Positions 1-64,000 of a stretch of 64,000 bases of DNA are shown here, piece after piece (the first letter of the stretch is position 1; the number at the start of each line of letters is the position of its first letter). The notes below the pieces were generated by a model. It made no database searches and was not told the DNA's origin. It was given only the letters and a program-made list of their open reading frames with translations. A program made the position numbers and the translations under genes. The DNA is from Vicinamibacterales bacterium (lineage in GTDB: Bacteria > Acidobacteriota > Vicinamibacteria > Vicinamibacterales > UBA8438), in the NCBI GenBank assembly GCA_965116765.1, contig OZ220718.1, positions 4,096,848-4,160,847 on the forward strand, given 5' to 3'.

Positions 1-1
1 C

Positions 2-43
2 ACCGTGACCCGCGCCATCATCGACATGCGGGAGGCCGCGTAG
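2..43 (+). CDS. 3' end of an unidentified upstream gene (partial, ...[13 protein letters not shown])
   Basis: The open frame runs off the left edge. Its TAG stop at 41-43 lies 2 nt before the fic-like ATG. Product unknown. Confidence 0.25.
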
Positions 44-45
44 CG

Positions 46-276
46 ATGAGCTTCGAGCCGAGCTTTACCGTCGCCCACGCCATCACGGCCGATCTCACGC
101 GGATCGAGCGGTCGCGGGGGTTCCTCGAGGCGGCGACGCTCTCCGAGGACGGGATCCGCGAGATGAGTGCGCGGGCGCTCGTCCTTGAGGCGCACCATAC
201 GACTCCCATTGAAGGCGCCAGGCTGACGTTGGAAGAGTTCGTCGCTGTGACACGGGAGTCGCGGCCAGAGCTGTGA
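46..276 (+). pseudogene. Fic/DOC family protein, N-terminal fragment only (76 codons)
   Basis: [65 protein letters not shown] matches the N-terminal domain of roughly 370-aa Fic proteins. Similarity stops near 245 and no Fic HxFx(D/E)GNGR core follows. Confidence 0.6.
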
Positions 277-313
277 CAAGCTGTGACATCGAGCTGTGAC
301 ACCGGCTGTAGTG
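244..313. repeat. Four to five copies of (A)GCTGTGACA at the fic breakpoint
   Basis: GCTGTGACA at 244-252. AGCTGTGACA at 269-278, 279-288 and 292-301. A degenerate GCTGTAGTG at 305-313. The core TGTGACA is nearly palindromic. Confidence 0.8.
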
Positions 314-527
314 CCGAACCATAACTCGCCGATCGAGGCGTCCCCGCTTGCGGGAACACAACGGAGAAGACGAGCAATTGCTGCGCGGTCGAGCGACGTT
401 TCGGACGGACGGGGCCGACTCTCTCGCGTGGCGAGGGCGCGTCGCCGGAGACATGGAGGGCTGAATCAACCGGAATACGCGGTCTTCGAATCGATCTTCG
501 GAATCTTCGACTCTCTCCATAAGGCCC

Positions 528-745
528 TTACAAGGTGTTGAGCATCCGACGTAGCTCTCGCTCGCCGTACGTCTTCACAAGTGCGTCTTCCGTACGAAAA
601 AGCGTATAGGCGTTCACGTTCATCCGGTCCAATCGCTGCAATACATCGTCACGCTCGTGGCAGGGAAGCGTGAGCTTCCAGCAGATTTCACGGTCTATGG
701 TGTTATCATAAGTAACGGAGTTTGTGCCTGGAGCGAGTTCCTGCG
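528..745 (-). other. Out-of-frame continuation of the FRG gene (C-terminal ~70 aa)
   Basis: A different minus frame reads ...PQELAPGTNSVTYDNTIDREICWKLTLPCHERDDVLQRLDRMNVNAYTLFRTEDALVKTYGERELRRMLNTL*, with its stop at 528-530. Adding one C in the ttcc(c)gcag run near 740 would join it to the main frame. This stretch is visibly lower in GC than its flanks. Confidence 0.6.
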
Positions 746-1486
746 GAAATTGCGTAGCAGGTGCTCGTGCGAGACGTAACAGTAGGTCCCATCTCTGCCT
801 TCGTCACGGTACTGATACATGGCCGTCGTGTACGCCGATTGTTGATCGTAGTGTCTGGTCTCTCCCTTGACGGCATTCGGCCAATAGCGGATTCCGGTTT
901 CTTTTCCTGGTAATGCGCCCTTCCCGGCTGTATAGTCCATGTATGGGTATTTCGGGGGTCGCATCACGTAGATCGCCACGCGAGGCTGGTGGTCTTCGTG
1001 ACCGTTCGCGGTACCATTCCTTATGATGGCTTCTCTGAAGGCGAAGTACGCGGCTACGTAGGGCGAAAGCGACCAGTCCAGCAGCGGAGACGGGAACCCG
1101 TGGTGGCGGAGATAAACCGCGTATCGAAACGACAGCCCTGCGGTGTCCATCGGAAAGGGATCGTCATTCTTCGCGATGGCACTATAGTTCCTGTTCGTGT
1201 GCGTTTCTACGATGGCGTGCAGGTTCTGGGCGGCATCCTCGTACCCGGCAACGGGAACGTGGAGGGCGGGATGCGCTCGGGGGAATAGGGCGCGCCGATG
1301 TCGGTACAGTGTACTTTCGAGGCTCCACGTGCTGTCTCCATGGCCCCGGTACAGTACGTCGGAATCGAAAAGTCGCTCTTGGTGGAGCCACGTCTCGAAC
1401 GCCTGGAAGTCAGCGAGCGTTTTCTCGGCAATCCCGGTCATGATGGTGGGTGGGGGCCATGGGGGTGTCGGCGGGCGGGCGGTCAC
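695..1486 (-). CDS. FRG-domain protein (main reading frame; the C-terminus continues out of frame to 528)
   Basis: Track ORF. The motifs VLYRGHGDSTWSLESTLYR and YLRHHGFPSPLLDWSLSPYVAAYFAF are typical of FRG domains (Pfam FRG, recalled from memory). Alternative ATG at 1441. No clear SD. The 5' end overlaps the upstream ATPase gene. Confidence 0.7.
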   Translation of the reverse strand: MTARPPTPPWPPPTIMTGIAEKTLADFQAFETWLHQERLFDSDVLYRGHGDSTWSLESTLYRHRRALFPRAHPALHVPVAGYEDAAQNLHAIVETHTNRNYSAIAKNDDPFPMDTAGLSFRYAVYLRHHGFPSPLLDWSLSPYVAAYFAFREAIIRNGTANGHEDHQPRVAIYVMRPPKYPYMDYTAGKGALPGKETGIRYWPNAVKGETRHYDQQSAYTTAMYQYRDEGRDGTYCYVSHEHLLRNFRRNSLQAQTPLLMITP

Positions 1487-2519
1487 CCAGGCGGGGAAAT
1501 GTAACCTCGGGCGGGGGCTGCGGCGCCGGACGGGCGATGCGCCCGGGATGTGCGGAGGCCCGTCGCCGTTCCTGCCAGAGAGTCAGGCGTTCGGCGACGA
1601 TGACGGCGAGCGTCTTCTCGCCCATGGTCAACACCGCGCGCCGCCGCACGTCTCGGCAGAATTCCTCGGCTTCGGCGTAGCGGACGGCGCCGAGCCGCCT
1701 TGCGATCGTGGCTGGCGTCCGCCCCAACGGCTGGTGGAGCGATTCGGCGAATCGGGCGAGGTAGGCGGTCAGGTCCTTGCGCGTCGGGGGATTGAGAGCG
1801 AGACGCACCTGAAACCGCCGCCAGGCCGCCCGGTCGAGGAGTTCGGCGTGGTTCGTGGCCGCGACCACCACGGTGTAGCTCGGCAGGCCGTCGACCTGCA
1901 TGAGCAGGGAGGACACTACGCGCTTGATCTCGCCGGTCTCGTGAACGTCGCCGCGCTCCTTGCCCACGGCGTCGAACTCGTCGAAGAACAACACGCACGG
2001 CGTCGTGCGGGCGTAGTCGAACACGCGCTTGAGGCGCGACGCGGCCTCGCCGAGGAAGCTGCCGCTCAGCGCCTCGTAGCGCACGACGAAGAACGGCGCC
2101 GACAAGGCCTCGGCGATCGCTTCGGCCAACGAGGTCTTGCCGTTGCCCGGCGGCCCGACGAGCAGTACGCGGTGTCGCGGCTCGAGCGAATGGGTGCGCA
2201 GGACCGAGGCCCGGTGCTGTTCCTCGATCAGCTCCTCGCAGGCGCGGCGGGCGGGGGCGGTCAGGACGAGATCGGAGAGCTTCTTCCGCGGTGTCAACTC
2301 GGCGAGGAACCGGCGGTGCGGCCGCTGGTCGGGGTTGATGAACGCGGCGGCGGAATCGGCGCCGTTCACGCGCATGGCGTCGGTCAGCCGATCCGCCAGG
2401 ACGTTGTGGCGCTTCACCCGCTCTTCGGCGATGATCGCCTCGGCCACGGAAAGCGCCCGCGCCGTGTCGCCGCTCGATCCGGCCTTGACGAGCGAAACGA
2501 GGAGGTCGCTCCGCGCCAT
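1410..2519 (-). CDS. AAA+ ATPase (single classic AAA module with an N-terminal helical domain; IetA-like architecture)
   Basis: Walker A is LLVGPPGNGKTS and Walker B is VLFFDEFD. ATNHAELLDRAAWRRF covers sensor 1 and the arginine-finger region. The ATG at 2519 is the internal Met of track ORF 1410..2636 (MARSDLLVSLVKAGSSGD...). The 3' end overlaps the FRG gene by 32-77 nt. Confidence 0.85.
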   Translation of the reverse strand: MARSDLLVSLVKAGSSGDTARALSVAEAIIAEERVKRHNVLADRLTDAMRVNGADSAAAFINPDQRPHRRFLAELTPRKKLSDLVLTAPARRACEELIEEQHRASVLRTHSLEPRHRVLLVGPPGNGKTSLAEAIAEALSAPFFVVRYEALSGSFLGEAASRLKRVFDYARTTPCVLFFDEFDAVGKERGDVHETGEIKRVVSSLLMQVDGLPSYTVVVAATNHAELLDRAAWRRFQVRLALNPPTRKDLTAYLARFAESLHQPLGRTPATIARRLGAVRYAEAEEFCRDVRRRAVLTMGEKTLAVIVAERLTLWQERRRASAHPGRIARPAPQPPPEVTFPRLGDRPPADTPMAPTHHHDRDCRENAR

Positions 2520-2648
2520 TGCTGCTCCGCAGTCCGTGGGCCGTCGCCCGCACCGTCGCGTCTCGGGTCGGCACCGACAGGCGAGACAGCCCAGTCTACC
2601 GCGAATCGCGGCCAACGGCCCCGGCCAGCCCGGCATCTCCGATGCGCG

Positions 2649-2981
2649 TCACCGCGACGCCTTCTCCTCCACCGCCTGCTTGATCCAACTGTTCAGGCTC
2701 ACGCCGTGCGCGGTCGCGGAGAGCGCGGCGCGCTGGTGCAGGTCGGGGCCGAGTCGCAGGTTGAGGGTGCCCGAGAACGGCTTCTTCGGCTCGACACCGT
2801 CTTCGCGGCACGACGCGAGGTACTCGTCGATCGACCGCTGGAACTCGCGCCGGATCCCGTCGACGTCGGTCGCCTCGAACGTCGCGATGGGATAGGCGCC
2901 GCTGTTGACGACCCGGCCGTGAAGACGGCCCTCCGGCTCGTCGAACTCGACGGCGGCCACGTAGCCCTTGTAATGCATCAT
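2649..2981 (-). CDS. hicB: HicB family antitoxin
   Basis: MMHYKGYVAAVEFDEPEGRLHGRVV...EFQRSIDEYLASCREDGVEPKKPFSGTLNLRLGPDLHQRAALSATAHGVSLNSWI shows the typical HicB fold followed by an RHH tail. Confidence 0.85.
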   Translation of the reverse strand: MMHYKGYVAAVEFDEPEGRLHGRVVNSGAYPIATFEATDVDGIRREFQRSIDEYLASCREDGVEPKKPFSGTLNLRLGPDLHQRAALSATAHGVSLNSWIKQAVEEKASR

Positions 2982-3103
2982 GGCTTCACTCCCGCAGCTT
3001 CGAGGAACGCGACGATGGCGCGGACCGCACCGCGACCCGTGTCCAGCGCCGGGTGCGGCCCGTGCACGATCATCCGCGCCGCGGCGTTCACGGGCAAGGT
3101 CGA
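2978..3103 (-). pseudogene. hicA: HicA toxin, 3' remnant only
   Basis: ...TLPVNAAARMIVHGPHPALDTGRGAVRAIVAFLEAAGVKP* ends in an ATGA overlap with the hicB start, which is the classic hicAB coupling. The N-terminal half, including the GSH motif, is absent. It is replaced by the fic-junction-like repeat. Confidence 0.4.
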
Positions 3104-3175
3104 CGTGCGGGAGGCCGTCCCGCGATCAGCTTGGAGCCGATCTTCACGGTCACCCACGCTATCACTGCTGATATA
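3098..3175 (+). repeat. Diverged second copy of the 'upstream-gene end + fic start' junction seen at 23-100
   Basis: About 80% identity by eye over about 78 bp in the same orientation. It encodes only ...LEPIFTVTHAITADI of Fic. Confidence 0.7.
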
Positions 3176-3197
3176 TGTGGTAGCTTGTCTGTGCGAC

Positions 3198-3419
3198 ATG
3201 CCTCCGGTGACCATCCATCTGTCGGGCGACCTGATTGATGCCGCGCGCAAGGAGGCGCGCGGCGGGAACCGCAGCCTGTCGGCGTCGATCGGCGGATGGG
3301 TACAGGACGCCGTCGCGAGCGACTGGGCGCGGAGCTTCGTCGATCTCCTGCACCGGGGCTCCGGCGACCTAGTCGAACCCGACGATCCGCCGCCCGAGGA
3401 CATCGAGCCGCTTCGGTAA
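3198..3419 (+). CDS. Putative RHH/VapB-like antitoxin (73 aa)
   Basis: MPPVTIHLSGDLIDAARKEARGGNRSLSASIGGWVQDAV... has an RHH-like N-terminus. Its stop overlaps the ATG of a PIN-type stub (TAATG). Confidence 0.45.
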   Translation: MPPVTIHLSGDLIDAARKEARGGNRSLSASIGGWVQDAVASDWARSFVDLLHRGSGDLVEPDDPPPEDIEPLR

Positions 3420-3484
3420 TGATGCTCCTCGACACCCCGTTGATCAACGGTGCGCCTATGGGGCGTCCTTCCCGCCGCAGCTGA
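3419..3484 (+). pseudogene. VapC/PIN toxin, 21-codon N-terminal stub
   Basis: MMLLDTPLING... is the canonical PIN start (MLLDTNVLI-type). It is followed by an early stop, and no PIN core appears in any frame downstream. Confidence 0.4.
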
Positions 3485-3626
3485 GCCCGGATGACGCTGT
3501 AAGCGTTCGGCTGCCGCATCGTCGAAGGGCAACGACTTGAACGCGCGGCTGACAGTGTCGATGCAGGTTCTCTGCTGCCAGCGCGGAGTTGTGCGTCTGA
3601 TGGCTGCAAAGCAGAGGAGCGGGGCC

Positions 3627-3905
3627 ATGGCGAGCTTGAGTGTGCGGCGCCTGGACGGCGAGATCATGCGGCGGCTGAAGATCCGGGCGCAACGGGACGG
3701 CCTGTCCGTGGAGGAGACCGTGCGTCGCATCCTGGCCGACGCCGTCGTCGACGTCGAGCCGGTCGGGGCGATGATCCGCCGCATCGTCGGCGACGATGCC
3801 ATCGATTTCGACCTGCCGGCGCGTGAGGTCGACGATCCGATCGATTTCACCTCAGGCCGATACGGCCGGGACGATCCGGGTCTTTCGGTCCCGGAACCAC
3901 GCTGA
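3627..3905 (+). CDS. FitA/VapB-like RHH antitoxin (orphan)
   Basis: MASLSVRRLDGEIMRRLKIRAQRDGLSVEETVRRILADAV is a typical Arc/RHH antitoxin N-terminus. It uses the internal Met of track ORF 3537..3905. No toxin gene follows. Confidence 0.65.
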   Translation: MASLSVRRLDGEIMRRLKIRAQRDGLSVEETVRRILADAVVDVEPVGAMIRRIVGDDAIDFDLPAREVDDPIDFTSGRYGRDDPGLSVPEPR

Positions 3906-3910
3906 ACAGC

Positions 3911-6900
3911 GTGGCCGACACGACCGCGCGTCACCGTCCCATGACTCCCGACATCTCCGAACGGGCTTTCGAGGCCGCCATCGAATGCGCGCTGCTGCGC
4001 CACGGCCCCGACGCATGCCCGGGCGACGCAGCGGCGGTGCGAGAGTCGCCGCCGACGTTCGGCGACGACCCGGCGCCGGGCGGCTACCACCGGCGCCGGC
4101 CGGACGACTACGACCGCGCCCTCTGCCTGGTCCCGGCCGACGTGGTCGACTTCCTCCTGGCCACCCAGCCCAGGCAGTGGGAGAAGCTCACGCAGCACCA
4201 CGGCGCAGACGTGAAGTCGCGCTTCCTCGGCCGGCTCTCCCGCGAGATCGCCCGCCGCGGCGCCCTCGACGTGCTGCGCAACGGCGTCAAGGACTCGGGC
4301 TGCAAGTTCCGCCTCGCGTACTTCCGCCCCGCGAGCGGACTCAACGAGGAGCTGCAGCGCCTGCACGCGGCCAACCTCTTCGCCGTCGTGCGCCAGCTCC
4401 GCTTCAGCGAGCACGACGAGCAGAGCCTCGACCTCGCGCTCTTCCTCAACGGCATCCCCGTCTTCACCGCCGAGCTCAAGAACCCCCTCAACGGCCAGGA
4501 CGTCCGCGACGCCATCCGCCAGTACCGGGAGGACCGCGACCCCCGCGAGCCGCTCTTCGGGTATGCCCGCTGCCTCGCCCACTTCGCGGTCGACCCCGAG
4601 CAGGTGTTTGTCACCACCCGCCTCGCCGGGCCGAAGACCCGGTTCCTGCCGTTCAACCGGGGACGCTTCGGCGGGGCGGGCAACCCGCCGGTCCCGCCCA
4701 CCCGGGACGGCTTCCCCACCGACTACCTCTGGGAGGAGGTCTGGGCCCGCGACAGCGTGCTGGACCTCGTCCGCCAGTTCATCCACGAGGTCGAGCAGGA
4801 GGACGACCGCGGGCGCAAGACCGGCGCGCGCCACCTGATATTCCCGCGCTACCAGCAGCTCGACTGCGTGCGCCGGCTCGTGCGCCACGCGCGCGACCAC
4901 GGCCCCAGCGAGCGCTACCTCGTCCAGCACTCGGCCGGCAGCGGCAAGAGCTTCACCATCGCGTGGCTCGCCCACCGGCTCTCGGTATTGCACGACCGCG
5001 GCGACCGGCGCGTCTTCGACTCGGTCGTGGTGGTGACCGACCGGCGCGTCCTCGACCGCCAGCTCCAGCGCAGCATCCGGCAGTTCGAGCAGACCCTCGG
5101 GGTGGTGGAGAACATCGACCAGACCTCGCGTCAGCTCCGCGAGGCCCTCGAGGCGGGCCGCACCATCATCGTCACCACCCTGCAGAAGTTCCCGGTCATC
5201 GCCGAGCAGATCGGCGAGCTGCCCGGCCGGCGCTTCGCGGTGATCGTGGACGAGGCGCACTCGTCGCAGTCGGGCGAGAGCACCAAGAGCCTCAAGGCGG
5301 TGCTCGCGGCCGGCAGCCTGGAGGACGCCGAGCGGGAGGAGGCCGGCGCCCGGACCCCGGAGGAGGAGATCGACGACCGGGTCCACGACGAGATCCGCCG
5401 CCGGGGGCGCCTGCCCAACCTGTCAACGTTCGCGTTCACCGCGACCCCCAAGCCCAGGACCCTGGAGCTCTTCGGCCGGAAACGGCCCGACGACGGGAAG
5501 TTCGAGCCCTTCCACCGCTACAGCATGCGCCAGGCCATCGAGGAGGGCTTCATCCTCGACGTGCTCGGCAGCTACTCGACGTACAAGGCCTACTGGCGCC
5601 TGCTGAAGACGATAGAGGACGACCCGCGCTACGACCGGGGCAAGGCCGAGTACCTGCTCAAGTCGTTCGTCGAGCTGCACCCGCACGCCATCGGCGAGAA
5701 GGTCGCCATCTGCGTCGAGCACTTCGCCGCGCAGGTCGCCTCCGCCATCGACGGGCGGGCCAAGGCGATGGTGGTGACGCGCTCGCGCCTGCACGCGGTG
5801 CGCACCAGGCTCGCGCTCGACGCCTATCTCGCGGAGAAGGGCCACCCCTGGAAAGCGCTCGTCGCCTTCTCGGGCACCGTGAAGGACGGCGGCCAGGCCT
5901 ACACCGAGTCGGGCATGAACTCGGCCGGGCAGGACCGCGTCGTCGGCGAGCGGCAGACGGCGGCCGAGTTCGAGAAGCCCGACTGCCGCTTCCTGGTGGT
6001 CGCGAGCAAGTTCCAGACGGGGTTCGACCAGCCGCTGCTGCACACCATGTACGTGGACAAGAAGCTCGGCGGCGTGAACGCTGTGCAGACGCTGTCGCGC
6101 CTGAACCGCACCCACCCCGGCAAGCAGGGCGTGATGGTGCTCGACTTCGCCAACGAGGCCGAGGAGATCCGGAAGGCCTTCGAGCCCTACTACGAGACCA
6201 CCCTGCTCTCGGAGGCGACCGACCCCAACCTGCTCTACGAGGTGCAGGACCGGCTGCTCGGCTTCGGCGTGTTCGCGGAGGGCGACGTCGAGGCGTTCGC
6301 GCGGGTGTGCTTCGACCCCGGGGCGACGCAGGACAGGCTCTACGCGGCGCTCGAGCCGCCGCGCCAGCGCTTCGGCGCCCTCGCCGCCGACGAGGGGCGG
6401 GACTTCCGCGGCCAGCTCGGCGACTACGTGCGGCTGTACGCCTTCCTGTCGCAGGTGCTGACGTTCGCCGACGTCGATCTCGAGAAGCTCTACGTCTTCG
6501 CCCGGCACCTCCGCCGCCTGCTGCCGGTCGACGGCGACGAGCTGCCGCGCGAGGTGCAGCAGAGCATCGACATGGAGTCGTTCCGCATCCAGCAGACCAG
6601 CCGCGGCCGCATCGCGCTGGAACGGCAGGGCGGGGCGCTCGACCCCGCCGGCAGCAAGCCGCGCGAGCGGCGCCGCCCCCGAGGAGCTGGAGCCGCTGTC
6701 GCGCATCATCGAGGCCCTGAACGAGCGCTTCGGCCTGCAGCTCGGCCCCGAGCACCGCGTCGCCCTCGAGCAGATACGCTCGGCCCTCGACGGCGACGCC
6801 GGCCTCGACGCCAGCGCCCGCGTGAACACGCGCGAGAACGTGCGGCTGACCTTCGACCCCAAGGTCGAGGACAAGATTCAGGAGATCGTCGAGACCAACT

Positions 6901-7481
6901 TCGACCTCTACAAGCGCATCACCGACGACCCCGACTTCGGCCGGGCCCTCAAGAACTTCCTCTTCGACGACTACATCCGGCGGCACCGCCGCGTCGAGGA
7001 GCTGCTGAAGCTCCAGGAATCGAAGACCCTCGAGTTCAAGTCGAGCCTGCGCTGGAACGTGAAGGATGACCGCAAGGACGACCGCCGCGTCACCCACGCC
7101 GCCCTCAAGACCATCGCCGCATTCCTCAACACCGAGGGCGGCGACCTCCTGATCGGCGTCGCCGACGACCGCACCGTCCTTGGCATCGACCACGACCGCC
7201 TCGAGAACGACGACGAGTTCATGCGCCACCTCGCCCAGGCCGTCCGCAACGGCCTCGGCGCCCGCGCCGGGACGTGCATCGACCCGAAGACGCAGATCGT
7301 CGAGGGGAAGACGGTCTGCCTGGTGAGCTGCCAGCGGAGCCCCGAGCCGGTGTACCTGCGCTGGAAGGGGCTGGAGAAGACGGCCGAGGGTGATCTCTAC
7401 GTGCGGAGCGGCCCGGGAACGGTGCGGCTCGCCGGGGCGGATGTCGCCGAGTACGTCGCTACCCGATTCGACCCGCAATGA
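3911..7481 (+). CDS. hsdR: Type I restriction enzyme R subunit (HsdR) with a C-terminal AlbA_2/Schlafen-type domain; one frameshift near 6670-6680
   Basis: The N-terminal nuclease region reads DLALFLNGIPVFTAELKNP. Helicase motifs are HSAGSGKS, DEAH and FTATP. After GALDPAGSKPRERRR the frame switches at a CCCCC run. The next frame continues with PEELEPLSRIIEALNERFG...NTRENVRLTFDPKVEDKIQEIVETNFDLY, a typical HsdR C-terminus. Total length is 3n+1. Confidence 0.85.
7017..7481 (+). other. AlbA_2 (Schlafen-like 'divergent AAA_4') domain region of the hsdR reading frame
   Basis: ESKTLEFKSSLRWN...LKTIAAFLNTEGGDLLIGVADDRTVLGIDHD...YVRSGPGTVRL matches the AlbA_2 pattern E..EFK / AFaNt.GG.l.iGV.D (recalled from memory). 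Confidence 0.65.
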
Positions 7482-7487
7482 CGATGA
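7451..7487 (+). repeat. Left copy of an imperfect ~37-bp direct repeat flanking phd-parE
   Basis: GTACGTCGCTACCCGATTCGACCCGCAATGACGATGA covers the last codons and the stop of hsdR. Confidence 0.7.
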
Positions 7488-7570
7488 AGTCCGAGCCGGT
7501 GGGCGCCGGCAGCCGGCGCCGGGTTGCCGTCAGACCCGTTCATGGACTATATTCGGTCTCACGAGGCGCC

Positions 7571-7846
7571 ATGTCACTTTCCGAACAGATCAAGCCGATC
7601 AGCTACCTGAAGGCGCACGCTGCCGAGATCCTCCGCACGCTCGCGGACCGGTCCGAGCCCTTGATCATCACCCAGAACGGCGAAGCCAAGGCTGTCGTGC
7701 AGGACATCGACAGCTATGAGCGGACGCAGGAGACCGTGGCTCTGCTCAAGATGCTGGCCCTGGGCAACCGTCAGATCGAAGCCGGCCAGGTGCAGCCCGC
7801 CGGCAAGGTCGTTGCGCAGCTTCGGGACCGGCGACGGGCCGACTGA
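7571..7846 (+). CDS. Phd/YefM family antitoxin
   Basis: MSLSEQIKPISYLKAHAAEILRTLADRSEPLIITQNGEAKAVVQDIDSYERTQETVALLKML. It uses the internal Met of track ORF 7478..7846. Confidence 0.85.
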   Translation: MSLSEQIKPISYLKAHAAEILRTLADRSEPLIITQNGEAKAVVQDIDSYERTQETVALLKMLALGNRQIEAGQVQPAGKVVAQLRDRRRAD

Positions 7847-8173
7847 ATGTCCTTCGCGGTCCAGTTGACCGATGAGGCCGCCCACGACCTCGAGGAGATC
7901 TTCGACTACCTCTCCCGTCGAGACGCGCCAGGCAGGGCGGAGCACGTGCTGGAACGGATCGAGCAGGCCTTCCACGCGTTGTCCGCGTTCCCCGAACGCG
8001 GCAGCCACCCGGCGGAGTTGCTGGAGCTCGGGATTCGGGAGTACCGGGAGGTGTTCTTCAAACCGTACCGCATCATCTACCGCGTCATGGGAGACGGCGT
8101 CTACGTTCTCGTGATCGCGGACGGACGGCGTGACATGCGAACGTTGCTGCAACGGCGCCTGCTGCGCGTGTGA
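7847..8173 (+). CDS. parE: RelE/ParE family toxin
   Basis: Abuts the antitoxin stop. LTDEAAHDLEEIFDYL...YREVFFKPYRIIYRVMGDGVYVLVIADGRRD is ParE-like. Confidence 0.85.
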   Translation: MSFAVQLTDEAAHDLEEIFDYLSRRDAPGRAEHVLERIEQAFHALSAFPERGSHPAELLELGIREYREVFFKPYRIIYRVMGDGVYVLVIADGRRDMRTLLQRRLLRV

Positions 8174-8188
8174 GTGCCCCGGGCGGCC

Positions 8189-8227
8189 TGTACGTCGCCA
8201 CCCGATTCGGCTTCAGGTGACGACGAT
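8189..8227 (+). repeat. Right copy of the direct repeat flanking phd-parE
   Basis: GTACGTCGCCACCCGATTCGGCTTCAGGTGACGACGA. The first 22 nt match the left copy at 20/22. It would encode an alternative hsdR end, ...YVATRFGFR*. Confidence 0.7.
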
Positions 8228-8585
8228 CACCCGGTCGTATCTCGAGTACATGGACTGGGACGTCCGGCTTCGGGTCGAGGACGAGGGGCGGCCCGTGCTG
8301 GGGGACCTGATTCAGGCCCACGACATCGGCGGTGATGGACCCGTCTACCGGGACGACAACATCGTCGTGACGGCGGCCGAGGTCCCGCACGGGGCGGCCG
8401 CGCCGTCCTACGCCTACCGCATCGACACGGCCGACGGCTCGGTCGTGTTCTCGGGCGACACGACGATGAGCGACGCCCTCGCCGAGCTCGCGGCGGGGGC
8501 CGACGTCCTGGTGCACGAGGTCGTCAGCGTCGAGGGCGCCGCCGCCATCGTGGAGCGCCTCGACCCGGCAACGCGGCGTTTCGAG
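8226..8585 (+). pseudogene. Internal fragment of an MBL-fold hydrolase paralog
   Basis: ITRSYLEYMDWDVRLRVEDEGRPVLGDL...AAIVERLDP corresponds to codons ~209-322 of the intact gene at 13169..14113. About 93% nt identity by eye over 342 bp. No N-terminus (HHHSDH motif) and no C-terminus. Confidence 0.85.
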
Positions 8586-8671
8586 CGTGGTGATGGGACG
8601 GGGCCGCTGTTGACGACGCGGCGAGTGCACGACAGATTCGTGCTCGGCGCGGCCGTGGAGTTGTGCGCTAC

Positions 8672-9322
8672 TCAGCCAGCGCGCCAGCCGACGCTTGCGG
8701 CCCACTCGTCCCGCGCTTTCGTGTACGCCTGATGATCTGCCGGCGGACGCTCTCCCTCGGCGGCCGCCCGGTTGCGCAGCGCCTCGACATGCTCCTCGAG
8801 CGGCGGGAGGCCGACGGCGAGCCGGCGCTCGGCCAGCCGTTGCGGATCTTCCACCTCGCCGGGAGAGAGGTTCCCCTCGGCGTCCCAATCGAGCTGGGTG
8901 CCGTAGCGCTGGGGCCGGCCCTCGAAGAACCGGATGCGGTCGTCCAGCATGGCCGCGTGGGCAGGGTCGGCCCTGCCTTCCCGTGCGGCGGTCTCGAGGA
9001 GAGGCAACGCCCGGCGGAGCAGGTCGGGCTCGCCGATCGCGTGCTGCAGTATCGTCCAGGCCGCCTCGGCGCCGTCGGCACCGACGAGGTCCGTTCCCGG
9101 CCACCCCACGGACTCGATCACGCGCCGAAGGCGCCGCGCGTTCCGTGCATGGACGCGGGCCATCCGAGGCTCGTAGCCGGCGTCGAACAGGTCGCCCGAG
9201 GCCGCGAGCTCGGCCCGCGTGTCGCGGTCCAGCCGGGCCATCTCCAGAAGGTCGCGCCTGAGAGGCTCGTTCGTGGGCATCGTCGAGCCGCCCCGCGGCG
9301 GCCGTCGTCGGGCTGACGTCAT
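8672..9322 (-). CDS. Hypothetical protein (resembles DUF6624-type proteins, from memory)
   Basis: Track ORF with GC3-rich coding look. Motifs: VIESVGWPGTDLVGADGAEAAWTILQHA and DRIRFFEGRPQRYGTQ. Alternative start at 9280. Confidence 0.6.
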   Translation of the reverse strand: MTSARRRPPRGGSTMPTNEPLRRDLLEMARLDRDTRAELAASGDLFDAGYEPRMARVHARNARRLRRVIESVGWPGTDLVGADGAEAAWTILQHAIGEPDLLRRALPLLETAAREGRADPAHAAMLDDRIRFFEGRPQRYGTQLDWDAEGNLSPGEVEDPQRLAERRLAVGLPPLEEHVEALRNRAAAEGERPPADHQAYTKARDEWAASVGWRAG

Positions 9323-9397
9323 CGCGCGCGGTGCCCGTCACCGTCTGCGCCGTCGACCGGGTCGAGGTCGCGAGCTTCGCTGCGCACGCTCGCGCCG

Positions 9398-10087
9398 TCA
9401 GCGGTCGCGACGGTCGGGGTCGTCGTAGAGCCAGGGGCGGAGGCGCCGATCCCGTTCCCGCATCGCCTCGGCGCGGTCGCGATGATCGAGCCGTTCGTCG
9501 AGCGTCACGTCGACCCCCCGAAGCAGGCTCATGCGCCGTCTCGAGTCGATCTCGAAGGGGATGGGCGCCATGCCGGGGCGCTCGATGACCTGCCTCGCGA
9601 GGTCGGCCGTCACCTCGACCTCGGGATGCTCCCCGACCCGGTCGGCGAGCCCGGCCACCACCGGCTCGTCCAGGGTCACCGGGAGGAGCCCGAAGTCGAA
9701 GCAGTCGTCATGGAACACGGGACCGAAGCTGGGCGCGATGACCACGCGCATGCCGCACTGCAGGAGGCGGATGACCGCGAACGCCTGCTGGCTGCCCTGG
9801 CCGAAGTTCCGCCCCGCGATCAGGATCGAGGCGTCGCGATACGGCGCCCGGTTGAGGACGAAGTCCGGGTTCTCGGTGCCGTCGGGTCGGTACCGGAAGC
9901 CGTGGAAGGCATGCGGGCCGGTCCAGGACCCGTCGTGGGGGTGGTCCTCGAGAAGCAGGTCGCCCGGGGCGAGGTGCACGGCGTGCAGGTCCTCGAGATC
10001 GGCCCCGACCGGGGCGATGAGCTCGCTCTCGAGATCGGGCTGCCGGAACGGCGCCGCGATGCCGGTATGCCGCACGAACCGGGGCAT
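9398..10087 (-). CDS. LeuD-like small subunit of an aconitase-family dehydratase (paralog 1)
   Basis: MPRFVRHTGIAAPFRQPDLESELIAP...ILIAGRNFGQGSQQAFAV...VIAPSFGPVFHDDC is LeuD-like. The start is the last of three in-frame repeated ATGs. Confidence 0.8.
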   Translation of the reverse strand: MPRFVRHTGIAAPFRQPDLESELIAPVGADLEDLHAVHLAPGDLLLEDHPHDGSWTGPHAFHGFRYRPDGTENPDFVLNRAPYRDASILIAGRNFGQGSQQAFAVIRLLQCGMRVVIAPSFGPVFHDDCFDFGLLPVTLDEPVVAGLADRVGEHPEVEVTADLARQVIERPGMAPIPFEIDSRRRMSLLRGVDVTLDERLDHRDRAEAMRERDRRLRPWLYDDPDRRDR

Positions 10088-10232
10088 GGCTCGCGGCCGG
10101 AAGGGCGCCGCGGTGCCGGCATGCCGCGCGAACCGGGGCATGGCTCGCGGCCGGAAGGGCGCCGCGGTGCCGTCGTGCCGCACGAGCCGGGGCATGGCTC
10201 GCGGCCGGAAGGGCGCCGCGGTGCCGGTGTGC
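10044..10232. repeat. 54-bp tandem repeat, about 3.5 copies, repeating the leuD-like start region
   Basis: The unit ...GGCTCGCGGCCGGAAGGGCGCCGCGGTGCCGGCATGCCGCGCGAACCGGGGCAT places ATGs (minus strand) at 10087, 10141 and 10195, all in frame. The copies differ by point substitutions. Confidence 0.9.
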
Positions 10233-10380
10233 CATGGGTCGAGGCACGGCGCTCGCTGCCTCAGCAGCCCGTGGCGAAAGTCCCCGCTGCATTCCGGCGG
10301 CATGGGTCGATTCTCCCTCGTCGCGGCACGGGGTCTCGGCCCTTCGCCCTTCGGGCCGGTGCAGGGTTTCACCACGGGCG

Positions 10381-11060
10381 TCAGGCCGCGGGTCGCCCGA
10401 CCGGTAGATCCAGGGGCGCTCCCGCTCGTCGCGTTCCCGCAGGGCCCGGGCCGCCGGCAGGTGAGGCTCGATCTCCTCGAGGTCGTGCAGGCCGTTCAGC
10501 AGCTTGTTCCGCACCCGGGGGTCGGTCTCGAACGGGATGGGGTCGCGTCCCGGCATCTCGATCAGCTGCCGCTCCAGATCGACCCTCATCCTGACGCCGT
10601 GGTGCGACTCGACCCACTCGACGATCTCGTTCAGCGTCTCGCGGGGCAGCTCGACCGTCAGCACGCCGTACTGCACCGCGTTGGTGAGGAAGATGGGCCC
10701 GAAGCTCTCGCCGATGTAGACCCTGACGCCCCAGGCCGCGAGGGGCCGGGTGACGCCGGTGACCCGCGAGCTGCCGGTGGCGTAGTTCCTGCCGACGATC
10801 ATGATCGAGGCGGTGCGGTACGCCTCCTGGTTGAAGACGAAGTCGCGCCTCGGCGAGCCGTCCGCGTTGTAGCGGATGTTCGCGAACGCCGTGGCGCCCC
10901 GGCTGGCCCCGAGGCCGCCGCGGGGCGCGTCGAGCCCCTCGGTCAGGTTGGTCAGGGCGGGGGCGATGACGTCGGTGCTGACGTTGTCGAACATGAAGGG
11001 CGCGGCCAGGCCCTCGTGCACGTCGAAGGCGTGCCCGCCGCGCCGTATCTCCTGTCCCAT
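10381..11060 (-). CDS. LeuD-like small subunit (paralog 2); 3' end uncertain
   Basis: MGQEIRRGGHAFDVHEGLAAPFMFDNVSTDVIAP...IMIVGRNYATGSSR...YIGESFGPIFLTNA. The in-frame stop is not reached until 9708. A 1-nt shift near 10384-10392 would give ...RPWIYRSGDPRA* ending at 10381, parallel to the paralog 1 end RPWLYDDPDRRDR*. Confidence 0.7.
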
Positions 11061-11080
11061 GCTTCGACCCCTCTCTACCT

Positions 11081-12568
11081 CTACAGGAACGCGCGCACGT
11101 CGGCGACGCTGCCGGCGATGGCCGAGGCGGCGACGGTGGTCGTGCTCGCCAGAAGGGTGTTCGTCTCCCGCCCCTGCCGGCCGATGTAGTTGCGGTTCGA
11201 GTTGGAGATGCACCGGTGCCCGGGCTCGACGTAGTCGCCGTTCGACCCGTAGCACTTCGAGCAGCCCGACTCGCGCCACTCGAATCCCGCGTCCCTGAAG
11301 GTGCGGTCCAGGCCCTCCGCCTCGGCCTGCGCCTTGACCGCGTTCGATCCCGGCACGACCCAGGCCGAGGCGATGGTCGAGGCGACGCGGCGTCCCTCGA
11401 CGATGGCCGCGGCCGCGCGCAGGTCGCTGATGCGGCTCTCGACGCACGACCCGATGAACACCTCGTCGACCGGCGTCCCGAGAATGGGCTCGCCCGGCGT
11501 GAGGCGGCTGTACTCGATGGCCTGCCGGTAGGTCTCGCGCTTGCCCGGAGGGGCCTGGTCGGGGTCGGGAATCCGTTCGCCGATCCCGATGGCATGCTCG
11601 GGGTTGATGCCCCAGGTGACCTGCGGCTCGACCCCGGTCATGTCGATGGTCTCCTCGCGGTCGAACACCGCGTCGTCGTCGGTCGGCAGCGTGCGCCAGA
11701 ACGCGACCGCCTGGTCCCAGTAGCGTTCCGAGGGGGCGAACTCGCGGCCCGCGAGATACTCGAAGGTGGTGTCGTCGGGACTGACCATGCCCGTCGGCGA
11801 GGCCATCTCCACCGCGAGGTTGCAGACCGAGAAGCGGGCCTCCTGCGACAGCGCCCGCACCACCGGGCCCGCGTACTCGACCGCGTAGCCGGTGCCCGAG
11901 TCGGTGCCGAGCCGGGCGATGGTGTGCAGGATGACGTCCTTCGCCCGGACCCCCGGACCCAGGGCGCCGGTGATGGTCACGCGCATGGTGCGGGGACGGC
12001 GCCGGATGACGGTGCCGGTGCGCAGGATGTTCTCGGAGTTCTCGCCGCCCCACGAGATCAGGCCCATCGCCCCGTGCGTGCAGGTGTGGCTGTCGCCCGC
12101 GCAGAGCACCATGCCGGGCTGGCTCAGCCCGGTCTCGGGGCCGACGATGTGCATGATGCCGTATCGCGGATCGGACTGGCCGAACGCCTTGGTGAAGCCC
12201 AGCTCGCGCATCTCGTCGGCGAGCTCCTCGTACGGCTGCCAGCCCCATCCCAGCGACGGGTCGTCGTACCGGTCCGGCGAGGTGGAGACGGTGTGGTCCG
12301 GCACGCTGTAGAAGATCTCCGGGTTCCGGAGCTCGACGCCTTCCCGGACGAGCCGCATGACCTGGGTGGGACTGCCGCCGATGCAGCGGTCCACCTGCAG
12401 CAGGTCGGTCTCGCCGCCGAGGTTCGCGACGACGTGGGCGTCCCAGACCTTGTCGAACAGGGTCCCGCGGCGGCCCTGCGCCTGGAACCGCGCGAACAGC
12501 GACCGGGGGTGGGCCGAGACGAGCAGGCCGGCGCCGACCGTCGTCCTGATGAAGTCGCGTCTCTTCAT
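11081..12568 (-). CDS. LeuC-like large subunit of an aconitase-family dehydratase with an N-terminal twin-arginine-type signal
   Basis: MKRRDFIRTTVGAGLLVSAHPRSLFA precedes the usual LeuC start (TLFDKVWDAHVV). The cluster cysteines are conserved (IGSCVESR, SGCSKCYG). Confidence 0.85.
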   Translation of the reverse strand: MKRRDFIRTTVGAGLLVSAHPRSLFARFQAQGRRGTLFDKVWDAHVVANLGGETDLLQVDRCIGGSPTQVMRLVREGVELRNPEIFYSVPDHTVSTSPDRYDDPSLGWGWQPYEELADEMRELGFTKAFGQSDPRYGIMHIVGPETGLSQPGMVLCAGDSHTCTHGAMGLISWGGENSENILRTGTVIRRRPRTMRVTITGALGPGVRAKDVILHTIARLGTDSGTGYAVEYAGPVVRALSQEARFSVCNLAVEMASPTGMVSPDDTTFEYLAGREFAPSERYWDQAVAFWRTLPTDDDAVFDREETIDMTGVEPQVTWGINPEHAIGIGERIPDPDQAPPGKRETYRQAIEYSRLTPGEPILGTPVDEVFIGSCVESRISDLRAAAAIVEGRRVASTIASAWVVPGSNAVKAQAEAEGLDRTFRDAGFEWRESGCSKCYGSNGDYVEPGHRCISNSNRNYIGRQGRETNTLLASTTTVAASAIAGSVADVRAFL

Positions 12569-13045
12569 GGTGCCTCCGTTGCGGAGATCGAGAACCGGCG
12601 GTTCGCTGCGTCCACGCCGAGCCCGATGATGATAGCCGCGACGCCGACGTCACGGCGAATCGAGGAACCCCGATCGGCGTCGAGGCCCCGGCCGACGGCA
12701 GCGACCTCACGGCTTGCGAGGCCGAGGCACGGCCGAGTTCCGCTCGGCGTCGCGCCGTGCCGCAGCCGCCGTGCCGACGGCAGGAGATCGAGCACCGCGT
12801 CGCCTCGAAGCTCCGAGGGGTGACCGCGGTCTCGCCCCGGGCTCGCGCCGGAACCGCCACACATGGCGATGATAACCGCATCGGCCCACCGCACGCGCTC
12901 TCGGTGAAGCCGGCCCGGCCCGAGGTTGCGCCCGCGGCCGAGCAGGATCGCCGCGCGCCGCGACCGGCTGCTGCAAGGCAGGCGCCGGACCGTTCCGCCG
13001 AGGAGAACGGGGTGTACCATCGGAGGCCGTGACGCTCACGTCCCC

Positions 13046-13150
13046 TGCAGGATGGACGAGGCGACAGGGGGCATCCGACCCGTCCCGCGCCCCGGACACT
13101 CCGCCCAGGCCTGCAGCCCTGCCGGATGGACGAGGCGACGGGGGCATCGA
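13046..13150 (+). repeat. Two copies of a ~35-bp motif upstream of the MBL gene
   Basis: CTGCAGGATGGACGAGGCGACAGGGGGCATCCGACC and CTGCAGCCCTGCCGGATGGACGAGGCGACGGGGGCATCGACC lie about 74 bp apart. Confidence 0.7.
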
Positions 13151-13168
13151 CCTGCCGAAGGAGGTCTC

Positions 13169-14113
13169 GTGACCAGCCGTCCCATCTCCCGCCGTCTCGT
13201 GGCCGCGGTCGGCATCGCGGCCCTGTTCGCCGCGTCCCCGCTCCCGGGACAGGAGCGTCCGCACCGGCTCGTCCTGCTCGGGACCGGCGGCGGACCGGCG
13301 GTCAAGGCGTCCCGCGCGCAGCCGGCGAATGCGGTGGTGGTGAACGGATCGGTCTACGTCGTGGACGCCGGCGACGGCGTCGCGCGGCAGATGGCCCTCG
13401 CCGGGCTGCCCGTGGTCGCCCTCCGGGCCGTCTTCATCACCCATCACCACTCCGACCACAACGCCGACTACGGCACGCTCCTGCTGCGGGCCTGGGCCAG
13501 CGGCCTGCGGCGGCCGGTGGCCACCTACGGGCCGCCCCCGCTGGAGCGGATTACCCGGTCGTATCTGGAGTACATGGACTGGGACGTCCGGCTGCGCGTC
13601 GTGGACGAGGGCCGGCCGGTGCTGGGAGACCTGATTCAGGCCCACGACATCGGCGGCGACGGGGTCGTCTACCGCGACGAGAACATCGCCGTGACGGCGG
13701 CCGAGGTCCCGCACGGGGCCGCCGCGCCCAGCTACGCCTACCGCATCGACACCACCGACGGCTCGGTCGTGTTCTCGGGCGACACGACGATGAGCGACGC
13801 CCTCGTCGAGCTCGCGGCGGGGGCCGACGTGCTGGTGCACGAGGTCGTCAGCGTCGAGGGCGCCGCCGCCATCGTGGAGCGCCTCGACCCGGGCAACGAG
13901 GCGCTCCTGCGCCACATCGTCGAGGCCCACACGACGGCCGAGGACGTGGGGCGGGTGGCGGCGCGGGCCGGCGTGGAGCGGCTCGTGCTCACGCACTTCG
14001 TGCCGTCGGGCCTTCCCGAGTTCGATCGGCCGGAGCTCTGGCGCGAGGGGGTCCGCCGCCACTTCGAGGGCGAGGTCATCGTCGGCCGCGACCTCCAGGA
14101 GATCGCCTTCTGA
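13169..14113 (+). CDS. MBL-fold metallo-hydrolase (RNase Z/ElaC-like), secreted
   Basis: The GTG start is preceded by AAGGAGG. Signal-like VTSRPISRRLVAAVGIAALFAASPLPG. HHHSDH motif present. Lies within track ORF 12926..14113. Confidence 0.85.
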   Translation: MTSRPISRRLVAAVGIAALFAASPLPGQERPHRLVLLGTGGGPAVKASRAQPANAVVVNGSVYVVDAGDGVARQMALAGLPVVALRAVFITHHHSDHNADYGTLLLRAWASGLRRPVATYGPPPLERITRSYLEYMDWDVRLRVVDEGRPVLGDLIQAHDIGGDGVVYRDENIAVTAAEVPHGAAAPSYAYRIDTTDGSVVFSGDTTMSDALVELAAGADVLVHEVVSVEGAAAIVERLDPGNEALLRHIVEAHTTAEDVGRVAARAGVERLVLTHFVPSGLPEFDRPELWREGVRRHFEGEVIVGRDLQEIAF

Positions 14114-14139
14114 CTCGTCGCCCGGCCTGACGCCGGGCC

Positions 14140-14235
14140 GGCTGCGGGCTGCCGGGCAGTCGACTTGCCAGCGACGGCGTGACAGTTTTGCGCCAGCACC
14201 GCAAGATTGCCCGGCACACGGATTCCCCACACGGC
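14140..14235 (+). repeat. Diverged upstream copy of the leader and start region of the 14566 ATPase gene
   Basis: GCCGGGCAGTCGACTTGCCAGCGACGGCGTGACAGTTTTGCGCCAGCACCGCAAGATTGCCCGGCACACGGATTCCCCACACGG aligns with 14505-14590 (...AAAATTGCCCGGCATGTGGATTCCACGCGGG). Confidence 0.65.
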
Positions 14236-14565
14236 TGGATCGCCCTACGGCGTCACGTCCCACGGCCGCTCCCAGGGCCGCCGGCCGAGGGCTCTCAACT
14301 GCGGTCCTACGAGCAGCGTCTTCAGGGGCTGACTCGGCATGGACCAGCCCTCCTTCTCCAGCCGAACTATGGGCCTGTGAGATCGAGGAATTGCGCATGC
14401 GCGGAGAGTCGTTGAGCGCGTTGTATGTGGAGTTCTTCACCGGCGCCTTCACCGCGCTCAAGGCCGTTCTCCGATGACGCGCCGTGCTCCCCGTGGGCCG
14501 CGTCGGGCTGCCGGACAGTCGCTGCCAGAGCGCCGCCGTGACAAATCCACGGCGCTGCCTTAAAA

Positions 14566-15789
14566 TTGCCCGGCATGTGGATTCCACGCGGGCTGACCCC
14601 CGAGTTGCGACGCTTGGCGGAGTCGTTCCCGGTCGTGGTGCTCACCGGTCCCCGGCAGGTCGGCAAGACGGCCCTGCTGGAGCGGTCGTTTCCGGCGCAC
14701 CGCTTCGTCGCGCTCGACGCGGGCCAGAACGCGGAGGCGGCGGAGACCCGCCCGGGGGACTTCCTCGACACGCACCGGCCCCCGGTGATACTCGACGAGA
14801 TCCAGTACGCGCCCGGACTGCTCCGCGACATCAAGGCGCGGGTCGACCGGCACCGCGAGCCGGGACAGTACCTGCTCACGGGCTCGCAGACGTTCCCGCT
14901 GATGCAGTCGGTTTCCGAGAGCCTCGCCGGCCGGGCGGCGGTGGTGCCGCTGCTCGGCCTGTCGGCCGACGAATGGCTGTCGGTCCCGGAGCTGGCGGCG
15001 ACGCATGCGCCGCCGGAGTTCCTGTGGCGCGGCAGCTATCCCGGCCTCTGGGCGCCTCCCGACACTGTACCCTCCCGCGACCGGTGGTACCAGGGCTACG
15101 TGGCGACCTACCTCGAGCGCGACGTCCGCAGTCTGCTCAACGTCGCGCGGCTGCGCGACTTCGAACGCTTCCTTCGTGCCTGCGCGGCGCGTACCGGGCA
15201 GCTCCTGAACATGTCCGAGCTCGGACGCGACGTCGGCGTCTCTCCCACGACGGCGCGCGAGTGGATCAGCGTGCTGGTGACGTCCGGCCAGATCGTGCTG
15301 CTCGAGCCGTATCACCGGTCCCTCGGGAAGCGTCTCGTCAAGAGCCCGAAGCTCTATTTCGCCGACACCGGGCTGGCCGCGTACCTGGCCGGGTTCCAGT
15401 CCGCCGCCGCGCTCCTCGGCTCGCCGGCCATCGGCGCGTTCTGGGAGAACCACGTGGTGGGCCAGTGGATCCGCTATCGCGACTGGTTCGCGCCGGCCCT
15501 GCAGCTCTGGTTCTGGCAGGACCGGACCGGCCGCGAGGTGGACCTGCTGATCGAAGCCGACCGGCGGCTCGTGCCAGTGGAGTGCAAGTGGAAGGAGCGT
15601 CCCGGTGCCGGGGACGCGGCGGGCATCGGGCGCCTGCGCGCGCTCTACGGCAGCGCGGTCGCGGACGGCTTCGTGGCCTGCACGACGGCGAGCGCCTTCC
15701 AGGTGACACCGGGCGTGACCGCCGTGCCCGGCTGGCGGCTGCGGCCATCGCCGTCGGGCGACGTGCGGCAGGTGATGGCGCCGGTCTGA
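14566..15789 (+). CDS. ATP-binding protein, AAA_14 + DUF4143 type
   Basis: VVVLTGPRQVGKTALL (Walker A), VILDEIQYAP (Walker B) and a DUF4143-like C-terminus. Alternative start at 14575 (MWIPRGL). Confidence 0.8.
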   Translation: MPGMWIPRGLTPELRRLAESFPVVVLTGPRQVGKTALLERSFPAHRFVALDAGQNAEAAETRPGDFLDTHRPPVILDEIQYAPGLLRDIKARVDRHREPGQYLLTGSQTFPLMQSVSESLAGRAAVVPLLGLSADEWLSVPELAATHAPPEFLWRGSYPGLWAPPDTVPSRDRWYQGYVATYLERDVRSLLNVARLRDFERFLRACAARTGQLLNMSELGRDVGVSPTTAREWISVLVTSGQIVLLEPYHRSLGKRLVKSPKLYFADTGLAAYLAGFQSAAALLGSPAIGAFWENHVVGQWIRYRDWFAPALQLWFWQDRTGREVDLLIEADRRLVPVECKWKERPGAGDAAGIGRLRALYGSAVADGFVACTTASAFQVTPGVTAVPGWRLRPSPSGDVRQVMAPV

Positions 15790-15844
15790 GGCTCGGTCGT
15801 CGGACGAGACCAGCTGGAGATCGGCACGTCGGTGTCGAGCGGCA

Positions 15845-16066
15845 TCAGAGGTACTTGCGGGCGAGCGCCTCGTAGCGGCCGTCGTTCCGGCGGGACGCCT
15901 CGAACCGGCCCCGCCACCGCGACGCGAACGAGGGAGTCTCCTCGGCCGCCATCTCTCTGAGCGACGCTTCGATGAGCGACGACAGCGAGACGCCGCGAGA
16001 ACGCGCGAACTGCTTGGCGCGGGGAAGCAGCTCGCCGTCCACCGTAATCGTCAGCTTTTTCTTCAT
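15845..16066 (-). CDS. RHH antitoxin-like protein (DUF6364-like), orphan
   Basis: MKKKLTITVDGELLPRAKQFARSRGVSLSSLIEASLREMA. Uses the internal Met of track ORF 15845..16288. Confidence 0.6.
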   Translation of the reverse strand: MKKKLTITVDGELLPRAKQFARSRGVSLSSLIEASLREMAAEETPSFASRWRGRFEASRRNDGRYEALARKYL

Positions 16067-16312
16067 CGTGGGCCACCGATCATCGGAGCACGTATGCCGT
16101 GCATCGCATAGGTATTCTATCGGGGACACAACCGAATGACGCCGACAATGACGCCGGCCGTGTCCGCCCACGGCTACCGTGTCGCCACCGTCGGCGGCGG
16201 GTCGTGTTCTCGGAGCGACAGCGAGGATGAGCGGTCGCCGCTCGAATGCAGCGGCACTCCGCCACGCGTTGGGCAGGCTCGGCGCCAACGCGCGAGTGCC
16301 CCGCCGGGCGGC

Positions 16313-17629
16313 TCACATCAGCCCGACCAGCCATAGCGACAGCGACGGGACCGCGATGAGCAGCAGCAGGCGCAGGATGTCGGCGATCCAGAAGGGCACG
16401 ACGCCGCGGAAGATGGTGTTCAACGGCACGTCGGGCAGGACGTTGCGCAGGACGAACACGTTGAGGCCGACGGGCGGGGTGATGAGGCTGATCTCGGTCG
16501 CGACCACGACCACGATGCCGAACCAGATGAGGGCCGCGTCGGGGGTCGCGAGGGCCGTCGACGCGAAGTCGAGCTCGAACATCAGCGGGGCGAAGACGGG
16601 GACGGTCAGCAGGATCATCGACAGGCTCTCGAGCACGCAGCCGAGGGCCAGGTAGATGAGGACGATGCCGGCCATCACGACCCAGGCGTTCACCCCGAGA
16701 GACCCGATCCACGCGCCCAGGGCCTCGGGCAGCCCCGCGAAGTTGATGAAGCTCGAGAAGATCTCCGCGCCGATGAGGATCGCGAAGATCATCGCGGTGG
16801 TCCGGGCGGTCTGCACGCAAGCGTCGAACAGTTGACGGGCGGTCACCCCGCCGGCCGCCACCGTGATGCACAGGGCGGCGCCCGCGCCGACCCCCGCCGC
16901 CTCGGTGGGCGTGAAGAGGCCGCCGTAGATGCCGGTGAGGATGAGGACGAACAGCGCGGCCACGGCCACGACCCCGAAGCGCTCGCGGGTCGAGAACGGC
17001 TCCCGGTGCTCGGTGCGCGGGGCCGCGGCGGGGTCGAGGCGGACGACCACCGCCACCGCGAGGACGTAGAAGACGACGCCCACGATGCCCGGCACCACGC
17101 CGGCGATGAAGAGCCGGCCGATGTCGGCCTCGGTCAGCAGCCCGTAGACGATGAGGATGACGCTCGGGGGAATGAGGATGCCCAGCGTGCCCCCGGCCGC
17201 GATCGAGCCGGTGGCGAGGCTGTCGGCGTAGCCGTAGCGCCGCATGGAGGGCATGGCGACCTTCGACATCGTGGCCGCGGTGGCGAGCGACGAGCCGCAG
17301 ACGGCGCTGAACCCGCCGCAGGCGACCACCGAGGCCATGGCGAGGCCGCCGCGCACCCGCCCGAGCAGGGCGTTGGCGGCGGCGTAGAGGCCGTGGCTGA
17401 CGCCCGAGATGGTCAGCAGATTGCCCATCAGGATGAACAGCGGCACCACCGACAGCGAGTAGGAGAGGCCGGTCTCGAAGGCGACGTTCCCGACCATGGC
17501 CCAGGCCGCGGACCAGCTTCGGAGCAGGGCGAAGCCGACGGCGCCGACCGCGGCCATCGCGAACGCGATGGGCACCCGCAGGAAGACGAGCGCGAGCAGC
17601 GCCGCGAACCCGAGCAGGGACGCGGTCAC
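16313..17629 (-). CDS. dctM: TRAP transporter large permease
   Basis: 438 aa, polytopic. DctM-like throughout (MTASLLGFAALLALVFLRVPIAFAMA...). Confidence 0.9.
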   Translation of the reverse strand: MTASLLGFAALLALVFLRVPIAFAMAAVGAVGFALLRSWSAAWAMVGNVAFETGLSYSLSVVPLFILMGNLLTISGVSHGLYAAANALLGRVRGGLAMASVVACGGFSAVCGSSLATAATMSKVAMPSMRRYGYADSLATGSIAAGGTLGILIPPSVILIVYGLLTEADIGRLFIAGVVPGIVGVVFYVLAVAVVVRLDPAAAPRTEHREPFSTRERFGVVAVAALFVLILTGIYGGLFTPTEAAGVGAGAALCITVAAGGVTARQLFDACVQTARTTAMIFAILIGAEIFSSFINFAGLPEALGAWIGSLGVNAWVVMAGIVLIYLALGCVLESLSMILLTVPVFAPLMFELDFASTALATPDAALIWFGIVVVVATEISLITPPVGLNVFVLRNVLPDVPLNTIFRGVVPFWIADILRLLLLIAVPSLSLWLVGLM

Positions 17630-17699
17630 GAGGCGCTCCGTGTGGACCTGGCAGGTCGAGGCCCTGTACCGCGCCGGCGATGGACGAGCAGCGATTCGG

Positions 17700-18269
17700 T
17701 CACGAAGCGCTCCGCGCCGGCGGCGTCACGCGGCCGGCCCGCCCATCGTGGCCTGGCGGCTCCGTCCGGCGCTCGACCAACCCCCCACCGGTCCGCGCTG
17801 TTCCATGGCGCAGGCTCCTGACGACGGCGAGCACGCCGCTGAGCGCCGCCATGCCGGCCGCGAACCACCCGAGCGGCGCGAGCGGCACGAGGAGCGCGTC
17901 GGTCGCCGCCTCGTCGTTGGCCAGCCGCGTGCTGTAGACGGCGAGCCGCCACGCGATCGCCCACAGGGCGGCCGCCGACGCGAGGCCGCCGAGCCACGTC
18001 AGCGCGGTCCGGACGCGGGGCGGCGAGGCGTCGAAGAGGGCGTCGACGGCGACGTGCTCTCCCGTCATCGTCGCGAGCGGCAGGGCCGCGAAGACGAGCG
18101 CCCCCAGCATGAGCTCGGTGAGTTCGAACGCCCCCGGCAGGGGGGCGGTGAAGACGTAGCGGCCGATGACGTCGATGACGGTGAGGGCCGCGAGGCCCAT
18201 CAACAGGCACGCGCAGCACCCGCCGAGCCAGAGGTCGAGCGCGCGCAATGGCGAGGCGGAAGCCGGCAC
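17700..18269 (-). CDS. dctQ: TRAP transporter small permease
   Basis: LTVIDVIGRYVFTAPLPGAFELTELMLGALVF is typical DctQ. Lies between dctP and dctM. Confidence 0.8.
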   Translation of the reverse strand: MPASASPLRALDLWLGGCCACLLMGLAALTVIDVIGRYVFTAPLPGAFELTELMLGALVFAALPLATMTGEHVAVDALFDASPPRVRTALTWLGGLASAAALWAIAWRLAVYSTRLANDEAATDALLVPLAPLGWFAAGMAALSGVLAVVRSLRHGTARTGGGLVERRTEPPGHDGRAGRVTPPARSAS

Positions 18270-18273
18270 GGTG

Positions 18274-19371
18274 CTACCTGCCCATGCCGGCGCCCCGGCG
18301 CAGGGCCGCGAGCGCGGCCCGGCCGTCGTAGCCCCGGGTCGCCACTCTCCCCGTCCACCGGGCCTCGTGCTCCCGCGCCAGCGACCGGATGGCGTCGAGC
18401 ATGGGGGGCGGCGCGTCGTAGATGTCGATGCCCGCGGCGCGGATCGCCTCGATGGCGCGCGTGTCGGCGTCGTTCCACGCGCGGCCCACCCGCTCGGCCA
18501 GCGCCTCGCCCGAGACGGCCTCGATGGCGGCCCGGTCCCGCGCGGATATCTTCCGCCACGCGTCCTCGTTGGCGACGACGTACCAGGTGGTGTTGTAGAT
18601 GCCTCCCGGCACCCGCATGGCGTAGCGAAGGTGGGGGGTCAGGCGGAAGGCGGTCGTCGCCTCCCAGGTCATGGTGAGGCCGTCGATGACGCCGCGCGAG
18701 AGCTTCTGGTAGACGTCGCCGCTGTCCATGAACAGGGTCGTCGCGCCGAGCTCGTCCATGAGCTCGGCGACGTAGCCGCCGGGGGTGCGGATCTTCAGCC
18801 CCGCGAGGTCCGCCGGGCGCTCGATGCGTCGGACGTTGTTGTAGAGGATGCCGGGGCCGTGGACGAAGAGGCCCAGCAGCTTGACGCCCTCGTGCTCGGC
18901 CTGGGCGTCGAGCCGGCCGGAGTACACCCGCCAGAATGCCCGCGACCCCGCCGCCGCGTCGTCGCCGATGAACGAGAGCTGGGCGAACCGCGACCGCGGG
19001 AACCGGTTGTCCCGGGTGAACGAGTGGAGGCCGTAGGTCAGGTCGGCGATGCCGTCGACGGCCAGGTAGTAGTGCGACGGCGGCGAGCCGAGCGGCCTTG
19101 CCAGCAGGCGCACCGTCACCCGGCCCTCGGTCACCGCCTCGATCTGCTCGATCCAGGGCACGAACGCGTTGGCGACGATGGGGTGCCGCGGCGGGAGCCA
19201 CGACGACATCACCAGCTCGGTCCTGGCGCCCGTGGTGAGACCCTGAGTTGCGCCGACGGCAGCGGGGCCGTTCGCGGCAGGTTCCCGGGCGCAGGCCGCG
19301 GCGGCGACGGCCGGTAGGACCGCCAGCGACAGCAGGGCCGTCCACTCCCAGCCGGTGCGCCCGCGCATCAC
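18274..19371 (-). CDS. dctP: TRAP transporter substrate-binding protein
   Basis: Signal peptide followed by DctP-family similarity (ELVMSSWLPPRHPIVANAFVPW...). Confidence 0.85.
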   Translation of the reverse strand: MMRGRTGWEWTALLSLAVLPAVAAAACAREPAANGPAAVGATQGLTTGARTELVMSSWLPPRHPIVANAFVPWIEQIEAVTEGRVTVRLLARPLGSPPSHYYLAVDGIADLTYGLHSFTRDNRFPRSRFAQLSFIGDDAAAGSRAFWRVYSGRLDAQAEHEGVKLLGLFVHGPGILYNNVRRIERPADLAGLKIRTPGGYVAELMDELGATTLFMDSGDVYQKLSRGVIDGLTMTWEATTAFRLTPHLRYAMRVPGGIYNTTWYVVANEDAWRKISARDRAAIEAVSGEALAERVGRAWNDADTRAIEAIRAAGIDIYDAPPPMLDAIRSLAREHEARWTGRVATRGYDGRAALAALRRGAGMGR

Positions 19372-19438
19372 TCGTCGAGCTCCTTTCGGTCCTGCGGCGC
19401 CAGCAGGGCCGCGCGCCCGCCGCCGGTGCGCCGGCTCG

Positions 19439-19978
19439 TCACTTGTCGAGCTCCTTCTCGTGCATCCAGGCCGCGTGCCGCGGCGCGCGCTTGGTCTCGG
19501 ACCACTCGCGGAGCATATCCCACTTCACGGCGTCGAGCCTGGCCAGCTTGGCCTCCTCCTCAGGGTCGGGGCACGCGAGCTCGATGCGGTGTCCGTTGGG
19601 GTCGAAGAAGTAGACGGAGTGGAAGATGGCGTGGTCGGTCACCCCGAGCACGTCGACGCCGTTGGCCTCGAGGCGCGCCCTGAACGCGAGCAGGGTCTCG
19701 CGGTCCTTCACCTTGAAGGCGATGTGCTGGACCCATTCGGGCGTGTTGGGGTCGCGCCCCATCTCGGGCTTCGTGGGCAGCTCGAAGAAGGCGAGCACGT
19801 TGCCCTGCCCGGCGTCGAGGAAGACGTGCATGTAGGGGTCGGGCTCGTGCGTGGACGGCACGCGGTCCTCGGCGATGGCCAGCACGAAGTCCATGTTGAG
19901 GTTCTTCACGTACCAGTCGACGGTCTCCTTGGCGTCCCGGCAGCGGTAGGCCACGTGGTGGATCCGTTCGAGCTTCAT
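19439..19978 (-). CDS. VOC family protein (glyoxalase/extradiol dioxygenase fold)
   Basis: MKLERIHHVAYRCRDAKETVDWY...VQHIAFKV...SVYFFDPNGHRIEL. Confidence 0.85.
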   Translation of the reverse strand: MKLERIHHVAYRCRDAKETVDWYVKNLNMDFVLAIAEDRVPSTHEPDPYMHVFLDAGQGNVLAFFELPTKPEMGRDPNTPEWVQHIAFKVKDRETLLAFRARLEANGVDVLGVTDHAIFHSVYFFDPNGHRIELACPDPEEEAKLARLDAVKWDMLREWSETKRAPRHAAWMHEKELDK

Positions 19979-19995
19979 CGGGGTCCTCTCTTCGG

Positions 19996-20298
19996 TCAGG
20001 CATCGCGCCGAGGGCGGTTCCCGGCATCGCCGTCCGTCGGCTCCGTGCGCGACTCGGATGGCGTCCCGGCGATCCCGCGCGCGGCGCCGCTCTCGTCGCC
20101 GCCGCCCGTCGGAGATTCGGCGGCCCGGAACGCCTCGCGGAGGACCTGCCGGTCGCCGACGTGGTTGGCGAGAATCAGCACCAGGCGGGCGTTGATCGCG
20201 TCGCTCTCGGCCTTGGAGCGGCCCTCGTGCAGCGACAGCAGCTCCTCGTAGAAGCCGTCCGGATCGTCGATGTTCGGCCCGGTGCGCAGCTCGCTCAT
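19996..20298 (-). CDS. DUF2783-like small protein
   Basis: MSELRTGPNIDDPDGFYEELLSLHEGRSKAESDAINARLVLILANHVGD. ATGA overlap with the upstream monooxygenase gene. Confidence 0.7.
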   Translation of the reverse strand: MSELRTGPNIDDPDGFYEELLSLHEGRSKAESDAINARLVLILANHVGDRQVLREAFRAAESPTGGGDESGAARGIAGTPSESRTEPTDGDAGNRPRRDA

Positions 20299-21923
20299 GC
20301 CGGGTGCCCCACTGCCACTCGTAGCGCGCGCGCGACCGACGCCTCGTCGAACGACGGCCAGCGCGCGGCGACGTGCTGGTCGGGACGAATCAGGTAGACC
20401 GCCGAGGCCGCGGCGCCCAGGTAGCGCTCGCGCAACGCGTCGGAGGGGGCCGCCGCGGCGTCGAGGCGCAGCCCGTCGACCGGCAGTCCGTCGACCTCGA
20501 GGCGGTCGGGCGCCGGGGTGTCGACGGCCAGGAGCCGGAAGCGGCCGCCGAGAGCGTCGACGAGCCAGCCGTCCTCGAGCGGGACGTCCGAGGCCGGCGC
20601 GCCGGGCCGGGTGCGCCGCGGCAGGGCGGGGTGGTCGGGGCCGTTCAGCGGCGAGCCGTCGTGCACGCACGGCACCGACAGGCGGCCCGAGTTGACGAGG
20701 GGCCGGGCGAACGGCAGGTTCTCCGACAGGTCGAGCACCGCGTCGCGGAAGAGGCGGCTCGTCGCCGACTTGGGGGTGATGAAGTCGGTCGACCGCGTCG
20801 AGGCGACGAGGTTCTCGTCGGCGGCCTGGATGCGCTCGTGGTCGTAGCTGTCGAGCAGCCGCTCGGGCGCGAGTCCCTCGATGACGAGCTTGAGCTTCCA
20901 GCACAGGTTGTCGGTGTCCTGGAAGCCGCTGTTGGCGCCGCGCGCCCCGAACGGCGACACCTGGTGGGCCGAGTCGCCGGCGAAGACGACCCGACCGTGC
21001 CGGAACCGCTCCATGCGGCGGCACTGGAAGGTGTAGACCGACACCCACTCGAGCTCGAAGCGCACGTCGGGGCCCAGCATCGCCCGCAACCGGGGGACGA
21101 CGTTCTCGGGCTTCTGCTGCTCGTCGCGGTCGACGCCGCGGCCGAGCTGGAGGTCGATGCGCCAGACGTGGTCGGGCTGCTTGTGGAGCAGCGCCGACTG
21201 CCCCCGGTTGAACGGGGGGTCGAACCAGAACCACCGCTCGGTCGGAAAGTCGGCCTCCATGACGACGTCGGCGATGAGGAAGTTGTCCTCGAAGACGCGG
21301 CCGACGAAGTCGGCGCCGAGCATGCGCCGCACCGGCGAGCCGGCCCCGTCGCAGGCGAGCAGCCAGCCCGCCTCGAGGCGGTAGGGGCCGTCCGGGGTGC
21401 CGACCTCCACCCCCACCCCGTCGGGGCGCGGGTCGACGCCGACGACCTCGTGGCGTCCCCTGAGCTCGACGGGCTTGCCGAGGCGCTCGAGGGCGCGCAG
21501 CCGCTCGACGAGATACTGCTCGCAGTAGTACTGCTGCAGGTTGACGAAGGCCGGCCGCTTGTGCCCCGCCTCGGGCAGGAGGTCGAACCGGTAGACCTGC
21601 CGGCGGTCGAAGAAGACCTTCCCCGTGCTCCAGGTCACGCCCTTCTCCACCAGGCGGTCGCCGCAACCCAGCCGGTCGAGGATCTCCAGGGGCCGCTTGG
21701 CGAAGCAGATGGCGCGCGAGCCGCCGCTCACCCGGTCGTTGTCGTCGAGCACCACCACCGGCACGTCCTGCTGCGCGAGGTCGATGGCCGCGGCGAGCCC
21801 GATCGGGCCCGCGCCGACCACCACCACCGGGTGGAACGCGACGGGGTCGGCGTCCTGGTCCGGCGACCGCCGGTAGGGGTAGAGCGGCGCCGGGTCGGAC
21901 GCCGCGGCGTCAGGGCTGTCCAT
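20295..21923 (-). CDS. FAD-dependent aromatic-ring monooxygenase (MhpA/PheA-TfdB family)
   Basis: VVVVGAGPIGLAAAIDL (GxGxxG), CDGAGSPVR and FAGDSAHQVSPFGARGANSGFQD. Uses the internal Met of track ORF 20295..22574. Confidence 0.9.
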   Translation of the reverse strand: MDSPDAAASDPAPLYPYRRSPDQDADPVAFHPVVVVGAGPIGLAAAIDLAQQDVPVVVLDDNDRVSGGSRAICFAKRPLEILDRLGCGDRLVEKGVTWSTGKVFFDRRQVYRFDLLPEAGHKRPAFVNLQQYYCEQYLVERLRALERLGKPVELRGRHEVVGVDPRPDGVGVEVGTPDGPYRLEAGWLLACDGAGSPVRRMLGADFVGRVFEDNFLIADVVMEADFPTERWFWFDPPFNRGQSALLHKQPDHVWRIDLQLGRGVDRDEQQKPENVVPRLRAMLGPDVRFELEWVSVYTFQCRRMERFRHGRVVFAGDSAHQVSPFGARGANSGFQDTDNLCWKLKLVIEGLAPERLLDSYDHERIQAADENLVASTRSTDFITPKSATSRLFRDAVLDLSENLPFARPLVNSGRLSVPCVHDGSPLNGPDHPALPRRTRPGAPASDVPLEDGWLVDALGGRFRLLAVDTPAPDRLEVDGLPVDGLRLDAAAAPSDALRERYLGAAASAVYLIRPDQHVAARWPSFDEASVARALRVAVGHPA

Positions 21924-22131
21924 CGCCCTGCAGCTCGGCCCGCATGCGCCGGTCGCGCTCGGCCGTCCAGATGCGCGGGGTGTCGATGCCCAGCGCCTCG
22001 TCGCAAGCGCGGGCCACGTCACTATCCATCGCCCTGCAGCTCGGCCCACATGCGCTGGTCGCGCTCGGCCGTCCAGATGCGCGGGGTGTCGATGCCCAGC
22101 GCCTCGTCGTAGGCGCGGGCCACGTTGAACG
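21920..22131. repeat. 106-bp tandem duplication (2 copies) of the MBL-stop / monooxygenase-start junction
   Basis: CCATCGCCCTGCAGCTCGGCCC(G/A)CATGCGC(C/T)GGTCGCGCTCGGCCGTCCAGATGCGCGGGGTGTCGATGCCCAGCGCCTCGTCG... begins at 21920 and again at 22026. Confidence 0.9.
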
Positions 22132-22978
22132 GGAGGCAGTGCTCGTAGATGGCGTAGTCCGAGAACCGGCCATCGCAGGCGGCGCGGCAGGCCTCGAACG
22201 CCTCCTTCAGGCTGCCTCCCCGCGCGGCGACCCGCGCCACCGGCCGATACGTGCCGGCCAGGAAGTCGGCGGTCAGGTGGATCGCCTCGCTGACCCTGTC
22301 CGACCCCACGAGGGCGTCCCCCCGGCCGGGCATCAGCGCGTCGGGCCGGAAGCCCTGGACGGCGGCCAGCGTCGCCGGCCAGTCGCCGAAGTGACCGTCG
22401 CCGCAGTAGCAGGCCGAGCGGTACTCGACGATGTCGCCGCTGAACATGACGCCCGCGTCGGGCACCCAGGCCACGATGTCGCCCGCCGTGTGGGCGCGTC
22501 CGAGCCACGCCAGGTCGACGCGGCGGCGGCCGAGGTAGAGCGTCATGCGCCGGCGGAACGTGACCGTCGGCCACGTCAGCCCGGGGATCGACTCGGCCGC
22601 CCGAAACAGCCGCGGGAAGCGCGCGTACTCGCTGTCCCAGTCCTCCTGCCCCCGCTCGCGGATCATCGCCCGGCAGGCCTCCGACGCAATGATCTCGCTC
22701 GCCCCGTAGGCCGAGGCGCCCAGCACCCGCACCGCGTGGTAGTGGCTCAGCGTGACGTACTTGATGGGCTTGTCGGTCACCCCGCGCACGCGCTCGACGA
22801 CCTGCTGCGCCATCACCGGCGTGGCCTGGGTGTCGATGACCATCACCGAGTCGTCGCCGATGATGACGCCCGTGTTCGGGTCCCCCTCGGTCGTGAAGCC
22901 ATAGAGATCGCGGGCTATCTCCGAGAACGAGATCTTCTTCTCGCTCAGGTCGCCCGTGGACGCGAAGGCTCTGGTCAC
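22022..22978 (-). CDS. MBL-fold metallo-hydrolase
   Basis: The GTG start forms a GTGA overlap with the fahA stop. LSHYHAVRVLG is a variant of the MBL HxHxDH motif, and HTAGD is present. 318 aa. Confidence 0.85.
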   Translation of the reverse strand: MTRAFASTGDLSEKKISFSEIARDLYGFTTEGDPNTGVIIGDDSVMVIDTQATPVMAQQVVERVRGVTDKPIKYVTLSHYHAVRVLGASAYGASEIIASEACRAMIRERGQEDWDSEYARFPRLFRAAESIPGLTWPTVTFRRRMTLYLGRRRVDLAWLGRAHTAGDIVAWVPDAGVMFSGDIVEYRSACYCGDGHFGDWPATLAAVQGFRPDALMPGRGDALVGSDRVSEAIHLTADFLAGTYRPVARVAARGGSLKEAFEACRAACDGRFSDYAIYEHCLPFNVARAYDEALGIDTPRIWTAERDQRMWAELQGDG

Positions 22979-24279
22979 CGCGGATTCCTCTCCAGCTCGT
23001 CCCAGGGCACGTCCTGGGCCGGTAGCACCTTGCCGGTGCAGGCGCCGAAACCGATGCGGTGGCCGTCGCCCTGCGCCCACCCGCGAAGGCTCATCGTGTC
23101 GCCGTCCTCGACGAAGCTCCGGGTCTCTCCCGAGTCCAGGGTGATCGGTTCCCTTCCCCCCCAGCTCAGCTCCAGGAGCGACCCGTACTGTCCCCTCTCG
23201 GGGCCCGACACGGTCCCCGATCCCAGCAGGTCGCCCACGTTCATCCGGCAGCCGCCGACGGCGTGATGGGCGAGCTGCTGGGCCGACGAGTAGTACATGT
23301 GACGATAGTTGGTTCGCGCAATCGTCGTGGCCGCGTTCGCTCCCTCGGGCCGCATGTCCACGGCGAGCTCGATGTCGTAGAGCATCGCGCCCGGCTCGTG
23401 GAGATACGGCAGCAGCGGGCGTTCGCGCTCCGGCGTCGCCACCCGGAACGGCTCGAGGGCCGCCTTCGTCACGACCCAGGGGCTGATGGACGTTGCGAAC
23501 GCCTTGGCCTGGAAGGGGCCCAAGGGCTGGTACTCCCAGGCCTGGATGTCGCGCGCCGACCAGTCGTTGAGGAGCACGTAGCCGAAGATCATCTCGTCGG
23601 CCTCGGCCACGCTCACCGGCTGCCCCATGGGGTTGGCGGCCCCGACGACGGCGCCCAGCTCGAGCTCGATGTCGAGGCGGCGGCTCGGCCCGAAGCGCGG
23701 GACGTCGGCGCCGGGCGGCTTCGTCTGACCGAGCGGGCGCCGCACGTCCGTCCCGCTCACCACCACCGTCGACGCGCGGCCGTTGTAGCCGATGGGGACG
23801 TGCAGCCAGTTGGGCGGCAGGGCGTTGTCGGGGCCGCGGAACATCGTGCCGACGTTGAACGCGTGCTGGCGGCACGCGTAGAAGTCGGTGTACTCGGCGA
23901 CCGCGAACGGGAGCGCGAGCCGGACGTCGCGCCCCGGAACGAGCGCGCGCTCGCGGAGGGCGGCGTCGCGCTCGAGCCTCGGGTCGCCCCCCGCCGCCAG
24001 CAGCTCCGTGAGCCGCGCCCGGACGGCCGCCCAGGCCCGCGGCCCGAGGGCCATGAAGTCGTTCAGCCCCGGCTCCCGGAAGACCGGCGCCGACCCGCCG
24101 GCGTCGAGCACCCGCTCCGCTTCGAGCACGGCGAGGTCGACGACCGCGTCGCCGATCGCCGCTCCGCACCGCGGCCGCTCCGTGCCCCGAGCGAACACGC
24201 CGTAGGGCAGATTCCGAACCGGGAAGTCGCAGTCGGGCTCGTTGGCCTGATCGAGCCAACTCTTCGGCGGCAGACTCAT
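22975..24279 (-). CDS. fahA: Fumarylacetoacetase
   Basis: FPVRNLPYGVF, YTDFYA, IGYNGRASTVVVSG and YVLLNDWSARDIQAWEYQPLGPF. Uses the internal Met (MSLPPKSW) of track ORF 22975..24321. Confidence 0.9.
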   Translation of the reverse strand: MSLPPKSWLDQANEPDCDFPVRNLPYGVFARGTERPRCGAAIGDAVVDLAVLEAERVLDAGGSAPVFREPGLNDFMALGPRAWAAVRARLTELLAAGGDPRLERDAALRERALVPGRDVRLALPFAVAEYTDFYACRQHAFNVGTMFRGPDNALPPNWLHVPIGYNGRASTVVVSGTDVRRPLGQTKPPGADVPRFGPSRRLDIELELGAVVGAANPMGQPVSVAEADEMIFGYVLLNDWSARDIQAWEYQPLGPFQAKAFATSISPWVVTKAALEPFRVATPERERPLLPYLHEPGAMLYDIELAVDMRPEGANAATTIARTNYRHMYYSSAQQLAHHAVGGCRMNVGDLLGSGTVSGPERGQYGSLLELSWGGREPITLDSGETRSFVEDGDTMSLRGWAQGDGHRIGFGACTGKVLPAQDVPWDELERNPR

Positions 24280-24618
24280 CGACGTCGATCCGACGGTCCC
24301 CGGGTGAACCGGACTCGGCACCGCGTTCGCGATGACGGTGGGACTGTACCGATTCTAGCGCGGATGGGCGCGAGACGTCCGCCTGAACCACCGCTCCTTG
24401 TCTTCCTCTACCGCGGCGCGCGCCGAGCGACAAGCCGTGGATGGCCTGCGCGGGGACGGTCGAGGGAACGAGGGACGACAGCCGAGCCGATCCGGCGCCG
24501 CTTCAGGCACAAGCGGGTGAAGGAGGTCTTCATGGCGACGCCATCACTCTAGCGTTGCGCGGCCGTACTGCTCGTGATCGGGTGCCGGAATTCACGCGGA
24601 GCAGTGGTGCCGGCGGCG

Positions 24619-25557
24619 TCAGAACGCAAAGCGGACGCCGGTGCCCAAGCGGAAGCCGCCGAGGTCGAGCCCATGGAGCGAGGCCCGCACGTAGCGGAGA
24701 TCCATGTCGAGCATCGGGCCTGCTTTCGGGAACCGCACCGTGAAGCCGCCGTAGAGCTGCAGGTTCGGCGTCCACGCCTTGAACAGGGCGTGGTCGAGCA
24801 CGCCCGCGGGCTGGCGTTCGGTCGCGAGCCCCAAGGGGATGTAGCCGGAAGCCCCCGGGAAGTACCGCGACACCCCGGCCCCGAAACCGAGGTAGGGTTT
24901 GCCGACCGGCAGGGTCGGGAGGGTCGGGGCCGGCCCGTCGTGGTTGCCGAAACGGTACGTGAACCGGCCCGCGAGATCGACCTGCATCGCGCGCTCACCG
25001 GTGAAGACCTGCGCCGCGTGCTCTCCGGCAGAGAACTCCCCGAGCCGGCTGCCCGGCGTCGCCAGCGACGCCACGGACTGGGCGTCCATCACGGGGTGTG
25101 TAGTCAGGTCGAGTCCGGCGCCGGCCTCGACGCCCGCGGTGAGCAAGCGCCCCGCGTAGAACGCGACCCCCTCCACGAAGTGACGGTTCCCCTGCACCGG
25201 GTCGATCGGCTTGCCCGCTTGCGACCGCAGTTCGCCGGGCGAGCAGGCCCCGCCCGGCAGGCAGCTTCCGTGAAAGGAGCTGCCGCCCCCGCCGGTCGAG
25301 ACGCCCCACGAACGGAAGATGGCGTGGACGCCAACGGACCACGGGTCGCGGAGCGGTCTGCGGAGGGACCGGACACGTCGAGCCTCGTCGCCGTTCCGCT
25401 GCGGGCGCGAGCCGTCGTCACGCTCATCGGCGGCGTGAGCTTCGACGGCGCCCGCGGCGCGGGGCTCGGGTGGACCCGCCGCAGCCGGTCGGCCGGCCAG
25501 CGCCGCAAACGCGACTACGACGAGGAGGAACCGGGCAACCGGCCGAATCCAGCGCAT
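24619..25557 (-). CDS. Outer-membrane beta-barrel protein (hypothetical)
   Basis: Signal peptide MRWIRPVARFLLVVVAFAALAGRPAAA. Alternating beta-strand pattern. C-terminal ...GTGVRFAF. Confidence 0.6.
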   Translation of the reverse strand: MRWIRPVARFLLVVVAFAALAGRPAAAGPPEPRAAGAVEAHAADERDDGSRPQRNGDEARRVRSLRRPLRDPWSVGVHAIFRSWGVSTGGGGSSFHGSCLPGGACSPGELRSQAGKPIDPVQGNRHFVEGVAFYAGRLLTAGVEAGAGLDLTTHPVMDAQSVASLATPGSRLGEFSAGEHAAQVFTGERAMQVDLAGRFTYRFGNHDGPAPTLPTLPVGKPYLGFGAGVSRYFPGASGYIPLGLATERQPAGVLDHALFKAWTPNLQLYGGFTVRFPKAGPMLDMDLRYVRASLHGLDLGGFRLGTGVRFAF

Positions 25558-25690
25558 ACCGCGCCTCCCGATGCAGTGCGTCCGTCGGGCTAGCGTAACA
25601 CGAGGGCGAGCCCGTGGAGATCGCGGAAGGAGCGCGCGACGCACTCCGGGAGGTGGGTGTAGAACTCTTCGACAAATGTCATGACCTGGA

Positions 25691-25903
25691 TCACTTGCCG
25701 CCGGTCAGCACGGACCACAGGTACAGCAGCATGCCGGCGCTCATGAGCGCTGCGCCCGGAACCGCGAACAGGAAGAACGAGACCGGGTGGTTCCAGAGGA
25801 ACGTGGCCAGCGCCACGCCCAGCCCCGATGCGGTCAACAGGCCCGACATCTGCAGTCGGCCGGCCAGCCCGTTCCGCGGCCCCGGCAGGCGCACCCGGCT
25901 CAT
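25691..25903 (-). CDS. Small membrane protein (70 aa, two predicted TM helices)
   Basis: MSRVRLPGPRNGLAGRLQMSGLLTASGLGVALATFLWNHPVSFFLFAVPGAALMSAGMLLYLWSVLTGGK. ATGA overlap with the cytochrome gene. Confidence 0.5.
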   Translation of the reverse strand: MSRVRLPGPRNGLAGRLQMSGLLTASGLGVALATFLWNHPVSFFLFAVPGAALMSAGMLLYLWSVLTGGK

Positions 25904-26475
25904 GGCAGCCTCCCGGGGTCGAGGAGCGGGTACCGGTCGAGCTGCGCCGTTTCGTGCGCCAGGTTGTGGCACATCACGCACGACCGGGTTCCGTCCCGCA
26001 GGTCGGCGAGAAAGCGCGCATGGGCGGCCTGCTCCTCGTAGGATCGGCTGCCTTGGTGGCAGGCGAGGCACGCGCGGTTCTCGAACGGCTCGTACAGCCG
26101 GACGGGATCGGAGGCCGTCCCCCACACGGCGTGCCACACGTGCCGGACGCCCCGCAGCTTGTCGTCGACGCCGCCGAACATCGTGTAGTTGGTGTGGCAG
26201 GTGTAGCAGGCGCGGTCCACCGAGACCCGCCGGTTCTGGTAGTGCGCGGCCGGCAGGAACCGCGGATCGTCGATGCGCAGGCTCTGCCGCCAGGGCTCCA
26301 TCAGGTGACACGACAGGCAGAACGTCGTGGACTTGGCCTGCTCGTAGTGCCGGACGGTGCCGCCGAGGAGCACGAGCCCGGGCAGCGCGAAGAGGGCCGC
26401 GAACGCGGCAATCCGTCGCCCCACGGTGGCCGCCGCCTCGCGCCGCGGTCCGCCGATGGACCGCGGCGCGGGCAC
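25900..26475 (-). CDS. NapC/NirT-type membrane-anchored tetrahaem cytochrome c
   Basis: Four CxxCH motifs (CLSCH, CYTCH, CLACH, CVMCH) after one N-terminal TM helix. Confidence 0.85.
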   Translation of the reverse strand: MPAPRSIGGPRREAAATVGRRIAAFAALFALPGLVLLGGTVRHYEQAKSTTFCLSCHLMEPWRQSLRIDDPRFLPAAHYQNRRVSVDRACYTCHTNYTMFGGVDDKLRGVRHVWHAVWGTASDPVRLYEPFENRACLACHQGSRSYEEQAAHARFLADLRDGTRSCVMCHNLAHETAQLDRYPLLDPGRLP

Positions 26476-26499
26476 GGGAACGCCGGCTTGGGGTCGCTG

Positions 26500-27404
26500 C
26501 TACCCCTCGCTGAGCTCGTCGTAGGCCACCCCCAGCACGCCCTCCAGGCTGAGCAGGGCGAACGGCGACACGTGGTCCTCGAACCCGGGCAGGGCCTCGG
26601 TGGCGGTGATCTCGTCCCGCGATCGGCCCGCCTGCATCTCGCGGCGCGTCAGATCGAGCGCCGCCGTGAAGTAGTCGCGCAGGTGCGCGAGCTCGCCCTG
26701 GTCGCCGGTCACGCCGGCGCCCGGGGTGCCGTGCCCGAAGATGTAGATGGTGTCCGCGGAGTGCGCGGCCGCCACCTGCTCCAGCACCTCGATCCAGCCC
26801 GAGATCCGCGCCCCGAGGCCCGGTCGACGAACGGGTGCAGGCGGTTGAACATCAGGTCGCCCATGTGCACGACGTTGGCCTGCTCGAAGGTCACCACGCA
26901 GTCGCCGCTCGTGTGGCCGGCGCCGTGGTACCGGGCCACCACCGTCTCGTCGCCGATGGTCGTCCGCCACTCGTCGCTGAAGGTCTCGTCCGGATAGGCC
27001 TGGGCGTCCTCGTTGCCCGCCTCCTGGGCCGTCCGTCGCTGCCACGCGGCGCTGTTCTCGTGGGCCACGATCGTGCCGACGACGGGGCGGAACGTCTGGT
27101 TGCCGCCCACGTGGTCGCCGTGGTGGTGGGTGTTGACGAGGATGTCGATGGCGTTGGACGACCGTTCCTGGATGCCCTCGATGCAGGCGGCCGCCGCGGC
27201 CGCGTTCTGGCTGTCGATGATCAGGATCCCGTCCGAGTTCACGAGCCACCCGATGGTGCCGCCCTGGCCGTTGAAGATGCCCACGCCCCGCCGCAGGTCC
27301 TCGAACGACGTGGTGAGCTGTTGCATGCCGACGAGCGGCAGCTCCCTGAGGGCCGCCGCCATCACCGTCATGCCCGACGTTGCGAGAAACTGGCGTCTGT
27401 TCAT
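26500..27404 (-). CDS. MBL-fold hydrolase with Tat-type signal; one frameshift near 26815-26830
   Basis: MNRRQFLATSGMTVMAAAL and NTHHHGDHVGGN. The N-terminal frame ends ...NRLHPFVDR. Another frame continues ...ISGWIEVLEQVAAAHSADTIYIFGHGTPG...*. Length is 3n+2. Confidence 0.75.
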
Positions 27405-27636
27405 GGTTCTGTTCTCCTTCCCGCTGTCCACGCGGCCGCTTCGGCGCCGGCACGCATCGAGAGTGTCGACGACCGGGCATGTCGCCGGGGCGCGACGGCT
27501 TGCGGCCGACCCGCGCCCATGAGCGAGAGGCGGATCATAGCCGATGGATGACCGCCGCCGGCCCGCGTGGCCGCCATCGATTCCGATCGAGGTGGGGCGC
27601 CCTCCGGGTGACCCTGGCCGGCCCCGGCGCGCCGGG

Positions 27637-28644
27637 TCAGGGCAGCGAGGTCGGCGCGTCCGGCTTCGGGATCTCGGGCTCGACCCACTCGTTGCGGACG
27701 CGGCGCCGAATCGTCTTCAGGCCGAAGAACACGCCCAGCTCGATCTCCACGAGGGTCCGGTCGGGAATCCAGAGGCCCGATTCGATTCGGCGGAAATCGA
27801 GCCGGCCGGTCGCGCGGCGGAGGGTGCCGGCGATTCCCCACAGCCAGCGGACGGGCTGCTGCATCTCGAACTCGGCCCGCCTCACGCCGTAGTCGTGCTG
27901 CGCGATCCAGAGGCGGCCCGTCGAGCGGTTCATCGCCCGGTCGAGGCGCCGGTTGTCGGGCAGCCGTCCCTCGCGGGGCTCGAACCCGATGACCCAGCAG
28001 ACGCTGCCGCCGACGACGTCGGTGCCGACGAGCGTGGTGACGTAGCGGTCCATCAGCTCGCGGTCGAAGTCGACGCGCATCTCGTCCGGTTGGTAACGCT
28101 CGCCCCGCTCGGCGTGGCGTCTCGCCTCGCGGACGAAGTCGTCCCTCTTCTCCCGCTCGTCCCGGGCTTCGTCCTCGTCGAGGGGGCCGCCGTCGCGCCC
28201 GATGACCTCCGAGTAGAAGTGGCCCTCGAGGGGATAGTGGCGGTTGCGGGTCGTCTCGGTGTCGGTCACGCGCCCGTCGCCGTCGAGCGATTCGACCCGG
28301 CCGTCGGTGAAGTACTCGAAGCCGAGCTCGAACGCCACCACCCGCTGCCCGGCCGCCTGTTCGAGAGCGCGATCGATGATCTGATGCGCGGCGGCAGGGG
28401 CGTAGAGGGCATCGAGGGCGTCGACTTCCGGTGACGCGTCGAGGGCGCCGACGACTTGAGGAACGGCGTCGAGAGCGCCGACGTCAGGAGCTGCATCGAG
28501 GGCGCCGACTTCGGGGGCCGCGTCGATGGTCGCGACAACCGGGGCCGCGTCGTGGGGGCCGACGTCGGGAGACTGAGCCGCCGCTGCAAGGGGAACGCAG
28601 ACCAACCCGAAACTGCACGCCGTCGCCGAGAGTCGATTCGTCAC
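27637..28644 (-). CDS. Secreted hypothetical protein with an N-terminal 8-9-aa repeat region
   Basis: The GTG start is preceded by AGGAAGGAG. Signal VTNRLSATACSFGLVCVPLAAAAQ. Repeats of DAAPEVGAL type. Lies within track ORF 27637..28788. Confidence 0.65.
   Translation of the reverse strand: MTNRLSATACSFGLVCVPLAAAAQSPDVGPHDAAPVVATIDAAPEVGALDAAPDVGALDAVPQVVGALDASPEVDALDALYAPAAAHQIIDRALEQAAGQRVVAFELGFEYFTDGRVESLDGDGRVTDTETTRNRHYPLEGHFYSEVIGRDGGPLDEDEARDEREKRDDFVREARRHAERGERYQPDEMRVDFDRELMDRYVTTLVGTDVVGGSVCWVIGFEPREGRLPDNRRLDRAMNRSTGRLWIAQHDYGVRRAEFEMQQPVRWLWGIAGTLRRATGRLDFRRIESGLWIPDRTLVEIELGVFFGLKTIRRRVRNEWVEPEIPKPDAPTSLP
28411..28572. repeat. About 6 imperfect 24-27-bp tandem repeats, coding
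   Basis: GCGTCGAGGGCGCCGAC-type units encode (D/A)A(A/V/S)P(E/D/Q)VGAL(D) repeats on the minus strand. Confidence 0.8.
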
Positions 28645-28960
28645 CGGCCCGCTCCTTCCTCGCACCGCGCCTCGTCCCTTGTTCTTTCGGCAGAACCGGT
28701 GCCGAGGGACACCCGCGGCTCGAAGAACGGGCGCTGCGCGGGGCGGCCGCGCCTGGCCTCGGCCCGCCCCGGCACCCGCGAGGCCCATGCTACCACCAGA
28801 GACTCATGGACAAGAGATCCATGCAGCCGCGCGGCGGTCGGTGCCGGTTGTCACGCGCCGCCGCCCGGAGGCATCGAGTTGCGCCGCTTTCCCGGTGCCG
28901 GTGGTTCCCCGCAGTGCGGGAGGCGGGTTGAGCTGTCGCGTGCCTTCGCGGGCGGACACG

Positions 28961-28995
28961 AAAAAGCCCCGGTTCCCCCTTGAGGGAACCGGGGC
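28961..28995 (-). terminator. Rho-independent terminator
   Basis: Perfect 12-bp stem GCCCCGGTTCCC / GGGAACCGGGGC with a 6-nt loop, followed on the minus strand by TTTTT. Confidence 0.8.
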
Positions 28996-29068
28996 CCAGG
29001 TCGGTCTGCGTCAGCGACGTTGGGTTACCCCGCGCGGGGTCCCGGCGCCGCGTGTGCGCTGGAGGTCC

Positions 29069-29128
29069 CTACGAGGACGCCACCTCCGCAGAACCGCTGC
29101 CATAGTCGTCCACGGGATCACCTCCTTT
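29069..29128 (-). other. 13-nt perfect Shine-Dalgarno (AAAGGAGGTGATC) plus a 14-codon ORF (MDDYGSGSAEVASS); possible leader peptide or sRNA
   Basis: The SD at 29116-29128 is the exact complement of the canonical 16S 3' tail. GTG lies at 29113 after a 7-nt spacer from GGAGG. The stop is at 29069-29071. GC-rich hairpins and the terminator follow. Confidence 0.35.
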
Positions 29129-29231
29129 TGGGGCGAGCCATCTGAGTGTCGGGTCCCAACCCGGCCGGCCGCCGATCCGCCCCGCATCGACCGGAGACCG
29201 CCGCGCCATCGCGCGGGTCAGCACTGATCCC

Positions 29232-29261
29232 ATCGTCGGACAAGCCGCGTTCCCCTGTCAA
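29232..29261 (-). promoter_or_regulatory. Possible sigma70-type promoter (TTGACA-18 nt-GACGAT)
   Basis: Perfect -35 at 29256-29261 (minus strand). The -10 at 29232-29237 is weak. Correctly placed upstream of the SD/mini-ORF/terminator unit. Confidence 0.25.
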
Positions 29262-29364
29262 ATCGGCGCCCGGCGCGGACCGCCGCCGCGCCGCCGCCGC
29301 GGGTCGAGCTGCCCGCCCGCATCGCGCTCGCCGGAATCGTCGCCGGCGGCCGGCCGATGGCGCG

Positions 29365-29370
29365 TAGAAT
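29365..29370 (+). promoter_or_regulatory. TAGAAT -10 box 6 nt upstream of a GTG start (leaderless arrangement)
   Basis: gcgTAGAATggcaccGTG. A second TAGAAT lies at 38301-38306, upstream of the SSS transporter gene. Confidence 0.35.
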
Positions 29371-29376
29371 GGCACC

Positions 29377-29685
29377 GTGATCTACCGAGACGAGAGCGGC
29401 GTCGAGTACGTCCCGGTGCCGCTTCCCACCCACGAGGTGACGGACGCGGTCGCCGTGGACGCGCGCCGGGTGAGTCGTTCCCACGTGCGCAAGCCGATGC
29501 CGGTGTACGCCGGCACCGACGGGGCGGAGCTGGCCGTCCAGCCCCGGAGCCACCGCCGGCGCTGGACCGACCGGCAGTGGCTCGCCTTCGAGGAGCACCT
29601 GCGCCTGGAGGTCGACCTCGCGAAGAGCGACCCCCCGGCCGCTGCGGTGTGGGTGATCCGGCGCCACGACCGCGGTACCGCCTGA
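29377..29685 (+). CDS. Hypothetical protein (102 aa)
   Basis: Track ORF with GC3-rich codon usage and a non-repetitive sequence (MIYRDESGVEYVPVPLPTHEV...). No family recognised. Confidence 0.45.
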   Translation: MIYRDESGVEYVPVPLPTHEVTDAVAVDARRVSRSHVRKPMPVYAGTDGAELAVQPRSHRRRWTDRQWLAFEEHLRLEVDLAKSDPPAAAVWVIRRHDRGTA

Positions 29686-29790
29686 CCGGTCCCGGGAGTC
29701 CGCGCCGAGGCGGAATGCGACCGCCTCGAGCGCCTTGTGCGGCGCTTGCAGGCGGGCTGAGAACAGCCGCGCGGATCCGGGAGGTCACGC

Positions 29791-29958
29791 CGTTGGGTTG
29801 GCCCTTCTCGGCCTGCGGCCGCCGTCACGCCTGACGCGGCGCGCACCGCGTACCGCAATGTCTCGAGGACCATTCACCCCGACGTGTGCAAGGGCCCGGA
29901 GGCGACCAGGCTGATGCGCCTTGCGACTGAGTGTTACGAGCGGATCACCAAGGCGTGA
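29791..29958 (+). pseudogene. J-domain-like fragment without a start codon
   Basis: ...[40 protein letters not shown] carries the HPD tripeptide and flanking helices. No ATG/GTG/TTG appears in frame after the upstream stop at 29758-29760. Confidence 0.3.
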
Positions 29959-30058
29959 GCGGTAGCCGGCCGGCTTGGGGTCCGCCCCGCAAGTCGTTGC
30001 GGCTGCCGGTACGGAAGGGCCCGGATGGACGCGAAGCTGCCGCTCTACGCGCAGGCGT

Positions 30059-30519
30059 TCAAGGACGGATGGACCGACGCCGAGCTGAGGCCATCTCCTC
30101 GGTCGGCATCTGCCCCGTGCTGAGGAACGCCACCGACTCCGGTCCGTGCCGCGCCTGAATCGCCTGAAACGTTCGACCATCGTCCGCAGCGCCTCGTCCC
30201 AGCTCACGGGGCGCCGGACGCCGGCCGCGTCGCGCCGGAGCGGCGTGGTGGCGCGGTCGCCGGCGTCGAGCACGGTCAGGGCTTCCCAGCCCTTGGGGCA
30301 GGCGACGCCGCGGTTCACGGGGTAGTCGGCGGCCGGCGTGAGACCCACCGCCACGCCCTCCTGCAGATGGACGGTGAGGCTGCAGCCGGTCGAGCAGTAG
30401 CCGCACACCATGTCGATGGTGGCGTCGGGCTTGCCCTTCGCGGGGACCTGCCCGAGGCCGAAGCCGCCGGGCGTCCGCAGCAGATCGCGGGTCAGGCGCC
30501 CGTCGCGTTGATGCAGCAT
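30059..30519 (-). pseudogene. Assimilatory nitrate reductase / molybdopterin oxidoreductase, N-terminal ~140 codons only (also frameshifted)
   Basis: [17 protein letters not shown]...[15 protein letters not shown] is the 4Fe-4S Mo-bisMGD N-domain. After ...RTMVERF a second frame reads [26 protein letters not shown] and then stops. The remaining ~550 codons are absent. Confidence 0.75.
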
Positions 30520-30522
30520 CGG

Positions 30523-32251
30523 TTACAGGGTTCCCGGCATGCGCGGCGAGGCGACCGCCGCGAAGAACAGGTAGCGCTCGAGCAGCTCGCCGGCCAGGCA
30601 GCCCACGAAGAGCATGCCGACGAGCACGACGAAGACGAGGTCCTGGCCCTGCTCCGGCGGCGCCGGGACCCGGCTCAGCAGCAGCAGGCCCGGCATGGCG
30701 AGGCCGCCGAGCAGTCCGGCCGCGAAGCGCGCCATCGTGACGTTGGAGAGCGCGCCGGTCATCAGCCACGCCGTGCGCTTCAACGAGGTGGTCGACCGGG
30801 ACGCCAGGTGGCGGAACAGCGCCGCCTCGAACAGCAGCTTCGCGGCCGAGGCGACGACGAGTCCGCGGCACAGAATGGCGCCGTAGCGGTCGACGGCGGC
30901 GCCGGCCAGCTCCGCGTCGCTGCCCGCGGCGACGATCAGCAGCGGCAGCCAGGCCGCGGCCAGGCCCAGCACGGCCGTCGTCAGGAAGAAACGGCCGGCG
31001 GTGGCCGGACCGTTCCAGAAATCGCGCTTCGTATAGTCGTAGACCATCACCGAGCAGAGCACCCCCACGACGCCCGACAACGCGACGGCCCAGCCGAGCC
31101 ACCACCCGAAGCCGGCCTCGACCGCCGCTCCGGGGCCGGCCGCCAGTCCCCAACCGGCGAGCCGTCCCAGCCAGCCCGCCGATCCCGCCCAGGGCCATGC
31201 GGCATAGACCACCGCCAGCCCCGCGAACACGCCGAAAGCCAGGATCTCGCGGCTGAGCCACGAGTGCCGCAGCCCCAGAACGGCCCGGTAGGCGTAGCGC
31301 GGCCGGCCGAGGTGCAGCACGCTCACCCCGAGCGCCAGCAGGCCGAACACCAGCGCGCTCGCGCTGTGCACCGGGCGGATGCTCGCCGTCAACGCCCCCG
31401 GAACCAGCAGCTCCAGCAGCCGCTCCGCCAGGAACGCGCCGACCGAGAGCTGGGTGAGGACCAGCATCAGGATCAACGGCCAGTGCGCCTGCTCCGGGCG
31501 TACCGTGTGGTAGTCCGCCGGCACCATGTTGCGCGGGAGCACCCGCTCGGTCCGGTAGGCGGTGGTCGGCAGCGTCAGGGCCGGCTCCGGCGCCCCCGGC
31601 ACGAACAGGTGGGTCTCGGACTCCTCGATCACCTGCTCCGTGTCCACCACGCGGATCGCGATGGCCCCGTTCGGACACGACTGCACGCAGGCCGGCGCTT
31701 CGCCTTCGGCGAGGCGGTCGCTGCACATGTCGCACTTGCGGACTATTCCCTTTGGAACGGCTGTACTTCGGCGCCTCGTAGGGACAGGCGAGCGTGCAGT
31801 ACTGGCACCCGAAGCACTGGTCGTCGAGATGCTTGACGATGCCGGTGACCGGATCCTTCTCGTAGGCCTCCACCGGACACGCGTGCATGCAGGCGGGGTC
31901 CAGGCAGTGGTGGCAGGCCGTCGTGACGTGCTGGAGGACCGGCAGGCTCCCGCTCCCGCCGTGCAGCAGCCCGACGTCGCGCCACGACTCCTCCTCCTCG
32001 AGGCCGTTCAGGGAATGGCAGGCCGCGACGCACGACTTGCAGCCCGAGCAGGCGTCGAGATCCACGTCGAAGGCGTACTGCTGGCCGGCGGCCGGAGGGG
32101 TCGCCGGCATCAACGCCGAGTAGCGCTCGGCCAGCGCCGGACCACCGGCGCGGGCGGCGTCGTGCGCCTGCGCGAAGCGCGCCACGGCGGTTACCTGCTG
32201 CTCTTCGAGATAGCGGTCGACGAGGGTCGCTGTCGCAGTCATCACTTTCAT
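30523..32251 (-). CDS. Fusion of a DmsB-like 4Fe-4S ferredoxin with a DmsC/NrfD-like membrane anchor; one frameshift near 31745
   Basis: [26 protein letters not shown] and [12 protein letters not shown]. After [11 protein letters not shown] the frame shifts to [25 protein letters not shown], followed by about 8 TM helices. Length is 3n+1. Confidence 0.8.
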
Positions 32252-32409
32252 CCCGCCCGCGCCAGCCGCGGCGCGGCGTGGAGCTGCTCGGTGTGCACGC
32301 GGTCGGCCGGCACCCCTTCCGCCTTCAGCCAGCGGGCAATCACGTCCATGAAGGTGGACGGTCCGCACAGGAAGCAGCGGCTGCCCATCAGGTCGTGCCC
32401 GCGGAAGGC
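32248..32409 (-). pseudogene. C-terminal remnant of an FNR-type (FAD/NAD-binding) reductase
   Basis: ...[44 protein letters not shown] is the last strand and helix of an NAD-binding domain. ATGA overlap with the next gene. There is no room for the rest of the domain. Confidence 0.4.
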
Positions 32410-34505
32410 GACCCGACAGGAGCCGTGACGCTGCCGCCGGAGGACGGTTGCGCCACGGTCAGCGACGCCGTCGTCGGCTTCAGGTAGACGTTTCCCTCTT
32501 CGACGAGCGTCGGATAGTGGGCGACGTCGTTGCCGGCCGGCTCCAGGCTGCATCCCGTGCACGCGTCGAACGTCCAGCCGTGCCAGGAGCAGGTGACGAC
32601 CCCCTTGCTCACCGTCCCTTCGGCCAGCGGTCCTCCCTCGTGTGGACACAGGCCGTCGATCGCCCGCACCTGGCCGTCGATCCGGAACAGGGCATACGTA
32701 TGACCGCCGACCTCCACCGACACCGCGGCGCCCTCGGCCAGGGCAGCCTCGCGGGCCGCGAACACGAAGCCGTCGTCGCGAGCGGGAGGCGACTCGACGG
32801 GCGCGTCGGCAGGGGGGGCGGCGTCTTCCTCCAGCCGTGCGAAGAGCCGGCGGACGCCGGCGCAGCCGGGGCAGAACACCGGCGGGTCCTCGCCCAGGTG
32901 GCGGTACTCGCACCGCTCGCAGATCCAGGTCGCCGGGCGGTAGTCGTCCTCACCCACCTTCGCGGCCTCGGCCTCGCGCAGCTTCGCGCGCCAGTAGGCG
33001 CTGAAGGTCTGTCCCTCCCGGTGCCGGATGTAGTACTCGTTGACCACCTCCTCGATGACGAGCGGAAGCTGGTCGACGTCCACCCCGAGCTTGTAGCGCA
33101 GGCCGAGGTGGATGTCGCCGGCCACCCCGCCGCCGAGATAGACGTCGAAGCCCTCGCGCGTGCCGACGAGCCGCCGCACCCGGACGCCCTTAAGGCCGAT
33201 GTCGGCCGTGAAATGCTGCGCGCAGCTCGACGGGCAGCCGCTCATGTGGATACGGATGCCGTGCAGGGCGAGCGCCCGCTGCCGCAGGGTGTCGACCAGC
33301 CGGAACATCGCGCCCTTGGTCTCGGTCACCGCGATGTTGCAGAACTGCGTGCCGGTGCACGCCACCGTGTTGCGGGCCAGGGTGTCGGCGTGCATGCTGA
33401 GCCCGACCGCGGCGGCGTCGGTGGCCGCCGCGTCCCGGAACCCCCCGGGGATGTCGATCACGGCGAGCCCCTGCTCGTGCGTCGTCCGCAGTTGCCCGTC
33501 GCCCCAGCGCTTCGCGAGCACCGCCAGCGCCTCGAGCTGCCGCCAGCTCAGGCGGCCCAGCGGCACGCAGAGTCCCAGGGTCCAGAGATCCGGCTGCGCC
33601 TGCGGGAACCAGCCGACCAGATCGTCGTTGCGGGCCGCCGGCGTCGGGGCCGGCAGGTCCGGCCACGGGCGCAACGGAACCCGCTCGACGACCCAGGCCT
33701 TGACGGCGTCGATGCCGATCCGCTCGACGAGGTAGCGCAGGCGGGCCTGGTGGCGCTTCTCGCGCGACCCCTGGGCCCGGAACAGATCGAGCAGTGCCGC
33801 CGTGACCGCCACCACCTGATCGGGGTGGACCAGCACCGGCAGGTGCCACGCCAGGTGCGGGTTCTGTCCCTGGGTGCCGGCCACCAGCACCTGGAACAGC
33901 ACCTCGCGGCCGACCCGGTGGGCCAGGAAGCTCAGGTCCTGCGTCCAGAAATGCACCGAGTGCCCGGCCGTCCCGTTCAGGCAGATGTTGAACTTGCGCG
34001 GCAGGTCGGAGTACTCGCGGCTGTCGACGAACAGCGACGTGACGTCCCGGCAGAGCTGGCGCGTGTCGATCAGCTCGTCCGGGAGCAGCCCGCTGAACGG
34101 GTGCGCGAACACGTTGCGGATGTTGTCGTGGCCGGTCTGCTTCGAGGTCAGCCCGACCGCGGCCAGCCGCTCGGCGACCTCCGGAAGCTGCTCGATGCCG
34201 AGCCCCTGCACCTGGAGGTTCGCGCGGGTGGTGACGTCGACGATGCCGTGGCCGTGCTCGTAGGCGATCGCCGCGATCTCGCGCGCCTGAGCGGAGGTAA
34301 GCTCCCCCGCCGTGATCCGGATCCGGTTCATGTACCGGCCCGGCTTGTCGCGCTTGCGGTAGAAGAAGCCGTACCACTTCATGCGCTCCAGATCGGGCGT
34401 CTCGATCTCGCCCATCGGCGTGCGGGCCCCGGCGTGACGCAGCACGTCGGGCCAGACGTCGAAGCTGTGCTTCTTCGATTTCCAGACTTCCGCCGGATTG
34501 ACCAT
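32388..34505 (-). CDS. nirA: Ferredoxin-type nitrite/sulfite reductase fused to rubredoxin-like and Rieske (NirD-like) domains
   Basis: Sirohaem/4Fe-4S motifs are TGTQFCNIA and [10 protein letters not shown]. Then CERCEY...CPGC, followed by the Rieske motif CPHEGGPL...CSWHGW. Confidence 0.85.
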
Positions 34506-34518
34506 CGTCCTCTCCCGT

Positions 34519-35943
34519 CTATCCGGCGGCCTCGGCGGGCTCCACCCCCCCGGCGGCGAGCCCGGCCCGATCCGCCAGGGCCGCGTCGAGCGCCGTCCGC
34601 GCCTCGATCTCCGTCTGGCTGTCGAAACGGACCGCGAAGGCGAGGAACGCGGTGACCGTCACCAGCGCGCCGATGACGAGGAACGCCGTCGGCCACGGGA
34701 TGGCGCCCCGGAACAGGAACCCGGCGGCGACCGCACCGGCGTTGCCGCCCGCGCCGACGATGCCGGCCACGGAGCCCAGCGCCTTCTTGTTGATGAACGG
34801 CACCACCGAATAGGTCGCGCCCTCGGACATCTGCACGAACAGGCTGAAGACGATGAGCGCGGGAATGGCCAGCGCCAGCGCCGGCATCTGCGAGAAGAGC
34901 ATCAGGGCCAGCCCTTCGAAGAAGAGCGCGATGAAGAGCCAGCGCACGCGCCCGGAGAGTCCCCAGCGGCGTCCGAACACGTCGCCGAGCGCGCCGCCGA
35001 GGGTGCGCGCGAAGACGTTCATCAGGCCGAAGAGCATCGCCGCCGCGCCCGCCCACTGGACCGCCTGCACCGCGGTCATCGACGCGAAGAAATCGAAGTA
35101 GTCGATGAAGTAGAGGGCGAGAACGTTGTTGACGGTCAGCTCGATCCCGAAGCACGCGCCGTAGATGACGAAGAGCGCCCAGACCCGCGGGTCCTGCGCC
35201 GCCCTGGCGAACGAGCCCTTCACGCTCTGCTTGGGCGGCAGCTTGCCGGCCGCGCGCAGCTCCCGGTAGTTCCCCTCCGGCGCATCCTGCGTCAGGAAGT
35301 AGTAGGCCACGCCGACGAGGGCGCACATCGCCCCGGCGATCACCATCGCCGCCCGCCAGCCCGCCGCGTCGCTCAGCCCGAGGCCGGGGAGGAACTGGAT
35401 GTTCGTGAACGGGATGTACGCTCCCACGGTCAGTATGCCGAGCACGATGGGCATGACGAGCTGCGTCACGCCGCCGCCCAGGTTGCCCCACCCCGCGGTG
35501 GTGGCGTTGGCGGTGCCGACCACGTTCGGCGCGAACATCACCGACGTGTGGTACTGCGTGATCACGAACGACGCCCCGATGATGCCGATCAGCAACCGGA
35601 AGACGAGGAACGTCTGGAAGTCCTGGGCCAGGCCGATGCCCATCACCGGCAGCGACCCGACGATGAGCAGCCAGGTATAGGCCCGCCGCGGCCCGATGCG
35701 GTCGCAGAGCCACCCGATGAGCAGCCGGGCGACGACGGTGATGGCAACCGATCCGATGACGAGCCAGCCGATCTGCGACTGGGTCAGCGCCATCTCGTCG
35801 CGGACGATCTTCATCAACGGCGCGATGCCGAACCAGGCGAAGAAACAAAGGAAGAACGCGAACCACGACATGTGGAACGCGCGCATCTGCGGGGTGCCGA
35901 TGCTGAAGAGCCGAATCCGCGTAGCCTTGCTGGTGACTTCCAT
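34519..35943 (-). CDS. narK: Nitrate/nitrite transporter (MFS, NNP family)
   Basis: FHMSWFAFFLCFFAWFGIAPLM and GWGNLGGGVTQ signatures. 12-TM pattern. Confidence 0.9.
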   Translation of the reverse strand: MEVTSKATRIRLFSIGTPQMRAFHMSWFAFFLCFFAWFGIAPLMKIVRDEMALTQSQIGWLVIGSVAITVVARLLIGWLCDRIGPRRAYTWLLIVGSLPVMGIGLAQDFQTFLVFRLLIGIIGASFVITQYHTSVMFAPNVVGTANATTAGWGNLGGGVTQLVMPIVLGILTVGAYIPFTNIQFLPGLGLSDAAGWRAAMVIAGAMCALVGVAYYFLTQDAPEGNYRELRAAGKLPPKQSVKGSFARAAQDPRVWALFVIYGACFGIELTVNNVLALYFIDYFDFFASMTAVQAVQWAGAAAMLFGLMNVFARTLGGALGDVFGRRWGLSGRVRWLFIALFFEGLALMLFSQMPALALAIPALIVFSLFVQMSEGATYSVVPFINKKALGSVAGIVGAGGNAGAVAAGFLFRGAIPWPTAFLVIGALVTVTAFLAFAVRFDSQTEIEARTALDAALADRAGLAAGGVEPAEAAG

Positions 35944-36666
35944 ATCAGGCGCCTTCGACGCGCGAGCGAGTGGAATGGGTATGGCGACTGCCGGAACGCC
36001 GAACGGCCGGTAACCTCGTGCGATTCATGTCGACGTCTCCCGGCCTTCGAACGACCGCCGTGGCGACAGCGCCTGGCGACTTGGCCACAGGGAGTTGCAA
36101 AGCGTGGGCCAAGAGCCCCCCCGACCCGAGCCGTTTCCATTAACCGTTTGGAATCAATGACTTGTCTCGTATCGGCGAAGAGGAACGCGCCGGTGTGCTT
36201 CGTCACCGGACACCGACAGGAATGTAGTACCCTGCTTTACCGCTTGACGCCGTTGTGGAGTATGCACGCGTCGCGACGGCGCATGAGCAAGGCCTGGAGG
36301 ATGCCCTGGTCGCGACTGTTCGCACAAGAGTGTTGCTCGCAGCCATTCATCTACAGATTTGTCGGCAGGAAGCAGGTGAGACATCCCCGAGGCCGGCGCA
36401 CCGGGTCGGCGCACGCAGGTGTCGTTCGACAGAACTGTGGGCCGTGAAGCAGGAAATCGACAAGAAGAGGCGCCGACCCGAAGACGCCGGAAGCCTGCCG
36501 CGGCCGAGGCTTGGAGATGGCCTGTGCCCTTGTTCATGGGCACGGGCCGATGGCGGCCGCCCGGCCGCCGGGGTCCTTTCCGGAGATGGCACGCGTCTTG
36601 ATTCACGCTCTGGACATGACTACCTGCGACTCTTCTTGCGCACTGCCCACGCGCCGCCGTCCGGGC

Positions 36667-38063
36667 ATGGTGATGGCGCTCGCCTTCGGTCTCATCGTTG
36701 CGCCGGCCGCGGCCGGCGTCGACGACGACGACTTCCGGTCCGCAACCGGGGCGGCCTCCGACGCGCCGTCATCCGGCTCCTCGGAGCAGGCCGCGGCCAC
36801 GGCCCAGGCGGCAGTGGAGGAACCGTCCGACTGGCGCGAGATCCTGCCGGGCCTCACCATGGGCTCGCAGCTTCGCCTGCGGACCGAGAGCCGCCGCAAC
36901 GCCAAGTTCGACGGCGCGCGGCCCGGCAACGACGAGGACTACCTGCTCTCCCGGTTCCGGTTCGACCTGACCTGGCAACCGAGCGACCGGGTCGCCGGTG
37001 TCGTCGAGCTGCAGGACGCGCGGATCCACGGCGAGCGGGCGATCAGCGAGACGCGCACGCCCAACATCTTCGCCGACCAGCTCGACGTCCACCAGGCGTA
37101 CCTGGACGTCGGATCACCCGCGTCCGGCTCGCTGCCGGTGACGCTGCGCATCGGCCGCCAGAAGCTGGTCTACGGCTCACAGCGGATGGTGTCCCCGCTC
37201 GAATGGGTCAACACCGCGCGGGTGTTCGACGGCGCGCGGATCACCGCCGACGCCGGGCCCGGCCGCAGGCTCGACGCCTTCGCGACCCGCCTCGTGCCGG
37301 TCACGCCGACCGGTCTGAACGACCACGCGCCGACCGCAAGCCGGATGCTCGACAGCCAGCTCCACGGCGTCTACTACACCGACACCGCCCTGGTCGCCGG
37401 CGCTACGGTGGAGGGCTACTGGCTGCTGCGCCGCGCGGCGCGCCTCGACGACGCCGTCCACACCGTCGGCACGCGGGTCGACACGCGCCACGGCTCCTGG
37501 GCGTTCGACGCCGAGCTGGCCGCCCAGACCGGCCGCTACGGCGGTCTCGACCAGCGGGCCGCGCTGGTGCACGTCGGCGGCTCCTACACGACCGCCCTGC
37601 CGGGCCGCCTGAAGCTCGGTACGGCGTTCAATCTCGGCAGCGGCGACGACGACCCGTCCGACAGCGTCCACCGCACGTTCGATCAGCTCTACCCGCTGGG
37701 CCACGCCTACTACGGCTACATGGACCTCTTCGCGCTCCAGAACCTGCGCAACACCGAGGTCACGGCGGAAGCGGCGCTGCCGGGCCGCGCGCGGCTGCGC
37801 GTCGCCTGCAGGACTTCGCCCTGGTCGCACCCGGCGCCGACGCCTGGTACAACGTCGGCGGCGCCGTGGTCCACCAGTCCGCCGATGCGGCCATCTCGTC
37901 ACACGTCGGCAACGAGCTCGACATCACGGTCCGGCTCCCGGTCGGGCCGGTCGGCCTGGAGATGGGCTACGGCCGCTTCTTCGGCGGCGCCTACCTGCGG
38001 GACGCGGACTTCACGCTGGACACCGCGGACTTCTTCTACCTGCAGACGATGGTCGGATTCTGA
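36667..38063 (+). CDS. Alginate-export-family outer-membrane porin; one frameshift near 37805
   Basis: Signal MVMALAFGLIVAPAAA. LRLRTESRRNAKFDG...LRIGRQKLVYGSQRMVSPLEWVNTARVFDG is AlgE/alginate_exp-like. After ...GRARLRVA the frame shifts to LQDFALVAPGADAWYNVGG...FFYLQTMVGF*. Confidence 0.75.
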
Positions 38064-38390
38064 AGTCCCGCGATCCCATGGGAGGCGGAAATGTACCCAT
38101 AGAGGCAGCTGCGGTCGACCGTCCGCAGACCCCGGTCCGGCCTTCGCCGTCGGCGACCATCGCGGCCGCGACTGCTCACCGTGGATCCTGGAATGGGGCG
38201 GACCGAGTTGGCCCGTACTGGACCCTGCAAAGGGTCGCCGTGTTCCGGTAACCCTTTTCTACAGGGCTATTTACCCTGGACGATGCTGCACGCGTTCGGG
38301 CTAGAATGGACGTATTGGAGTGGCCGTTGGTGGTGAAGCCCCGCGTCGCACACGGACTCACCGGCTAGCCGGCCGCGACAGGACGGACGC

Positions 38391-40331
38391 GTGCATCCCG
38401 TCGACGCCCTCATCGTGCTGGCCTTCGTCGCCTACGCGGTCAGCGCGGGCGTCCGCCACCGCCGGCAGGCGTCGAAGAACCTCGACGAGTACTTCCTCGC
38501 GGGCCGGACCCTGCCGGGGTGGAAGGCCGGCCTCAGCATGGCGGCGACGCAGTTCGCGGCCGACACCCCGCTGCTCGTCACCGGCATCATCGCCACCGCG
38601 GGCATCTTCGGGCTGTGGCAGCTCTGGATCTTCGGCGTCACCTTCCTTCTCCTCGGGTTCGTGCTGGCCGGGGCGTGGCGCCGGGCCGGGGTGGTGACCG
38701 ACGCCGAGCTGACCGAGGTGCGCTACGGCGGCGCGCCGGCGGCGGCGCTGCGCGGCGTCAAGGCGCTCTACTTCGGCACCGTCATCAACTGCGTCACCCT
38801 GGCCTGGGTGCTCTTCGCGGCCGCGAAGATCGCCGAGCCCTTCCTGCTGTGGCACGCGTGGCTGCCCGCCGGGCTGTTCGAGCCGGTCGTGGCCCTCGTC
38901 GAGGCGATCGGCACGCCCCTCGCCATCGGGGGCGCCGGCGACCCCGAGGTGTGGGTCAAGACCGCCAACAACCTGCTGTCGCTGGTCCTGATCCTCGCCG
39001 TCGTGGCGTTCTACTCGGCCACCGGGGGGCTGCGCGGGGTGGTCGCCACCGACATGGGGCAGATCGCGGTCATGGGCGCGGGCACGGTGGCGTTCGCGGC
39101 GTTCGTGGTGGCCGAGGCGGGCGGCCTCGGCGCGCTGCCCGGGCGGGTGCAGGAGACGTTCGCGGCGGGCGGGCCGGGCGGCATCCGGCCCGACGAGATC
39201 CTCGCGTTCACGCCGGGGCACGGCAAGGACGTCACCTTCACGGTCCTGTCGCTGCTGGGGCTGCTGTGGCTCATCAACGCGGTGTCGGACGGCAGCGGCT
39301 ACCTCGCCCAGCGGTCGATGGCGTGCCGCACGGACCGCGACGCGAAGACCGCGGCGGTGGTGTTCACGTTCGCGCAGGTGCTGGTGCGCAGCCTGCTGTG
39401 GCTGCCGCTGGGGGTGGGGCTGCTGGTGCTGTTTCCCCCCGACCCGGGGCTGGCCCCGGGCTTCGTGCAGGCCGACCGCGAGGCCACCTACGTCCGCGGC
39501 ATGGCCGAGCTGCTGCCGGCCGGGGTGCGCGGCCTCATGCTGACGGGCATGCTCGCGGCCCTCGCCTCGACCGTCGACACCCACCTCAACTGGGGCGCCT
39601 CGTACTGGACCAACGACATCTACAAGCGGTTCATCTGCCGGGCGTGGCTGGGGACCGAGCCGAGCGGCCGCGCCCTGGTGTGGGTGGCCCGCGCCGCCGC
39701 GGTGCTGACCCTGGTGATCGCCCTCGGCATCATGACCCGGCTCACGTCCATCAACCAGGCGTGGCAGATCAACCTGCTGTTCGGGGCGGGCCTCGGGGTG
39801 GTGCTGGTGCTGCGCTGGATCTGGTGGCGGATGAACGCGTGGGCCGAGATTGCCGCGATGGTGGTATCGTGCGCGGTAGCCCCGCTGCTCATCTTCTTTC
39901 TGGACGACGGTCAGCAGCCGTTGCGGCTGCTGCTGGCGGCGGCGGCCTCGACGGCGGCGGCGCTGGCCGCGATTCGCTTCACGGCGCCCGAGGACCCGGC
40001 GCGGCTGGCCGCGTTCTACCGGCGCGTGCGGCCGGTCGGCTTCTGGGGGCCGGTGGCCCGCGCGGTCGACGGCGCCGGGGCCGGCGCGGAGGACGGGGCG
40101 CGGCGGCTCGGGCGCGCCGTGGCGGCCATGGCGCTGTGCTCGGCGACCCTGTTCTGCCTGCTCGTCGGGCTCGGGACGTGGCTGGTGGGCAGCCCGGCCC
40201 CGGACTGGATTCCCGCGCGCCCGCTCTGGATCGGCGGGCTGCTCGTCGTCGGGTTGGCGCTGTGCCCGGTGTGGTACCGGTTCGGGTACAAACCGTCCTC
40301 TGACGCGGTGCAGGCCGGGCCGGCAACCTGA
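38391..40331 (+). CDS. Sodium:solute symporter family transporter
   Basis: 646 aa, polytopic. YFLAGRTLPGWKAGLSMAATQFAADTPL is a typical SSS N-terminus. Confidence 0.85.
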   Translation: MHPVDALIVLAFVAYAVSAGVRHRRQASKNLDEYFLAGRTLPGWKAGLSMAATQFAADTPLLVTGIIATAGIFGLWQLWIFGVTFLLLGFVLAGAWRRAGVVTDAELTEVRYGGAPAAALRGVKALYFGTVINCVTLAWVLFAAAKIAEPFLLWHAWLPAGLFEPVVALVEAIGTPLAIGGAGDPEVWVKTANNLLSLVLILAVVAFYSATGGLRGVVATDMGQIAVMGAGTVAFAAFVVAEAGGLGALPGRVQETFAAGGPGGIRPDEILAFTPGHGKDVTFTVLSLLGLLWLINAVSDGSGYLAQRSMACRTDRDAKTAAVVFTFAQVLVRSLLWLPLGVGLLVLFPPDPGLAPGFVQADREATYVRGMAELLPAGVRGLMLTGMLAALASTVDTHLNWGASYWTNDIYKRFICRAWLGTEPSGRALVWVARAAAVLTLVIALGIMTRLTSINQAWQINLLFGAGLGVVLVLRWIWWRMNAWAEIAAMVVSCAVAPLLIFFLDDGQQPLRLLLAAAASTAAALAAIRFTAPEDPARLAAFYRRVRPVGFWGPVARAVDGAGAGAEDGARRLGRAVAAMALCSATLFCLLVGLGTWLVGSPAPDWIPARPLWIGGLLVVGLALCPVWYRFGYKPSSDAVQAGPAT

Positions 40332-40375
40332 CGCCCGCGCGTCGGCGGCGGGCGGCGACGGCAGGAGACGACGAT

Positions 40376-41596
40376 ATGGCTCGACGGTGGGTGCTGGCCG
40401 GTCTGTGCGCGGCGATCGCGTCGCCGGGCGCCGCACAGCCGCTGACCGAGGCCGGGGCGGTGGCGCGGATGCGGGCGGAGTACACGCACGTGACCGCGCT
40501 GCGGCTCGGGGTGCGCGAGCTCGAGGCGGACGCCCGCGAACGGACCCTGGTCGCCAACCCGGCCGTCGCGTACACGCGCGAGGAGGCCGGCGCCGTCGTC
40601 GACGACTTTCTGCTCGTGAGCCAGGAGCTGCCCCTGTGGGGGCGGCGGGGGTTGCTGGGCGAGGCGGCCGGGCGCGGGGTCGCGGCCCGTTCGGCCGACG
40701 CCGACGCCCGCCTGCTGGCCATCGAGGCCGAGTTGCGCCTGGTGTTCACCGATCTCCTGCTCGCTCAGGAACGGGTGCAGTCGCTCGAGGCCGGCGTAGT
40801 GCGGCTCGACGCGCTGATTGCGGTGCTGCGGACGCGCGAGGAGGAGGGCGAGGGCTCGCGGTTCGACCGGCTGCGGGCCGAGCGCGAGGTGGCGGAGGTC
40901 GACGCCGACCTCGCGCTGGCCGGCATCGACCGGCGGCGGGCGCAGGCGCGGCTCGCCGCCTTCTTCGCCGCGGGGACCGACCCCGACGGGCTTGCCGCGG
41001 CGGGCCGTCTCGACGACCTTCCGGCCCCGCCGGTCCTCGCCCCCGCGGCTGGCGGGACGCCCGAACGCCGCCCGGACTATCGGGCGCTCGGCCTGGAGGG
41101 GGAGCGGTGGGGGGCCGAGGAGCGCGCGGCGCGGCGCCTGCGGCTGCCTTCCGCCCAGCTCACCGGGGGCATGAAGCGCAGCGGCGTGCTCGGGGCGATG
41201 GAGAGCGGGTTCGTGTTCGGCGCCTCGCTGTCGGTGCCGGTCTTCAATCGCGGCCAGGCGCAGGCGGCGCGGGCGGCGGCGGCCGGCGCGCGTGTCGAGG
41301 CCGAGCGCCGCAGCCTCGCCGCCCGTATCGCGGCCGAGGTCCACGCCGCCTCGGCCGCGGCGGCCGGCGCCCGCGAGCTGGCCGACCGCTATCGCGAGGA
41401 CTCGGTGGCGCGCGCGGCCGAGCTCGTGGCCATCGCGACCGCGGGCTACGAGGAGGGCGAGTTCGGCATCCTGGAGCTGCTCGACGCCCATCGGGTCGCC
41501 CTGAGCGCCGAGCTGCGGTCGCTCGAGCTGTCGGCGGCGGCGCGTCGGGCCGCCGTCGAGCTCGACCGCGCTTCGGGGCGGGAGTTGACGCCGTGA
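40376..41596 (+). CDS. TolC-family outer-membrane efflux protein (CusC/CzcC-like)
   Basis: Signal peptide, two coiled-coil repeat halves, and operon position ahead of the adaptor and RND pump genes. Confidence 0.8.
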   Translation: MARRWVLAGLCAAIASPGAAQPLTEAGAVARMRAEYTHVTALRLGVRELEADARERTLVANPAVAYTREEAGAVVDDFLLVSQELPLWGRRGLLGEAAGRGVAARSADADARLLAIEAELRLVFTDLLLAQERVQSLEAGVVRLDALIAVLRTREEEGEGSRFDRLRAEREVAEVDADLALAGIDRRRAQARLAAFFAAGTDPDGLAAAGRLDDLPAPPVLAPAAGGTPERRPDYRALGLEGERWGAEERAARRLRLPSAQLTGGMKRSGVLGAMESGFVFGASLSVPVFNRGQAQAARAAAAGARVEAERRSLAARIAAEVHAASAAAAGARELADRYREDSVARAAELVAIATAGYEEGEFGILELLDAHRVALSAELRSLELSAAARRAAVELDRASGRELTP

Positions 41597-41925
41597 GCCG
41601 CGGGCGGCCGGCGCCGGGCCCCCGTCGAGCTGGACAGTGTGTCGGGGCGGGAGTTGACGCCGTGAGCCGCGGGCGGCGGGTGCCGGGCCCCCGTCGAGCT
41701 GGACGGTGTGTCGGGGCGGGAGTTGACGCCGTGAGCCGCGGAGCGGCGCGGGCGCCGGGCCCCGTCGAGCTGGATGGCGGGGCGGGAGATGTCGCCGTGC
41801 TGTCGGCGACGGCGCCCGGGCCGCGATCGACCGTGTGTCGGGGCGGGAAGCGACGCCATGAGCTGTCGCGCGCGTCGGGCCGCGATTGAGTTCGGCCGTG
41901 TGTCGGAGCGGGAGAAGACGCCATG
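41555..41925. repeat. About 6 decaying tandem copies (65-71 bp) of the tolC-stop / next-gene-start junction
   Basis: The core GGGGCGGGAG(T/A)(T/A)G(A/T)CGCC(G/A)TGAG recurs near 41576, 41645, 41714, 41780, 41842 and 41908. Only the last copy supplies the real ATG at 41923. Confidence 0.9.
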
Positions 41926-43482
41926 AGGAACAGCAGGCACGCAACAGGCTGGCTGGCGACGGCGGTGTTGCTGTCGGCGGACGCAGCGGTGCTCTCGGCG
42001 TGCGGCTCCGCGCCGCCGGCGGAGGTGGAGGCGGCAGAGGGGCCGGCCCCGGTCGTGGTGAGCCAGTGGACCGACCGCAGCGAGCTGTTCGTCGAGTTTC
42101 CGCCCCTCGTCGCGGGGGCCACGAGCCGGTTCGCCATCCACTTCACCGACCTCGCCACCTTCGCGCCGCTGCGCGAGGGACGCGCGACGGTGCGCCTGAC
42201 CGGCGCGCGGGTCGAGGAGTTCGAGGTCGACGAGCCGGGAAGCCCCGGCATCTTCGGGGTCGACGTCACCCCCGCCGCCGCCGGCCGCGCCCGGCTCGAG
42301 CTGCTGCTCGACGCGGCGGCGGTGCAGGACCGGCACGACCTCGGCGAGGTCCGGGTGCTGACGGCGGCGGAGGCGGCGGCGCTGCCGCCCGCGGCCGAGG
42401 AGGAGGACGGCACCGTCCCCTTCCTCAAGGAGCAGCAGTGGTCGCTCGACTTCGCGACGGCCGCGGCCCGCCGCCGGTCGATGGCCGACAGCATCGACAT
42501 CCCGGCCCAGATCCAGCCGCGCACCGGCGGGGAGGCCGAGGTGACGAGCCCGGTGGCGGGCCGCCTCGCCGCCGACCTGCCGCCCCGGCCGGTGGGGTCC
42601 GTCGTGGGCCGCGGCGACGCCCTGGCCCAGGTCGTTCCCCGCAGCGAGCACGCCGACGACCGCCCCGCCCTCGAGCTCGCGGTGGCCGAGGCCCGCGACG
42701 CCCTCGAGCTGGCGCGGGCCGAGCACGCGCGGGTCGAGCGGCTGGTCGAGGTCGGCGCGCTGCCTGCCCGCCGCCGGCTCGAGGCGCGGCTCGCGTCGCA
42801 GACGGCCGAGGCCCGGATGACGGCGGCCGAGGCCCACCTCGCCCAGCTCGACTCGACGCGCCGGGGCGAAGGAGAGGGCACGGCGGACACGCGGTTCGTG
42901 CTGCGCGCGCCGATGGGCGGCGTCGTCGCGGAGTCGGGGGCGACCCCCGGGGCCAGCGTCGACGAGGGCGCGCGGCTGTTCAAGCTGATCGCGGTCGACC
43001 GCGTCCACGTCGTCGGGGCGCTGCCCGAGGCGGCCCTGCCGCGCCTCGACGACCTCGCCGCGGCCGAGCTCGAGGTGCCGGGGGGCGGGGACCCGCTGCC
43101 CCTCGACCGGCTCGTGTCGGTGGGGCGCGTGGTCGACGCCGACACCCGCACCGTCCCCATCATCTACGCGCTCGCGAACCCGGACCGCAGGCTCGCCATC
43201 GGCCAGGCCGTCACCCTCCGCGTGTTCGGCGCCTCGAGGACCGCCGCCGTCACCGTGCCCGCGAGCGCCATCGTCGACGACGCCGGCCAACCGGTGGTCT
43301 TCGTCCAGGTCGGCGGCGAGAGCTTCGAGCGGCGCCCGGTCAGGCTCGGCCACCGCGAGGGCGCGGACGTCCAGGTGATCGGCGACGTGGCGGCGGGCGA
43401 CCGGGTGGTCACGATGGGGGCGCCGCTCATCCGCCTGGCGGCGCTGTCGCCGCAGGTGCCGGCCCACGGGCACACGCACTGA
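41923..43482 (+). CDS. Efflux RND periplasmic adaptor (CusB/HlyD-like) lipoprotein with a His-rich tail
   Basis: Lipobox LSAC. Barrel-sandwich, coiled-coil and beta-barrel order. C-terminus ...PAHGHTH*. Confidence 0.85.
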   Translation: MRNSRHATGWLATAVLLSADAAVLSACGSAPPAEVEAAEGPAPVVVSQWTDRSELFVEFPPLVAGATSRFAIHFTDLATFAPLREGRATVRLTGARVEEFEVDEPGSPGIFGVDVTPAAAGRARLELLLDAAAVQDRHDLGEVRVLTAAEAAALPPAAEEEDGTVPFLKEQQWSLDFATAAARRRSMADSIDIPAQIQPRTGGEAEVTSPVAGRLAADLPPRPVGSVVGRGDALAQVVPRSEHADDRPALELAVAEARDALELARAEHARVERLVEVGALPARRRLEARLASQTAEARMTAAEAHLAQLDSTRRGEGEGTADTRFVLRAPMGGVVAESGATPGASVDEGARLFKLIAVDRVHVVGALPEAALPRLDDLAAAELEVPGGGDPLPLDRLVSVGRVVDADTRTVPIIYALANPDRRLAIGQAVTLRVFGASRTAAVTVPASAIVDDAGQPVVFVQVGGESFERRPVRLGHREGADVQVIGDVAAGDRVVTMGAPLIRLAALSPQVPAHGHTH

Positions 43483-43664
43483 CGGCGGACGGGCCGGTTG
43501 CGGCGCTCTCGCCGCGGTCGCCGGCCCACGGGCACACGCACTGACGGCGGACGGGCCGGTTGCGGCGCTCTCGCCGCGGTCGCCGGCCCACGGGCGCACG
43601 CATTGACGCCGGACGGGCCGGCTGCGGCGCTGCCGCGGGTGCCGGCCCACAGGAAACCGCACCG

Positions 43665-43667
<3 letters not shown>
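43443..43667. repeat. 62-bp tandem repeat, about 3.5 copies, of the adaptor gene's last 13 codons plus stop
   Basis: TGA at 43480, 43542 and 43604. The unit GCCGGCCCACGGGCACACGCACTGACGGCGGACGGGCCGGTTGCGGCGCTCTCGCCGCGGTC recurs, and the partial fourth copy ends at the cusA ATG (43665). Confidence 0.9.
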
Positions 43668-46760
<3,093 letters not shown>

Positions 46761-46846
46761 AGATCAAGGCAGGACATCGACCAGTCCGGCGTCGATGATC
46801 CTGCGATCCGGTCGAGGTCCCTCGGTCGAGAGTCGAGGCGCCACAG

Positions 46847-47785
46847 CTACGCCGGCGACCCGCTCGACAACGACGTTGGTCGCAGCGGGACGACATCCTG
46901 CCGTGCCGCGATGTGCTCGGGGCGGGGCGCGTGCCCGCAGTACGGTTCCGTCAACGAGTTCTCGACGCTGTTGTAGACGAAGAAGACGTTCGTGCGCGGA
47001 AAGGGCGAGATGTTCGAGTTCGATCCGTGCATGGTGTTGCACTCGAAGAAGACGGCCCGGCCGGCCGGCCCGGTGGGCGCGGCGATGCCGCCCGCCTGCG
47101 CCAGGCGGTCCAGACTCGCCGGATCGGGCACGCCGTACTCCTGCTTCCGGAGCGACTGCCGGTAGTGGTCGCGCGGTGTCTCTCCCACGCAGGCCACGTA
47201 GGTCCTGTGCGATCCCGGAATGAGCATGAGCGGGCCGTTGAACGGGTGGTTGTCGGTCAGCGCAAGCGAGACGCTGAGCGCGCGCATGCGCGGCATGCCG
47301 TCCTCGACATGCCAGGTCTCGAAGTCCGAATGCCAGTAGAACTCCTTGCCGACGAATCCCGGCTTCAGGTTCACGCGCGACTGGTGCAGGTAGACCTCGC
47401 TGCCCAGGATCTGACGCGCGACATCGAGCAGCCGCCGGTCGCGCGCCAGGCGCGCGAACAGCGGGCTGAGCGCATGGATGCGGAAGATCGACCGCACCGC
47501 GTCGCTCGACGGCTCCGTAATCGTCTCCTCGGCGTCGCGGAGGGTTCCGCCGGCGACGAGCCGGGACAACTCGGCGGTGAGCGCCGCGACCTCCTCTTCG
47601 TCCAGGATCGGCTCCGACAGATAGCCGTTGGACTCGTAGAACGCAATCCGGTCTCTCGAGAGGCGGTCGGTGACGGGCCCGTCCGGGTAGAGCACGGGCT
47701 CGACGCGGGGGATCAGCCGGGGGCGCGGCGCCACGCGCGACGGATAGCGGTCTTCGCGGATGGCCGTGGACGGGTTGCTATGCAC
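46847..47785 (-). CDS. ectD: Ectoine hydroxylase
   Basis: EctD signature [31 protein letters not shown]. Confidence 0.9.
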
Positions 47786-48179
47786 CGGGCGCGATCTCCT
47801 CTGCCGTCGTCGGATAGGCGCCGTCCTCGTCGTGCACTTCCCTGCCCAGCAGCGGCGGGTTGAACACGCACACCATCCGCATGCGGGTCGTCGCGCGCAG
47901 GACGTGCCGGTCGTGCCGGTCGAGCGCGTACAGGGTGCCGGGGCGCAGTTGGTGCACCGTGCCGTCCTCGGTCTCCACCTGGCCCTCTCCCTCCACGCAG
48001 TACACGGCTTCCAGGTGGTGGCGATAGCACATCGGCGTCGCGGTGCCCGCCCGGATGGTCGTCACGTGCAGGGAGAACCCCATGCCGTCGGCCTTGAGCA
48101 GCAGCCGGGTGCTCTCCCAGTTGGCGGCGGTCACCCGCCGCTCCGTCCGCTCCGCCTCCTCGAGGTGTCGGACGATCAT
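47778..48179 (-). CDS. ectC: L-ectoine synthase
   Basis: [42 protein letters not shown]. Cupin fold. ATGA overlap with ectB. Confidence 0.9.
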
Positions 48180-49468
48180 GCGCCGACTCCGGCCAGCGCG
48201 CCGCTCGCGGCCGCCTCGCGGTCGAGCGTCCCGGCGACGCTCCGCTCCAGGATGTCGAGCCCGCGCTCGAGATCGGCGTCGCCGATCGTCAGCGGGCAGA
48301 GGCACTTGATCACCTGGCCCTCTGCGCCGGAGGTCTCGATGATGAGCCCCTGCTCGAAGCTCGCCGCCGAGATGCGGGTGGCGCGTGCCCCGGTCGAGCA
48401 GTCGAGACCCTGCATCAGGCCGCGCCCGCGCACCGTGAGCCGCGCGTCCTGATCCCGGGTCGCGATGTCGCCCAGCCTGGTCCTCACGCGCTGCGCCTTG
48501 CGTTCTACCGCGTCACGCAACCGGTCGTCGCGCCAGTACGACGCCAGCGTCTGCGTCGCGGTCACGAACGCGAGGTTGTTGCCGCGAAACGTGCCGTTGT
48601 GCTCGCCGGGCTGCCAGGTGTCGAGCTCCGGCTTCAGCAGCAGGAGCGAGAACGGCAGCCCGTAGCCGCTCAGCGACTTCGACAGCGTCACGAGGTCCGG
48701 CGACAGCCCGGCCGCCTCGAAGCTGAAGAAGGGGCCCGTGCGGCCGCACCCGGCCTGAATGTCGTCGACGATCAGCAGCATGCCGTGCCGGCGGCAGACC
48801 CGTTCCAGATTGCGGAGCCAGGTCGACCGGGCGGCGTTGAGCCCCCCCTCGCCCTGCACCGTCTCGACGATGACGGCGGCCGGCCGGTCGACGCCGCTGC
48901 CGCGGTCCGAGAGCACGCGGTCGAGGTACTGCGTGGTGTCGACGTCGGAGCCCAGATAACCGTCGTAGGGCACGAAGGTCACCCCGCTCGTCGCGACGCC
49001 GGCGGCGCCGCGGTAGTGCACGTTCCCCGTGGCGGCGACCGCTCCCAGCGTAACCCCGTGGAAGCCGTTCGTGAAGGCGACGATCGTGGACCGGCCGGTC
49101 GCCTTGCGGGCGACCTTCAGCGCCGCTTCGACCGCGTTGGTCCCGGTCGGCCCGGTGAATTGGACGCGATAGCGCAACCCCCGCGGCTCGAGGACGGTCG
49201 TGCGGAAGCACTCGAGGAATCGGCGCTTCGCCTCGGTCGCCAGATCCAGCCCGTGCACGATCCCGTCCGATTCGATGTAGTCGAGCAGCACCCGCTTCAG
49301 CAGCGGGTTGTTGTGTCCGTAGTTGAGCGCCCCCGCGCCGCTGAGGAAGTCGACGTACTCCTTGCCCGTTTCGTCGATCAGGGTCGCACCCTGTGCCCGC
49401 GAGAAGACGGCCGGGAAAGCCCGGCTGTAGCTCCGTACGCTCGATTCCAGCTCCGTGAAGACATTCAT
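48176..49468 (-). CDS. ectB: Diaminobutyrate-2-oxoglutarate transaminase
   Basis: [22 protein letters not shown]..., with the PLP lysine context [14 protein letters not shown]. Confidence 0.9.
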
Positions 49469-49475
49469 GGATTTC

Positions 49476-50072
49476 TCACTCCCGGGGTTCCGGCCCGGGG
49501 CCGAACGGTCCGATGCGCACCACGTGCTCAGGCTCGTGGGTACCGCCGAGGTCCGCGGAAGTGAAGCGGGGGCGCCGCTCGAGGCTTGCCCCCCGGTCGC
49601 GCGCCAGCGCGCTGAACAAGGCCCGGGAAGCCGTGTTCGAAGGCGTGACCGTGGCTTCGAGGTACCGCACCGCCCGGCAGGCCCGGCGATCGAGGATGGC
49701 GGCGAGCAGGCGGCGGGCGACGCCCTGTCCCCGGGTGGCAGGGTCGACGGCAACCTGCCAGATGAAGAGGGTGGACGGCTCCGAGGGCACGAGGTAGCCC
49801 GAGACGAATCCCACGATTCGGCCCGCCCGCACCGCCACCGCGCAGGTAGCGGCGAAATGCGTGGCCAGCAACAGGTAGCAGTAGGTGGAGTTGGGATCGA
49901 GCACGCCGCAACGGCCGACCAGCGCGCAGATGGCGACGGCATCGGCGGCAACGGGCTCGCGACAGTGGACTGGAGAACCGACGGTCCGTCCCGCCGATGC
50001 GACGGTCACGCCGGTTCGGACGGCCGGTGGAGGGTCACCCCCTTGCTCGCGATTGGTTCCCTCATGAATCAT
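49476..50072 (-). CDS. ectA: L-2,4-diaminobutyrate acetyltransferase
   Basis: GNAT core WQVAVDPATRGQGVARRLL. Operon position ahead of ectB. Start uncertain (50072 or 50093). Confidence 0.8.
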   Translation of the reverse strand: MIHEGTNREQGGDPPPAVRTGVTVASAGRTVGSPVHCREPVAADAVAICALVGRCGVLDPNSTYCYLLLATHFAATCAVAVRAGRIVGFVSGYLVPSEPSTLFIWQVAVDPATRGQGVARRLLAAILDRRACRAVRYLEATVTPSNTASRALFSALARDRGASLERRPRFTSADLGGTHEPEHVVRIGPFGPGPEPRE

Positions 50073-50149
50073 TTGCGCGCGAAAGTGTATCATACGAAAG
50101 AAATGCCCGATGGTCGGGACAACACCCGTCGTGCCGTCCCCGACGACGG

Positions 50150-50779
50150 CTACTCCACGTCGGGGGCGCCGGCGGCCCGGCCGGCGTGTGCGGAGGGAGT
50201 CGCGAGCTCGACCGTGGTGCGGTCGGGCTCGAGCTGGGGGTCGGCGGCCAGCGAGACGCCGGTGTCGAGAATCGTGGAGGCGTCGCCGTGCTCGATGCCC
50301 ATCAACCCCACGACGCGTTCCAGCGACCGCGTGATGGCGGCCCGCTCGATCTCCGGCAATCTGTCGAGGGCCGACGCCAGGCGATCCTGCATGGGTGAGG
50401 GGGAGACCTTCACCAGAGTCTGGCCCTTGGGAGAAGCCGTTATCAGAACGCGGCGGCGGTCGACGTCGGAACGGAGCCGCGTCGCCAGCCCCTTGCGCAC
50501 CAGGCGGTCCACGATGCCGACGGCGGTGCTGGGCGAGATCTCGACTGCCGTCGCCAGATCGGTGAGCGACAGCGGTCCGTTCGCGGCGAGATGCAGGAGG
50601 CAGGACAGTTGGGGAACCGTCACGCCGTGCTGGCTCTCGAGTCGGTGCGAAAAGCTGTCCACGGCACGGATGATGCGGCGGATCGCCTTCAGCGTGCGGT
50701 CATGGTAGCGGGGCGCGGCACTCCTCGATTCGGCCGGCCGGCCGCTCGCCGAGGAAGAGGCCTGCTCGTCGTGAATCAT
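50150..50779 (-). CDS. MarR-family regulator (EctR-like by position)
   Basis: Winged-helix core VPQLSCLLHLAANGPLSLTDLATAVEISPSTAVGIVDRLVRKGLATR. Lies upstream of ectA on the same strand. Confidence 0.75.
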   Translation of the reverse strand: MIHDEQASSSASGRPAESRSAAPRYHDRTLKAIRRIIRAVDSFSHRLESQHGVTVPQLSCLLHLAANGPLSLTDLATAVEISPSTAVGIVDRLVRKGLATRLRSDVDRRRVLITASPKGQTLVKVSPSPMQDRLASALDRLPEIERAAITRSLERVVGLMGIEHGDASTILDTGVSLAADPQLEPDRTTVELATPSAHAGRAAGAPDVE

Positions 50780-50889
50780 CCGTGGACCCAATCTAGCATA
50801 CGCAGCGGGCCGTTTCCCATTTCGCCACGGCCTCGCCCGCTGCACCGGGGAATCCGTCCGGCGGGCCCCGGCGGGAGCAGTCACGGAAC

Positions 50890-51789
50890 ATGCACGGGCG
50901 GGTGACGTGGCTCGGCCGGGGCCTGCTGGCCGGCCTGATCCTCGCGGCGGCGGGCCTCTGGACGCTGGCCCGCGACCCCGCGACCGACCGCGCGTACGCA
51001 GGCGGGCTGGAGAGCATCCGGCAGGCCGGGACCGTGCGCCTGGGATATGCCAACGAGGCCCCCTACGGCTACCGCGACACCGCGACCGGCAGGATAACGG
51101 GCGAGGCTCCCGAAGTCGCGCGCGTCGTGCTGCGGCGCCTGGGGCTCGAGCGCATCGAGGCGGTCGTCACCGAGTTCGGGGCGCTGATTCCGGGCCTCCG
51201 GGCGGGCCGTTTCGACATCATCGCGGCCGGCATGTACATCACCCCCGCCCGCTGCCGCCAGATCGCCTTCTCCGAGCCGACCTACCGGATCGGCGAGGCC
51301 TTCGCGGTGCGGGCCGGCAACCCGCTGGCGCTGCACGGCTACGAGGACGTCGCGCGCCACCCGGCCGCCACGCTGGGCGTCGTGGGCGGCGCCATCGAGC
51401 ACACCTACGCGCGGGCGGTCGGGATACCGGAGGCTCGCGTTGCCGTGTTCCCGGACAACATCAGTGCGCTGACCGCCCTGCGCGCCGGGCGCATCGATGC
51501 GTGGGCCGCGACCCGGCTGACGACGCTCGACCTGTTGCGCAAGGCGAGCACCCCGCAGCTCGAGCTGGCCGAGCCGTTCTTCGACCCCGTAATCGGCGGG
51601 CAGACGATCGTCGGGTACGGCGCGTTCGGCTTTCGCCTGCGCGATCGGGCGTTGCGGGCCGCGTTCAACCGCGAGCTGGACGACTTCGTCGGCAGCGACG
51701 AGCACCTGCGCCTGACCGCTCCGTTCGGCATCACGCGCGACACCTTGCCGGGCGACGTCACCACCCGCGAGCTGTGCGGGCGCACCTGA
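50890..51789 (+). CDS. ehuB: Ectoine/hydroxyectoine ABC transporter substrate-binding protein
   Basis: Signal peptide. VRLGYANEAPYGYRD...IIAAGMYITPARC is EhuB-like. Confidence 0.8.
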   Translation: MHGRVTWLGRGLLAGLILAAAGLWTLARDPATDRAYAGGLESIRQAGTVRLGYANEAPYGYRDTATGRITGEAPEVARVVLRRLGLERIEAVVTEFGALIPGLRAGRFDIIAAGMYITPARCRQIAFSEPTYRIGEAFAVRAGNPLALHGYEDVARHPAATLGVVGGAIEHTYARAVGIPEARVAVFPDNISALTALRAGRIDAWAATRLTTLDLLRKASTPQLELAEPFFDPVIGGQTIVGYGAFGFRLRDRALRAAFNRELDDFVGSDEHLRLTAPFGITRDTLPGDVTTRELCGRT

Positions 51790-51803
51790 GCGGGTCCCGT
51801 CGC

Positions 51804-52478
51804 ATGATTTCGGAAACCGAGCTCGTCCCGCACCTGCCGCACCTGCTGGGGGGCTTGCAGGTGACGCTCCAGGTGTTCGCCGGCAGCGCGCTGCTGGCCG
51901 CGGCCAGCGCCCTGGTCGCCGGCGTGGCCCGCACGTCCACCGATCCCGTCGTGCGGGGAGCAGCCGCCGGCTACGTCGAGGCCTTCCGCGGCACGTCGGC
52001 GCTGGTGCAGCTCTTCTGGGCCTACTTCGCCCTGCCGCTGCTGTTCGGGGTCCACCTGGACGCCATGGTGGTCGGCATCCTCGTGCTGGGCCTGAACGCG
52101 GGGGCCTACGGCGCGGAGATCGTGCGCGGCGCCGTCCAGGCGGTCCCCGCCGGGCAGCACCAGGCGGCGGTCGCCCTGAACCTGACGGCGTGGCAGCGCC
52201 TGCGCCACGTCGTCCTGCCGCAGGCCGGCCTGGCGATGCTCCCGCCCGTCGGCAACCTGTCGATCGAGCTGCTCAAGAGCACGGCGCTAGTCTCGATGAT
52301 CACGGTGACCGACGTCACCCGCGCCGGGCTCGAGATCCGCGACAACACCCTGCTGACGACCGAGATCCTGTCGCTGCTGCTGCTGATCTACCTCGCGCTG
52401 GCCCTGCTGCTGACGGCGGCCGTGCGCGGCCTCGAAGCGCGGCTGTCCCGCGGCCGCGAGCGGGGAGACGCCCGTTGA
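51804..52478 (+). CDS. ehuC: Ectoine/hydroxyectoine ABC transporter permease
   Basis: His/Glu/Gln/Arg-type permease with an EAA-like loop. ATG at 51804 within track ORF 50907..52478. Confidence 0.8.
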   Translation: MISETELVPHLPHLLGGLQVTLQVFAGSALLAAASALVAGVARTSTDPVVRGAAAGYVEAFRGTSALVQLFWAYFALPLLFGVHLDAMVVGILVLGLNAGAYGAEIVRGAVQAVPAGQHQAAVALNLTAWQRLRHVVLPQAGLAMLPPVGNLSIELLKSTALVSMITVTDVTRAGLEIRDNTLLTTEILSLLLLIYLALALLLTAAVRGLEARLSRGRERGDAR

Positions 52479-53134
52479 TCTGGGACTGGCAGTTCGCCGT
52501 GGACGTCCTGCCCGACCTGTTGCGCGGGCTGCGGGTCACGCTCCAGGCCGTCGCCGGCGGCATGTCGCTGGCGCTCGTCCTCGGCCTCGCCTGGGCGCTG
52601 TGCCGCCGGGCGCGCCGGCCGTGGGTCTCGTGGCCGGTCGCGGGGCTGGTCGAGGCGGTGCGCAGCACGCCGCTGCTGATTCAGTTGTTCTTCGTCTACT
52701 ACGTGCTGCCGGCCGCCGGCGTGGTGGTCGACCCGTGGGTCGCCGGCCTCGCCGCGCTGGGCCTGCACTACAGCGCCTACACCTCGGAGGTCTATCGCGC
52801 CGGCCTCGACGGGGTGCCGCGCGGGCAATGGCTGGCGGCCCGGGCGCTGAACCTCACCCGCTTCGAGACGTATCGCCACGTCGTCCTGCCCCAGGCGCTG
52901 CCCCCGGTCGTGCCGGCCCTCGGCAACTACCTCATCGCCATGTTCAAGGACGCGCCGCTGCTGTCGGCGATTACGGTGCAGGAGGTGCTCTCGACGGCCC
53001 GGAACCTGGGGAACGAGCATTTCCGGTACCTGGAGCCGCTCACCCTCGTCGGCGTCTTCTTCCTCGTGCTCAGCCTCCTCGCCGGGAGCCTGGTGAGGTG
53101 GCTCGAGCGGCGCCTGAAGGTGGTGCCGGCGTGA
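52475..53134 (+). CDS. ehuD: Ectoine/hydroxyectoine ABC transporter permease
   Basis: The TTG start overlaps the ehuC stop. LIWDWQFAVDVLPDLLRGLRVTLQ... Confidence 0.75.
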   Translation: MIWDWQFAVDVLPDLLRGLRVTLQAVAGGMSLALVLGLAWALCRRARRPWVSWPVAGLVEAVRSTPLLIQLFFVYYVLPAAGVVVDPWVAGLAALGLHYSAYTSEVYRAGLDGVPRGQWLAARALNLTRFETYRHVVLPQALPPVVPALGNYLIAMFKDAPLLSAITVQEVLSTARNLGNEHFRYLEPLTLVGVFFLVLSLLAGSLVRWLERRLKVVPA

Positions 53135-53946
53135 GGGGGCGCGACGGCGCGGACCGGCCCCTGGTCCGGGTGCGGAGCCTCCGCAAGGCCTACGGAGATC
53201 GCCCGGTCCTGCGCGGCGTCGACCTCGACGTCGCCCACGGCGAGCGGGTGGCCGTCATCGGCCCGAGCGGCTCGGGCAAGTCGACGCTGCTGCGGCTGCT
53301 GATGACGCTCGAGAAGCCCGACGGCGGCACGATCGAGATCGACGGAGATCCGATGTGGACGGCACGGCGCGGCGGCCGGGAGGTGCCGGCCGACGAGGCG
53401 CACCTGCGCGCCGTGCGCGGCAGGGTCGGCATGGTCTTCCAGCAGTTCAACCTCTTTCCGCACATGACCGTGCTGCGCAACGTCACGCTCGCCCCGCGAC
53501 TGCGCCTCGGACTCGCGCGGCGGGAGGCGGAGGACCGGGCGCGCCGACTGCTCGCGATGGTCGGCCTCGAGGACCGGGCGGACCAGTACCCGGCCACCCT
53601 GTCCGGCGGGCAGAAACAGCGCGTCGCCATCGCGCGGGCGCTGGCCGTGCAGCCGCGCATCATGCTGTTCGACGAGGTGACGTCGGCCCTCGATCCGCAG
53701 CTCGTGGGCGAGGTGCTGGCCGTGCTCCGGCGGCTCGCCGACGATACCGACATGACGAAGATCATCGTGACGCACGAGATGACGTTCGCGCGGGACATCG
53801 CCGACCGTGTGCTGTTCCTCGACGAAGGCCGTATCGTGGAAGCGGGGCCACCCGACCGGATCTTCAAGGACCCGGCGCATCCGCGCACGCGGGAGTTCCT
53901 GCAAACGTTCCTGACCCAGCCGCGAGGGCGGCGCGGCGCGGGGTGA
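53131..53946 (+). CDS. ehuA: Ectoine/hydroxyectoine ABC transporter ATP-binding protein
   Basis: GPSGSGKST, LSGGQKQRVAIARAL and LFDEVTSALD. The GTG start overlaps the ehuD stop. Confidence 0.85.
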   Translation: MRGRDGADRPLVRVRSLRKAYGDRPVLRGVDLDVAHGERVAVIGPSGSGKSTLLRLLMTLEKPDGGTIEIDGDPMWTARRGGREVPADEAHLRAVRGRVGMVFQQFNLFPHMTVLRNVTLAPRLRLGLARREAEDRARRLLAMVGLEDRADQYPATLSGGQKQRVAIARALAVQPRIMLFDEVTSALDPQLVGEVLAVLRRLADDTDMTKIIVTHEMTFARDIADRVLFLDEGRIVEAGPPDRIFKDPAHPRTREFLQTFLTQPRGRRGAG

Positions 53947-53982
53947 CCGCCGCGCCGGAGCCGCGCGCGGAAGGGGAGGCGC

Positions 53983-54834
53983 ATGACCGAAGAGACCGGA
54001 CGAGGCGCGCGAGACTGGCAGCTCGAGCACTACGCCAGGGTCGGCAAGGAATACGGCGACAAGCACTTCACCCGGGCCGACAGCGAGTACACTAACTGGG
54101 TGCTCGGGCAGATCGCCGGTGTGAAGCCCGACGCCCGCACGATTGCCGAGGTCGGCGCGGGAACGTGCGTCTTTGCATCCCAGCTGGGTTGCCGCATGGG
54201 CCTCGAGCTCCCCGTGGTCTGTTACGAGCCGGTCGCGGAGCTGCTGGAAGCGGCCGCCGGTTTCGCCAACGTGCGCGCCGTACATGGCGGGGCCGCGGAA
54301 TTCGCGCGCGATGCACCCGACAGTGCGTTCGATCTCGTCTATACCAAGGACACCGCCCACCATTTCCCGGTCGATTCCCTGACCGGCGTGCACCGCGGAC
54401 TCTGTGCGAAGCTGAAGCCCGGCGGACGCTACCTGATGGTGGTGCGCACGCCGCCCGACCCCGCCCTGGTGCCGGTCGGGCGCGATGCGGGTCGCAGGTG
54501 GCCCGACCTGTACACGTCGCTCGGCGATCTGCTGGCAGCGATGCGCAAGGTCCCGGACTGGCGGGAGGTGGCGGTCACGCGCTGGGAGAAGGCGGTCCCC
54601 ACGTCGGCCCGGGAGTGGATCGACGGCGTGCGCGGACGGGACACGTGGTCGGTGTTCTCGGCACTCGGTCCGGATGAGATCGCCGCTACCGTGGACGAGC
54701 TGGAAGCGCGCTTCGACGGCGGCGCAGCGTTCGACTTCCTGCATCAGTACGACGTCGCAGTATTCGAGAAGCCGGCCGGCGGCGTCGCCCGACGACCGCC
54801 ACCTCCGCTCCGGCCGGCGGAACGCGGGGGCTGA
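53983..54834 (+). CDS. Class I SAM-dependent methyltransferase
   Basis: Motif I IAEVGAGTCVFASQL and post-I/II spacing. 283 aa. Confidence 0.7.
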   Translation: MTEETGRGARDWQLEHYARVGKEYGDKHFTRADSEYTNWVLGQIAGVKPDARTIAEVGAGTCVFASQLGCRMGLELPVVCYEPVAELLEAAAGFANVRAVHGGAAEFARDAPDSAFDLVYTKDTAHHFPVDSLTGVHRGLCAKLKPGGRYLMVVRTPPDPALVPVGRDAGRRWPDLYTSLGDLLAAMRKVPDWREVAVTRWEKAVPTSAREWIDGVRGRDTWSVFSALGPDEIAATVDELEARFDGGAAFDFLHQYDVAVFEKPAGGVARRPPPPLRPAERGG

Positions 54835-55029
54835 GACGCGTTCGGGGGCCGGACTGCGAGAGTGGAGTGGAAGACACCGGGGTCGGGACTCGACTCGGCC
54901 CCAGCCTGACGCTGGCGGAGTCGTCGCTGAGCATGGCCCCGGACGGAACGCCCGAGCTGCGGGAAACCCAGATCGTGAACGTGACGGAGGTGGAGCCGTT
55001 TCGGGGCTGCGAGCGCGGGGACAGCCGCG

Positions 55030-55059
55030 CCGGGAGCCCGCGTCGCCGCGGGCTCCCGG
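55030..55059. terminator. Perfect 13-bp stem / 4-nt loop hairpin between convergent genes
   Basis: CCGGGAGCCCGCG tcgc CGCGGGCTCCCGG, 7 nt past the hydrolase stop. No U-tract on either strand. Confidence 0.5.
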
Positions 55060-55065
55060 AACGGG

Positions 55066-55939
55066 CTACGCGGTGAGGTGCCGGCGGAAGAAGCCCACCG
55101 TCAGGTTCCACGCCTGGGCGGCCGCCGCCTCGTTGTAGCGCGGGGTCGAGTTGTTGTGGAAGCCGTGCAGGGTGCCCTCGAACATGTGCATCTCGTGCTC
55201 GACGTTGTTCGCCTGCAGGGCGGCCTCGTACTCGGGCCACATCGCGTTGATGCGAGATGATCATCATCGCGGCCTCGATGTTCGGCACCCCCTCGGTCGG
55301 GGCGGAGGCGCCGTAGAAGGGCACGCCGGCCTGAAGGTCGCTGCCCAGCTCGACCGCGAGGCGGTTGGTCATGCCCCCGCCCCAGCAGAACCCGGTCGAC
55401 CCGAGGCGGCCGTTCGACAGCGCGTGCCCCTTGAGGAAGCGCGCGCTGTTGATCATGTCCTGGTCGAGCTCGTCGGGGTCGAGGCCGCGCTGCAGGACGC
55501 GGCCGTCGTCGTCGTTGCCGGGGTAGCCGCCCACCGGCGACAGGCCGTCCGGCGCGAGGGCGAGGAACCCGGCCACCGCGGCGCGGCGGGCGACGTCCTC
55601 GATGTGCGGGTTCAGGCCGCGGTTCTCGTGGATGATCAGCACCGCCGGAAACGGCCCGTCCCCGGCCGGCTGCACGAGGTAGCCGCGCATCTCGCCCGAG
55701 GTGCCGCCCGGCGACGGGTACTCGACGTAGGTCCCCCTCATGCGGGGGTCGGTGAACGAGATCGTCTGCGCCTCGGCGTAGCGCGGCAGCAGGGCCTGGG
55801 CCATCCACAGGGCCGAGACGCCGCCGATGGTCATCGCCGCGGCGCGGTTCAGGAACTCGCGCCGGGTGATCCGGCCGTGGCAGTACTCGTCGTAGAGGTC
55901 GAAGACGCGCGGGTCGATCTTCTTCTGTTCCTCGGTCAT
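55066..55939 (-). CDS. Dienelactone hydrolase family protein with Tat-type signal; one frameshift near 55255
   Basis: ITRREFLNRAAAMTIGGVSAL and GSTGFCWGG (nucleophile elbow). After ...IEAAMMI the frame shifts to ...INAMWPEYEAALQANNVEHEMHMFEGTLHGFHNN...FFRRHLTA*. Confidence 0.8.
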
Positions 55940-56083
55940 CGGTACGCTCCTCTTGCTGCGTGACTTGCCTCCGGTTTACGGTGGACTCGCGTGTCGTGGC
56001 CGGGCACGCGGCGGCGTGACCGACTCGGCGAACACGATTCTACGGAACTCGCGGCGCTACGTCACCCCGAGCTGCTTTCCGGG

Positions 56084-56295
56084 ACCCACGAGGTGGCCGA
56101 AGACTGTCCCAATGGTCTTCCGGAACCACCGGCCTCACGATGTCACCCGTCACCGTGACGGTGCCCTTCGGCTCCCGTGGCCGAAGACTGTCCCAATGGT
56201 CTTCCGGAACCACCGGCTCCGGAACTGCCGGCTGCCGAGGCCGAGCCCGCGGGACCGGCCGCCTCACGATGTCACCCGTCACCGTGACGGTGCGC
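56084..56295. repeat. Composite intergenic repeat A-B-A-(45 nt)-B with internal palindromes
   Basis: A is GTGGCCGAAGACTGTCCCAATGGTCTTCCGGAACCACCGG at 56084 and 56168. B is CCTCACGATGTCACCCGTCACCGTGACGGTGC(C/G)CTTCGGCTCC at 56124 and 56253. Palindromes are GAAGAC..GTCTTC and GTCACCGTGAC. Confidence 0.85.
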
Positions 56296-56368
56296 TTCGG
56301 CTCCATCTGCGGGTACCCGGCCCGCGCTCGGGGCGCGGGCGGGTCACGCCGGGTCGGCCCTTCGGTGG

Positions 56369-57427
56369 TCATCGCGAGGTCGCATCCCGTTCCGAGCCGG
56401 CCTGCTCCTCCACGCGGTGGCCGGCGAGGATGCCCTCCATGCCGATGTTGCCCTCGTGGCAGGCGTACTCGAAGATGTCCTCGTCCTTCCGCGTCAACGG
56501 GATCATCGCGGTCCACGGGCCCGAGTAGGTGCCCGGATCGTCGACCGTGAACTCGTGCTCTATCGTGTCGGGGCCGACCCGCGTGAAGCGTTCCACGAGC
56601 CGGAGCTGCTCGGCCGACCCGCGGATGCGCTCGTACAGCGCGGCCGGAGAATCGCTCTTCGGCGAGAAGTTGCGGGTCTCGACGACCAGCGTGTCCTCGT
56701 CCCAGTAGCCGCGCGCGTCGCCGTGCCACTGCCGGATGGCGTCGTCGACGTGGGGGCCGGCGTCGATGGGGACGATGCGGGCGTCGTGGATCATCTCGTG
56801 CAGGAACACGACGTGGTCCGGGGTCTGGACGATCCGGTAGTAGGTGTTGTAGCCGGCGAACAGGTTGGGCATGCCGAAGGTGATGCACCGCTCCTGCAGC
56901 CGGCGGTCGGTCCACGACGACGCCGGGTTGTCGGCGAGGTGGGCGGCCCGCGCGTCGACGCGCCGTTGCGCCTCGGGCGTCAAGGGCGGCAGGCGGCCAT
57001 CCGGCGGGTCGACGACCAGCGAGGTGCGGTTGTCGAAGTCCCGGTCGACCAGCCAGAACTGGTTGTAGTTGCCGGTCGCCGCGTCGCGCGACGAGAACGA
57101 GTCGTCGTCGCCGAGGGCGGCGGTGAACACGCTGTCCGCGAACGCCGCGTCGCTCTCGCCGCTCGCGAAGATCTCCGCGTAGCGGGCCTCGAGCCGCGCC
57201 AGCTCCTCGTCGGTCAGCACCGCCTTGTCGCCCAGCGCCTCGGGGCGCTCGAGCGGCGTCGCGGTGTTGTTGGCCCAGACGCCCTGCAGGTCCGGCCGGC
57301 CGTCCGGCGTGCGCGGCAGGGTCCACGGCTCCTCTCCCGCCTGCGCAAGGCTCGCCGCCGGCGCCGCCGCCATCGCGCCCGCGACCACCGCGAGGGCCGC
57401 CCACCATGCTGTCCGTGACTGGTTCAT
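56369..57427 (-). CDS. Secreted hypothetical protein
   Basis: Signal MNQSRTAWWAALAVVAGAMAAAPAASLAQA. Non-repetitive 352 aa with coding-like composition. No family recognised. Confidence 0.7.
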   Translation of the reverse strand: MNQSRTAWWAALAVVAGAMAAAPAASLAQAGEEPWTLPRTPDGRPDLQGVWANNTATPLERPEALGDKAVLTDEELARLEARYAEIFASGESDAAFADSVFTAALGDDDSFSSRDAATGNYNQFWLVDRDFDNRTSLVVDPPDGRLPPLTPEAQRRVDARAAHLADNPASSWTDRRLQERCITFGMPNLFAGYNTYYRIVQTPDHVVFLHEMIHDARIVPIDAGPHVDDAIRQWHGDARGYWDEDTLVVETRNFSPKSDSPAALYERIRGSAEQLRLVERFTRVGPDTIEHEFTVDDPGTYSGPWTAMIPLTRKDEDIFEYACHEGNIGMEGILAGHRVEEQAGSERDATSR

Positions 57428-57563
57428 CGTCGTCTCTCCCGAAGTGTCCTGCCGTGCATTATGTCAGTCTTTCGACCGGCAGCGACCCGCTCGCGCCCTG
57501 CGAGTGCGATCCAGGCAACGCCCCAACCGAGACGGGAGCGCGGGACCACCCGTGGACGTCCGG

Positions 57564-57908
57564 TCAACGGCCGAGGACGACATCGAGCCCCGACAGCAGA
57601 AGCTCGAACTTGGCCCGCGGGAGCTTGCCGGCCCGTTCATCGAGCAGGCTTCTGTCGAGCGCGATGACCTGCGAGGCGTTGGCCACCGAGTCTTGCGGAA
57701 GACCTGTCGTTCTTGCGGCAAGAAGCACGTTACCCGGCGCGTCGGCCCACCGCAGGTTGCTCGTGAGCGGCACGCACACCGCGGTGGCGAGGCGGCTTCG
57801 ATTCAAGGCATCGCCCTGCACCACCACGACCGGTCGTCGAAACCCGGGGCCCGATCCGACGGGGGCGGGCAGATCGGCCCACCAGATCTCGCCCTGCGAG
57901 ATCACCAC
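57564..57908 (-). CDS. mazF: MazF/PemK family toxin
   Basis: GEIWWADLPAPVGSGPGFRRPVVVVQGDALN...VCVPLTS is a typical PemK fold. Confidence 0.85.
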   Translation of the reverse strand: MVISQGEIWWADLPAPVGSGPGFRRPVVVVQGDALNRSRLATAVCVPLTSNLRWADAPGNVLLAARTTGLPQDSVANASQVIALDRSLLDERAGKLPRAKFELLLSGLDVVLGR

Positions 57909-58138
57909 TCGACGCGCTCCAGAACGCGGCGCGCCGCCACGGCCAGGAACTCATCCGACTCGGCACCGACCTGATCGCATACCCGATTCATGGCTTCGGT
58001 GACTTCGTCCGGTGCGTGGCGGGCCACGTACTCCCGCAACGCGGCGCTGTACACCTCGCTTCGTGATCGCCGCTCGCGCTCGGCCAGTCGCTCGACCTTC
58101 TCGAAAACCTCGTCCGGGATGGAAACCGCCGTCTTCAT
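57902..58138 (-). CDS. mazE: RHH (CopG/MazE-like) antitoxin
   Basis: MKTAVSIPDEVFEKVERLAERERRSRSEVYSAALREYV. Overlaps mazF by 7 nt. Confidence 0.8.
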   Translation of the reverse strand: MKTAVSIPDEVFEKVERLAERERRSRSEVYSAALREYVARHAPDEVTEAMNRVCDQVGAESDEFLAVAARRVLERVEW

Positions 58139-58189
58139 ACCCCGAGTATAACCGGGCTCGGGGATCAGGGGGAGGGCGTTCGCGATCGG

Positions 58190-59359
58190 TCACAGCCGAT
58201 CCTGCCACAGCTCCGCCAGGAAGAACTCGAGCGGCCAGACCTCGATGCCCCGTTCGAGGCGCGGGCGGTCTTCGCGGCAGACGATGATCGAACGCTCGAC
58301 GAGTCCCTCGTCCGCGAGGGCGAGCAGGCCCCGCAGATGCTTCTGCTGTACTCGGCGCGTCGCCTTGGCCTCGATTGCGACCCGGTCGTCGAGGATGAAG
58401 TCGACCTCGTGGCCGGATCGGGAACGCCAGAAGGCGATCGGTGTGCGGGGCCGCCGGTAGTCTATCCAGGCGCGGAGCTCCATGAACACGTAGTGCTCGA
58501 AGAGCTCGCCGAAGTCGGCGGACGTCTCGCCGATACGGGGCAGGCGGCGCAGCGCCCGCACGACGCCGGTGTCGAAGAAGTAGAACTTGGCCGTCTCGAC
58601 CGCCTTGCGCCGGGCGGTGCGCGTCCAGGCCGGCAGGTCGAACGCGATCAGCGTGTCGCGCAGCACCGCGTACCACTGCACGACGGTCTGGCGGGGCACC
58701 TGGGCGTCCCGCGCCACGTTCGAGTAGTTGAGGATCTGCGCGTTGGTCAACGCCGCCGTCTGCAGGAAGCGGGCGAAGCCGGGCAGGCTGCGTGCGAGGC
58801 CCTCGGCCGCGATCTCCTCGGTCAGATAGCGATCGACGTACGACGCGAGGCCCTCGTCGGGGTCGTCGGACAGGTAGTGCGGCGGGAGCAGACCGTGATT
58901 GAGGGCCCGGTCGAGGGAGAACCGGTCGCGGATCTCCGTCCACGAGAACGGGTGCATGACGCGGTCGCTCCCGCGCCCGCCGAGCATGTTGACGCCGCCG
59001 CGCTTCAGCGCCCGCGCGCTCGACCCGGTGAGGAGGAAGCGGATGCCGCGTTCCTCGATCATCAGATGCACTTCGTCCATCAGGGGCGGGCACTTCTGGA
59101 TCTCGTCGATGCAGACCACCGTATCGCGCAGGCCGCGCGCCTCGATCTCCCGCCGGATGCGGGTCGGATCGGCCAGGACCGCGGTCAGCAGCCCCTGATC
59201 GAGGAGAGAGAACGTCGGCGCCACCGTGCGGTCGAGCTGGCGCCGGACGTACGTGGTCTTCCCGGTCTGCCGGGGCCCGAACAGGAGCACCGAGCGCCGG
59301 GCCAGGAGACGTTCGATGTCCAGATGCCGCGGAATCCACGGCATGGTGCTGTCAGACAT
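58190..59359 (-). CDS. ATP-binding protein, AAA_14 + DUF4143 type (paralog of 14566..15789)
   Basis: VLLFGPRQTGKTT and VCIDEIQKCP, with a DUF4143-like C-terminus. Alternative start at 59344 (MPWIPRHL). Confidence 0.8.
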   Translation of the reverse strand: MSDSTMPWIPRHLDIERLLARRSVLLFGPRQTGKTTYVRRQLDRTVAPTFSLLDQGLLTAVLADPTRIRREIEARGLRDTVVCIDEIQKCPPLMDEVHLMIEERGIRFLLTGSSARALKRGGVNMLGGRGSDRVMHPFSWTEIRDRFSLDRALNHGLLPPHYLSDDPDEGLASYVDRYLTEEIAAEGLARSLPGFARFLQTAALTNAQILNYSNVARDAQVPRQTVVQWYAVLRDTLIAFDLPAWTRTARRKAVETAKFYFFDTGVVRALRRLPRIGETSADFGELFEHYVFMELRAWIDYRRPRTPIAFWRSRSGHEVDFILDDRVAIEAKATRRVQQKHLRGLLALADEGLVERSIIVCREDRPRLERGIEVWPLEFFLAELWQDRL

Positions 59360-59390
59360 GGCAATAAATCATGATAATCGCTATGTCTGA
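59352..59390. promoter_or_regulatory. 8-bp perfect inverted repeat (TCAGACAT / ATGTCTGA) around an AT-rich 23-nt spacer, overlapping the first ATG
   Basis: Read directly. The spacer GCAATAAATCATGATAATCGCT is the most AT-rich spot in this neighbourhood. Confidence 0.4.
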
Positions 59391-59488
59391 TGGCAGCAAG
59401 CCGGCGAGATACGGCGTTGTCGGCCCGATTCGGGCGCCAAGCCGAGGGGAGGACGCGGCAATGGAGCCAGCGGAATCGCCGGCCGGCC

Positions 59489-61036
59489 TCATGCCGACGC
59501 CACGTCGAACGCTGCGATCGTCCGCGTCTCGCGGCTGAACTCGATGCCGACGAGGTGGATGGGCGCGCCGCGGCCGCGGTACTTGTCCGCGTAGCCCCTG
59601 GCCTTCAACTGCGACAGCGCCGAGCCGGCGCCCGCCAGCTCCGTCACCTTGAACTCGAAGACGTACACCGCCCCGCCGAAGCGCAGCGTCAGGTCCGCGC
59701 GCCCGCGGGCGCTGCTGTCCTCGGCCACCACGTCGAACCCGAGAGCGGCGAGGCACGAGTAGAACACGCTGGCGTAGTACCCCTCGTAGTCGGCGATGTC
59801 GTTCCGTACGTGCCACTGGTGCGGCATGCCGTCGAAATGGGCCTGGATCAGCTCTCTCAGCCCGGCGAAGTCGTTCGTCCCCAGCAGCTCCCGGAACCGC
59901 GCGCCGTTCGAGAGCTGGGCCGAGGCGTTCGGAGCCAGGGCGTCCAGCAGGCTCTCGTTCAGGCTCTGGCGCACCTCCTGGTTCGGATAGCCCAGGCGGT
60001 AGCGGGCCAGGCCTCCCGCGTCCCGCTCGACCCCCTTGATGGTCAGATAGCCCGACTGGAAGAGCAGCGCCTCGGTGCCGACGTCGCCCACGTCGAACTT
60101 CGACAGCAGCGAGCGGTCGCCGGTCATCCCCTCCAGGTCGAGCGAGCTCACCCGGCGCTCCCGCAACGTGTTCACCAGGAAGGCCGGCGTGCCGGTCTCG
60201 AACCAGTGGGCCTCGAACTCGCGCTGTCTGAACAGCAGGAGCACGTCGTAGGGGTTGTAGACGTTCTCCTTGCCCAGCCAGTTGTAGCCGTCGTACCAGC
60301 GCCGGATCCGCGCGCGGTCGAGACCCGGCAGCTCGGGCGCGAACACGGTCTCCAGGTCCTCCTCGGTATAGCCGCAGACGGCGGAGTACGACGGGTTCAG
60401 CGTCAGATCTTCCGGGCTGTTGAGGCCCGAGAACATGCCGGCCTTCGAGAAGCCGCTGACGCCGGTGAGGAAGCTGAACCGGACGTGCGCGTCGCAGTCC
60501 TTGATGGTCCCGTAGAGCCCGCGCAGCAGGTTGCGGTTGCGGCGGGCGAGCTCGGGGTCCTCGAGGGCGTCGAGGATCGGCTTGTCGTACTCGTCCACCA
60601 GCACCACCACGCCCCGGCCGGTGCGTTCGTGCAACGCCGCGATCAGACGCCGCAGGCGCACCGGCGCGCTGGCCGTCCGCACCGGGACGCCAGCGCGTTC
60701 CTCGTGGGCCTCCAGCTGATCCGCGAGGTCCTCCTGCAGATAGCCGGGCTGCGTGAAGTCGCCCGCCCCGAAGCTCAGCCGGACCACGGCATGGCTGACC
60801 GACCAGTCCCACCGGTCGTGGACGGCCAGGCCGCGGAACAGCGGCTCGCTGCCCTCGAACAGCTCCTTCAGCGTGTCGAGAAACAGGCTCTTGCCGAACC
60901 GCCGGGGCCGCGAGAGGAAGTAGCGGCCTCCCTCGTCCGCCAGGCGCTTCGCGTAGCCGGTCTTGTCGACGTAGTAGCAGCCCTGCTCCCGAAGCGTGCG
61001 GAAGGTCTGGATGCCGATGGGAAGCTTGCGTTTCAT
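59489..61036 (-). CDS. Predicted AAA-ATPase (PF09820-like) fused to a PD-(D/E)XK nuclease-like C-terminus (DUF1703-like)
   Basis: MKRKLPIGIQTFRTLREQGCYYVDKTGY...LSRPRRFGKSLFLDTL is the hallmark N-terminus. The C-terminus reads ...DVVAEDSSARGRADLTLRFGGAVYVFEFK. Confidence 0.8.
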   Translation of the reverse strand: MKRKLPIGIQTFRTLREQGCYYVDKTGYAKRLADEGGRYFLSRPRRFGKSLFLDTLKELFEGSEPLFRGLAVHDRWDWSVSHAVVRLSFGAGDFTQPGYLQEDLADQLEAHEERAGVPVRTASAPVRLRRLIAALHERTGRGVVVLVDEYDKPILDALEDPELARRNRNLLRGLYGTIKDCDAHVRFSFLTGVSGFSKAGMFSGLNSPEDLTLNPSYSAVCGYTEEDLETVFAPELPGLDRARIRRWYDGYNWLGKENVYNPYDVLLLFRQREFEAHWFETGTPAFLVNTLRERRVSSLDLEGMTGDRSLLSKFDVGDVGTEALLFQSGYLTIKGVERDAGGLARYRLGYPNQEVRQSLNESLLDALAPNASAQLSNGARFRELLGTNDFAGLRELIQAHFDGMPHQWHVRNDIADYEGYYASVFYSCLAALGFDVVAEDSSARGRADLTLRFGGAVYVFEFKVTELAGAGSALSQLKARGYADKYRGRGAPIHLVGIEFSRETRTIAAFDVASA

Positions 61037-61057
61037 CGAGGCGCCGCCGCCACCTCC

Positions 61058-62837
61058 CTACTCCGGCAAGGCGAACACGAACAGCGTGTTGCCGGCGCTC
61101 GGGCGCAGCTCGGGGGTCAGGCGGTTGAAGGCGCCGGAGGTCAGCGAGCGGCCGGTGCTGACCGCGACGTACTGGCGCCCCTCGTGGGCGTAGGTGACGG
61201 GGAAGCCGGTGACCGGCGAGCCGATGTTGATCTCCGGTCACCGGCCGACCCGCCCAGAGGACCTCGCCGGTCTCGTGGTCGAGGGCGCGGAAGCGGCCGT
61301 TGTAGTCGCCGCCGAAGACGAGGCCGCCGCCGGTGGCCATGAGCGAGCTGGTGGCGGCGCGCTGCTCGTGAATCCACAGCAGCTCGCCGGTCTCGGCGGA
61401 GATGGCCTGGACGGTGCCGACCTGGTCGGTGCCGGGGGCGATCTCGCTGCGGACGCCGAGCCCGTAGAGGGAGCCGTCGTTGGTCGCCATGATGCGCGCG
61501 CAGGCGTTGCGCAGGGGGAAGTACATGGCGTTGGTGAGGGGGCTGTAGGCGCCGGGCTCCCAGTCCTTGCCGCCGGTGAGGGTCGGGCACGCGAAGACCT
61601 CCTGGCCCTCGCGGCGGAACACGACCTCCTGGTTCTCGGAGACGGCGCCGGTCGCGCCGTCGATGCCGCCCACCACGTTCTGGGCCACCGTGGGCCGCGC
61701 CCACAGGAACTCGCCGGTGGCGCGGTCGAGGGTGTAGACGATGCCGGTCTTGCCGGGGATGCCGGTCATGACCCGGCGCACCTCGCCCGGCTGCAGGCGG
61801 GGGTTGATCCACTCGACCGCCTCCGGGTTCGGGGTCACCGCGGTGTCGACGAGGATGCGCTCGAACGGGTGGTCGAGGTCCCAGCTGTCGTTGAGGTGCT
61901 GGTAGTACCAGACGATCTCGCCGGTGTCGGCGTCGAGGGCGAGGGTCGAGTTGTGGTAGAGGTGCTGCAGGTCGGCCCCGCCGATGAGGAACTTGGGGGC
62001 CGGCGAGGTCACCGAGGTGCCGATGTAGACGAGGTTCAGCTCGGGGTCGTAGCTGGGGACCATCCACGCGCCGACGTGCTTGCGCTCCTCGAACGGCACC
62101 CCGCCCCACGTCTCGTCGCCGGGCTCGCCGGGGGCGGGGATGGTGCGCCGCCGCCACAGCTCCTCGCCGGTGACGGCGTCGTGGGCGACGATGACGCAGG
62201 CGTTCGGGCCGCCCCGCGGGGTGCAGCCGCGGCCCGACACGATCTTGCCGTTGGCGATGATGGGGCCCGAGCTCTGGTTGGCGGGGTTCACCCGGTAGTC
62301 GAGGATCCGGGTCTCCCACGCCAGCTCGCCGGTGGCCGCGTCGAGGGCGAACACGTAGTCGTCGCCGCTCGTGTCGATGATGTGGGTGCCATAGATGGCG
62401 AGGTTCCGGTTGAGGTCGGTGAGGGCCCCGAGCATGTAGTCCCGGAGGTCGTCGGGCAGGTCCCGCCGGTACTCCCAGAGGAGGTCGCCGGTGGCGGCGT
62501 CGATGGCCTGGATGACGTCGCGCGGGTTCGGCATGTACATCACGCCGTCGTGCACGAGGGGGGTGCCCTGCTGCAGCCCCGGCCCGAGACCGCGCGACCA
62601 CACCATGCGCAGGTCGCCGACGTTGCCGCGGTCGATCTGGTCCAGCGGGCTGTAGCCCCAGCCGTCGAGGGTGCGCCGCCACATCAGCCAGTCGTCGGCC
62701 GGCGGGTCCTGCAGGATGGCGTCGGTGACGGGGGCGATCCCGGTGTCCTGGCCGTGCGCAAGACCGCTGGCCGACGCGAGCAGGACCGCGGTGAGCGACA
62801 GGACGCGCGCGGCGACTCCGGAGCGTGAAGCGAGCAT
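61058..62837 (-). CDS. PQQ-dependent dehydrogenase (methanol/ethanol family); one frameshift near 61240
   Basis: Signal peptide. WLMWRRTLDGWGYSPLDQI and repeated W-motif propeller blades. After ...ALDHETGEVLW the frame shifts to ...INIGSPVTGFPVTYAHEGRQYVAVSTG...FALPE*. Confidence 0.8.
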
Positions 62838-62883
62838 CTCGACCCCCTCGACGTTCATCGTCGGCCGGTCGGTACGGCCGGTT

Positions 62884-63327
62884 TCATGGTTGCTGCCGCT
62901 CGCAGAACGCCTTTACCGAGTCCATGTCCTGCTCGACCGCCTTCCGGACCGCGCCGATGACGAGCGGCAGTGTCATCCGGGCGCTCGTGGTCAGGGGTCT
63001 GGCGTCCATCACCATCTTGAGCTCGGTCCCCTCTCCGTCGGGGGCGACCGTGAAGACGGTGTCCCAATGCGCACCGCCCGCCTCGGACGCGATGCGCACC
63101 CGCTCGTTCTCGACGTACTCGGTGACCTCGAGCTCGGTCGACGCCTCGTGCCCCATCATCATGCGGGTCTCGCGGAAACGCGCGCCGACGCCCGATTTCA
63201 CCTCCGAGAGGAACTCGACGCGCAGGATGTGCGGCACCGCCTGAGAGAACTGCTCGATGTGCGCTACGGTGCGGAACACTGCGTCGGCGGACGCATCGAT
63301 CCGCCGGGTCACGGTCACGTTCGCCAC
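62884..63327 (-). CDS. SRPBCC (START/polyketide-cyclase-like) family protein
   Basis: MANVTVTRRIDASADAVFRTVAHIEQFSQAVPHI... 147 aa. Confidence 0.75.
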   Translation of the reverse strand: MANVTVTRRIDASADAVFRTVAHIEQFSQAVPHILRVEFLSEVKSGVGARFRETRMMMGHEASTELEVTEYVENERVRIASEAGGAHWDTVFTVAPDGEGTELKMVMDARPLTTSARMTLPLVIGAVRKAVEQDMDSVKAFCERQQP

Positions 63328-63443
63328 GGCGTCTCCCGTCTCTCCGTCTCTATCCGCGATAGTGCGTACGACCCAGGGCAGTGCTTACGCCACGACGGTA
63401 TCCGTCTCGGGGATCGCCGCCGTCCGTCCGGCACCGAGCCAGG

Positions 63444-64000
63444 TCACTGGTAGTCCGCCGCGCGCAGCGACACGCGGATGATCTCGTTGTCGTTCCGGTG
63501 CACGATGTGGCCGTTGGCGTAGGCCGGGTGCGACCAGTTCACCGGCCGGGCGAACCGCCGGGTGGGGCCGAAGGCGGCGTCGCTGGTCGCCTCGATGAGC
63601 TTGATGCGGCCGTGCTCGACGTAGCCCTCGGGCGTGAACTGCGCCATGATGAGGAAGCCGTCGTCGTTCACGACGAAGTAGCGGTCGCCGTGCTTCACCA
63701 TGAACGCGGTGCCCCAGCGGGCCTGCGCGGTCATCTCGTCGCTCATCCACAGCCGCTCGCCGGTGCGGGCGTCGAGGCCCCGCAGCTCGCCGTAGCTGCC
63801 GACGCCGTAGAAGTAGTCGCCCTCGATGAGCGGCGTCGTGATCAGGGCGTGCAGCCCGTCGGTCTCGCCGGGCATCTCGCTCCGGCTCTGGCCGCGCCAC
63901 AGCAGCGTCGCGTCGGGCCGGTCCTGGTTGAGCTGCATCATCATCGACCCGCGGTAGAACTGGGACACCAGCAGGTAGTTGCCGCTGACCACGGGGGTCG
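63444..64000 (-). CDS. PQQ-like beta-propeller repeat protein (partial; N-terminus beyond the window)
   Basis: ...GELRGLDARTGERLWMSD...PAYANGHIVHRNDNEIIRVSL shows propeller-blade motifs. The ORF runs off the right edge. Confidence 0.65.
   Translation of the reverse strand, partial: TPVVSGNYLLVSQFYRGSMMMQLNQDRPDATLLWRGQSRSEMPGETDGLHALITTPLIEGDYFYGVGSYGELRGLDARTGERLWMSDEMTAQARWGTAFMVKHGDRYFVVNDDGFLIMAQFTPEGYVEHGRIKLIEATSDAAFGPTRRFARPVNWSHPAYANGHIVHRNDNEIIRVSLRAADYQ

Follow-up and report, generated by a model that had tools for sequence, protein, structure and literature searches.

The window, that is, the whole stretch of 64,000 nucleotides which was analysed, carries towards its left end a gene for an HsdR protein whose C-terminal part runs into an AlbA_2 (Schlafen-type) domain (Table 1). 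In the list of open reading frames this gene was represented by an HsdR-like frame at 3911-7069, which switches frame, and by a second one at 6822-7481, the frame of which is open from about position 6681. The HsdR frame was listed from a GTG at 3911, whereas in the relatives the start is the ATG at 3941 (MTPDISERAF...). After repair of the single extra base, the protein was found to be 94-97% identical to the intact proteins of two related loci, L001 and L002.

Table 1. Features of the hsdR-AlbA_2 locus, in window coordinates
Feature	Position	Strand	Evidence or remark
hsdS 3' end (last 13 codons and stop; gene body left of the window)	2..43	+	13-residue translation compared with HsdS C-termini ...AAVTGKIDVREAV.. 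in relatives
Relic of a second hsdS 3' end (..FTGKVDVREAVP..)	3042..3128	+	Part of direct repeat 21-93 / 3100-3172
hsdR-AlbA_2 gene	3941..7481	+	1179 aa without the extra base 6666; as written, the frame shifts at 6666
PD-(D/E)xK nuclease core, HsdR N-terminal domain, motif D...AELK	4367..4633	+	Pfam HSDR_N, E=9e-16
SF2 motor ATPase, first lobe, Walker A (GSGKS) and DEAH	4853..5566	+	Pfam SWI2_SNF2 3e-26, ResIII 7e-14, DEAD
Type I R-subunit domain 3 (second motor lobe)	5978..6127	+	Pfam T1R_D3-like, 2.4e-9
C-terminal helical region of HsdR	6233..6986	+	tblastn against plasmid genes labelled 'type I restriction endonuclease (subunit R)', 27-35% identity
Single extra A breaking the reading frame	6666..6666	+	Absent from L001, L002 and L003
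AlbA_2 / Schlafen-type nuclease domain (one lobe)	7017..7427	+	PF04326, AlphaFold2 model, Foldseek
Catalytic Ex4ExK motif, ESKTLEFK	7017..7040	+	Aligns with ESASIEFK of Schlafen structure 5yd0
GVADD motif, with the acidic residue conserved in Schlafen active sites	7155..7169	+	Aligns with GVDDE of 5yd0

The HsdR part of the protein has the expected order of domains. The check for an HsdR N-terminal domain, which had been suggested along with the original prediction, returned the HSDR_N match of Table 1; the DUF3387 profile (PF11867) suggested with it has no match in the window protein. The motif D-x(n)-ELK of the nuclease core was found in 77 of the 79 readable related genes, and the GSGKS and DEAH motifs of the motor are kept across them. 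By these motifs, the DNA nuclease of PD-(D/E)xK type is intact, and so is the SF2 motor. The relatives which lack AlbA_2 stop within the C-terminal helical region, at about amino acids 1001-1017.

The break in the reading frame had earlier been ascribed to an extra C in the run at 6676-6680. Removal of this C does restore the frame, but the DNA alignment with the three intact relatives places the extra base at A6666, in the context GCGCG[A]GCGG, and the native reading across the break is ...KPRGGAAPEELEPL... and not ...KPRERRRPEELEPL... The extra A lies outside any homopolymer and is not typical of sequencing errors. Programmed frameshifting was considered and rejected, because all the relatives encode the protein in one frame. 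Separate translation of the frame at 6822-7481 was also judged unlikely, since nothing resembling a ribosome-binding sequence lies ahead of it.

Across seven public runs of sponge or marine origin (X1, X2, X3, X4, X7 and X36 among them), A6666 was found in none of the contigs spanning the site. The best-matching run was X4, with 0.85 of the sampled words, a match which does not fix the source run with certainty. In this run the upstream arrangement peculiar to the window (3100-3948) is present without any difference, at a depth of 13-20; the run's two window-identical contigs across 6636-6696, of combined depth 14.4, are both without the A. The intact allele is the sole allele seen in the closest public communities, as sampled by contigs from near-source communities and with Logan contigs dropping rare variants. 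The likeliest origin of A6666 is an error in the assembly or consensus, or else a private allele that is rare, and the break in the window copy is probably an error of assembly. Seven genes downstream are intact, and frameshifts are thus not a general feature of the assembly.

With regard to the partner genes, it had been predicted that neither hsdM nor hsdS is present in the window and that both, if they exist, must lie to its left. No gene body of either was found by tblastn in the 64,000-nt window, and to this extent the first statement stands; the window does, however, hold the end of one hsdS and the relic of another (Table 1). The last 13 codons of hsdS at positions 2-43 indicate that the partner genes lie left of the window, as was supposed. 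In L002 a small ORF matching window positions 46-270 comes directly after hsdS. Moreover, 52 of 60 related loci carry hsdM and hsdS on the same strand and upstream of hsdR. Roughly half of these 52 have hsdS adjoining hsdR with a gap of not more than 51 nt; compact intact operons in which the two genes adjoin are those of L056 and L009. Furthermore, the identity of HsdM tracks that of HsdR across loci.

PADLOC gave REase_I matches, and the NCBIfam hsdM and hsdS matches for the partner genes fell below the curated cut-offs. The score of the window protein against TIGR00348, the NCBIfam hsdR subfamily, was 208.5 bits and the cut-off is 284.55. This sub-cut-off score marks a divergent and atypical family, the enzymology of which may differ from that of EcoKI or EcoR124I. 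Judged from sequence and gene order, the type I system has three genes, arranged as hsdM, variable insert, hsdS, variable insert, hsdR, of which the gene described here supplies the R (translocase-nuclease) subunit; HsdR-AlbA_2 belongs to a divergent, horizontally mobile family.

The fusion itself is genuine and widespread in uncultured bacteria, although the original prediction had implied that such an architecture is rare. At least 120 protein clusters with the intact fusion were found at 83-96% identity, and PF04326 was detected in all of the 120 best clusters, which are 1125-1184 aa long (1175-1184 aa in 118 of them). In species-representative genomes 587 related stretches were identified, and about 60 species genomes from many phyla cover the query from end to end. 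Among PLSDB plasmids the fused form occurs in no record, and the HsdR tail alone matches at ~30% identity. In one large clade of the family a single-lobe Schlafen/AlbA_2 nuclease domain has been added at the C-terminus, behind the usual HsdR tail.

The predicted run of HsdR into AlbA_2 was well supported by the domain searches. The tail 6681-7481 matched Pfam SLFN_AlbA_2 (PF04326) with 73.4 bits against a cut-off of 25.3 (E=3e-20), the corrected tail scored 72 bits, and the fusion is intact in every close relative. The AlphaFold2 model of the domain (pLDDT 95.8, pTM 0.91) has the two-layer alpha+beta fold of the Schlafen C-lobe, and in Foldseek the PDB ranks 1-31 were all DIP2311, SLFN5/11/12/13/14 or SAMD9 tRNase domains with a probability of 0.90-1.00. 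The full-length model (P0001 with 38 close relatives) had a mean pLDDT of 41.7, which is too poor for use. The ESKTLEFK pattern, noticed already in the original prediction, keeps the Schlafen catalytic motif: the Ex4(E/D)xK motif, as defined in PMC13056530, is present in 58 of the 60 related genes that reach it and is ESKTLEFK in 55, while D1075, the acidic residue of GVADD, is invariant in 38 relatives. The identity of the AlbA_2 domain to its relatives tracks that of the HsdR core, and this was read as selection on the domain. From its conserved residues and modelled fold the Schlafen domain looks active, and by analogy with its tested homologues it probably cuts tRNA.

In comparison to classical HsdR proteins (EcoR124I HsdR, 2w00, and EcoKI), the window family shares the N-terminal PD-(D/E)xK nuclease, the two-lobe SF2 motor with GSGKS and DEAH, domain 3, the helical C-terminal region and, in relatives, the operon with hsdM and hsdS. 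On the other hand, it has ~160 extra C-terminal residues forming the Schlafen-type nuclease domain. Overall similarity to 2w00, the best PDB sequence match, is low and the motor alone matches (E=1.6e-13). The partner HsdM is unusually long (703 aa) in comparison to classical type I systems, and the operons often contain inserted defence or toxin-antitoxin genes. The type ISP (LlaGI-like) enzymes are also different, as no N6_Mtase or Methylase_S domain was found by Pfam in the window protein and relatives have separate hsdM and hsdS genes.

The prokaryotic Schlafen (pSlfn) proteins RorSlfn5 and EcoSlfn7 (PMC13056530), Cash (PMC13462974) and SLFN-pAgo (10.64898/2026.05.29.728809) likewise have a single-lobe domain with Ex4(E/D)xK, fused to a larger candidate infection-sensing module in a defence-island setting. 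Their fusion partners are Ig-like, DUF262, Csx15, Ago or histidine-kinase-like, whereas the partner in the window protein is a type I translocase-nuclease that itself kills DNA; here the Schlafen domain is C-terminal and has no GHKL ATPase attached. Also comparable are the 'Schlatpase' (Schlafen+GHKL) fused to HsdS in Poribacteria (10.64898/2026.05.29.728809) and the Schlafen-methyltransferase fusions (PMC13462974, cluster 3), in which a Schlafen domain is covalently joined to a subunit of a restriction-modification (R-M) system and which similarly come from sponge symbionts and uncultured bacteria. They involve the S or M subunit and not the R subunit, the GHKL ATPase has no counterpart in our protein, and they, like the fusion to HsdR, are known from genome surveys only. 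The fusion had been considered uncharacterised. In the literature searched, which did not extend to the supplementary 55-architecture tables of the pSlfn paper (PMC13056530), we found no paper describing or experimentally testing an HsdR-Schlafen fusion, but the link between prokaryotic Schlafen domains and R-M has already been catalogued at survey level (PMC13462974, 10.64898/2026.05.29.728809).

A further likeness is to PrrC in the EcoprrI type Ic hsd locus and to RloC (PMC1484252, PMC3458546), where a tRNA-directed nuclease is coupled, both genetically and physically, to a type I enzyme; for HsdR-Schlafen such coupling is proposed to provide a second line of defence once restriction has been engaged or blocked. 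In our protein the coupling is covalent and to HsdR, whereas PrrC is a polypeptide of its own, which combines an ABC-ATPase domain with a nuclease domain of an unrelated kind. Neither the PrrC/RloC ABC-ATPase N-domain nor the PrrC-type ACNase domain was found in the window protein by Pfam and NCBIfam scans. The resemblance to PrrC/RloC is one of supposed function and not of family membership.

Papers of 2025-26 describe prokaryotic Schlafen domains as sensor-activated tRNases. Sensor-fused pSlfn domains cleave tRNA and defend against phage (PMC13056530), as do Cash (PMC13462974) and SLFN-pAgo (10.64898/2026.05.29.728809), and in the last study the single-lobe domains were found to dimerise, mimicking the mammalian two-lobe nuclease. 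Schlafen RNases have also been proposed as back-up effectors of BREX (PMC12839542). Our main reading, to which we give a probability of roughly 55%, is that a divergent type I HsdR carries the Schlafen domain as a second RNA-directed effector switched by the state of the restriction enzyme, with A6666 being an artefact or a private allele. Purely by analogy, we infer both the RNA cleavage and its trigger. The Schlafen domain, most likely a tRNase, would be held silent inside the R2M2S1 complex and become activated by the state of this complex. Two triggers may be proposed. Two HsdR tails could meet on foreign unmodified DNA and rebuild a two-lobed Schlafen nuclease, as single-lobe bacterial domains do by dimerising, or a phage anti-restriction protein could disable the complex. 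Translation would then be arrested, as a second line of defence behind DNA restriction, and HsdR-Schlafen would be the covalent counterpart of PrrC, the anticodon nuclease that EcoprrI guards. More tentatively, and with less than even odds, this may be a one-polypeptide type I enzyme attacking two nucleic acids, in which unmodified foreign DNA or inhibition by phage anti-restriction directly licenses tRNA cleavage by the Schlafen domain. Restriction and abortive infection would then be coupled in a single complex, a hard-wired version of the PrrC-EcoprrI guard that has spread horizontally across many phyla of uncultured bacteria.

Other explanations concern the gene as a whole. The frameshift may be real in the window strain, leaving a pseudogene or a split gene, in which ~908 native residues of a truncated HsdR are followed by a tail out of frame and perhaps, as a separate product, by an AlbA_2 ORF of 219 aa from the GTG at 6822. 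Besides the position of the A outside any homopolymer, the true decay and rearrangement nearby (the remnant of a PIN toxin at 3451-3562, a partial copy of MBL at 8226-8588 and the relic hsdS end) and the damage seen in other relatives (L047 is interrupted and L057 is truncated) agree with this, and contigs cannot prove that a rare variant is absent. Yet the A appeared in no contig of the seven runs, every path over the site in X4 lacks it while the strain-specific flanks are present at the same depth, no Shine-Dalgarno-like sequence lies upstream of GTG 6822, and the remaining gene has no further lesions at its 94-97% identity to intact relatives; a genuine break is rather unlikely. It is highly improbable that the protein is a stand-alone helicase-nuclease defence protein like Hna or Nhi, being HsdR-like only and having no need for HsdM or HsdS. 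The score under the curated hsdR cut-off, the lack of an hsdM or hsdS body in the window and the other genes between hsdS and hsdR in many loci would suit such a protein, but the same-strand hsdM and hsdS upstream in most related loci, the tracking of HsdR identity by HsdM, the abutting of hsdS and hsdR in about half of the loci and the hsdS 3' end at the left edge of the window all point to a type I system.

The remaining explanations accept the type I enzyme and differ on the role of its tail. AlbA_2 may be a non-catalytic nucleic-acid-binding or regulatory module, which grips DNA or ssDNA in translocation or senses a ligand and tunes HsdR without cutting RNA. The fold also matches the SAMD9 'DBD with DNA' structure 7ksp, first solved as a DNA-binding domain, some such proteins are named 'putative DNA binding domain-containing protein', and several mammalian Schlafens have lost the catalytic residues and have non-nuclease roles (PMC13462974). 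The same SAMD9 domain, however, is now deposited as a tRNase domain (9o0d), and pure binding would not require the Ex4ExK motif and the GV-DD acidic residue, which are almost invariant across phyla; we regard this role as unlikely. A purely DNA-directed enzyme, with AlbA_2 as a second DNA nuclease making or processing the double-strand break beside the PD-(D/E)xK site, is more doubtful still. The domain is attached to HsdR, a translocase that works on DNA, while SLFN5 and related domains bind DNA (the SLFN5 N-domain entry 7cux is described as ssRNA-cleaving and DNA-binding). Against it, all prokaryotic Schlafen domains assayed to date cut tRNA (PMC13056530, PMC13462974, 10.64898/2026.05.29.728809), no DNase is missing because the PD-(D/E)xK site is fully conserved, and the sister systems without AlbA_2 share the same hsdMSR set.

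If the Schlafen domain is an active and regulated tRNase, the family would demonstrate that a classical restriction enzyme can bring its own back-up by abortive infection, with translation shut-off tied to the sensing of DNA by a translocating R-M complex. In PARIS and PrrC-EcoprrI an anti-restriction event triggers a tRNase, and this logic would be extended by HsdR-Schlafen. The helicase-like domain of human SLFN11 binds ssDNA; how a DNA motor switches on a Schlafen nuclease is the same question in that protein, and the family would offer a one-operon system for it. If the domain is inactive or DNA-binding only, the divergent HsdR would simply carry an ordinary accessory domain.

For annotation, the copy in the window needs a flag for the frameshift at 6666. 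NCBI names members of the family 'DEAD/DEAH box helicase' or 'putative DNA binding domain-containing protein', and more precise names than these are possible. Transcript contigs over 6400-7000 were found in the metatranscriptome run X2 and were counted as support for expression.

The hsdR-AlbA_2 gene of the window (G+C 71%) lies in two frames. The main ORF product matched the Pfam families HSDR_N (E=9e-16), SWI2_SNF2 (E=3e-26), ResIII (E=7e-14) and T1R_D3-like (E=2.4e-9), and the second-frame product matched PF04326 with E=3e-20 and 73.4 bits vs a gathering score of 25.3. The frames overlap at about 6660-6680, so that a one-base change fuses them, and the original prediction of an HsdR running into a Schlafen-type AlbA_2 domain is borne out; PF11867, which it had suggested for checking, gave no match in Pfam scans of the protein. 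PADLOC type I REase models matched the window HsdR, and the NCBIfam hsdR subfamily model matched below its curated cut-off (208.5 vs 284.55 bits). EcoR124I HsdR was the sole solved sequence relative, via the motor domain (E=1.6e-13). Starting from ATG 3941, a start codon shared with relatives, the repaired protein comprises 1179 aa.

Features at and around the hsdR-AlbA_2 locus (window positions; L001 and L002 are related loci in other genomes)
Feature	Position	Strand	Remarks
hsdS 3' end	first 43 bases	+	last 13 HsdS residues, by translation
Direct repeat, 81%	21-93 / 3100-3172		hsdS 3' end and small-ORF start
Small ORF	46-276		counterpart of ORF directly after hsdS in L002
FRG-domain protein	695-1486	-	PF08867, PADLOC PDC-S15; follows IetA-like gene
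IetA-like AAA ATPase	1410-2636	-	PADLOC IetA E=9.5e-143
Relic of second HsdS C-terminus	3042-3128		..FTGKVDVREAVP..
Antitoxin-like gene of PIN toxin	3171-3416		intact
PIN toxin remnant	3451-3562	-	inverted, frameshifted; within 3171-3905
FitA-like RHH gene	3627-3905		intact
hsdR-like ORF	3911-7069	+	four type I R-subunit Pfam families matched
Second frame, open	~6681 to stop 7481	+	product matches SLFN_AlbA_2 (PF04326)
Phd/YefM antitoxin	7478-7846		start overlaps hsdR stop (ATGA)
ParE toxin	7847-8173		pairs with Phd/YefM antitoxin directly after hsdR
Partial copy of Apyc1-like gene	8226-8588		residues 128-248, 86-90% identical to L001/L002 proteins
Metallo-beta-lactamase-fold, Anti-Pycsar Apyc1-like gene	13169-14110		intact

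Alignment of the gene DNA with three intact relatives (L001, 94% identical; L002, 96%; L003, 82%) identified an extra A at 6666, GCGCG[A]GCGG, as the sole frame-breaking difference. One extra base was correctly predicted to break the frame, but its placement as a C in the run at 6676-6680 is rejected by this alignment. Without A6666 the translation is ...GSKPRGGAAPEELEPLSRII... and matches L001 exactly over that stretch. Programmed frameshifting is excluded, because all relatives encode the protein in a single frame.

The public runs containing window sequence are sponge and marine metagenomes. One of them, X4, contains 0.85 of the words sampled from another part of the window, and also the window-specific upstream arrangement at 3100-3948 (0 differences, depth 13-20). 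A6666 is absent from all three X4 contigs spanning the site, two of which otherwise match the window exactly (summed depth 14.4), and from the site-spanning contigs of five other runs (X1, X2, X3, X7 and X36), X2 being a metatranscriptome. These contigs speak against a real A6666 that makes hsdR a pseudogene in the window strain, which is an unlikely reading, even though the base sits outside any homopolymer and true decay is seen near the locus in the PIN remnant and the partial gene copy. A6666 was found on no contig in any run searched; rare variants can escape contigs, and the absence of one cannot be proven from them. Past hsdR, seven genes with 97-100% identity to L002 are intact, thus frameshifts are not general in the assembly. 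The extra A is therefore taken as an assembly error or a rare private allele (probability about 0.7-0.75), and the window copy itself adds only a probable one-base error.

The HsdR-AlbA_2 fusion is real, common in databases and unnamed. A protein search with the repaired protein scored 8000 candidates, and in the best 120 clusters inspected (83-96% identity) PF04326 and HsdR domains occurred together in every case; 118 of these were 1175-1184 aa long and the other two 1125 and 1148 aa. Those that a source names are called 'DEAD/DEAH box helicase' or 'putative DNA binding domain-containing protein'. Collections with one genome per species contain 587 stretches coding for relatives, and about 60 of the best 80 match the query over its whole length, with 65-95% identity, from Vicinamibacterales and other Acidobacteriota (93-95%; the likely lineage of the window) and Dehalococcoidia (82%) to Gemmatimonadota, Gammaproteobacteria, Actinomycetota, Nitrospirota, Planctomycetota, Spirochaetia, Latescibacterota and others. 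When the HsdR core was placed in a rough neighbour-joining tree, built without bootstrap support, the grouping did not follow taxonomy, which indicates spread of the family by horizontal transfer. Forms lacking AlbA_2 (about 1001-1017 aa) appear there as one outgroup and two nested lineages, as if the domain had been gained once and lost at least twice. No PLSDB plasmid was found to carry the fusion. Among the relatives, protein P0172 (1329 aa) bears an extra C-terminal S24 (LexA-like) peptidase domain, the gene at locus L047 (10001-14706) is interrupted by about 1.2 kb, and that at locus L057 is cut off inside the AlbA_2 domain.

The gene very probably belongs to a type I restriction-modification system. 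An HsdM of 703 aa and an HsdS of about 460 aa were found upstream in the first three contexts retrieved, with AbiEi/AbiEii, IetA/IetS and toxin-antitoxin genes between hsdS/hsdM and hsdR. Of 60 distinct loci for which 8 kb or more of upstream sequence was available, 52 have both hsdM and hsdS upstream on the same strand, and in about half of those hsdS adjoins hsdR (gap of at most 51 nt); HsdM identity follows HsdR identity across the loci. The hsdM and hsdS bodies were not found within the 64-kb window; the hsdS 3' end and the L002-type small ORF at its left edge indicate that they lie just left of it, as predicted. Over L001-L003 and 52 related loci, the median hsdM-hsdS gap is 1.7 kb; in L001-L003 the gap holds AbiEi_4-domain genes, plus AbiEii in two, which may form a fourth operon component or a module that is embedded there recurrently.

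The AlbA_2 domain aligns by sequence with the catalytic C-lobe of mammalian Schlafens; in the alignment to 5yd0, ESKTLEFK corresponds to ESASIEFK and IGVADD to FGVDDE. Ex4ExK is the defined Schlafen active site (PMC13056530), and Ex4(E/D)xK is present in 58 of the 60 related genes reaching the motif, exactly as ESKTLEFK in 55. D1075 never varies among 38 close relatives, in which conservation of E1026, E1031 and K1033 is 90% or higher. An AlphaFold2 model of 6972-7478 (85 diverse sequences) reached pLDDT 95.8 and pTM 0.91, and in a Foldseek search of the PDB each of its best 31 matches was an AlbA_2, Schlafen or SAMD9 tRNase domain. Outside the family, the closest AlbA_2 relatives (about 45% identity) lie at the C-termini of unrelated proteins, namely proteins of about 430 aa without other domain, an SNF2 helicase, an S1-domain protein, a TPR protein and an HsdR also bearing an S24 peptidase, which points to a portable module.

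Sequence comparison shows one type I operon polypeptide with a predicted intact DNA nuclease, motor and Schlafen active site, all under purifying selection. Type I enzymes contain two HsdR subunits, and their cleavage follows collision or stalling. The prokaryotic Schlafen domains tested so far, RorSlfn5 (PMC13056530), Cash (PMC13462974) and SLFN-pAgo (10.64898/2026.05.29.728809), are all tRNases turned on by a fused sensor, and in SLFN-pAgo single-lobe bacterial domains are activated by dimerising into a two-lobe architecture (10.64898/2026.05.29.728809). PrrC is a tRNase silenced by a type I enzyme and freed by a phage anti-restriction factor (PMC1484252). For these reasons the Schlafen domain would be an RNA-directed, probably tRNA-directed, effector governed by the state of the restriction complex; its trigger could be the complex engaging foreign DNA, or anti-restriction. 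Less likely rival readings make AlbA_2 a DNA-binding accessory or a second DNase, or the whole protein a stand-alone helicase-nuclease. The original interpretation is partly supported.

Links between prokaryotic Schlafens and restriction-modification (R-M) systems are already in surveys, as R-M-associated clusters and R-M methyltransferases fused to Schlafen domains (PMC13462974) and, in Poribacteria, an HsdS joined to a Schlafen+GHKL module (10.64898/2026.05.29.728809); Schlafen RNases were also proposed as BREX back-up effectors (PMC12839542). No paper describing or testing an HsdR-Schlafen fusion was found, the surveys' supplementary architecture tables lying outside the search. The fusion is hence a variant on a known link, with HsdR as the new partner; the architecture had been thought uncharacterised, which agrees with this search, but it is common in databases. 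It would gain importance if a coupling of DNA targeting to tRNA targeting were proven.

The direct repeat and the relic hsdS end suggest that the roughly 3 kb between the repeats, with the small ORF, FRG gene, IetA-like gene and HicB, entered between hsdS and hsdR as a defence cassette. In syntenic L001 an IetS S8 protease occupies the slot of the FRG gene, and the window genes may represent an Iet-type variant whose effector differs. L001 and L002 carry a PIN toxin gene directly upstream of hsdR, and the Phd/YefM-ParE pair is absent after hsdR in these closest relatives. Further downstream, a 54-nt tandem repeat (3.4-3.9 copies, 10042-10250) lies within the 5' portion of an ORF resembling the aconitase small subunit and encodes the repeated peptide AAPFRPRAMPRF.RH; other tandem arrays lie at 21919-22125, 41533-41799 and 43438-43650, with periods of 106, 69 and 62 nt.

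Follow-up and report, generated by a model that had tools for sequence, protein, structure and literature searches.

Tandem arrays at co-directional gene junctions of a sponge-associated Vicinamibacterales bacterium resemble VNTR/MIRU-type repeats with locally derived units

Introduction

MIRU/VNTR repeats serve the typing of TB, MIRU standing for mycobacterial interspersed repetitive units, a term that reportedly goes back to Supply et al. in 1997. More generally, bacterial minisatellites form by slipped-strand mispairing or unequal recombination. MIRUs are tandem units between operon genes, each with a short ORF that is coupled to its neighbours (PMC12548453), and short upstream or relay ORFs are known to deliver ribosomes to a coupled downstream gene by termination-reinitiation (PMC12548453, PMC6728339). 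At the rnc-fpg1 junction, the array ETR-F/VNTR3239 is confined to the M. tuberculosis complex, where it fills a junction that measures only 1-20 bp in related species (PMC2734929).

Here we describe arrays at gene junctions in a 64-kb stretch of DNA, the whole of which is referred to as the window, from a sponge-associated Vicinamibacterales bacterium (Acidobacteriota). These arrays are best read as locus-specific minisatellites that arose from the duplicated boundary DNA of two co-transcribed genes.

Results

All four tandem arrays that a first-pass annotation had reported for the window were recovered by TRF where it had placed them. As it had also claimed, each straddles the boundary of two co-directional genes, judged by translation, Pfam and coordinates.

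Array 1: 10042-10250, minus strand; TRF period 54, 3.4-3.9 copies, 93% matches, and translation; LeuD-like gene B / LeuD-like gene C
Array 2: 21912-22123, minus strand; TRF (21919-22125) period 106, 2.0 copies, 96% matches; metallo-beta-lactamase-fold gene / FAD-dependent monooxygenase
Array 3: 41533-41925, plus strand; TRF (41533-41799) period 69, 3.9 copies, with degenerate units to 41925; outer-membrane efflux protein / membrane-fusion protein
Array 4: 43438-43667, plus strand; TRF (43438-43650) period 62, 3.5 copies, 92% matches; membrane-fusion protein / CzcA-type RND pump

The reality of the four arrays is supported by these calls, by independent assemblies and by short-read contigs that cross the copy borders exactly. 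The independent metagenome assemblies L001 and L002 (99.5-99.6% identical) share arrays 3 and 4 with equal TRF copy numbers, the sole exception to their agreement being a 3-bp length difference in array 4 of L002. Logan contigs with 0 mismatches (runs X1, X2, X3 and X6) span the copy borders of arrays 1 and 2, and X1-X3 contigs extend over parts of arrays 3 and 4. The metatranscriptome run X4 also covers arrays 3 and 4, which indicates that the arrays are transcribed. The source is a metagenome assembly and some relatives are represented by low-coverage contigs, so that repeats created by a collapsed or expanded assembly had to be considered. However, the same arrays were found in independent assemblies from different samples, mismatch-free contigs span copy borders in four runs, and the copies have diverged, with the point differences noted earlier. 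An assembly or sequencing artefact is hardly credible.

The units are of local origin. Each is a copy of its own gene boundary, composed of the upstream gene 3' end, the overlapping stop/start and the downstream gene 5' end; it has a match in the relatives' single-copy junction but none among the other units. Indeed, all-against-all blastn detected no similarity among the four units and ten others, in line with the earlier view that the unit sequences are mutually unrelated. Palindromes, inverted repeats or a common hairpin were not found in the array units. The unit borders are scattered around the junction, as far as 98 nt on its upstream side and 95 nt on its downstream side, and microhomology at the duplication borders amounts to 0-3 nt.

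Array 1 lies between two LeuD-like genes and next to an insertion of a different kind:

9398-10087, minus strand: LeuD-like gene C (Aconitase_C; Pfam, coordinates)
10265-10380, minus strand: MITE-like insertion with terminal inverted repeats, at the gene B stop codon
10381-11060, minus strand: LeuD-like gene B (Aconitase_C; Pfam)

Each array 1 unit repeats, in frame, the first 15 codons of gene C together with 9 nt upstream. Its ATG copies are located at 10195, 10141 and 10087, and gene C encodes 229 aa when counted from the last ATG and 247 or 265 aa from the duplicated ATGs. The unit is present once in L089 and L092, where the unduplicated start represents the predicted ancestral state, twice in L088, and four times in L091 and L176. 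The frame of gene B runs on to 9708, because a 1-nt deletion puts the stop homologue (TGA 10383-10381) out of frame.

The MITE-like insertion separates gene B from array 1 and lies outside the tandem arrays. It belongs to a family with CTGA target duplication whose insertions in the same genomes are found at stop codons and junctions, and the 58- and 48-bp arrays of the related locus L087 lie inside such an element. A genuine dispersed element exists at these junctions, and tandem junction units with coupled short ORFs are also the architecture of MIRUs, for which a mobile family inserting at start codons has been proposed. Such an origin of the units is nonetheless very improbable, as the units are non-palindromic, dissimilar from one another and homologous to the flanking gene ends and the relatives' single-copy junctions. 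A dispersed mobile origin was tested by blastn and set aside, the units being local copies.

The following features surround array 2:

20295-21923, minus strand: FAD-dependent monooxygenase, downstream (Pfam, coordinates)
21910-22029, minus strand: 39-aa putative relay ORF (translation, coordinates)
22022-22978 (start approximate), minus strand: metallo-beta-lactamase-fold gene, upstream (Pfam)

The unit comprises the final ~98 nt of the metallo-beta-lactamase-fold gene plus an 8-nt start/stop overlap (ATGGATAG). The ATG of the 39-aa ORF overlaps the upstream-gene stop (TAG 22024-22022), and its TGA has a 14-nt overlap with the monooxygenase start. Array 2 is also present in L091, L175 and L092, with 2.6, 3 and 4 copies, respectively. 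The junction is single in L084-L088, and the predicted ancestor ATGGCTAG was observed in L084 and L087. 

Arrays 3 and 4 are located in an efflux operon:

40376-41596, plus strand: outer-membrane efflux protein gene (OEP; Pfam, gene table)
41593-41889, plus strand: 98-aa ORF in array 3, which opens at a GTG overlapping the upstream stop (GTGA) and traverses the array
41858-41926, plus strand: 22-aa ORF in the last array 3 unit, with ATG at 41858
41923-43482, plus strand: membrane-fusion protein gene (CusB/CzcB-like), with arrays 3 and 4 at its ends
43665-46760, plus strand: CzcA-type RND efflux pump gene (ACR_tran, gene table)

The array 3 unit consists of the final ~65 nt of the outer-membrane efflux gene and a GTGA/ATGA overlap. 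Six junction copies are found at 41593, 41662, 41731, 41797, 41858 and 41923 (spacings 69, 69, 66, 61 and 65), and the TGA of the 22-aa ORF overlaps the membrane-fusion gene ATG (ATGA). A single ATGA marks this junction in L005 and L007-L010, and ~2.5 copies are present in L004. The array 4 unit combines 42 nt of the upstream 3' end, a TGATG overlap and, from the 5' end of czcA, ~17 nt, in four junction copies with spacings of 62, 62 and 59. The upstream copies read TGACG, their start codon having been lost (ATG to ACG); the last and most diverged copy, which extends to the czcA ATG at 43665, reads CGATG, having lost the stop codon and gained an AGGA motif before the czcA start. Across relatives, array 4 has 1 or 3.5 copies, with the ancestral TGATG in L005 and a different, 119-bp duplication at this junction in L004.

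The junction arrays in the window exceed the four reported initially, since two older ones were added. A third repeat, in a divergent spacer, is an uncertain member of the same phenomenon:

13043-13144, plus strand: start-codon-like segment in two copies 74 nt apart, in a divergent spacer
17611-17714, minus strand: older array, 74-bp unit in two copies, DctQ/DctM junction
19302-19443, minus strand: older array, 71-bp unit in two copies (70% identity), glyoxalase/DctP junction

The 71-bp array holds a 24-aa putative relay ORF (19442 to 19368), with GTGA at its start and TGATG at its end. The DctQ/DctM array holds one of 25 aa (17703 to 17626) with GTGA at both ends, which is intact without indels in five lineages; this junction is unduplicated in L088 and L092. 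TRF also detected tandem repeats inside genes of the window, with periods that are nearly all multiples of 3.

The presence of the arrays is lineage-specific, and their copy number changes between close relatives. More distant relatives have the same junctions single, as ATGA, TGATG or 8-nt overlaps. At array junctions of close relatives the copy number ranges from 1 to 6, and for this reason the arrays behave like VNTRs. Examination of related genomes, as suggested by the first-pass annotation, revealed that junction arrays recur, also at other junctions of these operons. Independent duplications have occurred at the same and at neighbouring junctions. In the operon from the metallo-beta-lactamase-fold gene to DctM, nearly every junction bears an array in one lineage or another (58, 48 and 54 bp in L087; 57 and 45 bp in L088; 74 and 71 bp in L091; 57 and 21 bp in L092; 26 bp in L175). 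The phenomenon is thus recurrent beyond the four original cases, in the window and in relatives, but the accompanying statement that no standard feature type accounts for it does not hold in view of the VNTR behaviour and the MIRU architecture. The 74-bp array of L091, which is absent from the window, displays a 148-bp higher-order period with 97% identity, which indicates growth by dimers.

Copy-number changes of this kind might be adaptive. Unit number would then be a selected, reversible dial on the ratio of downstream to upstream protein, which would shift with every relay step or with every increase in spacer length, and would give sponge symbionts a contingency-like control of transporter and enzyme stoichiometry. 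This view could draw on copy numbers that differ among very close relatives, as for arrays 1-4 and for the 74-bp array of L091, on the clustered substitutions in array 4 that, following the loss of coupling, made an AGGA motif in front of czcA, and on the correlation of the M. tuberculosis fpg1 mRNA level with the length of the upstream junction VNTR (PMC2734929). However, any neutral minisatellite varies in copy number and the arrays occur at many functionally unrelated junctions. Moreover, L091, the locus with most arrays, also has split genes, which are compatible with relaxed selection or sequencing error. We therefore regard adaptive tuning as conceivable but unlikely.

The spacings between junction copies are biased in phase. 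Among 21 distinct spacings, relay phase accounts for 13 and extension phase for 7; the remaining 1 is in dead-end phase, where ribosomes would be sent out of frame into the downstream gene. The probability of at most one dead-end spacing is 0.0023 and, when one spacing per duplication event is counted, relay phase accounts for 7 of 8 (P = 0.0026); both values relate to a post hoc hypothesis with small n and partly non-independent spacings, several of which come from one junction. In most cases the spacing gives rise to short relay ORFs, the start of each overlapping the stop before it. An independent gene caller reported three 37-aa ORFs in L092, each with an 8-nt overlap to the next, and called a relay-ORF chain in L175 as well. 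In L091, the chain is kept in phase by a 9-nt deletion together with a compensated frameshift, while the peptide is altered. In array 3, extension phase applies to the 69-bp units and dead-end phase to one unit of 61 bp. Since 20 of the 21 spacings leave the duplicated start codon in phase with the next stop or the true start, the data point to preserved coupling and for the most part contradict the earlier suggestion of selection for uncoupling. Array 4 alone has an uncoupled look: its spacing is in relay phase, yet it lacks relay ORFs. Coupling is therefore not always preserved, as the duplicated ATGs of this array became ACG.

The placement of arrays with a period of at least 40 was assessed in eight related loci with gene tables by 20,000 random trials, in the manner of the genome-wide enrichment test that the first-pass annotation had proposed. 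The enrichment holds in the sequence covered. Co-directional junctions were touched by 14 of the 16 arrays against a random mean of 4.2 and maximum of 12 (P<5e-5), and the array density in the clade was 70.6 per Mb, both figures being biased upwards because the loci were picked by homology to array-bearing regions. The remaining two arrays lie in a divergent spacer and inside a gene. The 9 arrays at junctions outside the locus-choice criterion still amount to ~47 per Mb. Among the controls, 1.19 Mb from other bacteria gave a density of 6.7 per Mb and distant homologous operons (697 kb) one of 2.9 per Mb, and no arrays were found in 179 kb of other Vicinamibacterales. Compared with divergent and convergent spacers of similar total length, arrays are ~11:1 commoner at co-directional junctions. 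This excess is not obviously predicted by a pure tolerance filter, so a mutational bias is possible.

Such a bias could take the form of a clade-specific DNA process that favours start/stop overlaps, the placement then being mutational rather than selective; candidates would be paired nicks or stalled forks at operon junctions, mended by fill-in and end-joining, or the activity of the junction-targeting MITEs. The 11:1 excess, a density 10-25 times that of other bacteria (other Vicinamibacterales included), the independent hits on the same junctions with differing borders, the CTGA-duplicating MITE family and a border microhomology that fits fill-in and joining rather than recombination are all consistent with this view. 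Nevertheless, we consider it quite unlikely: the units have no common motif or hairpin, their borders are scattered, and the phase bias requires selection regardless. Furthermore, single-copy junctions that gained arrays elsewhere fold as ssDNA no better than others (mean z ~+0.1 in both sets). Like the scant border microhomology, the latter finding lends no support to the mutational mechanism specific to coupling sites that had been put forward for these arrays.

Discussion

We favour, with a probability of about 0.6, local tandem duplications that were filtered by selection for intact genes and translational coupling and then expanded or contracted. The first duplication would be essentially homology-independent, arising by replication slippage, template switching, or fill-in and end-joining. 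Both proteins remain intact, because the first copy provides the upstream stop and the last copy the downstream start; the middle copies would be redundant and read as short relay ORFs or as an in-frame N-terminal extension. Copies may later be gained or lost through slippage or through unequal recombination among them. Selection would purge duplications that break genes, and also junction lengths that send ribosomes from a duplicated start out of frame across the real start. The surviving arrays would look like MIRUs because gene-breaking and out-of-phase duplications have been removed. The clade probably has an unusually high input or retention of junction duplications.

Comparison with known systems

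Generic minisatellites share with these arrays the head-to-tail copies, stepwise gain and loss, higher-order periods and reversibility to one copy, but here the initial borders are almost without homology (0-3 nt) and the arrays are concentrated at translationally coupled junctions. As in termination-reinitiation, ATGA, GTGA, TGATG and 8-nt overlaps join upstream gene, relay ORFs and downstream gene, whereas the present relay ORFs are serially repeated duplication by-products with presumed translation. REP, BIME and MITE elements also occupy intergenic and junction positions, and one such element adjoins array 1; unlike these, the array units have no inverted repeats and are not dispersed.

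ETR-F/VNTR3239 is likewise a lineage-specific array in a co-directional junction, with a locus-specific unit, a polymorphic copy number and a reported possible effect on downstream expression (PMC2734929). PMC2734929 does not document a derivation of its unit from flanking genes, whereas the derivation from the start/stop overlap is explicit here, as are relay ORFs and phase bias, and the density per Mb in the clade appears high. Like MIRUs, the arrays consist of 40-100 bp tandem units between operon genes, with strain-variable copy number, in a high-GC host genome, and the unit ORF start and stop overlap their neighbours (-4 nt spacing) so that coupling is relayed. However, MIRUs form a dispersed, related family of ~41 loci that is thought to be mobile, whereas each unit here is the locus's own and derives from gene ends; the phylum here is Acidobacteriota, and the arrays include in-frame N-terminal duplications as well as cases in which the relay starts are gone. 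As judged from sequence, the arrays fit the known VNTR/MIRU-type architecture with locally derived units, and repeats of this type built from local gene ends show a possible route by which such repeats may originate.

Four arrays of duplicated gene boundaries

The first-pass annotation had described four tandem arrays of mutually unrelated units, each straddling a boundary between co-directional genes. This description proved right in every respect, and the observation could be confirmed and extended. Indeed, all four arrays were reported by Tandem Repeats Finder (TRF), and their units duplicate the local stop/start regions at four junctions. In an all-against-all blastn of 14 units, matches were found only within the same junction, the units of different junctions showing no similarity, and each unit matched its own single-copy junction in relatives.

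Tandem arrays in the window as called by TRF
10042-10250, minus strand: array 1, LeuD-like B/C junction; period 54, 3.4-3.9 copies, 93% matches
21919-22125, minus strand: array 2, junction of the metallo-beta-lactamase-fold (MBL) and FAD-dependent monooxygenase (FAD-MO) genes; period 106, 2.0 copies, 96% matches
41533-41799, plus strand: array 3, junction of the outer-membrane efflux (OEP) and membrane-fusion (MFP) genes; period 69, 3.9 copies
43438-43650, plus strand: array 4, MFP/CzcA junction; period 62, 3.5 copies, 92% matches

Because the GC content of the window is about 71%, genes were called by third-position GC and Pfam matches, and not from raw open reading frames. Array 1 is located between two LeuD-like (Aconitase_C) genes, downstream of an aconitase-family large subunit gene. 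In its unit, codons 1-15 of the downstream LeuD-like gene and the 9 nt before them are copied in frame (repeated peptide MPRFVRH.G.AAPFR...; ATG copies at 10195, 10141 and 10087). The unit of array 2 comprises the final ~98 nt of the MBL gene along with the 8-nt overlap ATGGATAG, where the stop codon of this gene and the ATG of the FAD monooxygenase are found. Arrays 3 and 4 lie on either side of the membrane-fusion gene in a czcCBA-like operon. The unit of array 3, degenerate copies of which extend beyond the TRF call as far as 41925, is formed by ~65 nt from the end of the outer-membrane gene and the GTGA/ATGA overlap; that of array 4 joins the final 42 nt of the fusion gene to ~17 nt of czcA across the stop/start overlap.

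For practical purposes, an assembly artefact can be ruled out as the source of the arrays. The membrane-fusion protein of the window is encoded identically on contigs from three other datasets, and arrays 3 and 4 recur with equal TRF copy number in two independent ENA assemblies (L001 and L002, 99.5-99.6% identical), array 4 of L002 showing a 3-bp length difference. Array 1 was also found with 4 copies in assemblies L091 and L176, and array 2 in assemblies L091, L092 and L175. Zero-mismatch short-read contigs of the Logan collection from four runs read across the borders between copies in arrays 1 and 2, and pieces of arrays 3 and 4 are covered by such contigs. Contigs of the sponge metatranscriptome X4 span arrays 3 and 4, which are therefore transcribed.

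Single-copy and multi-copy states among relatives

The runs holding the window sequence are sponge metagenomes, and the best genome matches are MAG chromosomes of Vicinamibacterales (Acidobacteriota). Syntenic loci with 70-99% identity were gathered via the CzcA protein, the DctM cluster and the aconitase large subunit; an exact look-up of the window's DctM gave no match, and relatives were reached through cluster members. A scan of metagenome contigs yielded distant relatives only (≤73% identity) and served as a background control.

Junction arrays with varying copy number were also present in these relatives, where the first-pass annotation had suggested looking for them. In more distant relatives, the same junctions are plain overlaps.

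State of the four junctions in loci without an array, and copy numbers among close lineages
LeuD-like C (array 1): unduplicated start in L089 and L092; 1, 2 and 4 copies
MBL/FAD-MO (array 2): ATGGCTAG in L084-L088; 1, 2, 2.6, 3 and 4 copies
OEP/MFP (array 3): ATGA in L005 and L007-L010; 1, ~2.5 and 6 copies
MFP/CzcA (array 4): TGATG in L005; 1 and 3.5 copies

The copies of array 4 have decayed in a complementary manner, with TGACG in the upstream copies and CGATG in the last one. For this reason, a TGATG ancestral state was predicted before it was observed in L005.

Further repeats in the window and in related loci
Window 19302-19443: extra older array, glyoxalase/DctP, 71 bp x2, not called by TRF
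Window 17611-17714: extra older array, DctQ/DctM, 74 bp x2, not called by TRF
Window 13043-13144: 74-nt-spaced repeat in a divergent spacer
L091: FAD-MO/DUF2783, 74 bp x4, absent in the window
L087: DctP/DctQ, 54 bp x1.9
L092: aconitase gene end, 21 bp x2, the last six codons plus TAG
L175: DctQ/DctM, 26 nt

One junction can undergo duplication more than once. At MFP/CzcA, L004 carries older degenerate units and a separate 119-bp duplication that extends 95 nt into czcA, and at glyoxalase/DctP, units of 56-57 bp cover the upstream end and units of 71-113 bp the downstream start.

Among the relatives, L091 (ena:ERZ24894577:ctg517956l) is the most array-rich, its MBL...DctM operon carrying 106 bp x2.6, 74 bp x4, 71 bp x1.9 and 54 bp x4. 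Several of its genes were called in two pieces (DctM, 312 + 126 aa; glyoxalase, 89 + 90 aa), which may reflect either incipient pseudogenisation or indel errors of a low-coverage contig. The flanks of L084-L093 are dense in Apyc1-like metallo-beta-lactamase genes, ankyrin-repeat genes, transposases and toxin-antitoxin pairs (PIN, ParE, HigB, PemK, Phd); gene order beyond the operons is not conserved.

Enrichment at co-directional junctions

The first-pass annotation had put forward a test for enrichment at co-directional junctions, and such an enrichment was indeed found. In the gene tables of eight related loci (166 kb, with 142 co-directional and 43 divergent/convergent junctions), 14 of the 16 arrays with a period of 40 or more touched a co-directional junction interval, compared to a random mean of 4.2; the value of 14 was never reached in 20,000 trials. 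The other two arrays were located in a divergent spacer and within a gene, respectively.

The density in ten clade loci was 70.6 arrays per Mb, a figure that is inflated because these loci were picked by homology to array-bearing regions; it was ~47 per Mb when only arrays at junctions without a role in the locus choice were counted. For comparison, 179 kb of other Vicinamibacterales had 0 arrays, 1.19 Mb from around czcA in other bacteria had 6.7 per Mb, and 697 kb of distantly homologous FAD-monooxygenase operons had 2.9 per Mb. As an unbiased clade sample we used loci reached with a multi-copy AAA-ATPase/PD-(D/E)XK family gene as query, which gave only two random and operon-poor loci; these contained one array, in a co-directional spacer. 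A gene of this family (PF09820 + PF08011) is located at 59489-61036 (minus strand) of the window, and 7504 proteins at E≤1e-150, close paralogues or homologues, occur in sponge-metagenome assemblies.

Three control arrays near the OEP/MFP junction (L021, L027 and L068) were rejected as junction duplications, being an in-frame hairpin element, a His-rich low-complexity region and a coiled-coil repeat, respectively. The first of these, at L021:8266-8428 in another acidobacterium, is a hairpin-containing 54-bp unit present three times with 98% identity; the insertion is in frame and directly follows the ATGA at which the homologous membrane-fusion gene starts. Its appearance is that of a REP/MIRU-like element and not of a local duplication.

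Reading phase and predicted relay ORFs

A duplicated junction would place a redundant start codon upstream of the true start, and the spacing modulo 3 would set its effect. In the relay phase, the redundant start is in phase with the stop of the next copy, giving a short ORF from the previous stop to the next start; in the extension phase it shares the frame of the true start and would add an N-terminal extension; and in the dead-end phase it is in phase with neither, so that ribosomes would cross the true start out of frame. An automatic chain finder that accepted ATG or GTG codons anywhere near a stop proved too permissive at 71% GC, with alternative links everywhere, and the spacing test on homologous start and stop codons was adopted in its place.

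Among 21 distinct spacings at six junctions, relay phase accounts for 13, extension phase for 7 and dead-end phase for 1 (binomial P of at most one dead-end of 0.0023, in a test devised post hoc). When one spacing was taken per duplication event, 7/8 were in relay phase (P = 0.0026, likewise devised post hoc).

Predicted relay ORFs in the window
22029 to 21910: 39 aa, array 2
19442 to 19368: 24 aa, 71-bp array at glyoxalase/DctP
17703 to 17626: 25 aa, 74-bp array at DctQ/DctM

In L092, an independent gene caller reported three 37-aa ORFs, each sharing 8 nt with the next, in the interval from the MBL gene to the FAD monooxygenase; in L175 it reported one such relay ORF. In L091, one unit lacks 9 nt and another has a compensated frameshift, the peptide being altered and the chain still in phase; the 74-bp array of this locus holds three 25-aa ORFs joined by ATGA. 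The 25-aa DctQ/DctM relay ORF is intact in five lineages, with zero indels. Its differences by codon position (11, 8 and 4) are not concentrated at third positions, and there is therefore no sign of protein-level selection. If anything, it would be the act of translation, and not the peptide, that is conserved.

Both 54-bp N-terminal duplications (array 1 and DctQ of L087) are in frame. Arrays 3 and 4 are exceptions. Array 3 is for the most part in extension phase, and one of its units is in dead-end phase; a 98-aa ORF begins at the GTGA of the upstream stop and ends 34 nt short of the true start, and a 22-aa ORF terminates in ATGA on the true start. Array 4 has no relay because its duplicated ATGs have mutated to ACG, and in its last copy four clustered changes have produced AGGA 10 nt before the czcA ATG.

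Origin of the arrays

When young two-copy arrays are matched to themselves at the repeat offset, the match is only 0-3 nt longer than the period. This indicates that the first duplication was essentially homology-independent. Hairpin-driven slippage was rejected as a general cause, since ssDNA folding gave a mean z of about +0.1 both for nine single-copy junctions that gained arrays and for eleven tight junctions that had not. Two observations point to later growth by unequal exchange: a higher-order period of 148 bp in L091 (97% identity, versus 90% at 74 bp) and the near-identical inner copies of L092.

The best-supported account, to which we assign a probability of about 0.6, is that local duplications would arise spontaneously and then pass selection for intact genes and a tolerable translational outcome, after which the arrays would expand and contract in the manner of VNTRs. 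Adaptive tuning seems unlikely to us. Co-directional junctions have roughly 11 independent events to 1 in divergent/convergent spacers of similar total length, which leaves room for a junction-biased process; this excess speaks for a mutational process directed at junctions, a reading that we consider distinctly unlikely. It is also conceivable, albeit doubtful, that the clade has a dedicated or strongly biased duplication process at coupled junctions, or selection that keeps duplications. Either would yield chains of relay ORFs, the number of which could serve as a heritable and reversible dial of the downstream/upstream protein ratio. If this were true, the birth of MIRU-like elements would have been caught in progress de novo.

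A neighbouring MITE-like element and other repeats in the window

Array 1 belongs to a region (9398-12568, minus strand) that encodes an aconitase-family large subunit, the N-terminus of which (MKRRDFIRTTVGAGLL...) is twin-arginine-like, followed by two consecutive LeuD-like small subunits, the second with a degenerate GSSREHA-type motif (GSQQAFA). The stop codon of LeuD-like gene B is the precise position of a 116-bp MITE-like element (10265-10380, minus strand). Its ends are terminal inverted repeats (CAGCCCGTGG[T/C]GAAA), its DNA hairpin z-score is -3.0 and, unlike the array units, it shows REP/BIME/MITE features. At L176:6724-6902, this position is taken by a fuller copy, which is ~195 bp long and has a target duplication of CTGA, and the site is empty in L091, L092, L088 and contigs of sequencing runs X1-X3. 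Word depth at the right end of the element is ~6100, versus ~100 in the flanks, and the family is therefore high-copy; further occurrences are at L087 4417, 7563, 8253 and 14907, L092 9512 and L009 9813-9990, and fragments are found at other gene junctions. Gene B (9708-11060, minus strand) has lost its stop via a 1-nt deletion adjoining the element, so that its frame continues for ~225 extra codons through array 1 into gene C; its homologues in L088, L091, L092 and L176 are normal (226 aa).

An ORF of ~110 aa contains an in-frame internal duplication at 56093-56304 (minus strand), one block of 41 nt being 100% and another of 55 nt 91% identical; the ATG of this ORF and the stop of the gene at 56369-57427 overlap as ATGA. 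In the 5' region of a minus-strand gene, an array with a periodicity of 27 bp (9 codons; ~5.6 copies, 69% matches) is located at 28412-28566 and at L091:267-407. Lastly, L088:4330-5177 is a 441-bp x1.9 tandem repeat (87% identical) inside a 345-aa gene that, in this lineage, is inserted between DctP and DctQ.

Implications

MIRU/VNTR loci are used worldwide as tools for tuberculosis typing and, to our knowledge, their origin and function are still unclear. In the present clade, a MIRU-type architecture can be traced at each junction to simple duplication of the local start/stop overlap, and ancestral, two-copy and multi-copy states are all kept among related genomes. This makes testable both the origin of intercistronic minisatellites and whether selection on translational coupling shapes the survivors. 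The event rate of the clade is about an order of magnitude above background, which may reflect a peculiarity of DNA repair or of symbiont population genetics. The arrays also matter for annotation, as they give spurious N-terminal extensions and short ORFs by which gene callers can be misled on metagenome-assembled genomes.

Comparison with known repeat classes

The copies abut without unique spacers, which excludes a CRISPR array. A REP/BIME/MITE or other dispersed or palindromic family was rejected as well, since the units fold no better than shuffles (z of -1.0 to +1.1) and are not dispersed. Searching the whole window against Rfam gave no match at the gathering threshold and one chance-level match (E 0.32) around array 1. 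A limited library of full-text literature contained no account of locally derived junction duplications, nor a description of such repeats in Vicinamibacterales or sponge symbionts.

The closest known counterparts are mycobacterial. A recent review describes MIRUs as short repeats located at start codons, whose internal ORF is coupled at -4 nt so that expression is affected as little as possible (PMC12548453). Like MIRUs (~40-100 bp, inside operons), the tandem units of the window (54, 106, 69 and 62 bp) lie between co-directional genes. Coupled short ORFs are predicted in array 2, in its L092, L175 and L091 homologues, in the 74-bp array of L091 and in the 71- and 74-bp arrays of the window; this feature is partly present in array 3 and absent from array 4, where the starts are now ACG. 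Array 1 differs in being an in-frame N-terminal duplication. Moreover, MIRU units are related across many loci, whereas the array units form no dispersed family, and the arrays are therefore not members of the MIRU family. MIRUs belong to Mycobacterium, whereas the closest genomes to the arrays are Vicinamibacterales MAGs.

With locus-specific VNTRs, the arrays share head-to-tail units of at least 10 bp (TRF and repeat search), copy numbers that vary at the same locus between close lineages for all of arrays 1-4 and, as in ETRs, a unit sequence unique to the locus. One such array, ETR-F/VNTR3239, occupies the rnc-fpg1 junction (279-358 bp) in the M. tuberculosis complex only, this junction measuring 1-54 bp in other mycobacteria; the length of the array was correlated with fpg1 mRNA (PMC2734929). 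The arrays thus combine the architecture of MIRUs with the behaviour of locus-specific VNTRs: they are junction-derived minisatellites, probably MIRU-like in their working, with predicted relay ORFs.
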